64,000 nucleotides of DNA from Rebecca billardiae RCC1528 (taxonomy: Eukaryota > Protista > Haptophyta): positions 186,001-250,000 of the forward strand of contig OZ251251.1 in the NCBI GenBank assembly GCA_965240325.2, in the 5' to 3' direction. Position numbers and translations under genes: made by a program. Positions 1-64,000 of this stretch are shown here, piece after piece (the first letter of the stretch is position 1; every line of letters begins with the position of its first letter). A model generated the notes under the pieces. That model had not been told where the DNA came from and did no database searches. It saw only the letters and a list, made by a program, of their open reading frames with translations.

Positions 1-429
1 ATTTGGCCCGGACCACCAGATTCAGCCGTTAACGGCCGAAAACTCATTTGTTGGAGTTTCCTTAACGGCCGCTTTAAATAAAAAGAAATCGTTGCTGTGT
101 ACTGCTGTTCTTAGTCTTACGGGACTATACGGCTCAATAAACTCAATGCATGATGTAGCAGCGCGCAGTAGTCGACATCACTCATCAGAGTAATAAGCTC
201 AGTGACTAAGCTGACGACGATGATGAGGCGACTACGTGACGCGCGCGGTACTAGATCCGCGCCGACCGTCAGCCGTTATAGGCGTCATATTCATCCGGGC
301 ACCGTGCTACACTCCGGCGCGACACGGTCAGCTGGTCAGCAGCTAGTAGAGTCGTAGTTTATAACGACCGGTCGTCGGCGTGCCAAGCAGTACTCAGCAC
401 CGCCCGACCACCGCCGCCGGCCTGGCTGT

Positions 430-3400
430 GGCACCTCCCTGCTGCTACCACCGCATGCGGCGCGAAGCCTCCTGAGCGCAGCTGCTGCCAGCTGCAGCCG
501 TGCAGCGGCGCCGTGGCGCGGGCGCAGCGGCATCGAATGGCAGAGGCTCGAGCGCGCTACGGAACGAGGCGAGCGGCGACACCACGCTCGGTGCGTCCAG
601 CGCCCACGCCTCTCGGGTGGGCACTGCCAAGCTTTCAGCTGCTGCGGCCGCCCGCCGTGGCACCATCCCTGCTGCTGCCGCCGCACGCGGCGCGGAGTCG
701 AGCGCTGCCGCTGCTGCCCAAGCTGGGCGCCGGCGCAGCAGCGTCGGATGGCAGCGGCTCCAGTGCCATGGGCGAGGCGAGCAGCGGCACCGCGTTCGGT
801 GCGCCCACCGCCCACGCCCCTCGGGCGTGCACCGTCGAGCTGACAGCTGCGTCGACAGCCGCCGCCCGCCATGGCACCATCCCTGCTGCTGCTGCCGCAC
901 GCGGCGCGGAGTCGAGCGCTGCTACTGCTGCCACGGCTGGGCGCGGGCGCAGCAGCACCGGATGGCAGCGGCTCCAGCGCCATGGGCGAGGCGAGCAGCG
1001 TCACCGCGTTCGGTGCCTCCAGCGCCCACGCCCCTCGGGCGTGCACCGCCGAGCTGACAGCTGCGTCGACAGCCGCCGCCCGCCATGGCACCATCCCTGC
1101 TGCTGCCGCCGCACGCGGCGCGGAGTCGAGCGCTGCCGCTGCTGCCCAAGCTGGGCGCCGGCACAGCAGCGTCGGATGGCAGCGGCTCCAGTGCCATGGG
1201 CGAGGCGAGCAGCGTCACCGCGTTCGGTGCCTCCAGCGCCCACGCCCCTCGGGCGTGCACCGCCGAGCTGACAGCTCCGTCGACCGCCGCCGCCCGCCGT
1301 GGCACCATCCCTGCTGCTGCCGCCGCACGCGGCGCGGGGTCGAGCGCTGCTGCTGCTGCCACGGCTGGGCGCGGGCGCAGTAGCACCGGATGGCAGCGGC
1401 TCCAGCGCGATGGTCGAGGAGAGCAGCGTCACCGCGTTCGGTGCCTCCAGCGCCCACGCCCCTCGGGCGTGCACCGCCGAGCTGACAGCTCCGTCGACCG
1501 CCGCCGCCCGCCATGGCACCATCCCTGCTGCTGCTGCCGCACGCGGCGCGGAGTTGAGCGCTGCCGCTGCTGCCCTGGCTGGGCGCGGGCGCAGCAGCGT
1601 CGGATGGCAGCGGCTCCAGCGCCATGGGCGAGGCGAGCAGCGTCACGGCGCTCGGTGCGCCCACCGCCCACGCCCCTCGGGCGTGCACCGCCGAGCTGAC
1701 AGCTCCGTCGACCGCCGCCGCCCGCCGTGGCACCATCCCTGCTGCTGCCGCCGCACGCGGCGCGGAGTCGAGCGCTGCTGCTGCTGCCACGGCTGGGCGC
1801 GGGCGCAGCAGCACCGGATGGCAGCGGCTCCAGCGCCATGGGCGAGGCGAGCAGCGTCACGGCGCTCGGTGCGCCCACCGCCCACGCCCCTCGGGCGTGC
1901 ACCGCCGAGCTTCCAGCTCCGTCGACCGCCGCCGCCCGCCGTGGCACCATCCCTGCTGCTGCCGCCGCACGCGGCGCGGAGTCGAGCGCTGCCGCTGCTG
2001 CCCTGGCTGGGCGCGGGCGCAGCAGCGTCGGATGGCAGCGGCTCCAGCGCCATGGGCGAGGCGAGCAGCGTCACGGCGCTCGGTGCGCCCACCGCCCACG
2101 CCCCTCGGGCGTGCACCGCCGAGCTGACAGCTCCGTCGACCGCCGCCGCCCGCCGTGGCACCATCCCTGCTGCTGCCGCCGCACGCGGCGCGGAGTCGAG
2201 CGCTGCTGCTGCTGCCACGGCTGGGCGCGGGCGCAGCAGCACCGGATGGCAGCGGCTCCAGCGCCATGGGCGAGGCGAGCAGCGTCACGGCGCTCGGTGC
2301 GCCCACCGCCCACGCCCCTCGGGCGTGCACCGCCGAGCTTCCAGCTCCGTCGACCGCCGCCGCCCGCCGTGGCACCATCCCTGCTGCTGCCGCCGCACGC
2401 GGCGCGGAGTCGAGCGCTGCTGCTGCTGCCACGGCTGGGCGCGGGCGCAGCAGCGTCGGATGGCAGCGGCTCCAGCGCCATGGGCGAGGCGAGCAGCGTC
2501 ACGGCGCTCGGTGCGCCCAGCGCCCACGCCCCTCGGGCGTGCACCGCCGAGCTTCCAGCTGCGTCGACCGCCGCCGCCCGCCGTGGCACCATCCCTGCTG
2601 CTGCCGCCGCACGCGGCGCGGAGTTGAGCGCTGCCGCTGCTGCCCTGGCCGGGCGCGGGCGCAGCAGCGTCGGATGGCAGCGGCTCCAGCGCGATGGGCG
2701 AGGCGAGCAGCGTCACGGCGCTCGGTGCGCCCAGCGCCCAAGCCTCTCGGGCGTGCACCGCCGAGCTTCCAGCTCCGTCGACCGCCGCCGCCCGCCGTGG
2801 CACCATCCCTGCTGCTGCTGCCGCACGCGGCGCGGAGTCGAGCGCTGCTGCTGCTGCCACGGCTGGGCGCGGGCGCAGCAGCACCGGATGGCAGCGGCTC
2901 CAGCGCGATGGGCGAGGCGAGCAGCGTCACGGCGCTCGGTGCGCCCAGCGCCCACGCCCCTCGGGCGTGCACCGCCGAGCTGACAGCTGCGTCGACAGCC
3001 GCCGCCCGCCATGGCACCATCCCTGCTGCTGCTGCCGCACGCGGCGCGGAGTCGAGCGCTGCTACTGCTGCCACGGCTGGGCGCGGGCGCAGCAGCACCG
3101 GATGGCAGCGGCTCCAGCGCCATGGGCGAGGCGAGCAGCGTCACGGCGCTCGATGCGCCCACCGCCCACGCCCCTCGGGCGTGCACCGCCGAGCTTCCAG
3201 CTCCGTCGACCGCCGCCGCCCGCCGTGGCACCATCCCTGCTGCTGCCGCCGCACGCGGCGCGGAGTCGAGCGCTGCTGCTGCTGCCACGGCTGGGCGCGG
3301 GCGCAGCAGCGTCGGATGGCAGCGGCTCCAGCGCCATGGGCGAGGCGAGCAGCGTCACGGCGCTCGGTGCGCCCAGCGCCCACGCCCCTCGGGCGTGCAC

Positions 3401-4420
3401 CGCCGAGCTTCCAGCTGCGTCGACCGCCGCCGCCCGCCGTGGCACCATCCCTGCTGCTGCCGCCGCACGCGGCGCGGAGTTGAGCGCTGCCGCTGCTGCC
3501 CTGGCCGGGCGCGGGCGCAGCAGCGTCGGATGGCAGCGGCTCCAGCGCGATGGGCGAGGCGAGCAGCGTCACGGCGCTCGGTGCGCCCAGCGCCCAAGCC
3601 TCTCGGGCGTGCACCGCCGAGCTTCCAGCTCCGTCGACCGCCGCCGCCCGCCGTGGCACCATCCCTGCTGCTGCTGCCGCACGCGGCGCGGAGTCGAGCG
3701 CTGCTGCTGCTGCCACGGCTGGGCGCGGGCGCAGCAGCACCGGATGGCAGCGGCTCCAGCGCGATGGGCGAGGCGAGCAGCGTCACGGCGCTCGGTGCGC
3801 CCAGCGCCCACGCCTCTCGGGCGTGCACCGCCGAGCTTCCAGCTGCGTTGACCGCCGCCGCCCGCCGTGGCACCATCCCTGCTTGTGCCGCCAATGCGGC
3901 GCGGAGTCGAGCGCTGCTGCAGCTGGGCCCCAGCTGGGCGCAGGCACAGCAGCACCAGATGGGAGCGGCTCCAGCGCGCTGGGCAGTGCCGTGGTCGCGT
4001 GGAGTGACGTCAACGCGCTCGACGCGTCCGTCGCCGTGGCCCCTCGAGCGAGCGACACCGAGCTGTCATCTGCGGCGAACGCCGTCATCCGCAGCGGGAC
4101 CATCCCAGCAGCTGCTGCCGCATGCGGTGCAGATTCGCCGAGCGTGGCTGCTGCTGGTGTTGGCCCGGATGGGCGCGGGCGCAGCATCATCAGTTGCCAG
4201 CGACCCCATCGCGGTGGACGCGATGGGCTAGGTCGCTACTTTCGGCGCGCCATTGCCCAGGCCGTTCAAGCGAGCACCACCGAGCTGATAGCTGGAGCGA
4301 CTGCCGCCGCCCGTCGTGGTACTGTACTGCTGCTTGCTGCTGCAGCATCAACAGCGCCGCTACTACTATTACCAGCAGCGCTGGGCGCGTGTATCCGAAG
4401 CAGCACCGTACTGTATTGAT
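430..4420. repeat. 214-bp tandem repeat array (16 near-identical core units plus diverged flanking units)
   Basis: GGCACCATCCCTGC recurs at 659, 873, 1087 ... 3869 (exact 214-bp steps, 16 copies); degenerate copies near 430, 4097 and 4318. 214 is not a multiple of 3, so the many ORFs here rotate through all frames. Confidence 0.97.
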
Positions 4421-6015
4421 GGCCCTGCCGTCTGAGTAGGGGAACATGCCAGTAGCTCGCATGCACCAGGATTGCAGTCCATGCCAGTACTGCCTCGCCG
4501 AGTAGAGTAGTAGGACCTCATCTGCTCACACAGCTGTGGCGCTGCCGTCTCCTTGCTGTCACGCGCAGAGCAAGTCGAGAAGTGTCTGGCGACCACCGAT
4601 GCCAGTGCTGCGCCGACAGGTAGATGTCCACCACCCGGCCGCGCCCGTAGCATGGGCGATGGTGAGATGAGTGCAGCACAGCGCACAGCTACGAGCAAGG
4701 GTGACGTGCGACGGTGTGGAGGCACGCGTGCTGGCGGCATGCTCCGAGCCCCGTGCTGCGTGCCCCCGGCTGCTTCTCGCCCTTGGTCGTCTCCTCGTCG
4801 ATGCCCTCCTCCCCCGTACGCGTGAGCTCTGCGACGCCATCGGGCCAGCCCACCAGCGAACCGTGGGCGTGGCGCCCCGGCTGACGGCTGGCTGCCATCG
4901 CAAGCCACACACGCCTGCACTCGACAACTGGGCCGCCTGAGCCCTGTTGCCGCGTGCACGGCCACATTGTCAAGATCACTACGTACTGTTGAACCAAGTG
5001 TGCACGTTAAATCTTACTACGTACTGTATCATAGTAAACTGTAGATCAGTACAGTACTTCCTTGCCATGGAACTTGAGCTCGGTGGGCGCCCACGCCCCA
5101 CGCGGCGAGGGCGACGACGGGCGTACACGGGGCCTGCGGCGGCGGGAAGCGCGCGGACGCGGCCGAGAACATCACGGTCCGGACGCCTCTCGCCAGCCGC
5201 GGACACGCACCGCGCCTCCTCCTTGCAGTTGCACGCTGCTACTTCATCTCGGCCGCCACACGGTGGTTTTGCTGCCGACCGGCTCAAGTTCCACGGCTGG
5301 TCACGATTGGGCGTGCGACCTCGCCACTGGTGCTTGCAAGAAGGTACACGAGTTGGTTGAACTCCCGCGCACCCGCTCTGCGCTCGTCGACGCCTTCTGA
5401 CGGTGACTCGGGGTGCATGCGGGGCAGTGGAATGCAGTGGGTCCGGGCATTGACTCCCAGTCGTCCAGAGCGCAGGCCACGTAGCGCGGATGTGGTGCGC
5501 ACATGGCCCGGTAATGCGGTCGCGCCATGTCTGACTGGTCTGCCCAAGGCCTGCGGCACCGCGAAACGAGCGCTCGGGAGCGCGTGACGAGCGTGCCAGC
5601 CACGTCGAGGTGGGCCACTTCGCTGGGAAATGTGCCGAGGCTCAAGTTCCACCGAACGCTCCGTACACCAAAGCCCAAGCCCACCGAGGGCGTTGGTTGG
5701 TTGGTCCAACTATCAGCAGACCATCCGATTCCATCCAACCGCAACAGCACTCGCCGCCGCCGGTGATGGGCGGTTGCCGGGGCGCGCGCCGTCAACGGGC
5801 GTCCGAGGCGCTGCGCACGCGTGCATGCCGGTAGCAGGTGCGGAGACGGCGACGACGAGCGAAGCGCGCGAGGTGGAGAGGGGCGCAGTAGCTTCCAACA
5901 GCAGCGCCACCGGGCGCGCCGCCGTCGCGCGCACCGCAGCGCCCGCAGCGCCTTTACGCCGTCGGTGCGCCCCAAGGCACCCCCTTCAGCCATCACCGGT
6001 GTCCACCAACGATCA

Positions 6016-6199
6016 CTCAACAGACCAGGGCTCTGTCGAGAGGCCGCCAAGGTCCGACCGACTCAACAGAGCATTCTTCTGTCGAGTCCAGCTGGCCTCC
6101 AAGCTCAACTCAACAGAGCCTGGGCCCTGTTGTCGAGCCCACCCCCCCCCCTCGCCGATCGGCCAACTCAACAGAACATCCTTCTGTTGAGTTGGCCGA
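6016..6199. repeat. Mini-array of four short inverted repeats (CTCAACAGA-loop-TCTGTYGAG)
   Basis: ACTCAACAGA at 6016, 6061, 6108, 6166, each followed by a partial reverse complement; last unit is a perfect 18-bp stem TCGGCCAACTCAACAGAA-CATCC-TTCTGTTGAGTTGGCCGA (6159-6199). Confidence 0.8.
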
Positions 6200-6349
6200 A
6201 AAGCGCCAAACCGGGTTGGGCCAGTCGACGATCGGGCACTACCAAATTCCCCTTTATAACGGGCTCCGGGTGGCCGACGACGAATCAGGAGACCTGCGCC
6301 GTCCTACCTGTGTCGTTAAATCATAGAATGAGTACACTGGCAAGTCAGC

Positions 6350-8206
6350 ATGCCCGCGCGGTCCGAGTCCGCCGCAAGGGCTCCGCCCTTGATGCGTGAC
6401 CCGACGAAGCACGGGGCGCCGCGCATGTGCGACGCCTTCGGCCGGGGCGTGCTCCTCGGCGTGCCCCTCGGCGCGGCGCTGACCCTCCTCGCCATCGGCA
6501 CCACCACGTGGGCGCCCACACCGACGCCTGTCGGCGCCGCGCCGCCGCGACGGCTGGGCGAGGCCGAGTGGCTACAGCAGCGGTGCGCGCCGCCGCCGCC
6601 GCCGTGCGCCGGGCTCGGGCACTACCGCCCACGCGGCGTGGCGACGGGCGTCGCGGCGGCGGACGACCCGGACGCGCCGAGTGCCGCGCGCATCGCCGCG
6701 TACACCCGCGCCTTCGACGCCGGCGGCCTCGGCCTTCTCAGCCGCGCGGAGTGGGAGGGTGGGCAGAGCGAGGCGGCCGCCGTGCGCGCGGCGGCCGCGG
6801 GCGCGCGCGCCAGCGGCCGCGGGCGCGGCGCGCGTACGAGCGCGCCACCGTGCGCCAACACGACGGCGGCGGCACGCGGCGGCGGCGGCCGCACCGCCGA
6901 GCTCTTCGACTTTGACCGCGCTCGGTACGACGCGCACGCGGCCGACCCGTCAGGGCTGGTGCCGCCGTCGGCGCAGACGCTGCCGATGCTGCGCGCGCAC
7001 GTGCGGCGGTGGCAGCACGACGTGGAGAAGGGGCTGAGCATGCCGCGCATGCGCCCCGGCTTCGGCGTCGCGTCGGGCGCGCTCGCCACGCTGCACCGCC
7101 ACGCGCGCTTGCTGCTCGAGCGAACGGCCCATGCGCCCACGCGCGCCGCCGCGGATGCAGACCGCGCGCTGCTCCGCACAGTACAGAGCGCGCTCGCGAG
7201 CTACGCCGCCGCGCACGCCGCGCGGGGGAAGCACGTGCCGCCCAAGGCGGCCAAGCTGCTGCGCTTCTGGGAGCAGCAGGAGCTCGGCGGCCCAGCCCTA
7301 CCCTACCCGCCCAACCCTACCCTACCCCGCCACAACCCGCACGCTCCGGCGCAGCAGCAGTCGGGCGGCGGCGCGCCGGCTCACACGGAGGAGGGCCGTC
7401 CGACGGAGGCGGCGGCGGCGGCTGCGCAACCGCCCTCCTTCCCGCAGGGCGGCGCGCGCCGCGTGCGCAGGGAGGAGGTGCTGGCCGCGGTGGGGCGGAG
7501 GGAGCCGGCGCCTCCCGCAGCGGCGGCGGCGGCGGCGGGCGGCGCGGGCACGCTTGGTGGCGGCCGCGCGGCAGGTGCGCTGCTGCCGCCAATCGCGGTG
7601 GACCTGGCGCCCTTCTTCGCCTCGCGGCACGCCGTGCGCCAGTTCGACGCGCGCGCGCCCGTTGAACCCGGGCTGATCGTCGAGGCCGTGCGCCGCGCCG
7701 TCGAGGCCTCGCCCTCCGTGTGCAACCGGCAGGGCGCGCGTGTCTACTACCTGACCTCTGCGCGCGCGCGCGCGGCGGCGCTGCGGCAGCAGAACGGGAA
7801 CCGCGGGTTCGGGCACGCCGCGCCGGTGGTGCTCGTCCTCGCCGCGTCGGCGGAGCACTACATGCTGATGCCGGAGGAGCGGTACCAGGGCTGGATCGAC
7901 GGCGGCATGTTCGCGCAGTCGCTGCTGCTCGCGCTGCACTCGGTCGGGCTGGGCGCGTGCCCGCTCAACTGGGACGTCTCGCCGCAGCGAGATCGCGATC
8001 TCCGCCGCGAGATCGCGATCCCGGAGGGCGACCTGATCACGATGCTCGTCGCGGTCGGCCACCTCCCGCCCGAGCTCGACGTCGCCGTCTCGCCCCGCAA
8101 GCCGCTGCGGGACGTGCTCTTCCCCGAGGCGCTCGTCTTCCAGGCCGCCGACGCCGAGCCTGATGAAGCCGCACGACTGACTAAGCCACGAGACCGAGTC
8201 CGATGA
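6350..8206 (+). CDS. Nitroreductase (FMN-dependent) family protein with N-terminal hydrophobic anchor
   Basis: Motifs SRHAVRQF, SPSVCNRQ, QNGNRGFG, ERYQGWIDGGMFAQSLLLALHSVGLGACPLNW, upstream HDVEKGLSMPRMRPGFG; TM segment GVLLGVPLGAALTLLAIG. Single ORF; start could also be ATG 6392 or 6425. Confidence 0.85.
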   Translation: MPARSESAARAPPLMRDPTKHGAPRMCDAFGRGVLLGVPLGAALTLLAIGTTTWAPTPTPVGAAPPRRLGEAEWLQQRCAPPPPPCAGLGHYRPRGVATGVAAADDPDAPSAARIAAYTRAFDAGGLGLLSRAEWEGGQSEAAAVRAAAAGARASGRGRGARTSAPPCANTTAAARGGGGRTAELFDFDRARYDAHAADPSGLVPPSAQTLPMLRAHVRRWQHDVEKGLSMPRMRPGFGVASGALATLHRHARLLLERTAHAPTRAAADADRALLRTVQSALASYAAAHAARGKHVPPKAAKLLRFWEQQELGGPALPYPPNPTLPRHNPHAPAQQQSGGGAPAHTEEGRPTEAAAAAAQPPSFPQGGARRVRREEVLAAVGRREPAPPAAAAAAAGGAGTLGGGRAAGALLPPIAVDLAPFFASRHAVRQFDARAPVEPGLIVEAVRRAVEASPSVCNRQGARVYYLTSARARAAALRQQNGNRGFGHAAPVVLVLAASAEHYMLMPEERYQGWIDGGMFAQSLLLALHSVGLGACPLNWDVSPQRDRDLRREIAIPEGDLITMLVAVGHLPPELDVAVSPRKPLRDVLFPEALVFQAADAEPDEAARLTKPRDRVR

Positions 8207-8229
8207 GTAGTTATAGCAGCGTCGTGGCA

Positions 8230-8380
8230 GCATATATGTTCATCAGCGGCATCAATAAATAATAATATAAGCCATCGCGTCAATAAATAATAAATAATAA
8301 GCCATCATCAGCAGCACAATTATTATATTATATATATATATATATATATAATAATAACCCGCCAGCAAATATTAATAAGG
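8230..8380. repeat. AT-rich (TA)n/(TAA)n island between convergent gene 3' ends
   Basis: ATAAATAATAAT and (TA)n runs in a very GC-rich background; similar islands at ~20958-21052 and ~41113-41178. Confidence 0.8.
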
Positions 8381-8665
8381 CTCGTTTGGCACTCCGTCCG
8401 TCCGGGGATGCAGTGCCCGTGGCACGGGAGACTAGGGGAATAAGGGCCGGTGGCGGCGAGGCTCGGGTCATGCGCATCGATGGGTATGGTCCCAAAGGTG
8501 CCCCCAAGCGTGCGCGCACCCGCTCGCGCCGTCTACCTGCGCGCCCAGCGCCCCCACGCCGCCGCCCACCCAAATCTGCGCTTCGTATAGAAGCAGACTG
8601 CGGTAAGGGGAGACTGCTGCTGCTGACAGCGCCGCACAGCAGCCGCGACTACGCACATGCCGCGC

Positions 8666-10144
8666 TCACGCCGAGTCGGCCGCCCCGTGCAAACGCGGCA
8701 GCCGCTCGATGCGTGTGGGCGCCCACCAAACCCCTTTCACCTCCGCAAACGCGTAGTGTGCCTCGCTCACGCCGTGGCCAAGCGCTGCTGACCGCGTGCC
8801 GCACGAGAGCACGCTGCCGTCCGCCGTGACGTACAGCGCGTGGCGGGCATAGGCGAGCGAACAGCGCGTTACGTGCGCGTGCGCAAGCGCGTGCACACGC
8901 GTGGGCAGCTCGAAGTTGCGACCGCCCACGTGCCCCAACTGGGCACTGCTGTTGTTCCCAAACGTGTGCACGCTGCCGTCCGCGCCCAGCACCGCGCCGG
9001 TGGCATTGCCGCCACACGCACGCACAGCAGTGACGCCAGCCAGGGCCTCGATGCGCGCGGGCACCCACCGTCGAGAGGGATCGCCGTGCGCGAGCCAAAC
9101 CCCTCGTCCGAAGGAGTGCACGCCGCCCGCCGCGTCCACCACCAGGCTGTGCGCGTCGCCCGCGCTCACGTGCACGGCGCGCACGCCGGCGAGCGCCTCG
9201 ATGCGCCTCGGCGTGTGCTGATCCTGCTCGTCACCGTGGCCGAGCCGGCCTGCTGAGCCATAGCCGCACGAGTAGACAGTGCCGCCAGCAGAGACAAACA
9301 GCGAGTGCAAAGTCCCGGCGGCTATGCCACCGATGCGCACGCCGTCCAGCGCCTCGATGCGCGTCGGCTCCAGCCGGTCCTTCGCGTCGCTGTGGCCGAG
9401 CTGGCCATTGCTGTTGTAACCCCAGCTGTACGCGCACCCAGCGGCGGTGAGCGCGAGGCTGTGCTGCCCACCGGCCATGACGCCAACGACGGCTGCACCG
9501 TGCAGAGCCATGACGGGAGCGAACGAACGCCGCTCCTCCGTGTCCCCCAGCCCCAGCTGGCCACAGTGGTTGCTGCCGCAGCTGTACACGGCGCCGGCCT
9601 CGCTCAGCGCGAGCAGGTGGCCGTAGCCAGCGGCCACTGCGGCCACGCGCACCGCGCCGAGGGAGGCGACGTGTGTCGGCACGCGCACTCCGGGGCTTTC
9701 CGCGTGCCCGATGGCCACGTTCGCCCGGTACTCACCCGTCCGCCGCCTGTGCTCGTCCCGCACCTCCTCCTCGCCGCACGTGTGCAGCCCGCCATCCGCG
9801 TCCACAAACGCGCTGAAGCCGTTGCCGACCGCAGCGGGAGATGCGTGCGCACGCGCGAGCTCGAGCACGCGCTCGCGCACGAACAGCTCCTCCACCCACG
9901 TGTAGACGCCGGCGGGCAGTGACGCTGGCAGCGCGCGCTCGTGCCCGCGCGCGCGCGCGCGCTCGCGCAGCGCGCGCTCGACCGCCGAGCACCCGCCGGG
10001 CGGCGCGGCGTGGAAGAGGCGCGCTGTGGCGTTCAGGCTGACGATGTCGCGCGGCGGAAGGGGCGAGATGATGCGGCCGAGCACCTCGGGAGGCAGGTCG
10101 TCGAGCGCGAGGCGACGCGCGTGCGCCCGTGCCGTGCTGGCCAT
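8666..10144 (-). CDS. F-box-like + RCC1 repeat protein, copy 1
   Basis: ATG 10144; LDDLPPEVLGRIISPLPPRDIVSLNATARLF (F-box pattern) followed by ~7 RCC1 blades (VAAGxxHxLAL...VYSCGxNxxGQLG); intronless. Confidence 0.88.
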   Translation of the reverse strand: MASTARAHARRLALDDLPPEVLGRIISPLPPRDIVSLNATARLFHAAPPGGCSAVERALRERARARGHERALPASLPAGVYTWVEELFVRERVLELARAHASPAAVGNGFSAFVDADGGLHTCGEEEVRDEHRRRTGEYRANVAIGHAESPGVRVPTHVASLGAVRVAAVAAGYGHLLALSEAGAVYSCGSNHCGQLGLGDTEERRSFAPVMALHGAAVVGVMAGGQHSLALTAAGCAYSWGYNSNGQLGHSDAKDRLEPTRIEALDGVRIGGIAAGTLHSLFVSAGGTVYSCGYGSAGRLGHGDEQDQHTPRRIEALAGVRAVHVSAGDAHSLVVDAAGGVHSFGRGVWLAHGDPSRRWVPARIEALAGVTAVRACGGNATGAVLGADGSVHTFGNNSSAQLGHVGGRNFELPTRVHALAHAHVTRCSLAYARHALYVTADGSVLSCGTRSAALGHGVSEAHYAFAEVKGVWWAPTRIERLPRLHGAADSA

Positions 10145-10419
10145 CGCTCGCGGTTTGCGCTCAGGGTGCGCGGTGCGCCTCCGCTCCGCAAGCGCCAAAC
10201 GTCGTTCCGGAGCCGGAAAGCGGCCGGACAACGGGGAAAAGGGTCCGGAGCCAGCGCAAGCGGCGGAGGGGAGCGGCACCAGCCATCCCCTGCCCCTCGC
10301 CGTGCGGGCCTCAGCACTCAGTCACTCACTCTCAGCCTCAGGCGTCCAGCTATTGTACGGAGTTCTGTTGGTTCAAGACTACTCACACAGCGCCGCAGCA
10401 GCCGACGCACATGCCGCGC

Positions 10420-11919
10420 TCACGCCGAGCAGTCCGCCCCGTGCAAACGCCCGAAACGCGGCAGCCGCTCGATGCGCGTGGGCGCCCACCATCCCTCGTA
10501 AATCTCGTTCAACTCCGCAAACGCGTAGTCTGCATCGCTCACGCCGTGGCCGAGCGCTGCCGACCGCCGGCCACACGAGAGCACGCTGCCATCCGCTGTG
10601 ACGTACAGCGCGTGGCATTTGGTGAGCGAACAGCGCGTGACGTGCGCGTGCGCAAGCGCGTGCACACGCGTGGGCAGCTCGAAGGTGTCAGCGCCCTCGT
10701 GCCCCAGCAGGCCGTAGCTGTTGTCCCCGAACGTGTGCACGCTGCCGTCCGCGCCCAGCACCGCGCTGCCGTAATCACCAGCGCACGCACGCACAGCCGT
10801 GACGCCAACCAGGGCCTCGATGCGCGCCGGCGCGAACCATCGTGCGCAATCGCCGTGCCCACGACAGCCAAAAGACCCCTCTCCGAAGGAGTGCACGCCA
10901 CCCGCCGCGTCCACCACCAGGCTGTGGTCGTAGCCCGCGCTCACGTGCACGGCGCGCACGCCGGCGAGCGCCTCGATGCGGCTCGGCGTGTGCTGCTCCT
11001 GCTCGTCACCGTGGCCGAGCCGGCCTGTGGAGCCATCGCCGCATGAGTAGACGGTGCCATCAGCAGAGACAAACAGCGAGTGATAACCCCCGGCGGCTAC
11101 GCCACCGATGCGCACGCCGTCCAGCGCCTTGATGCGCGTCGGCTCCAGCCGGTCCTTCGTGTTGCCGTAGCGGCCCAGCTGGCCGGACCAGTTGTTGCCC
11201 CAGCTGTACGCACGGCCGTCGGCGGTGAGCGCGAGGCTGTGCTGCCCACCGGCCATGACGCCAACGACGGCTGCACCGTGCAGAGCCATGACGGGAGCGA
11301 ACGAACGCCGCTCCTCCGTGTCCCCCAGCCCCAGCTGGCCATAGTGGTTGCTGCCGCAGCTGTACACGGCGCCGGCCTCGCTCAGCGCGAGCAGGTGGCC
11401 GTAGCCAGCGGCCACCGCAGCAACGCGCAGAGCACCCAGCGAGGTGACGTGCGAGGGCACGCGCACTTCGAGGCTTTCCGCGTGCCCGACGGCCGCGTGC
11501 GTCCGATACGCACCTGTCGGCTGCCAGTCGTCCCGCACCTCCTCCTCGCCGCACGTGTGCAGCCCGCCATCCGCGTCCACAAACGCGCTTAACGCCCAAC
11601 CAGCCGCAGCGGGAGATGCGTGCGCGCGCGCGAGCTCGAGCACGCGCTCACGCACAAACAGCTCCTCCACCCACGTGCAGATTCCGGCGGGTAGTGACGC
11701 TGGCAGCGCGCGCTCGTGCCCGCGCGCGCGCGCGCGCTCGCGCAGCGCGCGCTCGACCGCCGAGCACCCGCCGGGCGGCGCGGCGCGGAAGAGGCGCGCT
11801 GTGGCGTTCAGGCTGGCGAGATCGCGCGGCGGAAGGGGCGAGATGATGCGGCCGAGTACCTCGGGAGGCAGGTCGTCGAGCGCGAGGCGACGCGCGTGCG
11901 CCTGTGCCGTGCTGGCCAT
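10420..11919 (-). CDS. F-box-like + RCC1 repeat protein, copy 2
   Basis: ATG 11919; tandem paralog of copy 1 including flanks; same domain layout. Confidence 0.88.
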   Translation of the reverse strand: MASTAQAHARRLALDDLPPEVLGRIISPLPPRDLASLNATARLFRAAPPGGCSAVERALRERARARGHERALPASLPAGICTWVEELFVRERVLELARAHASPAAAGWALSAFVDADGGLHTCGEEEVRDDWQPTGAYRTHAAVGHAESLEVRVPSHVTSLGALRVAAVAAGYGHLLALSEAGAVYSCGSNHYGQLGLGDTEERRSFAPVMALHGAAVVGVMAGGQHSLALTADGRAYSWGNNWSGQLGRYGNTKDRLEPTRIKALDGVRIGGVAAGGYHSLFVSADGTVYSCGDGSTGRLGHGDEQEQHTPSRIEALAGVRAVHVSAGYDHSLVVDAAGGVHSFGEGSFGCRGHGDCARWFAPARIEALVGVTAVRACAGDYGSAVLGADGSVHTFGDNSYGLLGHEGADTFELPTRVHALAHAHVTRCSLTKCHALYVTADGSVLSCGRRSAALGHGVSDADYAFAELNEIYEGWWAPTRIERLPRFGRLHGADCSA

Positions 11920-12203
11920 CGCCTCGCGGCTCGCGCTCGGGGTGCGCGGTGCCGGGTGCGCCTCCGCCCCGCAAGCGCCAACCGTCTTCCCCGTCCGGAG
12001 CAGTCCGGAGCCCTTGTTCCAGGTGTTGGCAGCGGCGGAGGGGAGCGGCACCGGTCGCACGCAGGACGGGCAGCTCAGGCGGGCCTCAGCACTCAGTCAC
12101 TCACTCTCAGCCTCAGGCATCTAGCTAGTCTACGGAGTTCTGTTGGTTCACAACGACACTGCTCACACAGCGCCGCAGCAGCCGACGCACATGCCGGCCG
12201 CGC

Positions 12204-13682
12204 TCACGCCAAGCCGGCCGCCCCGTGCAAACGCGGCAGCCGCTCGATGCGCGTTGGCGCCCACCGTACCTCGTCCACCTCCGCAAAATCGTCTGCCTCA
12301 CTCACGCCGTGGCCGAGCGCCGCCGACCACCGGCCGCGCGAGAGCACGCTGCCATCCGCCGTGACGTACAGCGTGTGGTCAGTGCTGAGCGAACAGCGCG
12401 TTACGTGCGCGTGCGCAAGCGCGTGCACACGCTTGGGCAGCTCAAAGGTGTCAGCGCCCTCGTGCCCCAGCTGACTGTTGCTGTTGTTCCCGAACGCGTG
12501 CAAGCTGCCGTCCGCACCCAGCACCGCGCTGCCGTCATCACCGGCACACGCACGCACAGCGGCGACACCAGCCAGGGCCTCGATGCGCGCGGGCACCAAC
12601 CGTCGAGAGCGATCGCCGTGCCCGAGCTGACCACGATTGCACTCGCCGAAGGAGTGCACGCCGCCCGCCGCGTCCACCACCAGGCTGTGCGCGTTGCCCG
12701 CGCTCACGTGCACGACGCGCACGCCCGCGAGCGCCTCGATGCGCATCGGCGTGTGCTGCCCCTGGTGGCAGCCGTGGCCGAGCCGGCCTCCGGAGCCATA
12801 GCCGCACGAGTAGACAGTGCCGCCAGCAGATACAAACAGCGAGTGCAAAGCCCCAGCGGCTACGCCACCGATGCGCACGCCGTCCAGCGCCTCGATGCGC
12901 GTCGGCTCCAGCCGGTCCTTCGCGTCGCCGTGGCCGAGCTGGCCATACCGGTTGTCTCCGCAGCTGTACGCGCACCCGGCGGCGGTGAGCGCGAGACTGT
13001 GGTACCCACCGGTCATGACGCCCACGACGGCCGCATCGTGCGGAGATATGACGGGAGCAAACGAACGCCGCTCCTCCGTGTCCCCCAGCCCCAGCTGGCC
13101 GTAGCCGTTGCCGCCGCAGCCGTACACGGCGCCAGCCTCGCTCAGCGCGAGCAGGTGGTGGTAGCCAGCGGCCACCGCAGCAACACGCAGAGCACCCAGC
13201 GAGGTGACGCGTGTGGGCACGCGCACTTCGAGGCTTTCCGCGTGCCCGATGGCCGCGTTCGCCCGGTACTCACCTGTCGGCCACCTGTGCTCGTCCAGCA
13301 CCTCCTCCTCGCCGCACGTGTGCAGCCCGCCCTGCGCGTCCGCAAACGCGCTGAAGCCGTCACCGGCCGCAGCGGAAGATGCGTGCACGCGCACTAGCTC
13401 GAGCACGCGCTCACGCACGAACAGCTCCTCCGCCCACGTGCAGACTCCGGCGGGTAGTGACGCTGGCAGCGCGCGCTCGTGCCCGCGCGCGCGCGCGCGC
13501 TCGCGCAGCGCGCGCTCGACCGCCGAGCACCCGCCGGGCGGCGCGGCGCGGAAGAGGCGCGCTGTGGCGTTCAGGCTGGCGAGGTCGCGCGGCGGAAGGG
13601 GCGAGATGATGCGGCCGAGCACCTCGGGAGGCAGGTCGTCGAGCGCGAGGCGACGCGCGTGCGCCCGTGCCGTGCTGGCCAT
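12204..13682 (-). CDS. F-box-like + RCC1 repeat protein, copy 3
   Basis: 492-aa ORF, ATG 13682; tandem paralog of copies 1-2. Confidence 0.88.
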   Translation of the reverse strand: MASTARAHARRLALDDLPPEVLGRIISPLPPRDLASLNATARLFRAAPPGGCSAVERALRERARARGHERALPASLPAGVCTWAEELFVRERVLELVRVHASSAAAGDGFSAFADAQGGLHTCGEEEVLDEHRWPTGEYRANAAIGHAESLEVRVPTRVTSLGALRVAAVAAGYHHLLALSEAGAVYGCGGNGYGQLGLGDTEERRSFAPVISPHDAAVVGVMTGGYHSLALTAAGCAYSCGDNRYGQLGHGDAKDRLEPTRIEALDGVRIGGVAAGALHSLFVSAGGTVYSCGYGSGGRLGHGCHQGQHTPMRIEALAGVRVVHVSAGNAHSLVVDAAGGVHSFGECNRGQLGHGDRSRRLVPARIEALAGVAAVRACAGDDGSAVLGADGSLHAFGNNSNSQLGHEGADTFELPKRVHALAHAHVTRCSLSTDHTLYVTADGSVLSRGRWSAALGHGVSEADDFAEVDEVRWAPTRIERLPRLHGAAGLA

Positions 13683-14377
13683 CGCTCGCGGCTCGCGCTC
13701 GGGGTGCGCGCTGGGGTCGGTGCGCCTCGCCCCACAAGCGCCAACTGTCGTTCCGCGGCCTCACCGAGTCCGATGGTGAGTTACCGGGAGCTGTGCCGAG
13801 GACCGGGAACACTCATTGGTACAGTACACACTGTACCAAGGGCCTTGACTGTACAGTATATCAGGCATAGTGTGCGTCTTAGTACATAGTAAACTGTACA
13901 TCTAGGAGCACGTGCGCAGCAACATGCGAGAATCAAGTCAGACGACGTGCGCGGACATGCGGCAATGCTGACATCAGTGCAGGAAGCCACGCGCCGAGGT
14001 GACACTCTCAGACGGGACTCGGACGACGACGAGAGCCGGCGCGATCACACCCCGCGTTTCCGCGGCGCACAGTCGCGCGCGCCACTCCCGGCGCCCGTGC
14101 CGCGCCGCATGCAACAGCGCTGACGCTGCGGCGACGGAGGCACGGAGGCGGGCGGCGTGGCGACGGTGCTGGCTGGGGCGGCGCGTCGGCGGGCGGCGTA
14201 GCGAGATCGTCGGGAGTCGGCACTCGGCGAGCTGCACGCCGGCATGCGGTCGCCGCGCCCACCGCGACACCGGGAGCTCCGCTCTCCGCCAGACCCCCCG
14301 GGCGGCAGGGCGGCAGCGCGCGCGCGCGCCGCCCGGCGGCGACGGCGCCGCGCGGGCGCCGGGCGCGTGCGCGCGGC

Positions 14378-16172
14378 TTAGGCGCCGACGAGCGTCTTCC
14401 ACGCCTTGAGCGAGTCCATCGCCTCCGCCTGCGCCGCGAGCGACGCCTTCTGATCCTTGAGCTCCATCTGGTAGTCCAGCGCCTCGATGTCGGCGATGAA
14501 CTTCTCATACGCGTCCTTCGCATCGACCTTCTTCGGTCCGGACAGCCCGTCGTTGACCTGGCGCATGCCCGCGCGCATCTCGTACATCATCGAGCGCATC
14601 TGGCCGCGGCCGAGGGCCCACGACTCCTTCTTAATGTACGCCAGCACCTGCGCGGGAGCGGTCCGGGGCGAGGCGAGTCCGGGCGCGCGCACAGCGTGAG
14701 CACACCGTCCCGGCGCGCCGTCCCGGCGCGCGCGCGGCCGGCCGCGCGGTGCCGCCCGCGCCCGCCCGGCCTGCCCCGCCCGGCCTCCGCGCGCGCGGCC
14801 GCGTCCCCCGGCCAGCGGCGCGCGCGCGCGCGTACGTCCTTGCCGAGGCGCTTCTCGCCCTCGCCGACCTTCTTCGCCAGCGTGCTGAACTTCTCCCCCG
14901 TCACCAGCGGCACCTTGTTGGGATCGGAGATCTTGGTGTCCATCTGCTCAAACGGCTCCGACTGGCGGGACCAATAAGTAGTACATAGGGGGAATGCGGG
15001 TAATGCGGGTAGGCGGCGGGGACGGGGGCGTGAGGGCGTGCGTGGGTCTTTCGGGCGGGGGTGGGGTGCGCGTGTGCTGGTGCGTGGGTGCGCCGCGTGC
15101 ACCAGCCCCACGCGCGCTGTGCGCCAGCCCCACGTGCGCTGTGCGCTGTGCGAGCGCCACTGCCGCCCCCGACAGCACCGCCCTCCCATCCATCCCGCCA
15201 CCGACTGCCGCCGCCCCCCAGCCAGCCCAGCCCAGCCCACGGAGTCCGGGCGGCTGGGCGGCCCCGGCTGCGCGCCGGTAGGGCATGGCGAGGGCCGAGC
15301 CCGCGCGCAGCCGCGGCAGCCGGCGTGCCGCACGCACGCGGCGGCGCGCGACGAGGCCTCGGCCACGGGCCACGCCCACGCCGGCGCGCGGCCGTGGCCG
15401 AGCGCGCTGCCGCGTGTGTGTTCATGCCTGGTGGCCACTCGGCGCGCACGGCCGGCAGAGCGCGCGTGGCGCGGCTCGAGCCCGCCCGCCCTCCCGCACG
15501 ACCACGCCCCGCCCCGCCTCCCCGCGCCCGACGCTGCCGGCCTGCGCAGCCGCCAGCCGCGCCCGCGCGCGCAGACGGCGCGCGCGGCGCGCTCGGCGCG
15601 AGCCGCGTCGGCTGGGCTCACCTGCACAGGGCGATCGGGCGACGCGCCGATGCCAAACACGCTGAACTTCGGGCCCTCGCCGGCCTTGGCGGAGGCGCTC
15701 TCCGCCGCGACGACGAGGCCGCCGAGCGCCGCCACGCCGCGGGTCACCAGCTCTCGGCTGCGCGCGCGCGGCGAGCGGCACGCGCCGCGGGGAAATGGTC
15801 GCGTGAGCGCGCCGCGGCCCGCGCCGAGCGCGCGCAGGCTCGGAGCCGGGGCGTGGCAGCTGCAGCGCGACGCCAGCTGGCCGAGCGGTGGCGTGCTGCG
15901 TCGGCCCGCGGCCTCGGCCGCCCGCCCACGGGGTGAGCGGGCCGCACCACGCCGCGCGCCGGCCGCGCGCTCCAGCCGTCATCAGCGGATGCGCCGCCGC
16001 CGCCGAGCGGCGCAAGGCGGCAGCTGCGCGCGGGTGCTGGCGGCGCGACCGGCGAGCGCACGCACCGGGTGTTGGCCGCATCCGACATGCTCACCACCGA
16101 GCGCGAGACGCGCGTCGGGGCCACCGGCCCGTTGAAGGCGAGGACTGCCGAGAGCGCGAAGGCGACGAACAT
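14378..16172 (-). CDS. psbQ: Photosystem II extrinsic protein PsbQ' (OEE3), 4 exons
   Basis: Exons 16172-16066, 15757-15622, 14961-14836, 14647-14378 joined by GT-AG introns: signal peptide MFVAFALSAVLAF, transit peptide, twin-Arg NTRRELV, hydrophobic stretch ending ASA, mature KAGEGPKFSVFG... and helical YIKKESW...QMRSMMYEMR...IEALDY domain typical of red-lineage PsbQ'. Confidence 0.8.
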
Positions 16173-16450
16173 GGCTGCGGGCGACACGGGCGGCGGCGAC
16201 GAACGTGTCGAGAAGCCGTCGCCAATTACGAGTTTAATTGGCGCGGCGCGTTTCGGCGCGCGCGTAAAATCGACGCCCGGACTCACGTCGAAACTCGACG
16301 CGCAAGCCGCGCGCGAAAATCGCGGGCGAGAGCGCACGATGGCTGACGATCAACGCGAGTCCGTTGCTTCATGCTTGCCGGGTGAGCCCGCCGCCGTGCA
16401 GGACTGGTGCAGGTGTGCCTGTTATCGCTGCTGCCTGCCTGCAAGCCAGC

Positions 16451-17672
16451 ATGGCCAGCGGCGCGGCGACGCTCGTCGCCACGGGCGGCGCGAAGCTGTG
16501 CGCGCCGCACATCGACGCGGAGGGCACGCTCTGGGCGCTCTCCGCGATGACCGGCGAGGTCCTGCGCCTCACGCAGCAGGACGATGGCGCCCTCGGCCTC
16601 ACCGCCGCCATGCACGCGGGCGCGGCGCCGGTCGGCATCGCCGTCGACGAGCAGTCGACGTACCTGTGCGACGTGGCGCACAAGGCGGTGCTGCTGGTGG
16701 GCGCGGACGGCGCGGCGTCGGAGTTCGTGCGCGAGTACGAGCAGCGCCCCTTCGTCGGGCCCACCGCCCTCGCCTTTGACGGCGCGCGCAACCTGTTTGT
16801 CGCAGACGGCGGCGCGGACGGCGAGACCGGTCTGCATGCGCCCAAGGGCTCGGTGTTCGTGATCTCGGCGGAGGGCCAGCTGCTGCTGCCACTGGCGCAC
16901 GAGTCGCTCGCGCGGCCCTCCGCCCTCGCCGTCTACCCGCCGGCGCGCGCCTCGCCGCCCGCGCCCGCCGCCATCGTGTTTGTGGCCGAGCAGGCGGCCA
17001 ATCGGATTGTCCGGTTCGTCAAGCGGCCGGTCGACGTGTACGTGGGCACGGTGTTTCGTCAGGTGCGCGCGGGGCCCGCGCGCCGAGGCCCCGCCGTGCG
17101 CGCCCGCGCGCCCGGCGCGCGCTGCCGCCGCCCGCTCACTCCGCGCGCGGCCGCCGCCCGCTCGCTCGCGCGCCCCGGGGGCAGTTTGCGGGCGGCGCGG
17201 GACCGTCCTGCCTCGCCTGCGACGAGGATGGGTGCCTCTTCGTCGGCCACTTCGACTACGCGCCCGCAGCCGAGGCGGGCGGTGGCAGAGCCAGCGCACA
17301 ACCGCCGCCGGGCCGCGTGAGCAAGCTGAGCGCGCAGGTGCGCGCGCGCGCGCGCGCGCGCCGCGCGCGCCGGAGGCAGGAGCGCGCGCCGGCGGAAGCG
17401 GGTGGCGGCGAGTTGTATTTGCTGGGCTGCTGCGGTGTTCGCGCGCGGCTGCGCCTGCCGCGCCGCGCGGCGGCGCTCGGGGGCGCTCACCACCGCCCGC
17501 GCCGCGCCGCCGCCCGCCCGGACTCGCCCGGACTCGCCCGGACTCGCAGGGCGAGCTGCTCGCCGAGTGGACGGTGCCGGGCGGTCCGGAGCTGAGCGGC
17601 CTCGCGCTCAAGGGGCGCACGCTGTACGTGACCGAGGCGTCGAGCAACGGGCTGTACGCGATCGAGCTGTGA
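16451..17672 (+). CDS. SMP-30/gluconolactonase/LRE-like six-bladed beta-propeller protein, 3 exons
   Basis: Exons 16451-17062, 17185-17337, 17550-17672; repeated P-x-G/A-I/L-A-x-D blades (PVGIAVD, PTALAFD, PSALAV, PSCLACD), EYEQRPFVGP, GETGLHAPKGSVF. Divergent from psbQ'. Confidence 0.8.
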
Positions 17673-18412
17673 GTCTGACCGTGCGCCGTGGGTGTGCGCC
17701 GCGGGGGCGCCTCGGCCTTCCCGTTTGTCGGAGTCGGAAGCCGGCCGGCCGGCGGTCCGGGCCGCTGCGGTCGTGGTGCCGGACGGCAGTGTGGTCCGCC
17801 GGTCATGGACACGGTGCTGCGTCGTCGCTGCATCGGGCCGAGCCGCGCCCGGCAAGTGGCACGGCGCGGTCCATTCCGGTGGCAATCAATTAGAAGGTGC
17901 GCGTGTGCCTCTTCCACCGTAGCGCCCCTGGCCCGAGCGGCAGTGGACTCGAGTCCGTTGCTGTGCGTTCAAATAAGCGTTGGCGCTGCACGTAGCATCG
18001 TTATTAATAGCGTGCGCCGTGCTTTCAACTGAACCGATATTTAAGGCGGTAGCCACCATCTATTGTATTCAGTGAATCAGTGATGCTCTCGATATTCATA
18101 GCCGTTCGTTGATGGCATGTGTACGCCGGATGAATACGATTACTCCCCTCAGATGAATAGCTAACCGTACACAATATCTAAATGTTACGAGCGAACGTCA
18201 AAGCCAAACCATGTCAACCAGATTCAAAAGATCTCCTCATCGTGATTGTAGTGCTGACGAAAAGTGGCGCCCGCCAACTCGCCAAGATTGAGCGCGCAGA
18301 CGTACCAGTATCGTAGAGCTTCGATCGACAGGGAGGGGCACTCTCGCGCGCCCACCGACCGACCGCCGCCACCTGAAGGAGTGCACACGGTCGCGAGCGG
18401 AACGCGCGCAAT

Positions 18413-19475
18413 ATGGGGCGGCGTAAGATCGAGATCAAGCCCATCAAGGACCACTCGCGGCGCAAGATCACCTTCAAGAAGCGCGCCGCGGTGCGCGCGC
18501 GCCGAGCCGCCGCGCCGCCGTGCGGCCGTGCTGCGCGGCGGACTGCGCGATCGGACGGCGCGGCTCACGCGCCACGCGCGCGCCGTCGCGCGCGCGCGCG
18601 CGTGCAGGGGCTCGTGAAGAAGGCGATGGAGCTCAGCGTTCTGTGCGGCTGCGACATCGGCCTCTTCGTCATGGGTGCACGCCGCGCCGCAGCGCTGGCG
18701 TGCGCGCGCGCGCAAGTGTCCTGCCACCGAGCGCGCCGCCGCGCATCTCACCCGCGCGGCGCGCGCGCGCGCGCGCCGGCGCGCACGCAGACCCGAACGG
18801 CGCGAAGCTCATCGAGTACACCTCGCCCGCCGGCAAGCCCCTCGAGGAGCGCATGATGCACTGGCTCCGCACGCCGGGCGCGTGCGAGTACACGCGCACA
18901 GACCTGGATGCGGTGAGCGCGCGCCCGCCGCCGCCTCCGTCGGCGGCGCGCGCGTGCGCGCTCGCGCGAGTGGGCGTGCGTGCGGGGAGCCGAGGGTGGG
19001 CCGGGTGGGCGGGTCGGCGCGTGCGTCGGGGGGACGAGGCCGGGATGCCGGCGCGCGCCTCACGCGCGCACACGGCTTTGGCGCCGCGGGGACAGGCCGT
19101 GAGTGACGGGTGCTTGCGCGCGCGGCACGGGCGCGTCAGGGCGCACGCACGCACGCCACGTGTCCCCTCCACCTGCCGAGCGCGCGTCCGGCGTGGCCCA
19201 CCCCCGCGGGTGCGACCTCCTCGCTGCGCTCACGCGCGCCTCGCGTGCCCGCCGCGCCGCCGCGCATCATCCTCGTTTCTTCCGCGGCCGACCGATCTCA
19301 TCATGAAATGAATTCTCATTTGATTTGATTCTGTGCCTGCTCATGGGAATGAACCCATCCTGCGCAGGCGAATGGCGGCGGCATCGGCTTCTGCTCGCTC
19401 GGCAGCAGCCGCGGCCCGTCGCGCGGCTCGTCCCTCCCGTCGTCCGTCCTGCCGTCCGATGACGAGGACGACGAT

Positions 19476-19506
<31 letters not shown>

Positions 19507-20729
19507 GCGGTAAGCATGGGCGGGTTCTCGCGCACGGCTGCCCGAGCACGCCGCAGCAGCAGGCGACGGCGATGACGGCCGGCGTGGTCACCGGCGTGCC
19601 GTGCGTGCAGCACGGCGTCCTGCTCGGGCCCGCTGGCGCACCTCCTTCAGCCACCATGGCTCAGTACGGCGCGGCCGCGCACGCGCCACCGCAGTGTGTG
19701 ACGATGGCCGCGGCGCCCGCGCCCATGCAGGGCCCCCCGCCCGTGCCGATGGCGACGTCTGAGGCCGCGCCGCAGCAGCAGCCGCCGCCGCCGCCGTCGC
19801 CGGCCCGCGGCGCGTACGCCGCCGACGGCCTGTGCGCGCCCGGCTCGGAGGGCGGCGCCGCGGCCGCCCCCCAGCAGTTGCACGCGACGGCGCACGCGTG
19901 CGCGCAGCCGCAGCCGCAGCAGCAGCCGCCGCACGCGTGCGCGCAGCCGCAGCCGCAGCAGCAGCAGCCGCAGCCGCAGCAGCAGCAGCTGCTGCTGCAG
20001 CCGCCGGCGCAGTATGGTGCGTACGAGCAGCACGCGCCGCCGCCGGGCGCGCACGTCTTCTGGCAGCCGGCGGGCGCCATGGACCCGTCCGGGCACGGCC
20101 AGCAGCATCCGCAGCAGCAGCCGCAGCAGCCGCTGCAGCCGCCGCAGCCGCAGCCGCAGCAGCCGCAGCCGCAGCCGCAGCCGCAGCCGCCGCAGCCGCA
20201 GCAGCCGCACGCGTACGCGCAGCCGCAGCCGCAGCATGCGCAGCCGCAGATGAGCGTGGCCGTGTGCGCGCCGCCGCCGCCGCCGGCGGCGGGCGCGGCG
20301 CAGCCTGTGCTCTGGTCGCCGGCCGCGCCACTCCACGCGCCGGCCCACCTATACTACGGACCGCCGCCGCCGACACACATGCACACGGCGCCGCCCGCCG
20401 CCATGCACTACGCGGCGTATGGCGGCGCCCCGGGCGCAGGCGGCGGTGTGTACTACGCGCCACAGCAGCTGCAGCCGCCGCCGCAGCCGCCGCAGCCCGC
20501 GCTGCACGCGTGCACGGCCGTGTGTGCCGCGCCGCCGGGCCAGCCCGTGATGATGGTCCTCGCCTCACCCGCCGGCAGCCACCAGCAGCACCCGGACTTT
20601 TGCGGCAGCCAGCAGCCGCCCCCGGACTTTCCGGGCGGAGGCTCGGTGCCGCTCGACGGCGGCGGTGGCGCGGCGCCGTGCGCGTCGTGCTGCGCATCGA
20701 GCGATGTGGCGCCGATGCAGCAGCAGTAG
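18413..20729 (+). CDS. MADS-box transcription factor (MEF2/type II-like) with Gln/Pro-rich C-terminus, 4 exons
   Basis: Exons 18413-18490, 18608-18674, 18791-18912, 19368-20729 give MGRRKIEIKPIKDHSRRKITFKKRAAGLVKKAMELSVLCGCDIGLFVM; then poly-Asp and Q/P-rich region. Confidence 0.92.
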
Positions 20730-21052
20730 CGGGCGCCATTTCCAGGGTCAGGCGGCGGCGCACCGTGCCGGTACCGTGCCGGCTGTTTTGCCCTTGGCGT
20801 CCGCCTGGAAGCCGTGCCCGGCGACCCGGTGCGCGCTGCGCTGGCAATGGGCCGCGGCCCGCCCGGCGCCCGGCGCCCCGCCCGGCGGCCGCAGCCCGCG
20901 CCGGCCCGACTCCCCGGGCGGCGGCCGCGGCTGGGACCTGCCCGATCGGCGTCGTCTAATTTTATTATATTATAATAAACTGATGATGCTCAATTATAAT
21001 ATTATAATAATAATACTGCTGAATAATAATATATATATATTTATTAATAAAA

Positions 21053-22702
21053 CTGTGCCCTGGCGGGCCGGGGGGTCGGCGGGTCGTGCCATTGCTGTCG
21101 CAATGTTTCGTCCTCTGCGGGTTCGTCGCGTGTTTTCACATTCGCTCGTGGCCGTGGGTGACGAACGGACAGTCCGAGGGCGAGGACCAGTGACACCTGA
21201 AGTTCTCCCGCAGGCGAGTGTACGGCTACTGTACGCGTCCGTGCGCATCGGCAAGGCCCACAGCACCCACGAGGCGGAATGTGCCGAGCACGCGGGGCGG
21301 GGCGGGTAGCCCGTTGTTCTGCGCGAGCGCAGGTACGCGCTGTATGAGCCGCATCTCGCCCGCGATGGTGTAATCGAGCGCCTCAGTCGCCGCCGACAAA
21401 GCCGCCAGAGTAGATCGTGTGCATGTCCTCCTTCCGCCAGCCGAGAGCGGTCGTCGCGAGGATGCTTGCCGATGCCCGCTCCGGGCATGATGGGCTCGGC
21501 GCAGGTCGCGCTGACGTCGTACAAGGCCGCCACGCCGAGTACGAGCGCGTTGACGTTCGCGCGGTCGTCGCTCTTCGCCTCGTGCGACAGGTCTGGTGCC
21601 CGCGTGCTCGGCGGCACGAGGAGCTGTTGGTTGTGCGCGCGCGTTCACAGCGACAGCGTGTGCCACTCGCGATCGAGAGTGGGCACGAGCTGCTCGAGTA
21701 GGCACACGAATCGCAGCGCATCCGTCACCGGCGTGACGACGTCCGCCTCGTCCCGCAGCGCCTGCGCCATGGACGAGGATGGTGCGTCGATGTTGCAAGC
21801 TCGACATTTCATCTTTCTGCGGATGGCATCACGGGCTTGTCTGTGTCGCGCTGCGGCGAGGGTCGCCGACTCGCAAAGACGCGGTTGCTGCCACGGCGAC
21901 AGACCCGGGAGGTGCGTCCGCTGCGCGTCGTACGCCGTTGGCGCTGCGCTTCCGTCGCATTGGTCACCGTCGACGCCATGCAGGTCGGACGTGGGCTTCA
22001 CCGCGAGCGAAAGTCCGGTGCGCGGATTCGGGACTCCGGCGATCGAGTTCAGTCGTCGTTCAGAAGGCCGCGCCAAATCTTGCGTCGCGTGCGATGGCGC
22101 TTCCCGCCCGCGAGACACCTCGTGATGAGGGCCTTTCCGCACCGAGCCCGACGCGCGGCGGTGGATCGCGCGAGGCGGTTGTCGTGCGCAGCGCTCGATA
22201 CTATGGCCCGTGCGAGCGCTCGACGTGCAAGTCGGGCGAGGACCGCCCCAGGCCGCACGATCGTGTCGACGCGCCGAGCGTACCTCCAAACGCGTCGACT
22301 TTGGCCCCCGTTCGACCTGCACGCGAGACGACGAGGGCAGCAATCGCGAATCGGGCGAAAAACCCCCTCGGGAGTCCTCGCGCGATGTCCGCGCCGGCGT
22401 TGGATCTGGCGCGCGCCGCCCACGCGCTCCGCGCCACCGGGCACTTGTTTTCGGCCGAGCGTCCCCAGTGGGAGCTGCGAGGGCGCCCGGTGGTGAGCGA
22501 AGCGATTTTCTTTTCTTGGCGAGGCGGCGATTTTCTTTGTTCTTTTCTTTTTCTTATCTTTCCCCGGGCACTACAACTGGGGCGGACCTACGGCCCGCCC
22601 GCGATTTTCTTTTCTTGGCGAGGCGGCGATTTTCTTTGTAGTTCTTTTCTTTTTCGCTTATCTTTCCCCGGACACTACAAGGGGCGGACCTACGGCCCGC
22701 CA
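21053..22702 (-). mobile_element. Dispersed non-autonomous element, copy A (Helitron2/Helentron-like ends)
   Basis: Colinear high similarity with 23778-24756 and 47048-48567; left end CTGTGCCCTGGCGGGC after an A-run, right end GGCGGACCTACGGCCCGCCA; terminal ~100 bp tandemly duplicated (22501-22600 / 22601-22702). Repeat status is certain, class is inferred. Confidence 0.75.
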
Positions 22703-22709
22703 TATATTA

Positions 22710-23694
22710 ACGACGCGTGTTATGCAACGGGCAGGCGTCACGGAGTCAGCAAGCTGTAGCGGCAGATCGAGCAGCAGAGACAAACACCAGGATTGACCAG
22801 TTGCACGCGTGAGCGCCGAAAAAACGACACTTTGGCAGTGATAGTCATCACCGTCGCCGCATCGTGGGCATGCCGCTGCCGCCGGCGGCGGCGGCAGCGG
22901 GAGCGTGGCAGCAGATCTACCACCTTCCGCGTTACGCGCTGCGTCGTGCGCGCCAGGTGGCAGGTTTCCCAGGTCCGCCGCGCGGAAGGCAGCGTGAGCG
23001 GTCGGCGAGCGCACGGAGGTGAGAAGTAAGCGCGCATCGTGAGAGCTTCAGCAGCTTGCCCACGCGCTTCACGAAGGCGGTGCGGTTGCGTGCGCACGCC
23101 TTCTGTACCCGTACACGCGATCAAAGCGTGAGCCACTCCCTAGGTCTTGCCTGCGCATCGCGGGCCGCGCCTCGTCTCCTGAATCCTCGTTCACGAGGAC
23201 AGCACGTGTATCCGTGTACGCGCTCGCGGCCGATGGCGGCTCCCCGCGTCGAGAGCCGTTTGGCTGGAGCCGCATCCAAGGGCATATATCGTCACGGCCC
23301 CACCCGATGCTGACGCTGAGGTGGCGTGCTTGCCGAAGGTAGCCGCATTGGCTGATCTCTCTGCCTTTGGGCAACCCTTTGCAACCGCGCCGGCTCACGC
23401 TGCCAGCGCGCGCGCGGCGTGGCTTCGTGGTGGACACCTGCCCTGGGTTTTGTCGTTCGTTCTCAGCGACGGTTGGGTCGATTGACATGCGGATTGGATT
23501 GGTGCATTGCGAATCGGCTTCGCAATGCACCATTGCGCTCGGATCGGCGCGGACGTCAGCCATGCGGCAGCGCGAGCGACAAAACCGCGAGATTTCATAC
23601 GCTTGTCGTTTTTTCATACGCTCACGGTTACTCACCCGTGCAACGGGTCATCAGCGCTCCTCGCCGTCGTCCGGCCCCCCCCGTAGGCCCGCCA
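22710..23694 (-). mobile_element. Probable fragment of a related element (lower-GC segment ending in the same terminal motif)
   Basis: Ends in CCGTAGGCCCGCCATATAT (~23681-23699), resembling copy A end TACGGCCCGCCATATAT; sits between copies A and B; no recognisable protein. Confidence 0.35.
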
Positions 23695-23777
23695 TATATA
23701 TGATGAATATAAGCAGGGAAGAAATAATATAAGCGCACGCGCAGTGCGAACTAACTACTAAGCAGATCGAAAAAAAA

Positions 23778-24756
23778 CTGTGCCCTGGCGGGCGGGGCCG
23801 GGTCGGCGGGCCGTGCCAGTGCTGTCGCAATGTTTCGCATTCCTCTGCGGGTTGGCGTCTTTCCATCACAGCATTCGCTCGTGGCCGTGGGTGACGGACA
23901 GGCTTCGGATCAGTGACGTACACGTGTGAAGTTGGCTCCCACTCAGTACTCACGTCACACGTACGTACACGATTAATAATCGGGCGTGCGCATCTTATAT
24001 TAAATAATTGTAGTCAGCGAGGCCCACACCCACGAGGGAATGTGCAGCACGCGCTGCGGGGCGGGTAGCCCGATGCTCCGCGCGAGCGCAGGTACGCACT
24101 GTATGTGCCGCATCTCGACCGCGATGGCGTAATCGAGCGCCTCGCCGCCGACGAAGCCGCCAGAGTAGATCATGTGCATGTCCTCCTGCCGCCAGCCGAG
24201 AGCGGTCGTCGCGAGGACGCTTGCCGATGTCCGCTCCGGGCATGATGGGCTCGGCGCAGGTCGCGTTGGCATCGTACACGGCCGGCACGCTGAGCACGAG
24301 CGCGTTGACGTTCACGCGGTCGTCGCTCTTCGCCTCTTCGACAGGTCTGGCGCCCGCGTGTTTGGCGGCACGAGGAGCTGTTGGTTGTGCGCGCGCGCGC
24401 GCACAGCGACAGCGTGTGCCACTCGCGATCGAGAGTGGGCACGAGCTGCTCATGCGGGCACACGAATCGCAGCGCGTCCGTCACCGGCGTGACGACTTCC
24501 GCCTCGTCCCGCAGCGCCTGCGCCATGGACGAGGATGGCGCGGCGATGTTGCATGCTCGACGTTTCATCTCTCTGCGGATGGCATGTCGGGCTTGTCTGT
24601 GTCGCGCTGCGGCGAGGGTCGCCAACTCGCGATGACGCGGTTGCTGCCACGGAGACAGACCCGGGAGGCGCATGCGCTGCGCGTCGTACGCCGTTGGCGC
24701 TGCGCTTCCGTCGCATTGGTCACCGTCGACGCCATGCAGGCCGGACGTGGCTTCAC
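23778..24756 (-). mobile_element. Dispersed element, copy B (truncated on the right)
   Basis: Same left end (A-run + CTGTGCCCTGGCGGGC) and internal sequence; similarity stops near GGACGTGGCTTCA at ~24756. Confidence 0.75.
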
Positions 24757-25246
24757 TCGGGCTGAGGGACGGACCGGAGCGACTGTTCGGTTTGGTACGG
24801 TCCGGTCCGGCTGCAGAAATTTATGCATAAGGTATGGCGCACCCGCATCGAACCTCCTTCGGCCTTTTTTGCCATTGGCAGCTCAGTTCCATAGCACAGG
24901 AAAGAGTGGGTCGACCCACAAATCGACGAAAAAAAACCCACCGCCACTGACCTTATACTCAGCGAATACACTAGAGACATGCCGTTGATTGCATGAGGTA
25001 GACGCGGAATAACCGAATAAGTAATCTGCGCGCTGTCCAGGGTGCGGAGGAGATGCTCTGTGTTGATGAGAAGCTTGGGGGGATCCGAGCAAATCTTTTG
25101 ACGGATTCCCGGCGGGAGGGCGTTTCTGATTGGCCAGCGTGCCGCCGATGCGCGCCAAGATTCCCACAGACGGCCCCGGCCCAACACGCAGTGAAAGGCT
25201 TCGCCGACCGCTTCCCGCACCGCCGCCGCGCCACACCACCCACGCC

Positions 25247-25495
25247 ATGGATCTCGGCTCATTCGACATCTCGGTGGGCGAGACCCCCGCGACCCCCTTC
25301 GACGCCTTCTGCCCACCACCGCCGCGCCGCTCCTCCTCCTCCGACTCGGAGCCCACCGGCACGCGCCTCTCGTCCTCGTCCGAGGACGGCTCGCTCTCCG
25401 ACCTGTACACCGGCGCGGAGCCGCGGCCACAGCGCGCGGAGGGCGGCTCGGCGCGGGCGTACGTGCGGGCGAGCGCAGTCATGCGCGCGGCGTAA
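25247..25495 (+). CDS. Small hypothetical Ser/Pro-rich protein (82 aa)
   Basis: gccATGg context and C/G-ending codons like neighbouring genes (MDLGSFDISVGETPATPFDAFCPPPP...); no family recognised. Confidence 0.4.
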   Translation: MDLGSFDISVGETPATPFDAFCPPPPRRSSSSDSEPTGTRLSSSSEDGSLSDLYTGAEPRPQRAEGGSARAYVRASAVMRAA

Positions 25496-26208
25496 CGCGG
25501 CCACGCCTCGCACGCCGCTCGCACGACACGCTCGCACGCCGCTGCAGCGGCCTCGACGGCGGTCGGCGGCGCGCTCGGTCTGCCCCGCGGACTGGCCGCC
25601 GCTCCCGCCCCATCGTTTCCGGTCCGTGTGCCGACGGCATCGTCTGCTCGTCCTGCTCGCGCTGACCAGCCCCGACGCCTTTGCACGTTGTTTCCGCCAC
25701 CGCGCGCCCGACTCCCTCCGCCGCCGCCTCGAAGTGTTCGACGCGGCGCCGCTGCCGGGCTCGGACTGCGCGGGCCCGCGCGCACTGCGCCCTGGCCGCC
25801 CCGGCCAGGCACAGACTGACTTTCCTGATGCCGTTCAGAGCATCTCTTGTACAGATTAAGTCGCCACGCATCATGATGAGCATCATTGCCTACTTGGAAG
25901 TTAGAAGCGGTCATGTGCAGCTCAGGCTGATGAACAGTCGGACCCGCGACGCTGCGGAGTGCAGAGTCGTAGAGTCCGTCACTCACCGAGTCACCGCAGC
26001 ACTCAGCAGTCCTGCCCACGGAAGCACTCCGGAAGATCTAAGATCTTCAGAGCTTGCCCCCGCCCGGCCGCGGCCGCCCGCCGCAAGCTTGCCCATCAAC
26101 CCCGGCCGCCCTTCCAGAGTGCCGGCGCGTGCGTGCGCGATCGGCCTTTTATTCGCGCTCGCCGTCCTCGTCCTCGCGCGCGCGTCCGCGCAGCGACCAG
26201 CCCGCGCC

Positions 26209-27499
26209 ATGGCCTCGAGCGTCGCCCGCTGGCTCTGCGGCGAGGATGACGCCGTCCCGGACCCAGCCAACCCCCCCGACCCGCCGCCGCCGCCGCCGCC
26301 GTACGACGCCGCGCCGCCGTACGCCTTAGCCTCGCTCGCGACCGCGCGCTTCACCGTGAACGGCGCGCGGCGCGAGGTGCCGGCGGCGCTCGCGGCGGAG
26401 ATCACGCTGGGCGAGTACCTGCGCGAGCACGAGCTGCTCACGGGCACCAAGCTCAGCTGCCGCGAGGGCGGCTGCGGCGCGTGCACCGTGCTCGTGCGCG
26501 CAGAGCGGCCGCCCGACGCCGCCGACCCGCCGCCGCCGCCGCGGCCCATCAACGCGTGCTTGCGCCTGCTCGCGGCGTGCGACGGGCTGGAGATCACGAC
26601 GGTGGAGGGCCTCGGCAGCCTCGCCGCGCCGCACGCCGTGCAGCGCACCCTCGCCCACGCCGACGCCAGCCAGTGCGGCTTCTGCTCGCCTGGGATGGTC
26701 ACGGCGCTCGCCGCCGGCCTGGACTCCCTGGGGGGCCTCGGCGGCTCTCCCGGACCGGACGGCGAGGCCCCCGGACCGGACGGCGGCGGCGGCGCCGGCT
26801 CGGGCGGCGCCGCGCGCGAGGCCGCGCTGCTCCACCTCGAGGAGGCGCTCCACGGCAACATCTGCCGCTGCACCGGCTACCGGCGAATCCTGGACGCGGC
26901 GGCGGCGCTGCTCGATATTGAGGAGCTGGCGCCCAAATGTCCGGGAGGGAAGAGTCCGGGGGGCGCGAGTCCGGGGCGGAAGAGTCCGGGGGGCGCGAGG
27001 TCGGGGGAGGAGAGGCCGGCGGCCGACGCGGCGGCGGGCTGCCACGCGCACGGGCGCTGCGGCGGCGAGCGCTGCGGCGCGGCGGCGGAGGCGGGCGGCG
27101 GCGCGGCGGGCGGCGGGTGCGCGCGCGCGCACGGCGGCGGGTGCGGCGGCGCGCGCGCGGGCGGGTGCGGCGTCGCCTCGCCGCCGCCAGTCCCGCTCGC
27201 GCCGTCGGCGTGCGCTGGCGCGGGCGTGGGCTACTACGCGCCGCGCACGCTCGCGGCCGCGCTCGCCGCGGCCGCGCTGCCGTCCGCGCAACTGCTGTGC
27301 GCAAACACCGGCCGCGCGGGCGTGGCCAAGTACTACGGTGGCGATGGCGTGACAATGGCGGCGGTGGCGGCGGCGGACGAGCCCGGCGATGAGAAGGCGG
27401 AGGAGACGAAGGCGGCGGCGGCGGCGGCGGCGGCGGCGGAGGCGGCGGCGGAGGACAAGCAACCGCGCACGCGCGGCGCGGCGGCAGGTGACAGCACCC

Positions 27500-27539
<40 letters not shown>

Positions 27540-29059
27540 GCGCCGCCGCCCCGCGCCGCCGCCGGATGGCGACGAGATCTTGGCGACGCACGGCGCGGCG
27601 CCGCCCGCCCGCGGCGTCGCGCTCGGCGGTGGCGGCGGCTGCGGCGGCGGCGGCGGCGCGCGCGGCCCTCTGGTCGACGTGTCTCGCGTGGCCGAGCTGC
27701 GCGTGCTCAGCGGCGGCGGCGCGGCGGACGGAGGGTCGACGGCTGTGGTGGTCGGGGCGGCGGTTACACTGGCTGAGCTATTGGCGCACGCGCGCGCGCT
27801 CGCGAAGGGCGGCGGTGCCGCCGCCGTCGCCGCCGCCGCCTCCAACGCCGCCGCCGCCGCCGCCGCCGGCACCGCCGCTCAGACGGAGGGCGGCGGTGTC
27901 GGCGGCGGCGGCGGCGGCGGCGGCACCGTCGAGTCAGCGCACCGCTGGGCGGCGGTCGCGGCGCACCTGACCCGTGTCGCCGGCCCAGCCGTGCGCGCCG
28001 TTGCGTCCGTCGGCGGAGCGGTCGCGCTCGCGTGTCGTTACATTTCGTTCCCCTCCGACGTCTGTCTGTTACTCGCGGCGCTGGGGGCGCGCGTGCAGCT
28101 GGCGGCGGTGGGCGGCGGCCCGCCCGGCGGCGGGGGCGGCGGCGGTGCGCCGCCCCCGCCGGTTTCGTCAGCTTCGTCACAACCGTCGGGCGGCGTGTGC
28201 CTCGGCGCTCTGCTCGCCGCGTCCGCCGCGCTCGGCGACGGCGGCGGCGATGGCGGCGGCGGCGGCGGCGCTGAGGCGGCGGCGGCGGCGGCCACTGGCG
28301 CGCACGCTGCCGCCAGTGGCGGCAGTGGCGGCGGTGGCGGCGGCGACGACGACGACGCGGCCCACTGGGCCAGGGCACTGCGCGCAGGCAGCGCTCTGAT
28401 CGTGTCGATCACAGTGCCGCCGCCGCCGCACGGGGCGCGCGCGGGCGCGCCGCGCGGCGGCGCCGCGGCCGCGGCCGGCGCGGCTGGCGGCGGCGGTGCG
28501 CGCTCACACGCCGCCCGCGCGGAGGCGGGGCCCGTGGCCGCGGCGGACGCCGCCGCTGACGACGACGAGCCGCCGATCGAGCTCTTCGCCACGCAGAAGA
28601 TTGCGCTGCGCACGCGCAACGCTCACGCGCTGCTGAGCGCAGCGGTGGCGCTCACGGTGGCGCGGCGCGGCGCGCGGACGCGCGCGCCCGGCGGCGGCGA
28701 TGGCGGCGGGCGCGGCGCGGAGGGCGGCGAGGCGGCGCGATCCGCCGCCGCTGCCGACGCGACCGACGCCGACGACGCCGACGCCGACGCGCCGCACTGG
28801 GCCATCGTGCACGCGCGCGCGTGGTTCGGCGGCGCGGGCGCGCGCGGCGGGCTCGCGCGCGCGGCCGGCGCCGAGCGCGCGCTCACGGGCGCAACACTCG
28901 GCGAGGACGCGCCGCTGCGCGCGGCGCTCGGCGCGCTCGGCACGGTGCGCGCGGGCGCGAGCGCGCTGTGCGCCGCGCACGCGCCGGCGCTCCTGTACAA
29001 GTGCCTGCTGCGCTGCGCGGCGGCGCTTGACGATGCGGCGGCGGCGGCGCGCGGCGCGG

Positions 29060-29092
<33 letters not shown>

Positions 29093-29441
29093 TGCTGCCG
29101 CCGCAGCTGCGCGCGGCCGCGGGCGTGTACGCGCGCGGCGCGGCGCGCGGCAGCGCATACATCCGCGGCGCGGAGGACCCCGCAAAGTTCCCCGTCTCCG
29201 CGCCGCAGCACAAGCTGGGCGCGCTCGCGCAGTGCACGGGCCGCGCCGCCTACACCGACGACCCGCCGCGCCGCGCGGGCGAATGTCACGCGGCCCTGGC
29301 GCTGGCGGCGCGTGTGGGTGTGCTGCGCGCACTCGAGGGCGCGGCGGCGGCGCGTGCTGCGCCCGGGGTCGTGGCTGTGGTGACGGCGGCGGAGCTGGCG
29401 GGCCTCGGCGTGCGCAACGCGCTGGGCGGCGACGACGACGA

Positions 29442-29473
<32 letters not shown>

Positions 29474-31296
29474 AGGGCGACAAGCCGCCGGGCGAGCTGC
29501 TGCTGCAGCCGCTCGGCTCGCGCGTGCCGCACGCGGGCGCGCGCCTCGCCATCGTCGTCGCGAGCTCGCGTGCGCGCGCGCAGGCGGCCGCGGCGCTGCT
29601 GCGCGCCATCATCGACGACGACGGCGGCGGCGGCGACGACGACGGCGGCGCGGGCGGCGACGCGGACGGCGGCGCGGGCGGCGGCGGCGGTGGCGTGGCG
29701 CCGCCGCCGCCGCCGCGCGGGGCGGCGCGGCGCCCGATCCTCACGCTCGACGACGCCGTCGCCGCGCGCTCCTTCTGGCCAGGCACCGAGGCGTCGCTCT
29801 CAGTCGGCGACGCGGCCGCCGCGCTCGCGGCCGCCGCCACCGTCGTCCGCGGCACCGCGCGCGTCGGCGGCCAGTTTCATAATTACATGGAGCTGCAGAC
29901 TGCGCGCGCGACGTGCGCGGAGGGCGAGGCGGCGCGTGGCGGGGCCGTGCGCGTGGCGTGCTCCACGCAGGCGCCCGCGCTCGTCGCGAGCCACGTCGCC
30001 GCGTGCCTCCGAGTCCGGGAGTCCGCAGTCCGGGTGAGCGTCGAGCGCGCGGGCGGCGCCTACGGCGGCAAGGCGGGGCGCTCCGTGCCCGTCGCGGTGG
30101 CGGCGGCGGTGGCGTCGCGAGCGGCGGGCGGCAGGCCGGTGTCGCTCGCGCTGCCGATGGCGGCGAACATGCGCATGCTCGGCGCGCGCCGGCCGTACCG
30201 CTTCGACTACGCCGCCGGCGCGGACGCTTCCGGGAAACTTCTCGCCGTGACCGGCCGCGTGTACGTGCTGCAGGGCGGAGATTGCGATCTCGGCGCGCCG
30301 CCCGACGGGCTCGGCGTGCGCTTCGCGATCGACGGCGCGTGCCGCGTGCGCGCGTGGGCGCTCAGCGGCGTGTGCTGCCGCGCCGAGCTGCCGGGCAACA
30401 CGTGGTGCCGCGGGCCCACCTTCCTGCCCGGACAGCTGCTGCTCGCCGCAGTCCTGGACCACGTCGCCGCGGCGTCCGGAATTCCGGGGGTTTTGCTCGC
30501 GCGACGAAACTTGTACCGGACTGGCGACCAGACGCTGTACGGGCAGCGGCTGCCGCGCTGCACGCTCGAGCGCTGCGTCGCCGAGGCGCTGCAGCGCGCG
30601 GCGTACCCAAGGCTCGCCGCCGCCGTCGCCGCGCGCAACGCCGCCTCGCGCTTTGTCAAGGAGGGCATCGCGCTCGCGCCGTTTAAATACGGAATGGGCA
30701 GCGGCGCCGGGTACCGCGCGCTCGTGAGCGTGCTGCCGGACGGCTCGGTCCGGGTGGAGCAGTCCGGGTGCGAGGTGGGGCAGGGGCTGCGCGTGAAGCA
30801 GGCGCAGGCCGCCGCGCGCGCGCTCGGGCTGCCCACCACAGACGCCGTCACCGTCGCGCCCGCCACTTCTTCCCTGTCGAACCTTCCGACCGGCGGCTCC
30901 ACAACTTCGGAGGCGAACGCGGCTTCGGTTACGCTCGCGGCGCAGGCGGTGCGAAAGCGCATGGCGCCGGTGGAGGCGGAGCTCGCCGCGGCGGCCGGCG
31001 GCGCGCCGCCGGCGTGGCGCGCCCTCGCCGCCGCGTGCGCCGCGCGCGGCGTCGACCTCTGCGCGTACGCCGTCTATGACGAAACTGACGAAACTCAGCC
31101 CGGCGTGCTGCCCGGCCCGCCGCCCGCGGACGCGGCGGACGGCGCGGGGCCGTTTCGTTACCACGCGTACGGCTGCGCGCTCGCGCACGTGCGGTATGAC
31201 GCGCTCGCGGCGGAGGTGCGCGCGCGCGCTGGCCGCGCCGCCGCGCGCGCTGCGCCGCCGCGCCGCGCGCCGCCGCCCCAGCGGCCGCGTGGCTGA

Positions 31297-31343
<47 letters not shown>

Positions 31344-32313
31344 AGGTGCGCGTGCTCCGCGCGACGCTCGTGACGGACCAGGGCGTCTCGCTCAACCCGG
31401 CCATCGACGCTGGCCAGGTGCGCGCCGCCTCGGCCCAAACCCTAACCCTAACCCCAACCCTACACCCTCACCCCAGCCGCCGCCGCGGCCGCGTCGCGCC
31501 GCGCTCGGCCGCGAGCGAGCGCGCGCGCGGCGCGCGCGCGGCAGCGGCGCGCCGCGGCGCGCGCTCACGCGCGCGCGCGCGCGCGCGTGGGCGGGCGGGT
31601 CACGCGCGGGTCTCGCGCAGGTGCACGGCGCGTTCGTGATGGGCCTGGGCTATGTCCTCAGCGAGAGCCTCGAGCGCGCGCCGGTGACGGGCGCGGTGCG
31701 CGCAGCCCGCGGCCGCGCGGTACCGACCGCGCGGGCGGCGCCGGCGCGCGGCGCGCGGCGCGCAGTGCGCGGCGCGCGCGAGCGGTGGCGCGCGCCCGCG
31801 CGGCCGGTCTGCGCGCGCGCGCGCTCAGCACCCGCCGCGCCCTCCCCGCCGCGCGCTGCGCGCCCGCTCCGGCCCGGTCCGGTCCGGTCCGGTCCGGTGC
31901 GGTCCGGTCCGGTCCGGTCCGGTCCGGTCCGGTGCGGTCCGGTGCGGTCCGGTGCCCGCCACCCGCAGCTGCTGAGCGTCGGCAGCTGGGAGTACAAGCC
32001 GCCGGCGGTCGACGACATCCCGGAGGAGTTCGACATCGCGTTCCTGTCGCACTGCCCCAACCCGGCGGGGATCCTGGGCAGCAAGGCGGTGGGCGAACCC
32101 GCCATCCTCTCCGCGTCGGCGGTGCTGAGCGCCGTGCGCGCCGCGGTGGGCGCCGTCCGCGACGACGAGGCGGCGGCGCGCGGCGGCGGCGGCCGCGCGC
32201 CGTACGCGCAGCTCGACGCGCCCGCGACGCCGGCCGCGCTCGTCGCGGCGTGCGCGCTCGACGAGTCGGCCTTCTCGTTCCGGGCGGCGCCGCCGGGCGC
32301 GGCGCGGCGCTGA
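26209..32313 (+). CDS. Xanthine dehydrogenase/aldehyde oxidase family molybdo-flavoenzyme (aldehyde-oxidase-like), 4 exons
   Basis: Exons 26209-31215, 31346-31417, 31621-31695, 31969-32313. 2Fe-2S motifs GTKLSCREGGCGACTV, QCGFCSPG, GNICRCTGYR; Moco motifs GGQFHNYME, GGAYGGK, EVGQGL, TGGSTTS, SLNPAIDAGQVHGAFVMGLG, YKPP, SKAVGEP. Confidence 0.93.
31868..31953 (+). repeat. (CCGGT)n pentanucleotide microsatellite in intron
   Basis: About 16 CCGGT/GCGGT units in the last intron of the oxidase gene. Confidence 0.9.
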
Positions 32314-33116
32314 CGCCAACGAGTACCGACTTGGGCCGTTGACGGCATGTGCATGGCATCTGCCCTTATTGCTCCTGCCGCGCACCATCCCTTACAGCTG
32401 CATTCTCCGGAGGAGCACGCATGCCAAGCTGTCGCAAGCATTACACCACTGAGACAGGCCATTGCTGCTCAATTTGAAATACCTAGTTGCGCGCGGAATA
32501 CTCACAATACCGGACCGCATGCGGCCGCTGCCGTTCTTCCTGCCGCCGCGAAGTGGCCCCACTAATGAAAGGTGCGATGCGACGCTACCGTGGAGATGGT
32601 GAAGCGTTGAGAGAGCGGCATCATCTCGCACAAACGCTTGGTGGCTTCAGTCAGTACTCGCTCACCGAGCACAACCTCGTGCCAGCCGCGCGTTCGGCGC
32701 AAGCGACGAGCCGCACTCAGCTCGGGCCCCGGGTGTGCCAACAAGCCGCACAGCGGTGCACGCGTACTGCATCACACGCAGGCAACACGGTCATTCAAGC
32801 GCACTGATGGGACGTCCATAGCCCATATCATCCCGTAGGCATGTCCCAGCCGGTGCTGACGCGCATATTGCCACGCACACGGCGGGCAAGTGGCCGCCCG
32901 AGCGCACGGGGGCACGGCTGCCATCGCGCCCCGCCCGCGCGGCCCCAGCGGACCAACTTCTTGTGTTTCGTCACCTCCCGGACTTTCCGCCCTGAACTAT
33001 CTTGCAACAGCCGGGCGGTTCGCCGCCACCGGTGGCTTCGTCAGCGGCTCTCTCAGTTGCTCGTCGCTCGCCAGTCGCGCGCGGGCCGTCGGAAACTCAG
33101 CGCCGGGCGGTCGGCC

Positions 33117-34610
33117 ATGCTGGGGCCGGCGGCGAAGGCGGCGCCCCGCGCCGCGCGGCGCTGGGCGCCGGGCGCGAGCGCGACGCTCGCGCTCGGCTGC
33201 GCGCTGCTCACGGCGCACGCGCTCCTCCTCTGCCGCCGCGTCCGGCTCGACGCCGCCGAGCGCGCCGCCGCCGCGCCGGGCGGCTGCGCGCACCTCCCAT
33301 CCCACCCTGTGGCCTACGTGACGGACGCGCCGCCGGGCGCGCGGTACCGGCTGCTGCGGCTGGAGGAGGGCGGCTCGGCGTCGCGCCAGCCGCAGCGCGC
33401 GCTCGGCGCCGCCGCCGTCCTGTTCGTCCCCGGCCACCGCGGCGACTGGACGCACGCGCGCGCGCTGCCGGCCGCGTATGCACAGCTCCGGGCGGCCGCC
33501 GCCGCGGCCGGCGGCGGCGGCGGCGGCGCGGCGGCGGTGCCGCCGCTCTCCTTCTACGCGCTCGACTTTGCCGCCACCGAGTCCGCCTTCCACGGCGCCA
33601 TCGCGGAGGAGCAGGTGTGCGCGCGCGCCCGCGGCCGCGGCCACGACCGCGGCCGCGGCGGCCGACGACACCGCAACCCGCGGCGGCGGCGGCGAGTGTG
33701 GCCGCCTGGGGCTAGGGTTGGGGCTAGGGTTGGGGTGCGCCCCCCGGCCGGTGCCAGCGCGAGGGGCTCGGCACCGGCGCACGGCTGCGGCGGGCGGCCG
33801 AGCGCGCTGAACCCGCCGCCCGTCCACTCGGCCCGCCGCCCAACCCTAACCCTAACCCTAACCCTAACCCTCCCCCGCGCGGCGCGGCTGCAGGCGCGCG
33901 CTGTGTCGCACGCCCTCGAGCGGCTGCTGGCGCGCCACCAGTCGCAGCTCGTGCGCGCGCAGGCGGCGGCGGAGGCGGCGGCGGAGGCGCAGGCGCGGGC
34001 CAACGCCACGGGCGGCGGCGGCGGCGGCGGCGGCGCGGAGCGCGGCGGCGGCAGGGACGGCGGCCGCGTCGGCCCCGCCGCCGTGCCACCGGCGCCGCCG
34101 CCGCGCGCCGTCGCGCCGCTCTGTGTCTTCGTCGTCGGCCAAGGCATGGGCGGCGCGGTCGCGCTGCGCGCGCTGGCACACACCGCGCCGCCGCCCGGGC
34201 TGTTCGCTAGCGCGGCGCCGCCGGCGCGCTCGCGCCGGCCTCGGCCGGACGGCGGCGGCGGCGGCTCGCGGCGCGGCGCCGAGCTCGGCGCGCCGGCTCT
34301 TGCGGGTGCCGCGCCGCCCTGGGGCAATGCCACCGCGCACGGCGACGCACTGCGCCGCGCCGCCGCCGCGCCGCCGCCGCGCCGCCGCGCGCGCCGCGCG
34401 CCGCCGCCGCGCCGCCGCCGGCTCCTGCTGCGCCTCATCACGGTCGACGCGCCGCTCACAGCGCACCCGCTCGGCGGCGGCGGGCGCGCGCTGGGTAACT
34501 TTTACGAGAGCGCGCGGCAGGCGCTGGCGAGGCTGCAGCGCGCGCCGAGCGCCGCGGCGCGCGCCAGCGCCGCCCGGGCCGGCGGCTGGGCAGCCGGCGG
34601 CCGGCCGGCC

Positions 34611-34641
<31 letters not shown>

Positions 34642-34976
34642 GGACAGCGGCGGGCGCGGACGACGACGACGACGGCGGCGCTGACGATGACGCCGCCGCC
34701 GCCGACGACGACGACGACGACGCCGACGACGACGAGGCGGAGCGCGGCTTCGACGGATCGGCGGGCGCGTGGGCGGCGTGGGCGGCGCGCGCGCTCGACC
34801 GCGCGGCGGACGCGGCCGCGGCGCGCGCATGGGCCACTCTCGCCGGCGGCGGCGGCGAGGGCGGCGGCGGCGGCGGCGAGGGCGTGCGGGCGCGCGGCGA
34901 CGCGCCGGGTGGCGGCGGCGTTACGGACGGCGGCGCGCTCGCCGCCGCCGCCGCCGCGGCCTCGTCGGGCGACGAC

Positions 34977-35007
<31 letters not shown>

Positions 35008-36132
35008 AGTTGGAGGCGGCGGCGGAGCAGAGCGAAGCTGCGAGCGCCGCCGCCGCGGTCGAGTGGCTCTGGGCGACGCACACCTGGCTCGGCACCGCCT
35101 CCGTCTCACTCGCCGCCATCTCGACCGGTTGGGCGGACGAGGTGGCGGCGGTCGCGCCGGCGGCGCGGAGCGGCGGCGGCGGCGGGGTTGGCAGCGGCGG
35201 CGGCGGCGGTGGTGCCGACGGCGCGCCGCGCGCGCGCGCCGCCGACGCCGCCCACGCCGAGGCTGGCGGCGGCTGGTGGGCGCGCGGCGGCGTGCTCGGC
35301 GGCGGCACGCGCGCGCCGCCGCCACTTGCCCTCGGCGCCGGCGCCGGCCGCGCGTGCGCGTGCGGCCGGCGCGGCGGCGCGGGCCGAGCGTGCCACGGCA
35401 GTGCCGGCCTGCAGCTGTGGCCAACCGCCGCCGAGATTGCAATCTCGCCCGCCGCCGCCGACGCCGGCGGCAGCGGCGCTGACGACGACGACGGGGGCGG
35501 CGGCGGCGGCCGCCGCCGCCGCGCCGCGCTCGGCCCCGCCGCGGCGCGGCTCTGCGGCCGCGCAGAGTTTGCGCAGCTCGCGCCCACGCACGGGCTCGCG
35601 CCGGCCGCGCCGCTGCGGTGCGCCGCTCTGGCGCTCGAGATCGTATCTCACGCGGCCCAGATTGTATCTCACGCGGGCGCGGCGGCGCAGGCGGCGGCGA
35701 GCGCGGCGGCGGCGGGGTCGGAGGAGGGAGCGGAGCCGTCCGCCGCCGAGATTGCAATCTCGCCCGCCGCCGCGTGCGCCGACGGCTGCGCAGGCTCTCT
35801 CGCCGCGCAGCTCGCCGCAGGACGCTGGCTCGGCGGCGGCGGCGGCGGCAGCGGCGGCGGCGCGGGCGCGAGCGCGCGCGCGCGCACCGCGCTCGCTCGC
35901 GCCGCCGCGGCGCTCGGCGGCGGCGGCGGCGACGGCGCGGGCTCGGTGCACGCCACGCCTTACGGCGCCGTGCTCGGCGCGCAGTACGACCACCACGCTG
36001 GCCCCAACCCCAACCCCAACCCTAACCCTAACCCTAACAACGCGCCCGGCCAGCCCGCCGCTGCTGCCGCGGCGACAGGCGGCGGCGCGGCGCGCGCCGC
36101 GGTCCGCGGCCAGCCCGTGCCGGGCGGCGGTG

Positions 36133-36163
<31 letters not shown>

Positions 36164-36768
36164 CGGCGTGAGCGGCGGCGGCTTCGAGTGGGTGGCGCCG
36201 GGCGGCGGAGGCGGCGCCGCGCGGCCGGCCGCGCGAGGAGCGGACGGCGCCGACGGCGGCGGCGGCGCGCCCGCCGACGCCGAGCCCACCGACGCGCACG
36301 TCGCCGCGGCGGCGCGCGCCGTGCGCTGGGCGGCGGTGTCGCATTCGTTCCTGGGAGCGCTGCTAGCGCCGGGCCAGCGCGGCGGTGGCGTCGGCGGCGA
36401 TGGCGGCGATGGCGGCGATGGCGGCGGTGGCGGCGGTGACGCCGGCGGTGCACGCGCGGAGGAGGACGACGACCGGGCCGAAATCGCATGGCTGCTTGCT
36501 CTGTGCGCGCCCGCCGCGCCGCTGCTTGCACTCGCCATTACTCTGGCTGTGGCGGCGGACGCGGCGGCGGGCGCGGAGGCGGCGGAGGCGGCGGAGGCGG
36601 CGCGCGGCGCGGCGCTGCCGCTGCCCTTCGTCGCGCCGCACGCGCGCGGCGGCGGCGCGGGCGGCGGGCACTCGGCGCCCGCCGCGCCGCGCCCGCCGCA
36701 GCAGGTATGCGTCGTCAGCGGCGGCGGCGGAAGCGGCGGCGGCGGCGCGGAGCGCGTTGGCTTGCCCT

Positions 36769-36809
<41 letters not shown>

Positions 36810-37391
36810 TCGCGCAGCGGCGTGGCGCGCACGCTCTTCCCGACGCAGCCGCCGCCGCCGCCGCCCACGCCCAACCACCCGGCGACCTTGCCGCCGCCGC
36901 CGCCGCCCGCCGCCGCGGCCGAACTCCCGGTGTCGGATGCGGCGGCGCGCGGCGGCGGCCGCGGCGGCGCGGCGCAGCCTCAGCAGCACGCGTGCCGCCG
37001 CCGGTCATACCCCACGCCGCCGCTCACGCCGCCGCGGTGCGCTGGTGGCGGCGCCGCCGGCTGTGGCGCCGCCGACGGCGGCGGGGCGAGCGGCGGCGGC
37101 GGTGCCGGCGGCGCGCGCGCGCGCCGCGCGCCGCCGCGCGCGCCGGGCGGCGGCGCCGCCGCGCCGCCCGCGACGCCGCCGCCGGCCGCCGGCCGCGGCG
37201 CCGACGCCGCCGCGGCGGCCGAGGGCGCGGCGGCGCTGGCGAGCGTGCGCGCCGCGCTCGCGAGGCTGCACGCGCTCGCGCCGCCGCTGCTGCCCGCGCG
37301 CACGGCGCAGCGCGCCCTCTGTGTCGTCGTCTGCGCGGCGGTAGCCGCCGTCCGCGTCGGCGCCGCGCGCCGCGCGCTCGCGGCCGCGCCG

Positions 37392-37442
<51 letters not shown>

Positions 37443-38191
37443 GGCGGTGGCGGTGGCGGTGGCGCGCTCGCCGCGGCGCTGCGCGCGCAGCTCGACGCGG
37501 CGTGCGCCGACGCCGCGGCCGCGGGCCGCGCCGCGCACGCCACCCTACTCGTAGTCGCCGCCGCCGTCGCCGCGCAAGCGGCCGCCGCGTGCGCCGTGCG
37601 CGCCGCGTGCGCCGCGTGCGCCGCCGCGCACGCCGCGGCGCCGCACGCGCGGCGCGCGGCGAGCCGCGCGCTCACGCCGCCCGGCGGCGGCGGCTGGCCC
37701 TCGCCGCAGCCCACGCCCGCGCGCGCCGGCGGCGCGCTGCTCGACCCCGCCGCCGCCGCCGGCGGAAGCTTCGGCCGAAGCTTCGCCGAGCATTCGGACG
37801 ACGACTATGGCGGCGGCTCGGCGAATACGGACAATTACCCGTCGGGCGGCGCTTCGTATAAGAACGCGTTCTCGACGACGTTCCTGTACTCGCTGCGGCG
37901 CTCGCGCGCGATGCGCGCCGTGGGCGCGCTGCCGATGGTCGCGCAGGTCACCAGCGCCGCCGCCGCGCTCGGGCGAGCCCTCAGGTGAGCGCCGCCGCCG
38001 CCGCCGCCGCGCCACCGCGCCGCCGCGCCGCCGCGCCGCCGCGCCGCCGCGCGGCTCACGCGCGCGTGCGCGCGCCCGCGGCGTGCGCGCGCGCCGCGCA
38101 GCCTGCAGTGGCTGCGCATCCGCACGCGCCACCGCCGGCGGCACAAGCGGCAGAAATCCGACGGCCCCGTCGGCGGCTTTGGCGGCGGCAC

Positions 38192-38242
<51 letters not shown>

Positions 38243-39007
38243 GGAGGAGGGCGCGGGCGGCGGCGGCGCGGCGCACGCGGGCGCGCACGGCGGCGGCGGT
38301 GGCGGCGGCGGCGGCGGCGGCGGAGGCGTGTCGCTCGCCGAGCTGCGCCAGCTGCGCGCGTCGCTGGGCTGCGACACCAAGTCCGGGAGCAAGTCCGGGA
38401 GCAAGTCCGGGAGCAAGTCCGGGAGCAAGTCCGGGAGCAAGCCCAAGGGCGGCGCCGAGCGCGGCGCCGGCGCGGAGCGCGGCGCCAAGGCGGGCGCGGG
38501 CGGCGGCGCCGACGACGGCGGCGGCGGCACTGGCGCCGCCGCCAGCCCCGGCGAGACCGCCGCCGCCGCCGCCGCCGCGGCCGGCGGCGGCGGCGGCGGC
38601 GGCGGCGCGTCGGCGCGCGCCGCCGCCGCCACCGCTGCCGCCGCGGGCGCGGGCGCGCACGCCGCCACGCTCACGACCGTTCTCAAGTCACCGGCGCGGC
38701 CGGCGGCGCGGCCGTGGTGCGTGGGCGAGGGCGGCGGCTGCGTCTCCGCGCCGCCGCCCCTCGCGATCGACGCCGCATGGGGCGCCGACGCCGCGCTCGG
38801 CGGCGGCGCCGCCGCCGCCGCCGACGGCGGCGGCGGCGGCGGCGGCGGCGCGGCGCCGCGCAGTCTGATGCGCGCGCGCGCCGCGTCGGGCGGCGGCGCG
38901 GCCGTGGCGGCGCTCGGCGAGCGGCGGCGCACGTCCCCACCTGTGCTCGCGTCGCCGCGCGCGCCGCGCACACAGCACACCGCGTGGGGCGCGGACGCCG
39001 GCGGCGC

Positions 39008-39039
<32 letters not shown>

Positions 39040-40506
39040 GCGGCGGCGACGGCGGCGGCGGCGGCGACGACCACGGCGTGCCGGCCGTGCCGCGCGACGC
39101 GCGGCCGCCGGCGCCGACCGCGACGGCCTCGCTCGAGGCGCTGGTCTCGCCGGCGCGCGTGCCGCCGCCCACGCACGGCGAGTCGCCGCCGCCGACGCTC
39201 CCGGCCGCCGCCGCCGCTGCTGCGGGCGCGGACGGCGGCGGCGGCGGCGGCGGCCGGCGCGCGTCGCCTGGCGGCGGCGGCGGCGTCGGCGGCGGCGGCA
39301 GCGGCGGCGCGGCCACGACGGGCGCGCGGCACGCGGCGGCGCGACGGCGCGACGGGCGCGCCGCGCCGCGCCTCCCGCCCGCCGTCGCGCGCGCCGTCAC
39401 ATTCGACGACGGCGGCGACGGCGGCGGCGCGAGCGGCGGCGGCGCCGCCGACGGCGCCGCCGCGCGCGCCGCGGGCGTCGTGCGCGTGCGCGCGGGCGCG
39501 CGCTACGCTGGCGGCAACATCCGCGTGGCTGGCCGCGGCTGCGCGGGCACGCTCGGCAGCGGCGGCGAGCGCCGCGGCAGCGGCGGTGGCGCGGACGGCG
39601 CGGGCGGCAGCGCCGCGCGCGCCGGCGGCGCGGGCGGCCGCGGCGCGCCGCCCGGCGGCCGCGCCGGCGCCGGCGCGGCGCTGTGGCGCGGCGCGCGCGC
39701 GCTCGCTGGCTCTGCGCGCGCGCGGCGCGGCGCGCGCGCGCTCGCCGCGGCCGCGGCCGCGCTGACGTTCCCGCCGCTGATGCTCGCCGCCGCGGCGGCG
39801 CGCGCCGTGCACGCACGCGGCGCGGCCGAGGCCGCAGCCACCGCCGCCGCAGAGGCGGAGGCGGCGGCGGCCGCCGCCGCCGCCGCCGCGCCGCGCGGCG
39901 GCGGCGGCGGCGGCGCGGACGGCGGCGGCGGTAGCGGCGGCGGTGGCGGAGCCGCGGGGCGCACGCTGCTGCAGCTCGAGGAGGGCGGCGGGCGCGGCGA
40001 GGGCGGCGCCGCCGCCGGCTGCGCCATCGGGGCCCCGCACGACTCGCAGCGCGCGCCGCCGGCCGGCGCCGCGCCTGCCGCCGCCACCGCCGCCGAGCGC
40101 GCGCGCGCCGCCGAGGCAATGGCTGCGGTGACGGTGGCGGTGTGTGTCCTGTGCCTCACGCACGCGCACGCGACGGCGCTGGCGTGGGCGCGCGCGCGCG
40201 CGCTCGGCGCGCCGCTCGCGGCCGCGCTGCTCGCGCCGGCGCCCCTCTCCGCGCTCGGGCGCGCGCTCGGCTCCGTCGGCGCGTGGGCGCGCGGCGGCGC
40301 GCGCGCCGGCCGCGCCGCCGCGTCGCCGTGGCCTGCGATGGCGGACGCGGCGGCCGCCGCCGCGGCGGCGCCGGGCTGGGCGATCGCGCTCGAGCGGAAT
40401 TGCATGCCGCTGGACGAGGCGTGCGCGCTGGCGCTGCTGCTTGGCGCCGTGCTCGTGCGCGCGGAGGAGGCGCGCGCGCCGAGCGCGCGCGCCGACGCGG
40501 ACGCGC

Positions 40507-40537
<31 letters not shown>

Positions 40538-40829
40538 CGGAGGCGGCGGCGGCGGCGCGGACGCGCGCGCGCGCCTCCGCGCGCCGAGCGGCGCGCGCGC
40601 GACGCCGACGCACCCGCTCTCGCGCGCGGCGTGCTGGGGCGGCGGCGCGGCGTGCGTGGGCGCGTGCGCGTGCGTGCCCGCGTGGCAGCACCTCGCGCTG
40701 GCCGCACTCATCCTCACCCTCGCCCTCGTGTGTACAGCCGCGCCCGCCGGCGCGCGCCGGCCGCGGCGCGGCGGCGCGCGCCGCTCGCGCTGGCTGCCGC
40801 TGCCGCGGCCGGCGCCGCACCGCGCCTGA
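33117..40829 (+). CDS. Very large PGAP1 (GPI inositol-deacylase)-like alpha/beta-hydrolase membrane protein, probably catalytically altered
   Basis: Exons approx. 33117-33614, 33894-37984, 38102-40829 (further in-frame introns possible). N-terminal TM, VLFVPGHRGD, FYALDF..ESAFHG....EQ, VFVVGQGMGG, LITVDAPL, several C-terminal hydrophobic helices; large Ala/Gly inserts. Confidence 0.7.
38378..38441 (+). repeat. 12-bp coding minisatellite (AAGTCCGGGAGC)5 encoding (KSGS)5
   Basis: Five exact units within the last exon of the PGAP1-like gene. Confidence 0.9.
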
Positions 40830-41865
40830 GCCGCGGAAGCACGCCCACTGCACAAAACGGCGTGGGCGCGTGGGCGCGTGCCGTGCGCAGCCGCCCCGGG
40901 GCGCGAGGCTCCGTGCCGCGTCGGGCGGGGCGTGCGCTCGCCGACGGCGACGCTGAGCGGCAGACAGACCGGACCGGGCCACGCTGACTAAGACGATATA
41001 TCGCGATGACTAATATTAATAAGCGTCTGTCCAGTGTCGGGCGGCTTGACGGCGGCGCGGTCCCCGTCAAGCGCTCGTCGTCGTCAGGGTTCGCTGCGCC
41101 GCCCGCGAACCGTAAATATTATATATATATATTAATAATAATAATAACTGAAATAATGATATATATATATATATACATTGGCGGCCGCACCCGGTCCGCA
41201 CCGGATCGGACAGCCTGGTCGGATCGACGTGACCCGCCGATCGCCGGGCGGCCGGCCCGGGTCCGGATGACCGAACCGCACTGTCAAGAACTCAGGCGGT
41301 GTCAGAACTAGAACGGCTGAGAAGGCGCTTGCGCCTGCGTGCCGTGCGGGCGGCCGGCCGTGGCGACGCACAACCTGAGCCTATAACTATAAGGGCAAGG
41401 CGGCGCGGCATGGCTCACACTTGGCGCGCACATCGGGCCATCGTCGGCATCAGTGGCTGCGGCTAAATGTCACGGCCCGACGGTCGTCAGGCCCAGGGAC
41501 GCGCGACGCCGCCGCCGCGGCGTCGCCTGCCGCCCGCGCGGCGCGGCCCCGGCGGGGCCCACGAGCAAGCGACGCGCGGTATGGCAGCTCATATCGGGTG
41601 CCGCCGTGTCTGCTCCGACCCAGGCAGCACCTCGATCGTGCGCGCCCGTGGGCCGCCGCCGGCGCCATCCGACCGCGCCGCGCCCGTTCGTTCGCGCGCT
41701 TGACGACGGCAGGTTCCGAGCGGGTCCGGAGCGATCCGGGGACAAGCCGTGTGAAAGAAAGCAGCTGGAGGAGCCACCGCCGCCATCGCCCTCGCCGTCG
41801 GGCCCGCCACCCATCGGCCATCGCCGCCGGCTCTCGGCGCGGCCGGCGCGCGCAGCGGTGTCGCG

Positions 41866-44107
41866 ATGCGCGCCTCCACGCGCGCGTACTGCCTGGTGAT
41901 CGCCGCGGGCTGCGTCATGCTGCTCCTGCTCCAGCACCAGCTGCTCAGCGCCTCGCACCCGCCCGCGCTCGCCGGCGCGGGCGGCGCGGCGGCCGCCGCG
42001 CCGTACGCCGACGGCGGCGCGCCGTGGATCGGCGACGCGCCGTTCGCGCGCGCGGGGTTCGCGGGCGGGCTAGAGGGGGCGTCGGGTCCGGCGCTCGTGC
42101 GCACGGCCGACGGCGCCGCCGGCGCCTCGCCGCCCTCCGCCGCGGCGGCGGCGGCGGCGGCGGGCGGCGCGGCGGGCGGCGCCGACGCCGACGGCGGCGG
42201 CGCGGCCGAGGCGCTCGCGCGCGCGGCGCTGGCGGGCGCGCTGCGCGCGGCGTCGTCCGAGGTGTCCGCCGAGCCGCACCCCGACGCCGCGCTCGGCGGC
42301 GACCTGTACGACGAGCCCGTCCTGCTGCGCGAGGCGGACGCGGTCGCGCTCCGGCGCGCGGACGGGCGGCGCGAGATTATTTTAATTCCGACGTCTTATT
42401 CGTACGGGCACTACACGCTCAACCTGCTGCTGAACCTGAAGCGGCTGGGGTACTGGCACGCGCTGCTGCTCGGCGCGGACCGCGACGCGTGCGCCAACGC
42501 GACGGGGTACTCGCCCGTCCCGTCTCGCTGCGTGTGGGACGGGCGCTGGTGGCGGGACAAGCCGTTCATACAGTGCGCGCACTGCACTGCGCCGCACACT
42601 CACACTCACACTCACACTGTACGCACTGGGTGGGCGGGACAAGCCGTTCATACAGTGCGCGCACTGCACTGCGCCGCACACTCACACTCACACTCACACT
42701 GTACGCACTGGGTGGGCGGGACAAGCCGTTCATACAGTGCGCGCACTGCACTGCGCCGCACACTCACACTCACACTCACACTGTACGCACTGGGTGGGCG
42801 GGACAAGCCGTTCATACAGTGCGCGCACTGCACTGCGCCGCACACTCACACTCACACTCACACTGTACGCACTGGGTGGGCGGGACAAGCCGTTCATACA
42901 GTGCGCGCACTGCACTGCGCCGCACACTCACACTCACACTCACACTGTACGCACTGGGTGGGCGGGACAAGCCGTTCATACAGTGCGCGCACGGCACTGC
43001 ACTGCACTGTACTGCGCACACTGCACGCACTGCGCGCGCACACGCACACCGCGAGCACGGCACACGCTGTGCGGGCACTGTGCACGCACTGCGCACACTG
43101 GGCGCACGGTGCACGCACGCACTGCACTGCGTGTGTACTGTGTGTGCGTGCACACACCGCGCACACACGGCACACGCGGCTCGCGGCCGCGCTCAACGCG
43201 CGCTTCGCCCGTCACCCCTCGCTAACCCTAACCCTAACCCTAACCCTCGCACCCCCGACACCTGCGCCCGGGCGGTCGGCCGCAGGCGCGCGGAGCCCTT
43301 CGCGTCCTTCTGCACGCGCGCGCGCGACTGCCTGACGAACCCTTCGGAGCCGCAGGCGTCGTACCGGCTCTGGCTCTCGCGCTGGGTGGCGAACGCGCGC
43401 CTCGTCGCCGCGGGGTATAACACCCTCATGCTCGACGTCGACTTTGGGCTCGCGGACGACCCGTACGAATTTCTGCACGCGCCGCCCTTTAATCGCTTTA
43501 ATTTGATGTTCCACTCGGAGGCGTTCGGCGACGCGAAGGGGAATGTGCAGTGCGGCTTCGTGTACGTGCAGGGCGCGCGCAAGGGCGGCGGCGCCGCCAC
43601 CGCCGTCGCGGGCTACGCCGATCGCATCTTCCGGTGCGCAGCAGTGCGGCGCGCTATTTTATGTCATTTCTTTGGCGATGCGCCAAGCGCCAAACCGGCG
43701 TGCTGCGCCGCGTGCACGCGCGGCGCGTGCGCGGTGCCGTCGCGCATGCTCACCCTTCGTCCGCCGCCCCGCCGCCGCCGCCACCGCCGCCACGCGCCCC
43801 GCTCTGTGCCGCCGCCGCGTCACGACTCTGCGTAACGGCCGCCGTAACGGCCATGTAACAGCTTTCTGGACACGCGCGCGGAGGAGGCGGCCGAGGCGGC
43901 GGCGATTGGCGAGGCCGCCGCCGCGGCGGCCGCGGCCAACGGCTCGGCGGCGTCGTCGCGCCTGATGTCGCGCGTCGCGCGCGAGGCGTACTTTGTCTTT
44001 GACCAGGTGCACATGGTCGATGTTGTGCAGTCGCAGATTAACGGCCGCTCGACGTTTAAATCGGCGCGCTCCTATTTCGCCGACGTGTCGCGCGAGACGT
44101 TCGAGCG

Positions 44108-44141
<34 letters not shown>

Positions 44142-46552
44142 GCCGGCGGCAACGGCACCGCCGCCGCGCCGCCGCCCAAGGACAGCCGGCTGCCCATCAA
44201 CCAGTGGCGCGTGGTCAAACTCTACGAAGAATACCTCGCCGCCCTCGGCCGCTCGGACAGCTGGCAGCGGCTGGATATCTCGGCCGCCGTCCCGGACAGC
44301 TGGCGGCTGCGGTTCGGGCTCGAGCCGAGGCACGAGGCGGTGTGGGCCGATGGGCTCACCGACGGGATCCCGGTGGACACGCGCGACCTGCCGCTCGAGT
44401 TTGGCAGCCACCCGCTGCGCCCCGTGCGGTGCGCAGCCGCCCCCTCCTCTGCGCGCGCGCGCGCAAGCGACAGTGCTGCCACTGTGTGTTCGTTCCCCTG
44501 CACCCCGCCCGCCCGCGCACGCGCGCGCGCGCGCGCACCCACGCCCTCGCCCTGCGCGCGCGCGCTGTGCGCCGCGTGCGCGCGCCGACCGCCACCCGCA
44601 GCCCCGGCTCGCTGGCGGCTGAGTACCGCGCGCTGCTGGAGCGCGACGCGGCGGCGTCGTACCTGCACCGCCTCGCGCCCGCGCGGCACCCCGGCGGCGC
44701 GGCGCAGCAGCAGCCCGCGCCCGGCGCGGCGGGCGCGGGCGTCGACGCGGGCGCGCCGGCGCCGGCGCCGACGCCGCCGCACGAGCAGCTGCCGGAGCCG
44801 GTCGCTCGGTGGGTGGCGGCCATGCTGGGCGAGGAGGGCGAGGGGCCGCGCGCGGCCGCGCGCGCGCTCGGCAAGCTGCGCGTGCGCTCGCTCGCCGACC
44901 TCGCCGCCGTGAGCCCTGCGGACGCCGCGGCGCGGTGCGAGGCGGCGGCGGCGGCGCGCGCGGCGCCGGCGGCCGCCACCGCCGCGGCTCCGGGCGGCGA
45001 CGGCTGTGCCGCCCTCGCCGTCTCGCTGCGCGTGCTCGCGCGCTTGTCCGCGCAGCAGCTGCAGTCGCCCGCCGGCGCGGCGTCGCTGCTCGATAGCGGC
45101 GGCGGCGCGGCCGCGTGGGCCTCCGGCCCGCCGACGGGCGCGCAGGAGATGGTGGCCCTCATCCCGACATGGCTGGTCTCGCACTGGCGCGAAGGTCCGG
45201 CGCGCGCCGTGCTCCCCGCGGCGCGCCGCCCGCCGTGTGCCGCGCGCGCGCGCCGCAGCGCCTCCCGCCGACCCGCTGCGCCCCTCCCGCGCGCGCGCGC
45301 AGGCGTGCGCGGGCTCTGGGGCATGGACCCGCCCGCGGTGATGGGCGTGCACGCCACCGGCGCGACGGACAAGCTGCTCACGCTGATAGCCAACGGGCTC
45401 TTCGACCGCCAGGCGTACCGCGCCGCGCCGCGCTCGGTGCACGCGGCCGCGTTCGTGCGCGCCGAGCGCCCGCCGCTCGTCGCGTATCTGCCCGCCCTCT
45501 CGTTCCCCACGCGCGCCGCCGCCGCCGCCGCCGCCGATGGCCAGCAGCCCGACGGTGCCGCCGCCGCCGCCGCCGCGCTGCACCGCGCCGCGCTCGACTT
45601 CGACGAGGCCGACTCGTTCCGCGCCGCGGCGGTGCAGGGGCTGCCGGCGGCGGCCATCCTGGCGGGGCGCCACTTTGGCTTCCCCCACGTGCCGTGCGAG
45701 TCCGGCTGGCTCAACCGGCTGCCGGACCCGGTGCCGACGCGCGCGCCGGGCGGGCGGCTGCCCGGCGTGCTGCGCGCGCCCGCGCGCGCGGCCCAGGGCG
45801 CGGCGGCGCCGGGCGGCGGCGCGGCGCACCGCACGCCGTGGCGCTTCGAGAAGTGCCGTACTGGCCTCTGCCGCGAGTGGCGCGTCGTGCCGGTCGGCTA
45901 CGTGTCGGCGGAGGAGGCGCGCGCGCGCGCGGAGCTGCGCGGGCCGAGCCGCGCGCCGCGCGCAGCCGGCACGCTCGCGCCGGCCACCGCCACCGCCGCC
46001 GCCTCGTCCGACCACGCCGTCGGCCGCGGGCTTGCCAACCGGCCCGCGCCGGACCAAGCGCTCTCGTGCACGCTCCACCCGAACATGATCTGGCCGGACG
46101 GCCCGGTGCGCTGGGCGTGGGGCAACCGGTGCAACGGGCACACGACGTACCGCGGCGCCGGCGGGCACAAGCTCGCCGGCGTCGGCCACGCGTTCTCTCC
46201 GTTCGACGTGCGCGCGTACGCCGAGCGGCTCGGCGCCGACGCCGCGCCCGCGCTCGGCGTGAACGTCGCGTTCGGCGAGCGCGTCGCCGACTTCCTCCCG
46301 CCGGAGGCGATGGCGGGCGGGCGCGGCGGCGGCGGCGCGGCGGCGAGCGCGCCGCGCCCGCCCGCGCTGCTCAACGTCACCACCGCCGAGCTCAGGGCCG
46401 AGCTCGCCCGCTTCGCCTCAGTGCCCCTCCTGTGGCTCGGCTGGCCCATCAACGTCACTGACCCCGCCGAGGGGCCCGGCCGGCTCGCCGCGCGCATGCG
46501 CGCGCTCTGCCTGAGCGACGAGCCGCAGACCAACCGCACCGTGCCCCTCTAG
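41866..46552 (+). CDS. Type II membrane glycosyltransferase, nucleotide-diphospho-sugar transferase (GT77-like) family, ~5 exons
   Basis: Exons 41866-42572, 43286-43633, 43862-44428, 44602-45194, 45303-46552. N-terminal TM; REIILI...NLLLNLKRLG..H.LLL; RW....RLVAAGYNTLMLDVD (DxD) ...DPY; NVQCGFVYVQ; FDQ motif. Confidence 0.75.
42547..43005 (+). repeat. 82-bp tandem repeat (~5.5 copies) spanning the exon 1 end and 5' splice site
   Basis: GGGACAAGCCGTTCATACA|GTGCGCGCAC recurs every 82 bp; GT at 42573, 42655, 42737, 42819, 42901, 42983. Confidence 0.95.
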
Positions 46553-47047
46553 ACCGTAGTCATTGGCGGCTAGAAGTCTCGCGCCCCTGCTTGCTCGGCG
46601 GCACGACAGTCATCGTCGCGATCCTCGTACCGCGACTGCTGTAGTGATATCGCCGTGACTACCCCGCGGTAGCGGCGTACGCGGTGTCAGTGGTGTCACT
46701 ACTGACGAGTATCAGGCACTCGGGTCAGTCTGACTGACTGTCAGCGCGGCCAGTAGCCGGCAGCGGCGTCAGCTGGCGGCCCGCGGCCAGCACTATCTAT
46801 CAGCGCCCTCCCGAAACGTATACGCGACTGATTGATGAGTGACTACACTGCTAGTAGTGCTATAGTGCTAATAATGCGCGCGCTACTGTACTACGACTTA
46901 TATAGTATCCGCGGCGTAGACAGACAGAAGCAACTGTAGCTGCTCGTGCGTGACTAGTATACAGTATTGTCCGATAAGCAGACCCCGCAGCCGCGCGGAC
47001 TGTGGTGGCGGATGCGGCTCATCAGCCGCGCTGATCAATAAAACTAG

Positions 47048-48567
47048 CTGTGCCCTGGCGGGCGGGGGGGTCGGCGGGCCGTGCCAGTGCTGTCGCAATG
47101 TATCCTCTGCGGGTTCGCGTCCTTCCACATTCGCTCGTGGCCGTGGGTGACGGACAGTCGAGTGCAAGGACCAGCGGCAGTGACACGTGAAGTTGGCTCC
47201 CCGACGTGTCACACGTCTCAGTCTGTACTCTTATGCGCATCAGCGAGGCCCCACACCCACGAGGGAATGTGCAGCACGCGGGGCGGGGCGGGTAGCCCGT
47301 TGCTCCGCGCGAGCGCGGGTACGCGCTGTATGTGCCGCATGTCGACCGCGATGGCGTAATCGAGCGCCTCGCCGCCGACGAAGCCGCCAGAGTAGATCAT
47401 GTGCATGTCCTCCTGCCAGCCGAGAGCGGTCGTCGCGAGGATGCTTGCCGATGTCCGCTCCAGGCATGATGGGCTCGGCGCAGGTCGCGTTGACGTCGTA
47501 CACGGCCGCCACGCTGAGCACGAGCGCGTTGACGTTCACGCGGTCGTCGCTCTTCGCATCTTCGACAGGTCTGGCGCTCGTGTGCTCGGCGGCACGAGGA
47601 GCTGTGCGCACAGCGACAGCGTGTGCCACTCGCGATCGAGAGTGGGCAAGCGCTGCTCACGCGGGCACACGAATCGCAGCGCATCCGTCACCGGCGTGAC
47701 GACTTCCGCCTCGTCCCGCAGCGCCTGCGCCATGGACGAGGATGGCGCGGCGATGTTGTATGCTCGACGATTCATCTCTCTGCGGATGGCATCACGGGCT
47801 TGTCTGTGTCGCGCTGCGGCGAGGGTCGCCAACTCGCGATGACGCGGTTGCTACCACGGCGACAGACCCGGGAGGTGCGTCCGCTGCGCGTCGTACGCCG
47901 TTGGCGCTGCGCTTCCGTCGCATTGGTCACCGTCGACGCCATGCAGGCCGGACGTGGGCTTCGGCTGACCAAGGGACCGGACCGCGAGCGAGGACTGAGT
48001 CCGGTGCGCGGATTCCGGCGATCGAGTTCAGAAGGCCGCGCCAAATCTTGCGTCGCGTGCGATGGCGCTTCCCGCCCGCGAGACACCTCGTGATGAGGGC
48101 CTTTCCGCACCGCGCCCGACGCGCGGCGGTGGATCGCGCGAGGTGGTTGTCGTGCGCAGCGCTTGCTACGTTGGCCCGTGCGAGCGCTCGACGTGCAAGT
48201 CAGGCGAGGACCGCCCCAGGTCGCACGATCGTGTCGACGCGCCGAGCGTACCTCCAAACGCGTCGACTTTGGCCCTCGTTCGACCTGCACGCGAGACGAC
48301 GAGGGCAGCAATCGCGAATCGGGCGAAAACCCCCCTCGGGAGTCCTCTCACGATGTCCGCGCCGGCGTTGGATTTGGCGCGCGCCGCCCACGCGCTCCGC
48401 GCCATGGCGCAGATGGTTTTCGGCCGAGCGTCCCCAGTCAGGGAGCTGCGAGGGCGCCCGGTAGTGAGCGAGGCGATTTTCTTTTCTTTGCGAGGCGATT
48501 TTCTTTTTCTTTTTATTTTTCTTATCTTTTCCCCGGGCACTACAAGGGGCGGACCTACGGCCCGCCA
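47048..48567 (-). mobile_element. Dispersed element, copy C (full length, ~1.5 kb)
   Basis: Both termini match copy A (CTGTGCCCTGGCGGGC ... CCCGGGCACTACAAGGGGCGGACCTACGGCCCGCCA); colinear interior. Confidence 0.78.
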
Positions 48568-49236
48568 TTACATGCCGAATAGCCGATGCCTCGGATACCG
48601 GACCGGGCGGTCCGTCGCGTCGTCCATGATGATTGACGATGCCGTCCATTACGACTACCGCCATCACTAGTATACGGACCATATATATGATGACTCTGCC
48701 AGCATGCCCCGCCTCGGACACTCTGAGTCCTGCGACCGTGTCTGCTGTAGCAATAGTAGCATGCAGCCGGCGGCGTTGATCGTCGGAATTTGATGCGCGC
48801 GGCGGCGCGGCTTCATCCTGAATATCCTGATGATCCTGATGACGACGTGATCACGGCGGTCTGACGGCGCGTGCGCCACGGAGTACGAACGGCGTTATGA
48901 TGTCCTTACTTTAGCTAGTAGTAGTGTAGAGTACGTGATGCGACGAATACCCGCGCGCCTTGCCATCCGCCGGCGCCCCATCACGCCACGCGCAACGCGA
49001 GCTCGAGCGGCTGCTCCTGCTCCAGCAGCACCGCGCTGCCACTCCACTCGCGAGGCTGCATGCGCGGCCCGTGTGCACGGCGCACTCGACATAGCGCGGG
49101 GCTGATGGCGGCGGGCCTCGGTGGCTGGCGCATGGCCACGAGGCCTGCTGAACGTGAGGAGAGCAGCGGCGCGCACTCGCACACGCCGCACTCACAAGAC
49201 TGCGCGTGAGCTCCGCACCCGCCACGGGCCGGTCGC

Positions 49237-50661
49237 TCAGCGCAGCCCACATCGCAGGGGCGGCAGCTGCGCCACGCGCTGCGGCGTTGGCTGCGCTCCG
49301 CCATCGTTGCCCACGCCCAGCCCGAGCGCGCCCGAATGTCTGCCGCATGCGTGCACGCTGCCGTCAGCTGTGACGTAGAGGGCGTGCTCGAGGCCGAGTG
49401 AGCAGTCGAGCACGCGCGCATGCGCGAGGCCCTCCACCCGCTCGGGCAGCACGCGATCCATTCTGTCCCCCAGCCCCAGCTGGCCGTAGTGGTTGAACCC
49501 AAACGTGTGCACGCTGCCGTCCGCGCACACCACCGCGCTGGTGTAAAAGCCCGCGCTGGCGCGCACGGCACGAGTGCCGCCCAACGCTTCGACGAGCGTG
49601 GGCACGACGCGTTGGGCGACGCCACCGTGGCCAAGCGCGCCACGAAAACCGTCTCCGAAGGAGTGCACGCCGCCCGCTGCGTCCACCACCAGGCTGTGAG
49701 GCGCGCTCGCGCTCACGTGCACAGCGCGCATACCAGCGAGCGCCTCGATGCGCCTCGGCGTGCGCTGATCCTCCCCGTCGCCGTGGCCAAGGCGGCCAAC
49801 ATAGCCATGCCCGCACGAGTACACGGCACCACACGCCGAGAGCAGCAGCGTGTGCCAGCCGCCCGCGGCCACGCCGCCCACGCGCACGCCGTCCAGCGCC
49901 TCGATGCGTGTCGGCTGTAGCCGGTTCTCAGTGTCGCCGTGGCCGAGCTCGCCTTGGCTGTTGTAACCCCAGCTGTACGCCGCGCCACCAGCCGTCAGCG
50001 CGAGGCTGTGGTGGTAACCGGCAGCGATGCTGACGACGAGCTCCGAGCCCAGCGCCACCACCTGCACGAACGCCCGTCGCTCAGCCTTGTCGCCCACGCC
50101 CAGCTGGCCGTTGCCGTTGCTGCCGCACGCGTACACGGCGCCCGCCTCGCTCAGCGCGAGCAGGTGGTACTCGCCAGCAGCCACTGCACGCACGCGCAAC
50201 GCCGTCAGCGAGCTCACCCGCGTCGGCACGAGCACGGGCGTCTCCATGCTGAGTTTGGGATGGCCCAGCGGCGCGCCGCATGTGTGCACGCCGCCGGCAG
50301 CGTCAACAAACGCGGAGAAGCCCATACTCATGGTTGAGCTGGCGGACGCGACGTGCGCGTGCGCGTGCGCGAGCTCTAGCGTGCGCTCGCGCGCGAACAG
50401 CTCCTCCGCCCACGTGGACACGCCCGCGGGCAGGGCCGCCGGCAACGCAGCCTCGTGCCCGCGCGCGCGCGCGCGCTCGCGCAGCGCGTGCTCGAGCGGC
50501 GCGCCGCGGAAGAGGCGAGCGGCGGCGTTGACGGCGGCGAGGTCGCGCACGTCATCGAGGTGGACGAGGATGCGCGCGATCAGCTCGGGCGGCACGTCGG
50601 GCAGCCTCACGGCCGCCACTGCGGAGCGCGCCTTGGTACGCGCGCGCGTCGTCGGCGCCAT
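49237..50661 (-). CDS. F-box-like + RCC1 repeat protein, copy 4
   Basis: ATG 50661 (MAPTTRART...); LPDVPPELIARILVHLDDVRDLAAVNAAARLF then RCC1 blades. The upstream ORF extension is the duplicated 3' flank of copy 5. Confidence 0.87.
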   Translation of the reverse strand: MAPTTRARTKARSAVAAVRLPDVPPELIARILVHLDDVRDLAAVNAAARLFRGAPLEHALRERARARGHEAALPAALPAGVSTWAEELFARERTLELAHAHAHVASASSTMSMGFSAFVDAAGGVHTCGAPLGHPKLSMETPVLVPTRVSSLTALRVRAVAAGEYHLLALSEAGAVYACGSNGNGQLGVGDKAERRAFVQVVALGSELVVSIAAGYHHSLALTAGGAAYSWGYNSQGELGHGDTENRLQPTRIEALDGVRVGGVAAGGWHTLLLSACGAVYSCGHGYVGRLGHGDGEDQRTPRRIEALAGMRAVHVSASAPHSLVVDAAGGVHSFGDGFRGALGHGGVAQRVVPTLVEALGGTRAVRASAGFYTSAVVCADGSVHTFGFNHYGQLGLGDRMDRVLPERVEGLAHARVLDCSLGLEHALYVTADGSVHACGRHSGALGLGVGNDGGAQPTPQRVAQLPPLRCGLR

Positions 50662-51149
50662 GCTGCTTGCCCACGCCAGCAGTGTCGCGGCGACGACGGT
50701 TGGCCGATGATGACGAAAAATACGATAACTACGCGACGAAAATTCTTTTTTCATGGGCGCGCATGCATCGACACTCGAGACACTCGACAGCACTCGGATC
50801 GTGGGGCCACTCTGACTCGTCACGGCGCGCGCGTCGATGGCGTCGAGTCTTGTGTACGTGCGAATACCGGCCTCGCCATCCGTCGGGGCCCCACGCCACG
50901 CGCAGCGCGAGCTCGAGCGGCTGCTCCAGCAGACCAGCACCGCCATGCTGCCACTCCAAGCGAGAGGCTGCATGCGCGGCCCGTGTGCACGGCGCACTCG
51001 GCATAGCGCGGGGCTGATGGCGGCGCGCCTCGGTGGCTGGCGCATGGCCACGAGGCCTGCTGAACGTGACGAGAGCAGCGGCGCGCACTCGCACATGCCG
51101 CACTCGCAACACTGCGCGTGAGCACCGCACACGCCCAAGGGCCAGTCGC

Positions 51150-52640
51150 TCAGCGCAGCCCACAGCGCAGGGGCGGCAGCTGCACCACGCGCTGCGGCGT
51201 TGGCTGCTCTCCGCCATCGTCGTCCACGCCCAGGCCGAGCGCGCCCGAATGTATGCCGCACGCGTGCACGCCGCCGTCCGCGGTGACGTAGAGGATGTGA
51301 CGACCGCCAAGTGAGCAGTCGAGCACGCGCGCATGCGCGAGGCCCTCCACCCGCTCGGGCAGCATGCGATACACTGTGTCCCCAAGCCCCAGCTGGCCAA
51401 AGCTGTTGTACCCAAACGTGTGCACACTGCCGTCCGCGCACACCACCGCGCTGGAGAGAAAGCCCGCGCTGGCGCGCACTGCACGCATGGCGCCCAGTGC
51501 CTCGATGCGCGTAGGCACCAAGCGATTGGCCATGTCACCTTGGCCGAGCGCACCAAAGTTACCGCCTCCGAAGGAGTGCACACCGCCCGCTGCGTCCACC
51601 ACCAGGCTGTGCTCACTGCCCGCGCTCAAGTGCACAATGCGCACGCCAGCAAGCGCCTCAATGCGCCTCGGTGTACGCTGCCCCTGCTCGTCACCGTGGC
51701 CAAGGCGGCCATGCAAGCCGTTGCCACACGAGTACACGGCGCTGCACGCGGAGAGCAGCAGCGTGTGCCAGCCGCCCGCGGCCACGCCACCCACGCGCAC
51801 GCCGTCCAGCGCCTCGATGCGCGTCGGCTCCAGCCGGTGCTCCGTGTCGCCGTGGCCGAGCTGGCCATCGCGGTTGAAGCCCCAGCTGTACGCCACGCCG
51901 GCAGAGGTGAGCGCAAGGCTGTGGTAAGCGCCAGCACGTATGCCGACGACGAGCTTCGCGCCCAGCGCCGCCACCTGCACGAACGCCCGTCGCTCAGCCG
52001 TGTCGCCCACGCCCAGCTGGCCGTAGCAGTTGTTGCCGCACGCGTACACGGCGCCCGTCTCGCTCAGCGCGAGCACTTGCACACCACCGGCAACCACGGC
52101 ACGCACGCGCAACGCCCCAAGCGAACCCACGCGTGTCGGCACGAGCACGGCCGTCTCCACGCTGAGCTCGGGATGGCCCAGCGGTGCGCCGCATGTGTGC
52201 ACACCGCCGGCACCATCGACAAAGGCGGAAAAATGCATCCTGGAGGATTGGCTGGCGGACGCGGCGTGCGCGTGCGCGTGCGCGAGCACGAGCGTGCGCT
52301 CGCGCGCGAACAGCTCCTCCGCCCACGTGGACACGCCCGCGGGCAGCGCCGCCGGCAACGCAGCCTCGTGCCCGCGCGCGCGCGCGCGCTCGCGCAGCGC
52401 GTGCTCGAGCGGCACGCCGCGGAAGAGGCGAGCGGCGGCGTTGGCGGCGGCGAGGTCGCGCAAGTCATCGAGGTGGACGAGGATGCGCGCGATCAGCTCG
52501 GGCGGCACGTCGGTCAGCCGCATGGCCGCCGCTGCCGAGCGCGTCTTGGCGCGCGCACGCTCGTCGAGGATGATATGGCGGACGACAAGTAGTCGTTGAC
52601 GATGATTGACGACGGTCGATCGACGGTTGCTGGACGCCAT
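51150..52640 (-). CDS. F-box-like + RCC1 repeat protein, copy 5
   Basis: Tandem paralog of copy 4 including ~290 bp 3' flank; ATG 52640 or 52523 (MRLTDVPPELIARIL). Confidence 0.87.
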   Translation of the reverse strand: MASSNRRSTVVNHRQRLLVVRHIILDERARAKTRSAAAAMRLTDVPPELIARILVHLDDLRDLAAANAAARLFRGVPLEHALRERARARGHEAALPAALPAGVSTWAEELFARERTLVLAHAHAHAASASQSSRMHFSAFVDGAGGVHTCGAPLGHPELSVETAVLVPTRVGSLGALRVRAVVAGGVQVLALSETGAVYACGNNCYGQLGVGDTAERRAFVQVAALGAKLVVGIRAGAYHSLALTSAGVAYSWGFNRDGQLGHGDTEHRLEPTRIEALDGVRVGGVAAGGWHTLLLSACSAVYSCGNGLHGRLGHGDEQGQRTPRRIEALAGVRIVHLSAGSEHSLVVDAAGGVHSFGGGNFGALGQGDMANRLVPTRIEALGAMRAVRASAGFLSSAVVCADGSVHTFGYNSFGQLGLGDTVYRMLPERVEGLAHARVLDCSLGGRHILYVTADGGVHACGIHSGALGLGVDDDGGEQPTPQRVVQLPPLRCGLR

Positions 52641-52700
52641 AGCTACGACTACTACTACTGCTACTACGGATTTTGTTGGATGGAGCCTGTAGCTAAGTCG

Positions 52701-53624
52701 TCAACCGGCATTCGGTGGCGCCAAGGCAAGTCGCCGTCGCCGTCCGGAGGCGCGCCTCCCACTCCCCGCGCCCGCGCTGCCGCCGCCGGGCGGCCGCCTG
52801 AGCGTCGGCGGCCGCGGCGGCAGCGGCGGCTGCGCGTGCGCGCGCCACTCGGCGTCCAGGCAGGCGGGTACGTACTGCGCGCCCTGCGCGCGGTGCACAA
52901 AGAGCCCGCTGGGCGGGTCCCAGCCGTCGGTGCCGACGCACTCGGCGTAGCCGAGGCTGCGCATCAGCGTGCGCACCTTGTAGCTCTTCTCCGGCGCGAA
53001 CGCCTCCAGCTCGATCAGGAAGACCGTTACGGCCGTTACGCTCAGGTCGAGCGTGAGTAGCGCCTCGAGCTCGGCGCCCTCGACGTCGAGCGAGAAGAAG
53101 TCGATCGTCCGGTAGCGCGAGACGTAGGCCTGCATCGGGCGGCACGGCACGTCGAACACGTTCCCCGTCCACGAGCGGTTCTCCGCGTGGTACCGCGGCT
53201 TCTTGCTCGCCGGCTCGGCGCCGCCGTCGCCGGTGTGCCACTTGCGCGCGAACGAATCCGCCATGTGCTCAATGTCGCCGCCGACGGTGAACTTCTGCAC
53301 GAAGCGGACGGTGGTGCGCGGCGGCGCGCAGACGGCGCCGAAGATTGCCTCCGCGCCCGTGCGCATCCGCGCCACGTTCCGCTCCAGCTGCTGCGCGTTG
53401 AAGCGGGACCCTTCGATCAGCGTGCCGCGCCAGCCCGCGCACGTCGCCAGGAAGAGCGTGTTGGAGGCGGTGACGCCGTCGAACGCGCCGATCTCGACGT
53501 AGGTGCCGTTGAAGACGTTCCGGAAGAACCGCTCGTGCACGTGCATCTCCTCGCCCGACTGCGACTTTGAGCGCCGGCACTTGCCCAGCGCGAGCAGCGC
53601 GGCGAGCGCGAGCACTGCCGCCAT
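52701..53624 (-). CDS. FkbM (Methyltransf_21) family SAM-dependent methyltransferase with signal peptide/anchor
   Basis: SQSGEE...NGTYVEIGAFDGVTASNT...GWRGTLIE and IDFFSLDVEGAE motifs; ATG 53624. Confidence 0.88.
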   Translation of the reverse strand: MAAVLALAALLALGKCRRSKSQSGEEMHVHERFFRNVFNGTYVEIGAFDGVTASNTLFLATCAGWRGTLIEGSRFNAQQLERNVARMRTGAEAIFGAVCAPPRTTVRFVQKFTVGGDIEHMADSFARKWHTGDGGAEPASKKPRYHAENRSWTGNVFDVPCRPMQAYVSRYRTIDFFSLDVEGAELEALLTLDLSVTAVTVFLIELEAFAPEKSYKVRTLMRSLGYAECVGTDGWDPPSGLFVHRAQGAQYVPACLDAEWRAHAQPPLPPRPPTLRRPPGGGSAGAGSGRRASGRRRRLALAPPNAG

Positions 53625-53715
53625 CGTCGTCCGTCCCCGATTCTTTTTTACCGGACTGTCTTCCTCGCAAACAGTCCGGAAAGCCGCCGGCCGAGCCGAC
53701 CGAGCACGCGTAATC

Positions 53716-55007
53716 ATGTCGCTCTGCGCGCTGCCTGCCGCCCTCGCCGTGCTCATGGGCGTGCACACGCGGCCGCGCGCGCGGTTGGTACAGCCCGAGC
53801 TCGCGTCGCGCTCCGCCGTGCTCCACGCCGCCGCCGGACTCGCGCTCGGCGCCATCGTGCGCCCGGACTCCGCCATCGCCAAGGTGGAGCCGCTGCCAGG
53901 CTTTGTCCAGGACTCTCTCGGCGCGAGCGCGGAGCGGCCGTTCGACGTGGGCGGCGGCGGCCGGCGGAACGGGCGGAGCGGGTACCTGAACCAGTGCCCC
54001 TCCAAGCGCACCCGCCGCACCTGCGTCTCCTCCTTCGACGACCCGTACGACTCCTCGTACGTGCCGCCGCTCACCTACGCGCTCGCCGAGGACTCGCCGG
54101 CCATGATCAAGGCGTCTCGGCAGGGGCTGCCGGCGCCGGCGCCGAAGCCGTTCGACGAGGCGCTGGAGGAGCTCGCCGCGGCGGTGCGCACGCTCAAGGG
54201 CGCGGTGGTCGTCGAGGTGCGCGCGCGCGCGCAGCCGCCGGCCGCCGCCGCCGCCGCGCGCGCGTGAGCGCTCGCTCACCCGTCGCCGCCACACCCGCCT
54301 CCGTGCGTGTGCGGGCGCGCACGCGCGCTTGCAGGCGAAGGACCGCTACCTGCTCGCGGAGGTGAAGGACCCGATCACCGGCACCACCGACGACGTCGAG
54401 TTCCTGCTCAGCCTCGACACACCAGGTGCGCTGGGCCCTTGTTTTTATTTTGCCGGGTTTTCCGAATGTCGGCACCGCACTGAATATATTTTCTGCTCGG
54501 GCGCGCGGCGCTGCGCGCGCGGCACGGTGCACACTGCTGGGCCTGGGGGCGGGGCGCGCATGCCGAAGCGTGGGGGCACGGCCGCCGAATTATGTGGTGA
54601 CACGGGGCTGCCTTACGCGTCTTGATCTGCGAGATTGCATCTCGAGTCCTCGAGATTGCATCTCGCCGACTGCTGGGGCGGCAGGCCTGGCTGGAGGCCT
54701 GGACTGCCAGGCGGAGCGTTGAGTGCTGAGTGCTGCGCTGGTCAGCTGGGCGCGGGCTGCTGGGCGAGGGCCCTGCCGAGCGCACGCCACTCGCGCCCAG
54801 CGCAGCGCGCCCCCTCAGCCAACCCGCGGCCCCGCCCCCACGCCCCGCCCCGCCACAGGCGTGGTCAACTACCGCTCGGCCGCGCGCACGGCCGCGCCCA
54901 ACCTGCCGGGCAGCGCGGACGACAAGCGGCACCGGACTCGGCTCAAGGAGGTCCGGGTGGCGCTGCAGTCGAAGGGCTGGCGCTCGGTCGGGCGGATTCA
55001 GCAATGA
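53716..55007 (+). CDS. DUF1499-like protein, probably plastid/thylakoid-lumen targeted, 3 exons
   Basis: Exons 53716-54216, 54335-54425, 54859-55007; L..CP......CVSS, YL.AE....TG..DDVEFL, V.YRSAAR, D...R.R...VR.AL; N-terminal signal plus hydrophobic stretch ending AIA. Confidence 0.78.
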
Positions 55008-55598
55008 GGCGGCGGTGCACCGGACGTGGCTCTGCGGCTCAAGGAGGCCGCTGCGCGTCTAGTCATCGTCGGGCGGTGCACGGTCGAAAGCGGGGCTCCG
55101 AGTCGGGGGCTGCTCGATCGGCCGCCACCGCGCATGCCGACCACCGGCGGCACCGTGGCGGCACGGTTCGGACTACTGTCTACTGCTCGGTCTCTGATCG
55201 CGTACGTATCGTATGCGTCAGCAGCAGCATATCCGGTCGTCGCAGCAGTAGCAGCAGCTGATATGATGAGTCATATCCGCAGCCGGGCCATCGTACGGCA
55301 GCCGAGTCACTCAGCGCACGCCCGACGAACCGTCCGCAAGCTCCGTAGTCGACCCGGGCCGAGGCCCTGGCAGCAGTCTTAGAGTACGTAGATCGAGTCA
55401 GCAGAGGCTTCGCGCCCTCCGCCAGACGCAAGTCCGAGACCGCGTCAGGCGCCAGTCAGACACCGCGCCGCATCAGACCATCAGTACGTAGTGCTGCGGC
55501 GGCGGCTGCTACTGGAGTACTTACTGCACCGTGCACGGATGGGCCGACCCGCGGGAGACGACATTCAGCACCCGACTGGCGGTCGGCTGCTGGCCTCC

Positions 55599-57062
55599 TC
55601 AGCCGGCAGCAGCGTGAATACGATCCACGCGCGCGGCGGGCTGCTCGATGCGCCGGGGCGGCTCGATGTCACCGCTCCCCTCGTGGTCGTCGTCGGCGAG
55701 GCTGCGGCCGTAGCCGAGCGAGCCCGAGGGGACGCCGCACGAGTGCACGCCGCCGTCCGCCGTCACAAACAGCGCGTGGTGACAGCCGATCGCGCAGCTT
55801 GCCACCGGCGCCAGCGCGAGGGTGGTCGCGGGCACGAGCTTGTAGAGCCGGGTGCTGTACACTGGGTGCCCGTCGCCGAGCATGCGCACGGTGCCGTCCG
55901 CGCCGAGCACCGCGCTGCCCTCCGCGCCGGCAAAGGCGCGCACGGCGCGCACGCCGGCCAAGGCGCGGATGCGCTTGGGAACTGGCTGGACCATGCCAGG
56001 GATCTCGGCGCCATGGCCGAGGCAGCGGCTCCTGTTGAGCCCGAACGAGTGCACGCCGCCCGCTGCGTCCACCACCAGGCTGTGCAACGCGCCCGCGCTC
56101 ACGTGCGCGGCGCGCACGGCCGCGAGCGCCTCGACGCGCTTGGGCGTGTCTTGGTCATCCGCTGTGCCGTGGCCGAGCCGGCCGTAGCGGCTCATGCCGC
56201 ACGTGTACACGGCGCCGGCGGTGGCGAGCAGCACTGTGTGCGCCTCGCCTGCGCTCGCGCCGCCGACGCGCACGCCCTCCAGCGCGCCGATGCGCGCCGG
56301 CTCCAGCCGGCTCGTCGTGTCGCCGTGGCCGAGCTGGCCTCTGCCGTTGTCGCCCCAGCTGTACGCGCACCCAGCGGCGGCGAGCGCGACGCCGTGCCAG
56401 GCGCCGGCGGCGATGCAGACGACCACCTCGTCCCGGAGCGAGTCAAGCGCGGTGAATGCACGGCGCCGGCGCGTGTCCCCGAGCCCCAGCTGCCCGCGCC
56501 CGTTCTCGCCGCAGCCGTACACGGCGCCGGCCTCGCTCAGCGCGAGCAGGTGCTCCGGGCCAGCGGAGACGGCGCAGATGCGCACGGCCGCGAGCGAGGC
56601 GACGCGCGTGGGCACGAGCACGGGCGCGTCGCCCGCGTGCTTCGAATGCCCGAGTGCGGCGGGCTGGCCGTACCCGTGCCGCGTCTCCTCCTCGCCGCAC
56701 GTGTACAGCCCGCCGTCCGCGCCGACGATTGCGCTGCCGCTCTCGGCGCATGCGACGGCGCCCGCGTGCGCGCGCGCGAGGCTGAGCACGCACTCGCGCG
56801 CGAGCAGCTCTTCGATCCACGTGCGTGTGGGCAGGAGTGCGGTCGTCGTCTGCAGCGCGCGCTCGTGCCCACGGTCTCGCGCGCGAGCGCGCAGCGCGTG
56901 CTCGACGGCCGAGCGGCCGCCCGGCGCGCCGCGGAAGAGGCGCGAGGTGGCATTGGCAGCCACGAGGTCGCGCAGCGGCAAGAGCGCGACGATGCGCTCG
57001 AGCACCTCGGCGGGGATGGTGTCGAGGGGGGCGAGCGGCGCGCGAGACGTTGTATTCGTCAT
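55599..57062 (-). CDS. F-box-like + RCC1 repeat protein, copy 6 (more diverged)
   Basis: ATG 57062; LDTIPAEVLERIVALLPLRDLVAANATSRLF, shared linker VEHALRARARDRGHERAL...TWIEELLARE, RCC1 blades. Confidence 0.86.
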   Translation of the reverse strand: MTNTTSRAPLAPLDTIPAEVLERIVALLPLRDLVAANATSRLFRGAPGGRSAVEHALRARARDRGHERALQTTTALLPTRTWIEELLARECVLSLARAHAGAVACAESGSAIVGADGGLYTCGEEETRHGYGQPAALGHSKHAGDAPVLVPTRVASLAAVRICAVSAGPEHLLALSEAGAVYGCGENGRGQLGLGDTRRRRAFTALDSLRDEVVVCIAAGAWHGVALAAAGCAYSWGDNGRGQLGHGDTTSRLEPARIGALEGVRVGGASAGEAHTVLLATAGAVYTCGMSRYGRLGHGTADDQDTPKRVEALAAVRAAHVSAGALHSLVVDAAGGVHSFGLNRSRCLGHGAEIPGMVQPVPKRIRALAGVRAVRAFAGAEGSAVLGADGTVRMLGDGHPVYSTRLYKLVPATTLALAPVASCAIGCHHALFVTADGGVHSCGVPSGSLGYGRSLADDDHEGSGDIEPPRRIEQPAARVDRIHAAAG

Positions 57063-57234
57063 CGGCTCGGCGTCGAGCGCGGGGCGAGGGGTGGCGGGCG
57101 CGGTGACCACCGGCTTTGACACTGACCGAGTGACCGGTCGACCCCGCTCGCCAGTGGCAGGATCCTCACCCGCCGTTCGGTTGATTGCCTTGTGGCGCCG
57201 TTTACACCACTCCATCAGACGCGCGCGATTCGCT

Positions 57235-57348
57235 GGTGGAACATTGAACCCCCTTGGTGGAACAGTGGTTAGTGGTACAGGTATTGTACGAAGGTACAGT
57301 GCAGTAAAGTTTACCACTCGTACCACCAAAGGAATCTTTGGTACCACC
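57235..57348. repeat. Small foldback/MITE-like insert with imperfect ~39-bp inverted ends
   Basis: Left GGTGGAAC...TTGGTGGAACAGTGGT vs right ACCACTCGTACCACCAA...GTACCACC; low GC; no clear TSD. Confidence 0.4.
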
Positions 57349-57454
57349 GTTCGTGTACTGTCGAGTAACTACTTGTCAGTCCAGATAGTAGTTGATGAAG
57401 GGTACATCATAATTACGTGGTGCGGTGCTGCGAAGTTCCGTCAAGTGCCCGAGT

Positions 57455-58937
57455 TCAATGGGCCTCTCGCACGCGCGCTGCGAGCTGCGCGATGCGCGTG
57501 GGCGCATCGAGGTGCTTGACCGTTGGCAACACTCCTTGCGCCGGCGGGCTCCCTGCAGTTGCGCTGTGCCCGAGCGCGGCCGAGTTCCTGCCGCACGAGT
57601 GCACGGCGCCGTCCGCCGTCACGAAAAGCGAATGGTGGCCGCTGAGCGCACAGTCGACGACCTGCTCGTGCGCGAGCGCGCGCACCCGCTCCGGCGGCCA
57701 CACGAAGAAGACGTTGTACGCGTGCACACGCGCGTGCCCCAGCTGGAACTCCATGGTTTCGCCGAACGTGTGCACGCTGCCGTCCGCGCCCCGCACGGCG
57801 ACAGCGCTCTGGCTTGCGCGTGCGCGCACTGCACGCCCGCCCGCAACGGCCTGCTGGATGCGCGTCGGTGTGTGCACTGGCCGTGACTCGAAAGACGCGA
57901 AGTCCTCACAGAGCTCGTGCACGCCGCCCCCCGCGTCTACCACCAGGCCGTGCCCTCCGCCCGCGGCCACGTGCACAGCGCGCACGCCCGCGCGCCCGAA
58001 CACGTGCACTCGCAACGGCGCGAGCTACGCGGTGTCGAGCATGGGCAGCGTCTCCTGCCATGAGCATATCCGCTCCCGAACAGGAGGACGGCGCCATCGA
58101 TCGAGAGCAGCATCGTGCGCTCCGCGCTAGCAGCCACTCCGCCCAGGCGCACGCCGTCCAGCGCCTCGATGCGCGTCGGCTCCAGCCGGTCCTTCGTGTC
58201 GCCGTGGCCGAGCTGGCCGTAGTTGTTGCGGCCCCAGCTGTACGCACGGCCATCGGCGGCGAGCGCGAAGCTGTGCGATCTCACGGCCGCGAGCTGCACG
58301 ATGGCTTCCTCCTCGAGCGCGCCCACAACGCAGAACGCGTGGCGCCTCTCCGTGTCGCCCAGCCCCAGCTGGCCTCAAGCGTTGCCCCCGCAGCTGTACA
58401 CGCCGCCGGCCTCGCTGAGCGCGAGCAGGTGGAATTGACCAGCGGCCACTGCGGCCACTCGCACCGCGGAGAGGGACGGCACGCGCGTCGGAACGGGCAC
58501 AAGCCGCTCGGCCGGGTGGCCCATGACAGCTCTGTCCAACTCGCCCGGGCACTCACCGCATGTGCGCAGGGCGCCCTCCGCGTCCACGAACGCGCTTTCG
58601 CGTTGCACGCACGCGACGACGGCCGCGTGCGCGCGCGCGAGCTCGAGCACGCGCTCGCGCGCAAGGAGCTCCGCTGTCCACGTGCACGCGCGCGCGCGCG
58701 GCGCGGCGTCACGCAGCGTGCGCGCGTGCCCGCGGCGGCTCGCACCGCATGCGCAGCGCGTGCTCGACCGCCGAGCGGCCGCCCGGCGCGCCGCGGAAGA
58801 GCCGCGAGACCGCGTTGGCAGCGACGAGGGCACGGTGGTAGGTAGGCGACGACTCGCTCGAGCACCTCGGCCGGCAGGTCGCCGAACGCTGGGCGACGCG
58901 TATGGAAATGGCGACTGCCAGCTGTGTCGTTCGCCAT
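57455..58937 (-). pseudogene. F-box-like + RCC1 pseudogene, copy 7
   Basis: Family motifs split across four ORFs (DLPAEVLERVVAYLP; TWTAELLARERVLELARAH...GGNA*; GQLGLG...; VRAVHVAAGGGHGLVVD) with an in-frame TGA at 58375-58377 and frame changes near 58830 and 58030. Confidence 0.82.
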
Positions 58938-59427
58938 GTTCTCGCGCGCCGCCGTCCCGGTTGGCGGTTGTAGTTCGCCTTTTACCACGCGCGCGAGTTT
59001 TATTTATTCGTGGCCCGACGCGATTTTTATTCGCTCCGGCCTACTAGCTGCTTATTGAGTAGGCGCCTTCGGGCATGGACCATGGGCATGGTCCGGTCGG
59101 TCGGCGCGCTCGCTCCAGCGCAGGCACGCGCCGGCCACAGCTCAGAGTCCAGGCCCGCCGGATCGGCAGGCGCGCCAGGCTGAGGGGCCGCCACCCCTCT
59201 GCCCATGGCTCAGTGCCCCGCCTCTCAGTCTCACTCTCAGTCTCAAGAGCAGACTCTCAGTCTCAGAGTCGTCCGACAGAGCACGTCGGACTCAGTCACA
59301 GTGATGACTGTCACTGACTGAGTCACCGCCACTGGCAGTCGCTCGGCGGACGGTCCCGGGTCCGGGTCTCCGCCGCCCGTCACCGGAGGCGCCGCCGCGT
59401 GTCCGGGCCAGCGGCATCGCGGCTGGC

Positions 59428-61982
59428 TCACATGTGCTGCTTCTGGAACACCTTCGCCGCCTCGATCCCCTTGAGCAAGACCGTTACGTCCAGCTCCATC
59501 CGCTCGCCGAGCGCGCCGAGCGGGATGTCGTTCTCGTCAAACCCAAACGGCGCCTCGAGCTCCGCGGCGGTTTCGTTAATGCCGAGGAGCGCGAAGGCGA
59601 TCATGGCGGAGGAGAAGGCGACCATGAGCAGCACGCCGATGCCGCCCGCCACCTGCGGGCACGCGCCGCGCGGGGCACGCACGCCCGCGCCGGCTGAGCC
59701 CCCGGTGCAGGCCTGCGGCGCAGGGCGGCCGTCGCGGCGCGCGCGGGCGGTGCACGCGCGCGCGCGCGCGCGTGAGCGCACCGCGGGCCCTGCGCCTGGC
59801 TGCGTCGCCTTGGCGGTGAAGGGCAGGATGACGGCGTGCGCGCCGTCCTCCTCCAAGTACGCCGTCGCGATCGTGAGCGGCACCGTCAGGATGAACACGT
59901 ACACCAGCCAAGAGAGCATCTGCGTGTACGGAAATGGAATTGGCGTGGAAGCCACCTTGTGAGCGCCAATGGTCGCCTCGACCAGGTTGTCGAGATGCAT
60001 GATGATCGCCTGGTGCTCCCACCAGGTGACGAGGCCCGCGTCGGCGATGGCCTGCACGTGCTGCATGCACCAGCGCACCACGATCACCGGCTTGAACGCC
60101 GCGTGCGTCAGCTCCTCCGTCTCGCCCTCCGTGAGCTGCTCCATTGCGTGGTCGCTCGGGTCGATGGCCGAATCTGCATGCGCCGGCGCGGGATCGGCGC
60201 GGGATGGGCGCGGGATCGGCGCGAGATCGGCGCGGGATCGGCGTCGCCGGGATCGGCGCGGGGTCGGCGCGGGGTCGGCATGTATGCGCACTGCCGGGAG
60301 CGGCGCGGCTGGGGGTCGGCACGGCACGGCCAGCGCAGGCTGGCGCGCCGCGCCGGCGGCGCGGACGGTGCGCGCTGCAGGGGCCGCCGCGCAGACAGAG
60401 GGCAGAGCGGGTGCGCAGCCGGAGGCATGGGCGCACGCAGCCGCGCGCGCAGCCCCGCGCGCGAGGCCTCGCGCACGCGCACGCGCGCACCTCGCAGCGT
60501 GTGCACGACCACGTAGTACAGCAGGATCAGCAGCCGGTGCATTTCAATCGCCATGTCGCGCCGCGTAAGCGGGTGGTCGGGCGGCGCGCCCGCCGCCGCG
60601 CCGCCGCCGCCGTCCGAGCGCTCCGCGACCGAGCTCAGGCAGGAGGACATGTCGTCGGGCGCGGAGGCGCGCGCGCACTGCGCGGCGCGCGCCGCGGCGG
60701 CGGCGGAGATGGGGCCCGGCTCGGCCGCGCCGCCGCCGCTCCCGCCGGGCCCCGCCGGCCCGCCGCCGCCGCCGCCCGCCGCCGCGCACGGCTGAACCGG
60801 CAGTGCGGCCGCATTGCACTTGGTCCCGACCTTGCACGCGATCATCCGGCACGTGCGCAGCACGCAGCCCACGTGGCCGCGCGATTCCCAGAACCGACCG
60901 TACGCCAGGTTGGAGCGGAAGACGAGGAGAAAGCCGAGGGGCCTGTTGCGCAGCGTCGGCGTCGGGGCGCGGCGCGCGCGGGGTGCATGCGGCACGGGCG
61001 GCGCAGGCGGCGCGGCGCGGCGTCGGCAAGCGCCACGGGGGCGAGGGGGGCGAGGTGGCGATGGCGGCGCGTGCGCCGCCCTCGCTCCAACGCGCGCCGG
61101 GCCGAGACCAGCTGAGCTGACCACGCGCACGCATGCCGTGTGCACGTGTGCACGTGCACGCGCGCGTGCGCGAGCTTCCCGGACGCGCGGCAATGCAAGC
61201 GCGCGACCACACAGGCACACGCACACGCACATGCACACACACACACGCACACACGCGCGTGCACACACACACGTGCGCACCACGCTCCCCTTCGCTTTGC
61301 GCCGCGCGCCGTGTGCGCCGCGCGCGCACATGACGACGACGCGGTGCAGGCAACAGGCCACACACACACACACACACACGCGAGCAAAGACTGGTGCAAA
61401 GGCCCCCGCGCTCCCGCGCCGTGCGCGCACATGACGACGACGCGGTGCAGGCACAGGCCACACACACACACGCACGCGTGCAGCAAAGACTCGTGCAAAG
61501 GCCCCCGCGCCGTGCGCGCACATGACGACGACGCGGTGCAAGTAGTCGTTGAACTCGACCGCGGTCGCGTTGATGATGTACAGGCCGATGATGCCGATGA
61601 GCGCGCAGCCGAGGCACAGGCCGGAGATGCGCGGGATCACCGAGCCCTGCGCCGCGAGGGGCGCCCGGGCGTGCGCCGCGCGCGCGCGCGCGAGCCGGCT
61701 GAGCGCGCGGCGCGCGGAAGGCGGCACGGAGCGGCGCGGCGCGGCGCGGCGCGGGCGCGGGCGCGGGCAAAGGCGGCGCGCCTTCATCTTGAACATGAGC
61801 GCGAGGTCGGAGTCCTTCGCCGCGCCCACCTCCTCGTGCACGGGGTTGTCCAGCCGCTTGATCGACGGCGGCCCCGCGTCCTGCAGCTGCTGGTACGACA
61901 AAGCGCCGCTGCCCGTGAGCGGGTTGCCCGCGCGCGCGCCGCCGCCGGGCGGGCCCGTCGGAGCGGAGCGCGTGTCCTTCAT
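59428..61982 (-). CDS. Bestrophin / UPF0187 (YneE-like) anion channel, 5 exons
   Basis: Exons approx. 61982-61782, 61646-61522, 60942-60491, 60173-59809 (or 59782), 59652-59428; motifs GSVIPRI, LGFLLVFRSNLAYGRFWESR, STPIPFPY, GINETAAELEAPFGFDENDIPL. Confidence 0.9.
60182..60280. repeat. ~11-bp GGCGCGGGATC repeat in bestrophin intron
   Basis: About 8 imperfect units next to the acceptor at 60174. Confidence 0.8.
61320..61540 (-). repeat. Three copies of the exon 2 end + donor site in bestrophin intron 2
   Basis: GCGCGCACATGACGACGACGCGGTGCA (+ strand) with CAT at ~61329, ~61430 and 61521; units differ in (CA)n length. Confidence 0.9.
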
Positions 61983-62474
61983 GGGCGGCGAGCGGGGCGG
62001 AGAGGTGCTCGGGGACGACGGGGGTGGGCGCACGCGGCCGACCGCGAGGGGGCAGCCAGCCACGGGCCCGAGAGCGCGGCCCGCCGACGCCTGGCTGCGC
62101 GCGGCGGCGCTGTCGCCACTTCCTGGTCTCGACCGGCGCAGCGCCGTGGCCTTTGACTTTCGTACTAGACTGCTCAGCGGCAGGCTTCCGAACGAGTTCA
62201 GAAGCACAGCCCACACCTGTGCTCACCTGTGCCGTCATCACTCGTCATCCAGCGATGGCCGCTATCTGCACGGCCGCCCCGACTGTCCACCTCCTACGGA
62301 CAACGACGGCCTGACTTGCTACTGAGGCGGGTACAAATCGCCAGGACAGCAAAGCTGCTATTGAGCCCGCCCTCCATCATCATCAACACACGTCTCACAA
62401 GGCACGCACGGGCGCAGCGCCCGGCTGGCGGAGCCGCCCCCAACCCTCGCGCGCGCTCGGGCCCGCGGCGCCCG

Positions 62475-63521
62475 ATGTGGGGCCCCGAGCCGGAGGACGT
62501 CGGGCTGCTCCCGCAGCCGCTCAACCCGCGCGCCGACACCGTCTACCCCGACGACGTCGTCTGCCGCCGCTCGCAGCCCACCGTGCTCGGGCGCGTGTGC
62601 TGCGTGCCGCTGCCCGAGGGCGGCGGCGAGGGCGGCGGGCCGGGCGCCGAGGCGCACATCTACTGGCTCGGGCCCGACGCGAACGACTGCATGGAGCGCA
62701 TCGACGAGCTCCGCGTCGTCGACCGCGCGCTCCTCCACGGCGACCTCGTCGCCGCCGCCGACGGTCGGATCGGCCTCGTCACCGCCTCGAGGCTCGAGCT
62801 CGAGCTGCGGCTGCCGGACGGGCGCACGCTGCACGCAGTGGACAGCGCGGACGTGCGCGCACGCGCACGCGCGCACACAGCCGCGCCCCGCCGCGGGCCC
62901 GTGACACTGCGCGCGCGCGATGCCTGCCTACGTCTGTACTCTGCCTGTCCGACGCGCGTCACGCGCCGCCGCGCGCCGCCTCGCCCCCGGCCCCGCGCGG
63001 CGCGCGCGCCGCGCGGCGTCGCAGGTGCAGCACCTGCAGCCATTCCGCTCGGGCACGTGGGTCGTCTCGACCGACGGCTGGCTCGGCAGGTCAGCTGCGC
63101 GCGCCGCCGAGCGCCGCGCCGCCGCGCCGCCGCGATCGCCTTTGCGCCTGTCGCAAGCGCGCGCGCGCGCCGAGCGCTGACGAGCGCGCCGCCGCGCCGG
63201 CGGCCGCCGCGCGCTCGCGCAGGGTGGAGTCGTGGGTCGAGGACGTCGAGCTCGAGCTGCCGCGCAACGCCTCGCCGCGCCTGCCGCCCGGCCTAAAATT
63301 GGGCGAGCGCGGCGCGCCTGCGGCCGCGGGCAGCGCGGCCGGACCAAGGCCGGGCGGCGGCGTGGCGGGCGGTGCTGGCGGCGGTGGGCAGGGCGACAGC
63401 GTGGGCGTGCCGCTCGGCGGTGCCGTGCTCGTCGCCCCGGCGGGGGCGGCGGACTCCCGCCCGTCGGGCTCGGCCGCGGCCGCAGCCGAGCCCGCGGCAG
63501 CCGGCGGCGGCGCCTTTGCTT

Positions 63522-63560
<39 letters not shown>

Positions 63561-64000
63561 CGGCGGGCGCGCTCGGCGGCGGCGGTGGGAGCGCGGAGGA
63601 CGAGCGCTCGGGCCTCGCGCCGCCCGTCACCTGCCTCTCCGCCACGCTCTCCCCCTCCGGCAAGGCCACCCTCGTCCTCCGCGGCGCCTCGAGCGCGCAC
63701 CTGCGTCCGACTGTGTGCATGTGCGCGCAGCCGCATAGCAGCCAGCATGGCGCCCTGTTCTATCCCTCCATGGTGCGCGCGGCCGGCGCGAGCGCGCATG
63801 CCCCCGGTGGGCGGGCGGCGCCACGCCGGCTGGAGCGGGCGCGGGAAGGGGGGTCGCGGCGCGCGGCCGGCACGAAAGTGCATGCGCGCGCGCGGGCCGC
63901 GCCCACGCCCCTAACCCTACCCCCTAACCCTAATCCGCCCTAACACCCCTCCGTGCGTCGCCCACGCCCCTCACCCTACCCCCTAACCCTAATCCGCCCT
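62475..64000 (+). CDS. UBE2O / UBC23-24 (PHO2)-like E2/E3 hybrid ubiquitin-conjugating enzyme, 5' part (runs off window)
   Basis: Exons 62475-62852, 63025-63089, 63223-63772; LRVVDRALLHGDLV...G.IGLV, F..G.WVV..GWLGRV, FYP motifs characteristic of the UBE2O N-terminal region. UBC domain not in window. Confidence 0.72.

What the first reader, a model, noticed from the sequence alone, without database searches (positions are those of the whole stretch)
8666..58937. Expanding F-box + RCC1 propeller family with hypervariable loops: candidate diversifying SCF receptor repertoire
Seen: seven intronless copies in three groups (3+2+2), all on the minus strand, while most neighbours have introns. Within clusters the F-box, linker and blade frameworks are almost identical, but the residues in AG-xx-H and G-x-N-xx-GQ differ in nearly every copy (one blade reads YNSN, NNWS, DNRY, YNSQ, FNRD, DNGR, RNNY; another AG-TL/GY/AL/GW/GW/EA-H). 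Several variable codons are A/T-ending (AAT, TAT, CAA, AGA) against the local codon bias. Known: such loops form the ligand-binding face of RCC1/BLIP-II propellers, and F-box proteins recruit substrates to SCF ligases. Inference: birth-and-death evolution with diversifying selection on the binding face, e.g. intracellular recognition of viral or other non-self proteins in an alga.
Basis: partly seen in the sequence, partly recalled or inferred. Interest (0 to 1): 0.8.

Follow-up and report, generated by a model that had tools for sequence, protein, structure and literature searches.

The report
Hypervariable F-box/RCC1 receptor gene family
A haptophyte alga carries about 390 intronless genes that join an F-box (the handle of SCF ubiquitin ligases) to a seven-bladed RCC1 propeller whose scaffold is conserved while about 30 loop residues on one face change faster than silent DNA, as expected of a diversifying set of target-recognition receptors with unknown targets.

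Summary
The window has six intact intronless minus-strand genes and one frameshifted pseudogene, in groups of 3+2+2. Each encodes an N-terminal F-box, a helical linker and a seven-bladed RCC1-like propeller.

A family-specific 24-mer occurs 392 times in the 72-Mb genome, against 3 for the control. HSP90 places the organism among haptophytes.

Across 79 non-redundant copies, 29 positions are hypervariable: the xx of AG-xx-H and the x, xx of G-x-N-xx-G. Their mean entropy is 3.3 bits, against 0.9 elsewhere. They align with the UVR8 residues that contact its dimer partner and COP1.

My codon models give 2dlnL of about 1716 for a class with omega above 1. All 29 sites have P(omega>1) above 0.95. 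Their nonsynonymous rate is about 6 times the framework synonymous rate. The F-box and linker segment shows no such signal, and neighbouring codons are strongly conserved. A/T-ending codons are enriched at these sites (odds ratio 2.1).

Twenty-five metagenomic homologues vary at the same positions. Skp1 binding, expression and targets are untested.

This scan reached the same reading on other contigs of this genome (s1-352978, s1-336747). I class it as a new variant of a known kind.

The parts
8666..10144 (-). Copy 1: intact intronless F-box/RCC1 gene (492 aa plus stop)
   Evidence: ORF and translation. Pfam WD40_RLD E 5.8e-64. F-box-like 26.9 bits, over the cut-off, in the genome scan.
10420..11919 (-). 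Copy 2: intact gene (499 aa)
   Evidence: WD40_RLD E 3.8e-70 and F-box-like 24.7 bits. F-box-like 28.6 bits.
12204..13682 (-). Copy 3: intact gene (492 aa), used as the reference for numbering, the structure model and the searches
   Evidence: WD40_RLD E 6.2e-81. AF2 model pLDDT 91, pTM 0.91. Best solved match is UVR8, TM 0.93 normalised to the target.
13545..13643 (-). F-box of copy 3 (residues 14-46, with the L-P motif)
   Evidence: Pfam F-box-like 28.1 bits against a cut-off of 24.3 when the N-terminus is scanned alone. All 48 N-termini tested hit PF12937. Coordinates checked by translation.
13374..13544 (-). Helical linker of copy 3 (residues 47-103) between the F-box and the propeller
   Evidence: AF2 helices 54-65 and 83-100. 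With the F-box it best matches the F-box plus linker modules of Cdc4 (Z 5.9), beta-TrCP1 (Z 5.4) and Fbw7.
12318..13373 (-). Seven-bladed RCC1-like propeller of copy 3 (residues 104-455, blade period 52 aa)
12945..12956 (-). Example of a hypervariable G-x-N-xx-G loop (copy 3 residues 243-246, DNRY). It aligns with UVR8 W250, S251, K252 and Y253.
12846..12851 (-). Example of a hypervariable AG-xx-H loop (copy 3 residues 278-279, AL). It aligns with UVR8 W285 and R286.
   Evidence: In one search, site 278 has beta 12 against alpha 0.35, LRT 90.9.
49237..50661 (-). Copy 4: intact gene (474 aa from the aligned Met)
51150..52523 (-). Copy 5: intact gene (457 aa from the aligned Met; an upstream ATG at 52640 is also open)
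55599..57062 (-). Copy 6: intact, more divergent gene (487 aa)
57458..58904 (-). Copy 7: pseudogene with at least three frameshifts (near 58835, 58744 and 58020-58050) and a degraded C-terminal half

Best explanation
These genes belong to a family of about 390 substrate receptors for SCF (Skp1-Cullin-F-box) ubiquitin ligases in a haptophyte alga.

How the protein is likely built and used. The N-terminal F-box would dock on the genome's single Skp1. A rigid helical linker positions a seven-bladed RCC1-like propeller, as in Cdc4, Fbw7 and beta-TrCP. One face of the propeller would bind the protein to be ubiquitinated. That face is formed by the strand1-to-strand2 loops (AG-xx-H) and the strand3-to-strand4 loops (G-x-N-xx-G and their tails).

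How the family evolves. It grows by tandem and segmental duplication and loses copies to frameshifts and stop codons. The F-box, linker and blade scaffold are kept by purifying selection, with some exchange between copies. About 30 to 40 residues of the binding face are driven apart by diversifying selection, so every copy has a different surface.

Shown here: the architecture, the copy number, where the variation lies and the omega>1 signal. Inferred: Skp1 binding, ligase function, expression, and that the targets are fast-evolving or non-self proteins such as viral proteins or mobile-element products.
For: Architecture.
- RCC1-like domain E 1e-64 to 1e-81 in all six intact copies.
- AF2 model pLDDT 91. 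Best solved folds are UVR8 (TM 0.93 to target), HERC2 and RCC1.
- F-box-like reaches 28.1 bits against a 24.3 cut-off on the N-terminus alone. All 48 N-termini hit PF12937 and 28 hit PF00646. Window copies 1-3 are over the cut-off in the genome scan.
- An N-terminal profile against the PDB returns only F-box proteins: cyclin F, FBXW7, FBXO31, an F-box protein and AnkB, at E 0.1-0.65.
- Fold searches of the N-terminal model rank Fbw7-Skp1 first with Foldseek. With VIA-align over 48,161 chains, Cdc4-Skp1 ranks first and beta-TrCP1 third.
- Skp1 is present as one gene, and cullins are present.

Family size.
- All 87 loci scored had E below 1e-166 and 80 were open full-length.
- The family 24-mer hits 392 times, against 3 for the control.

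Variation.
- The 29 motif positions have 3.34 bits of entropy against 0.93 elsewhere.
- All 79 non-redundant copies have a unique 29-residue signature.

Selection.
- Discrete-omega mixture lnL is -53301.8, against -54159.6 for omega<=1. All 29 sites have P(omega>1) above 0.95.
- FEL-type tests with a site-specific synonymous rate give 13 sites at p<0.001, 9 of them in the motif set.
- Topology-free pair likelihood puts the variable-site nonsynonymous rate at 6 times the framework synonymous rate (LRT 392-852). It is still 2-3 times the synonymous rate of those same codons (LRT 14-18). Adjacent codons have omega 0.13-0.20.
- Segment-specific trees give 2dlnL of 136-560 for the propeller segments and 1.9 for the F-box and linker.
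- When the 72 flanking bases differ at only 1-2 positions, 45-51% of variable codons have already changed amino acid.

One face.
- 38 of 91 residues in face-X loops are selected, against 4 of 64 in opposite-face loops and 5 of 134 in strands (odds ratio 15, p 2e-14).
- The variable positions align with UVR8 W198, R200, Y201, W233, R234, W250, K252, Y253, W285, R286, W302, K304, W337 and R338. These are dimer-interface and COP1-contact residues (PMC7455749, PMC9020657).

Independent set. Twenty-five metagenomic homologues vary at the same 29 positions: 3.19 against 1.06 bits, and 23 of the top 29 columns.
Against: - No RNA data were available, so expression is unproven.
- Skp1 binding is not tested.
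- The F-box match covers only profile positions 1-33 of 47. It is weak or absent when whole proteins are scanned: none for copies 4 and 5, and 18.8 bits for copy 6. The structural Z-scores are middling, at 5.9 or below.
- The comparison is among paralogues that exchange segments, which violates the single-tree assumption.
- The codon models are my own implementation with fixed branch lengths, not PAML or HyPhy.
- The synonymous rate within the variable codons is itself 2-3 times higher than elsewhere. With that rate freed, the G-x-N-xx-G class alone is not significantly above omega 1 on the tree.
- Only 79 of about 390 copies were analysed.
- Assigning loops to a face rests on strand topology and on alignment to UVR8, not on model coordinates.
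Confidence: 0.66

Rival explanations
1. The loops are simply unconstrained. They drift neutrally while the scaffold is conserved, and there is no selection for diversity.
For: Loops tolerate substitutions in many propellers. With a free within-codon synonymous rate, the G-x-N-xx-G class has omega about 0.7 on the tree.
Against: The nonsynonymous rate at the 29 sites is about 6 times the synonymous rate of the surrounding framework, and neutral drift cannot exceed 1. It holds with segment trees and in window pairs. Pooled omega against the same codons' synonymous rate is 2-3. Amino-acid use is biased towards Asp, Tyr, Gly and Ser rather than following mutation.
Confidence: 0.05
2. The pattern is mainly mutational. 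A local process changes whole loops at once: short-tract templated conversion between paralogues, multi-nucleotide mutation or targeted hypermutation. Gene conversion homogenises the scaffold. Selection only filters the outcome.
For: - Changes cluster by loop: 36 loops unchanged and 53 fully changed, against 19.5 and 36.9 expected.
- 59% of differing variable codons differ at two or more bases in close pairs.
- The synonymous rate inside the variable codons is 2-3 times higher.
- A/T-ending codons are enriched there.
- Copies 1-3 are mosaics (earlier notes s1-338981 and s1-341266).
Against: - Codons 1-3 positions away have normal synonymous rates (alpha 0.7-1.5) and very low nonsynonymous rates. 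Any such process would have to hit 2-3 codons precisely at about 12 places per gene.
- Most loop variants are singletons among 79 copies, so they are not drawn from a small cassette pool.
- The nonsynonymous rate still exceeds the raised synonymous rate.
- Loop clustering is largely explained by mosaic local history, since change tracks flank divergence.
- Raised synonymous flux and A/T-ending codons are also expected when codons turn over quickly in a GC-driven genome.
Confidence: 0.14
3. The proteins are not SCF receptors. The N-terminal motif is a degenerate F-box relic, and the propellers act in some other way, for example as stoichiometric binders, inhibitors or scaffolds, or with another ligase.
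For: The F-box match is partial (profile positions 1-33 of 47) and near threshold. Helix 3 is family-specific. No binding data exist.
Against: The N-terminal segment is under purifying selection (omega 0.21-0.30) with near-invariant L17 and P18. Every significant or top-ranked sequence and fold match is to F-box modules bound to Skp1. Some distant relatives hit both PF00646 and PF12937.
Confidence: 0.1
4. The family does make SCF receptors under diversifying selection, but it serves internal conflicts or self-recognition rather than defence. Examples are mating or allorecognition incompatibility, toxin-antidote-like drive, or control of mobile elements.
For: In nematodes, young F-box genes cause hybrid incompatibility and mark genomic divergence (PMC11573670, PMC12951971). 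The arrays sit on small, repeat-rich contigs.
Against: Nothing here separates this from anti-viral recognition. No targets are known.
Confidence: 0.2
5. The genes are of viral or mobile-element origin, for example an integrated giant-virus paralogue family, rather than host genes.
For: They are intronless and multicopy in an intron-containing genome. Giant viruses carry large repeat-protein families.
Against: The best matches in 2.9 million viral contigs are 25-35% identical, cover the propeller only and have no F-box. The copies have host-like GC and sit among ordinary host genes: xanthine-dehydrogenase-like, FkbM methyltransferase, bestrophin and nitroreductase. They are spread over at least 20 contigs.
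Confidence: 0.03

Closest known systems
Expanded F-box adaptor families of Caenorhabditis (FTH/FBA2 type) and of plants
   Same: [quoted passage not shown] They have been proposed to track fast-evolving targets (PMC8120010, citing Thomas 2006).
   Different: The recognition domain here is an RCC1-like propeller, not FTH, FBA, Kelch or LRR. The variation is confined to about 30 geometrically periodic loop residues on one face. The host is a unicellular haptophyte.
FBXO24 (mammalian F-box protein with RCC1 repeats)
   Same: The same domain pair, an F-box followed by an RCC1-like domain (PMC10932545).
   Different: FBXO24 is a single-copy conserved gene with specific roles in sperm formation. It is not an expanded or hypervariable family. 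Orthology was not tested and is unlikely, since no FBXO24 appeared among the listed hits.
Cdc4 / Fbw7 / beta-TrCP (F-box, helical linker, WD40 propeller)
   Same: The same overall plan. These are the best fold matches of the N-terminal 105 residues, and all were solved bound to Skp1. The substrate binds on one propeller face.
   Different: Their propeller is WD40, not RCC1-like. They are conserved single genes that recognise phosphodegrons.
UVR8 (plant UV-B photoreceptor, RCC1-like propeller)
   Same: It is the closest solved structure by sequence (E 9e-69) and by fold (TM 0.93). The variable residues here occupy the positions of UVR8's dimer-interface and COP1-contact residues (PMC7455749, PMC9020657).
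   Different: The Trp triad and its partner Arg residues are not conserved; these are the hypervariable positions. There is no C-terminal VP tail, and an F-box is present. The family is therefore not a UV-B receptor.

Membership tests
F-box proteins (SCF substrate receptors) | F-box domain recognised by the Pfam models at or above the curated threshold | tested here: met
   PF12937 scores 28.1 bits against a 24.3 cut-off on the N-terminus of copy 3. All 48 N-termini hit PF12937 and 28 hit PF00646. Copies 1-3 are over the cut-off in the genome scan. The match is weaker on whole proteins: none for copies 4 and 5, and 18.8 bits for copy 6. It covers profile positions 1-33 of 47 only.
F-box proteins (SCF substrate receptors) | Three-helix F-box fold with the conserved Leu-Pro motif | tested here: inconclusive
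   L17 and P18 are near-invariant. AF2 predicts helices 19-26, 31-44 and 54-65. The top fold matches are Fbw7 (E 0.3), Cdc4 (Z 5.9) and beta-TrCP1 (Z 5.4), but their scores fall in the range where helical matches can be fortuitous.
F-box proteins (SCF substrate receptors) | Binds Skp1 and assembles with Cul1 and Rbx1 | not testable with these tools
   The partner genes exist: one Skp1 and several cullins. No multimer prediction or binding assay was available.
RCC1-like domain (RLD) propellers | Seven RCC1 repeats forming a closed beta-propeller | tested here: met
   PF25390 E 1e-64 to 1e-81. Seven AG-xx-H motifs recur at a 52-residue period. AF2 pLDDT is 91, with 27 strands in seven blades. 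Foldseek TM is 0.93 to UVR8 and 0.84 to the HERC2 RLDs.
UVR8-type UV-B photoreceptors | Conserved GWRHT Trp triad (W233, W285, W337) with adjoining Arg residues | tested here: not met
   These positions are the hypervariable ones. Trp makes up only 3.5% of residues there, and dipeptides such as GY, AL and NA replace WR.
RCC1 guanine-nucleotide exchange factors for Ran | Conserved Ran-binding face with a beta-wedge, single-copy and essential | not tested
   RCC1 is only a distant match (E 1e-28). A hypervariable face and about 390 copies argue against a conserved exchange-factor role. The catalytic residues were not examined.
Adaptively evolving ubiquitin-ligase adaptor superfamilies (Thomas 2006 type) | Large lineage-specific expansion, purifying selection on the ligase-docking domain, and omega>1 sites in the recognition domain | tested here: met
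   About 390 copies. F-box and linker omega is 0.2-0.3 with no omega>1 class (2dlnL 1.9). Propeller segments give 2dlnL 136-560. All 29 motif sites have P(omega>1) above 0.95.

The most novel reading that the evidence does not exclude
Haptophytes carry a germline-encoded intracellular recognition repertoire. It consists of hundreds of SCF receptors whose RCC1-propeller face is diversified like an antigen-binding site, with loops rich in Tyr, Asp, Gly and Ser. The receptors would mark viral or mobile-element proteins for degradation. This would be a protist counterpart of NLR, TRIM or variable-lymphocyte-receptor-type immune repertoires, built on a scaffold not known for this role. A dedicated short-patch diversification process at the loop codons may assist it.
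Probability: 0.3. Interest if true: 0.9.

Novelty: new variant of a known kind. Interest (0 to 1): 0.72.

Why it matters
Haptophytes are major ocean primary producers, and viruses end their blooms. Almost nothing is known about how such protists recognise intracellular invaders.

A family of about 390 genes, with one conserved ligase-docking module and one hypervariable binding face, is a concrete and testable candidate for such a recognition system. If not that, it is a candidate for an internal-conflict system.

The family also offers a natural library on a rigid seven-bladed scaffold. It has about 30 defined variable positions, and every sampled copy is different. That is of interest for protein-binder engineering and for studying how selection, duplication and exchange between paralogues shape receptor repertoires. 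The same variable positions recur in an independent environmental family, so the design is not peculiar to one strain.

Tried and rejected
- RNA evidence. The run index found one non-RNA run holding 8% of the sampled words. Its contigs give only short pieces, a few identical and most 85-95% alike, so nothing can be said on expression or strain variation.
- NG86 counting. It gave whole-gene dN/dS of 0.6-1.3, which I rejected as inflated by the extreme GC3 bias. The F3x4 likelihood model gives a global omega of 0.36.
- Taxonomy from the neighbouring xanthine-dehydrogenase-like exon. This failed because of the search's length window. HSP90 worked instead.
- Genomic context of the closest outside homologue (P0003).
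- Viral origin. Rejected, because viral contigs hold only generic 25-35% identical RCC1 propellers.
- Near-identical duplicates. They carry too few differences (5 nonsynonymous, 1 of them in a variable codon) to test where the first changes fall.
- Upstream spacers. They are conserved only within cluster 1, and no family-wide promoter element was seen.
- Literature. I found no paper on a haptophyte or algal F-box-RCC1 expansion.
- Failed calls. Searches failed because back-end machines did not answer. One search was my own coordinate error.
Full report
WHAT IS IN THE WINDOW

The window is G000:C35:186001-250000 of a 72-Mb assembly in 41 contigs, with about 72% G+C.

Six intact ORFs lie on the minus strand: 8666-10144, 10420-11919, 12204-13682, 49237-50661, 51150-52523 and 55599-57062. 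They encode proteins of 457-499 residues. A seventh homologous stretch lies at 57458-58904. Its homology passes through frames -2, -3, -1 and -3 with abutting junctions near 58835, 58744 and 58020-58050. It is therefore a frameshifted pseudogene, not an intron-containing gene.

Cluster 1 is a tandem array with a unit of about 1.77 kb and spacers of about 280 bp.

Ordinary genes lie between and around the clusters:
- a xanthine-dehydrogenase-like gene (25681-31296)
- an FkbM-type methyltransferase (52701-54074)
- a bestrophin (59428-60327)
- a nitroreductase-domain gene (6350-8206)

I did not test rigorously whether those neighbours have introns.

THE ORGANISM

The cytosolic HSP90 exon of this genome is 96% identical to that of Chrysoculter rhomboideus (MMETSP1335). 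It is 91% identical to Diacronema lutheri and 88-90% to Emiliania, Calcidiscus, Tisochrysis, Isochrysis and Phaeocystis. The alga is a haptophyte.

ARCHITECTURE

All six intact copies carry an RCC1-like domain (PF25390, E 1e-64 to 1e-81).

An AlphaFold2 model of copy 3, built with 62 aligned sequences, has mean pLDDT 91 and pTM 0.91. It shows four N-terminal helices followed by seven four-stranded blades. Its best solved matches are UVR8 (TM 0.93 normalised to the target), then the HERC2, HERC1, RPGR and RCC1 propellers.

The F-box claim needed more care. On whole proteins the Pfam F-box-like hit is marginal or absent. The other evidence is more favourable:
- On the N-terminus alone the hit reaches 28.1 bits against a 24.3 cut-off.
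- All 48 N-termini tested, paralogues and distant homologues, hit PF12937, and 28 hit PF00646.
- Copies 1-3 are over the cut-off in a six-frame genome scan.
- A profile of the N-termini finds only F-box proteins in the PDB: cyclin F, FBXW7, FBXO31, an F-box protein and Legionella AnkB, at E 0.1-0.65.
- A separate model of residues 1-105 ranks Fbw7-Skp1 complexes first with Foldseek.
- Among 48,161 representative chains, the same model ranks Cdc4-Skp1 first (Z 5.9), beta-TrCP1-Skp1 third (Z 5.4), and Fbs2, FBXO31 and Fbw7 further down.

No single score is strong, but the matches consistently point to the F-box plus helical-linker module of propeller-type F-box proteins. L17 and P18 are near-invariant, and this segment evolves under purifying selection with omega 0.2-0.3. 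The genome has one Skp1 gene and several cullins.

THE FAMILY IS VERY LARGE

A search of the genome with copy 3 gave 730 first-look candidates. All 87 that were scored had E below 1e-166 and 62-84% identity. Eighty were open over the full length and seven had a single in-frame TGA.

A 24-base stretch from blade 1 is 98% conserved among copies. It occurs 392 times at up to 3 mismatches, against 3 for the reversed control, and more than 100 of those hits are perfect. The family therefore has about 390 members, roughly 0.8% of the genome.

The copies form dense head-to-tail arrays on the roughly 1-Mb contigs C31, C34 and C35, with scattered copies on at least 20 contigs. The family makes up most of the genome's F-box complement (457 first-look F-box candidates).

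Near-identical copies with dS below 0.01 and dead copies fit birth-and-death evolution. Copies 1-3 are mosaics of each other. That agrees with earlier first-reader notes on segment exchange.

WHERE THE VARIATION LIES

I collected 86 full-length coding sequences, aligned them and reduced them to 79 non-redundant ones.

Column entropy is very uneven. The two x of AG-xx-H in all seven blades, and the x, xx of G-x-N-xx-G in blades 2-6, make 29 positions recurring with an exact 52-residue period. They average 3.34 bits against 0.93 for the rest, and include 28 of the 50 most variable columns. All 79 copies have a different 29-residue signature, and most loop variants are singletons.

Within the window, cluster mates are 86-87% identical in the framework but 10-32% identical at these positions.

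The residues used there are rich in Asp, Tyr, Gly and Ser. Tyr makes up about 12%, against about 1% in the framework.

IS IT SELECTION?

Simple Nei-Gojobori counting overstates omega in this genome, where GC3 is 87%. I therefore wrote a GY94-F3x4 likelihood model with pruning on IQ-TREE topologies and scaled branch lengths. The global omega is 0.36.

Site-class test. A free discrete omega mixture fits far better than one limited to omega<=1: lnL -53301.8 against -54159.6, each at its best scale, giving 2dlnL of about 1716. About 16% of sites fall in classes above 1. Sixty-five sites have P(omega>1) above 0.95, including all 29 motif positions.

Site-specific synonymous rate. With this allowed, in a FEL-type test, 25 sites are positive at p<0.05 and 13 at p<0.001, nine of them motif positions. 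257 sites are under purifying selection.

Pooled classes on the tree:
- All 29 sites: alpha 2, beta 4 (LRT 48.9).
- The AG-xx-H class: omega 2 (LRT 61.7).
- The G-x-N-xx-G class: alpha 4, beta 2.8 (not significant).
- Codons 1-3 positions away: alpha 0.7-1.4 and beta 0.12-0.2.

Controls for exchange between paralogues. Paralogues exchange segments, so I repeated the test without any tree, on 10 and 24 independent close pairs. The nonsynonymous rate at the 29 sites is 6 times the framework synonymous rate (LRT 392 and 852). It is 2-3 times the synonymous rate of the same codons (LRT 14-18). Adjacent codons have omega 0.13-0.20.

With separate trees for five gene segments, the four propeller segments give 2dlnL of 423, 560, 516 and 136, and all 29 sites have P above 0.95. 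The F-box and linker segment gives 1.9 and no such site, which serves as an internal negative control.

Loop change also tracks local history. With no difference in the 72 flanking bases, 12% of variable codons differ in amino acid. With 1-2 differences, 45-51% differ. The window's own pairs show the same excess (LRT 23-92 against beta = 1).

A/T-ending codons are twice as frequent there after stratifying by amino acid (odds ratio 2.08, above 1 for all 18 amino acids). I read both as by-products of rapid codon turnover in a genome that otherwise drives third positions to G or C.

They also leave room for a mutational contribution. Changes are clustered by loop, and 59% of differing codons differ at two or more bases. 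I keep that as the main rival, at about 0.14.

ONE FACE

In an antiparallel four-stranded blade, the strand1-to-strand2 and strand3-to-strand4 loops lie on one face, and the other two loops lie on the opposite face.

Using the model's strand boundaries for blades 2-7, sites with P(omega>1) above 0.95 are distributed as follows:
- 38 of 91 residues in the first set of loops
- 4 of 64 in the opposite loops
- 5 of 134 in strands

The odds ratio is 15 (p 2e-14). Against the opposite loops alone it is 10.8 (p 4e-7).

The HMMER alignment to UVR8 pairs the variable positions with UVR8 residues as follows:

| Family positions | UVR8 residues |
|---|---|
| 191, 193, 194 | W198, R200, Y201 |
| 226, 227 | W233, R234 |
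| 243, 245, 246 | W250, K252, Y253 |
| 278, 279 | W285, R286 |
| 295, 297, 298 | W302, K304, F305 |
| 330, 331 | W337, R338 |

The six tryptophans lie at the UVR8 dimer interface (PMC7455749). R200, R234, R286, K304 and R338 contact COP1, and W250, K252, Y253 and W302 matter for the dimer or the COP1 complex (PMC9020657). The hypervariable residues therefore occupy proven protein-contact positions of the closest solved relative. The same comparison shows the family is not a UV-B receptor, because the Trp triad is not conserved.

RELATIVES ELSEWHERE

The best outside matches are unnamed metagenomic or Logan proteins of 470-520 residues. They are 38-53% identical over about 95% of the length, and some have precomputed F-box domains. 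Named hits such as plant UVR8 and an Emiliania 'E3 ubiquitin ligase' match the propeller only.

Twenty-five of these outside proteins are about 70% identical to each other, so they form a second multicopy family. They vary at the same 29 positions: 3.19 against 1.06 bits, 23 of the 29 most variable propeller columns, Mann-Whitney p 1.5e-18. This check is independent of how the positions were chosen.

Viral contigs hold only generic RCC1 propellers.

COMPARISON WITH WHAT IS KNOWN

The domain pair exists in mammalian FBXO24 (PMC10932545). Large F-box families with purifying selection on the F-box and positive selection in the recognition domain are known in nematodes and plants (PMC8120010, citing Thomas 2006). 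The plan of F-box, linker and propeller is that of Cdc4, Fbw7 and beta-TrCP.

Three features appear to be new. The recognition module of such an expansion is an RCC1-like propeller. The variation is strictly periodic and confined to one face. The host is a haptophyte. I found no paper describing this. Two follow-up reports of this scan reached the same reading on other contigs of the same genome. My tests were run independently of them.

LIMITS

- No expression data.
- No Skp1-binding test.
- No model coordinates, so face assignment rests on topology and the UVR8 alignment.
- The codon models are my own code with fixed branch lengths.
- The comparison is among paralogues, and only 79 of about 390 copies were analysed.
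- The proposed role in recognising viral or other non-self proteins is untested.

VERDICT

I class the finding as a new variant of a known kind, with interest 0.72.

Noticed in passing
Blade 1 of every copy, e.g. the 24-base family motif encoding GGLHTCGE (residues 117-124) within window 13311-13334 (minus) in copy 3; genome-wide: A 24-base stretch is 98% conserved at the nucleotide level, silent positions included. It is perfectly identical in more than 100 copies, although the family's median dS is 0.41. Local synonymous rates vary from 0.35 to 2 along the gene. This could reflect a conversion hotspot or a nucleotide-level constraint.
   Followed up: partly
G000 copies listed (e.g. L008, L014, L042, L050, L059, L074): Seven of 87 scored copies have exactly one in-frame stop, and it is always TGA. 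Two are mid-gene (alignment columns 258 and 402, not at variable codons). Three lie near the C-terminus and may simply be earlier true stops.
   Followed up: partly
G000:C31, about 2-41 kb against about 126-168 kb (and 684-686 kb): Whole blocks of the array recur nearly identically. For example L036 and L037, and L065 and L066, have identical coding sequences, and L027, L028 and L035 differ at 1-3 codons. This indicates very recent segmental duplications tens of kilobases long.
   Followed up: partly
window 8400-14000: Copies 1-3 are mosaics. Copy 1 is 70% identical to copy 2 over 8759-9058, where copy 3 is 90% identical to copy 2. At the 3' end, copy 3 is 89% and copy 2 is 64% identical to copy 1. 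This is the signature of exchange between paralogues.
   Followed up: partly
L043 against L047 (G000:C31:6900-9300 and 148400-150900), codons 173-174: In an otherwise almost identical pair, a silent change in the Gly codon before a variable position sits next to an Ile-to-Leu change in the variable codon. This may be a single dinucleotide event at the loop.
   Followed up: no
window 25681-31296 (+): One 1871-codon open frame carries the xanthine-dehydrogenase/aldehyde-oxidase domains in order (Fer2, Fer2_2, FAD_binding_5, MoCoBD_1, MoCoBD_2), with long gaps between them. Introns probably stay open in frame in this very GC-rich DNA, so long ORFs here are not gene models.
   Followed up: no
window 52701-54074 (-): An FkbM-type methyltransferase gene (PF05050, E 1e-11) sits between copies 5 and 6 on the same strand.
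   Followed up: no
Run X1 laid on window 8400-14000: The only public run holding part of the stretch has a few contigs identical to the window (e.g. 10948-11209) and many that are 85-95% alike, joined differently. This looks like low-coverage data of the same or a related alga, with the paralogues collapsed.
   Followed up: no
Proteins P0002-P0047; loci L089 and L090: A second multicopy F-box/RCC1 family, about 70% identical within itself and 38-40% to this one, exists in marine and environmental metagenomes. It has the same variable positions and a clearer F-box. Its organism is unknown.
   Followed up: partly
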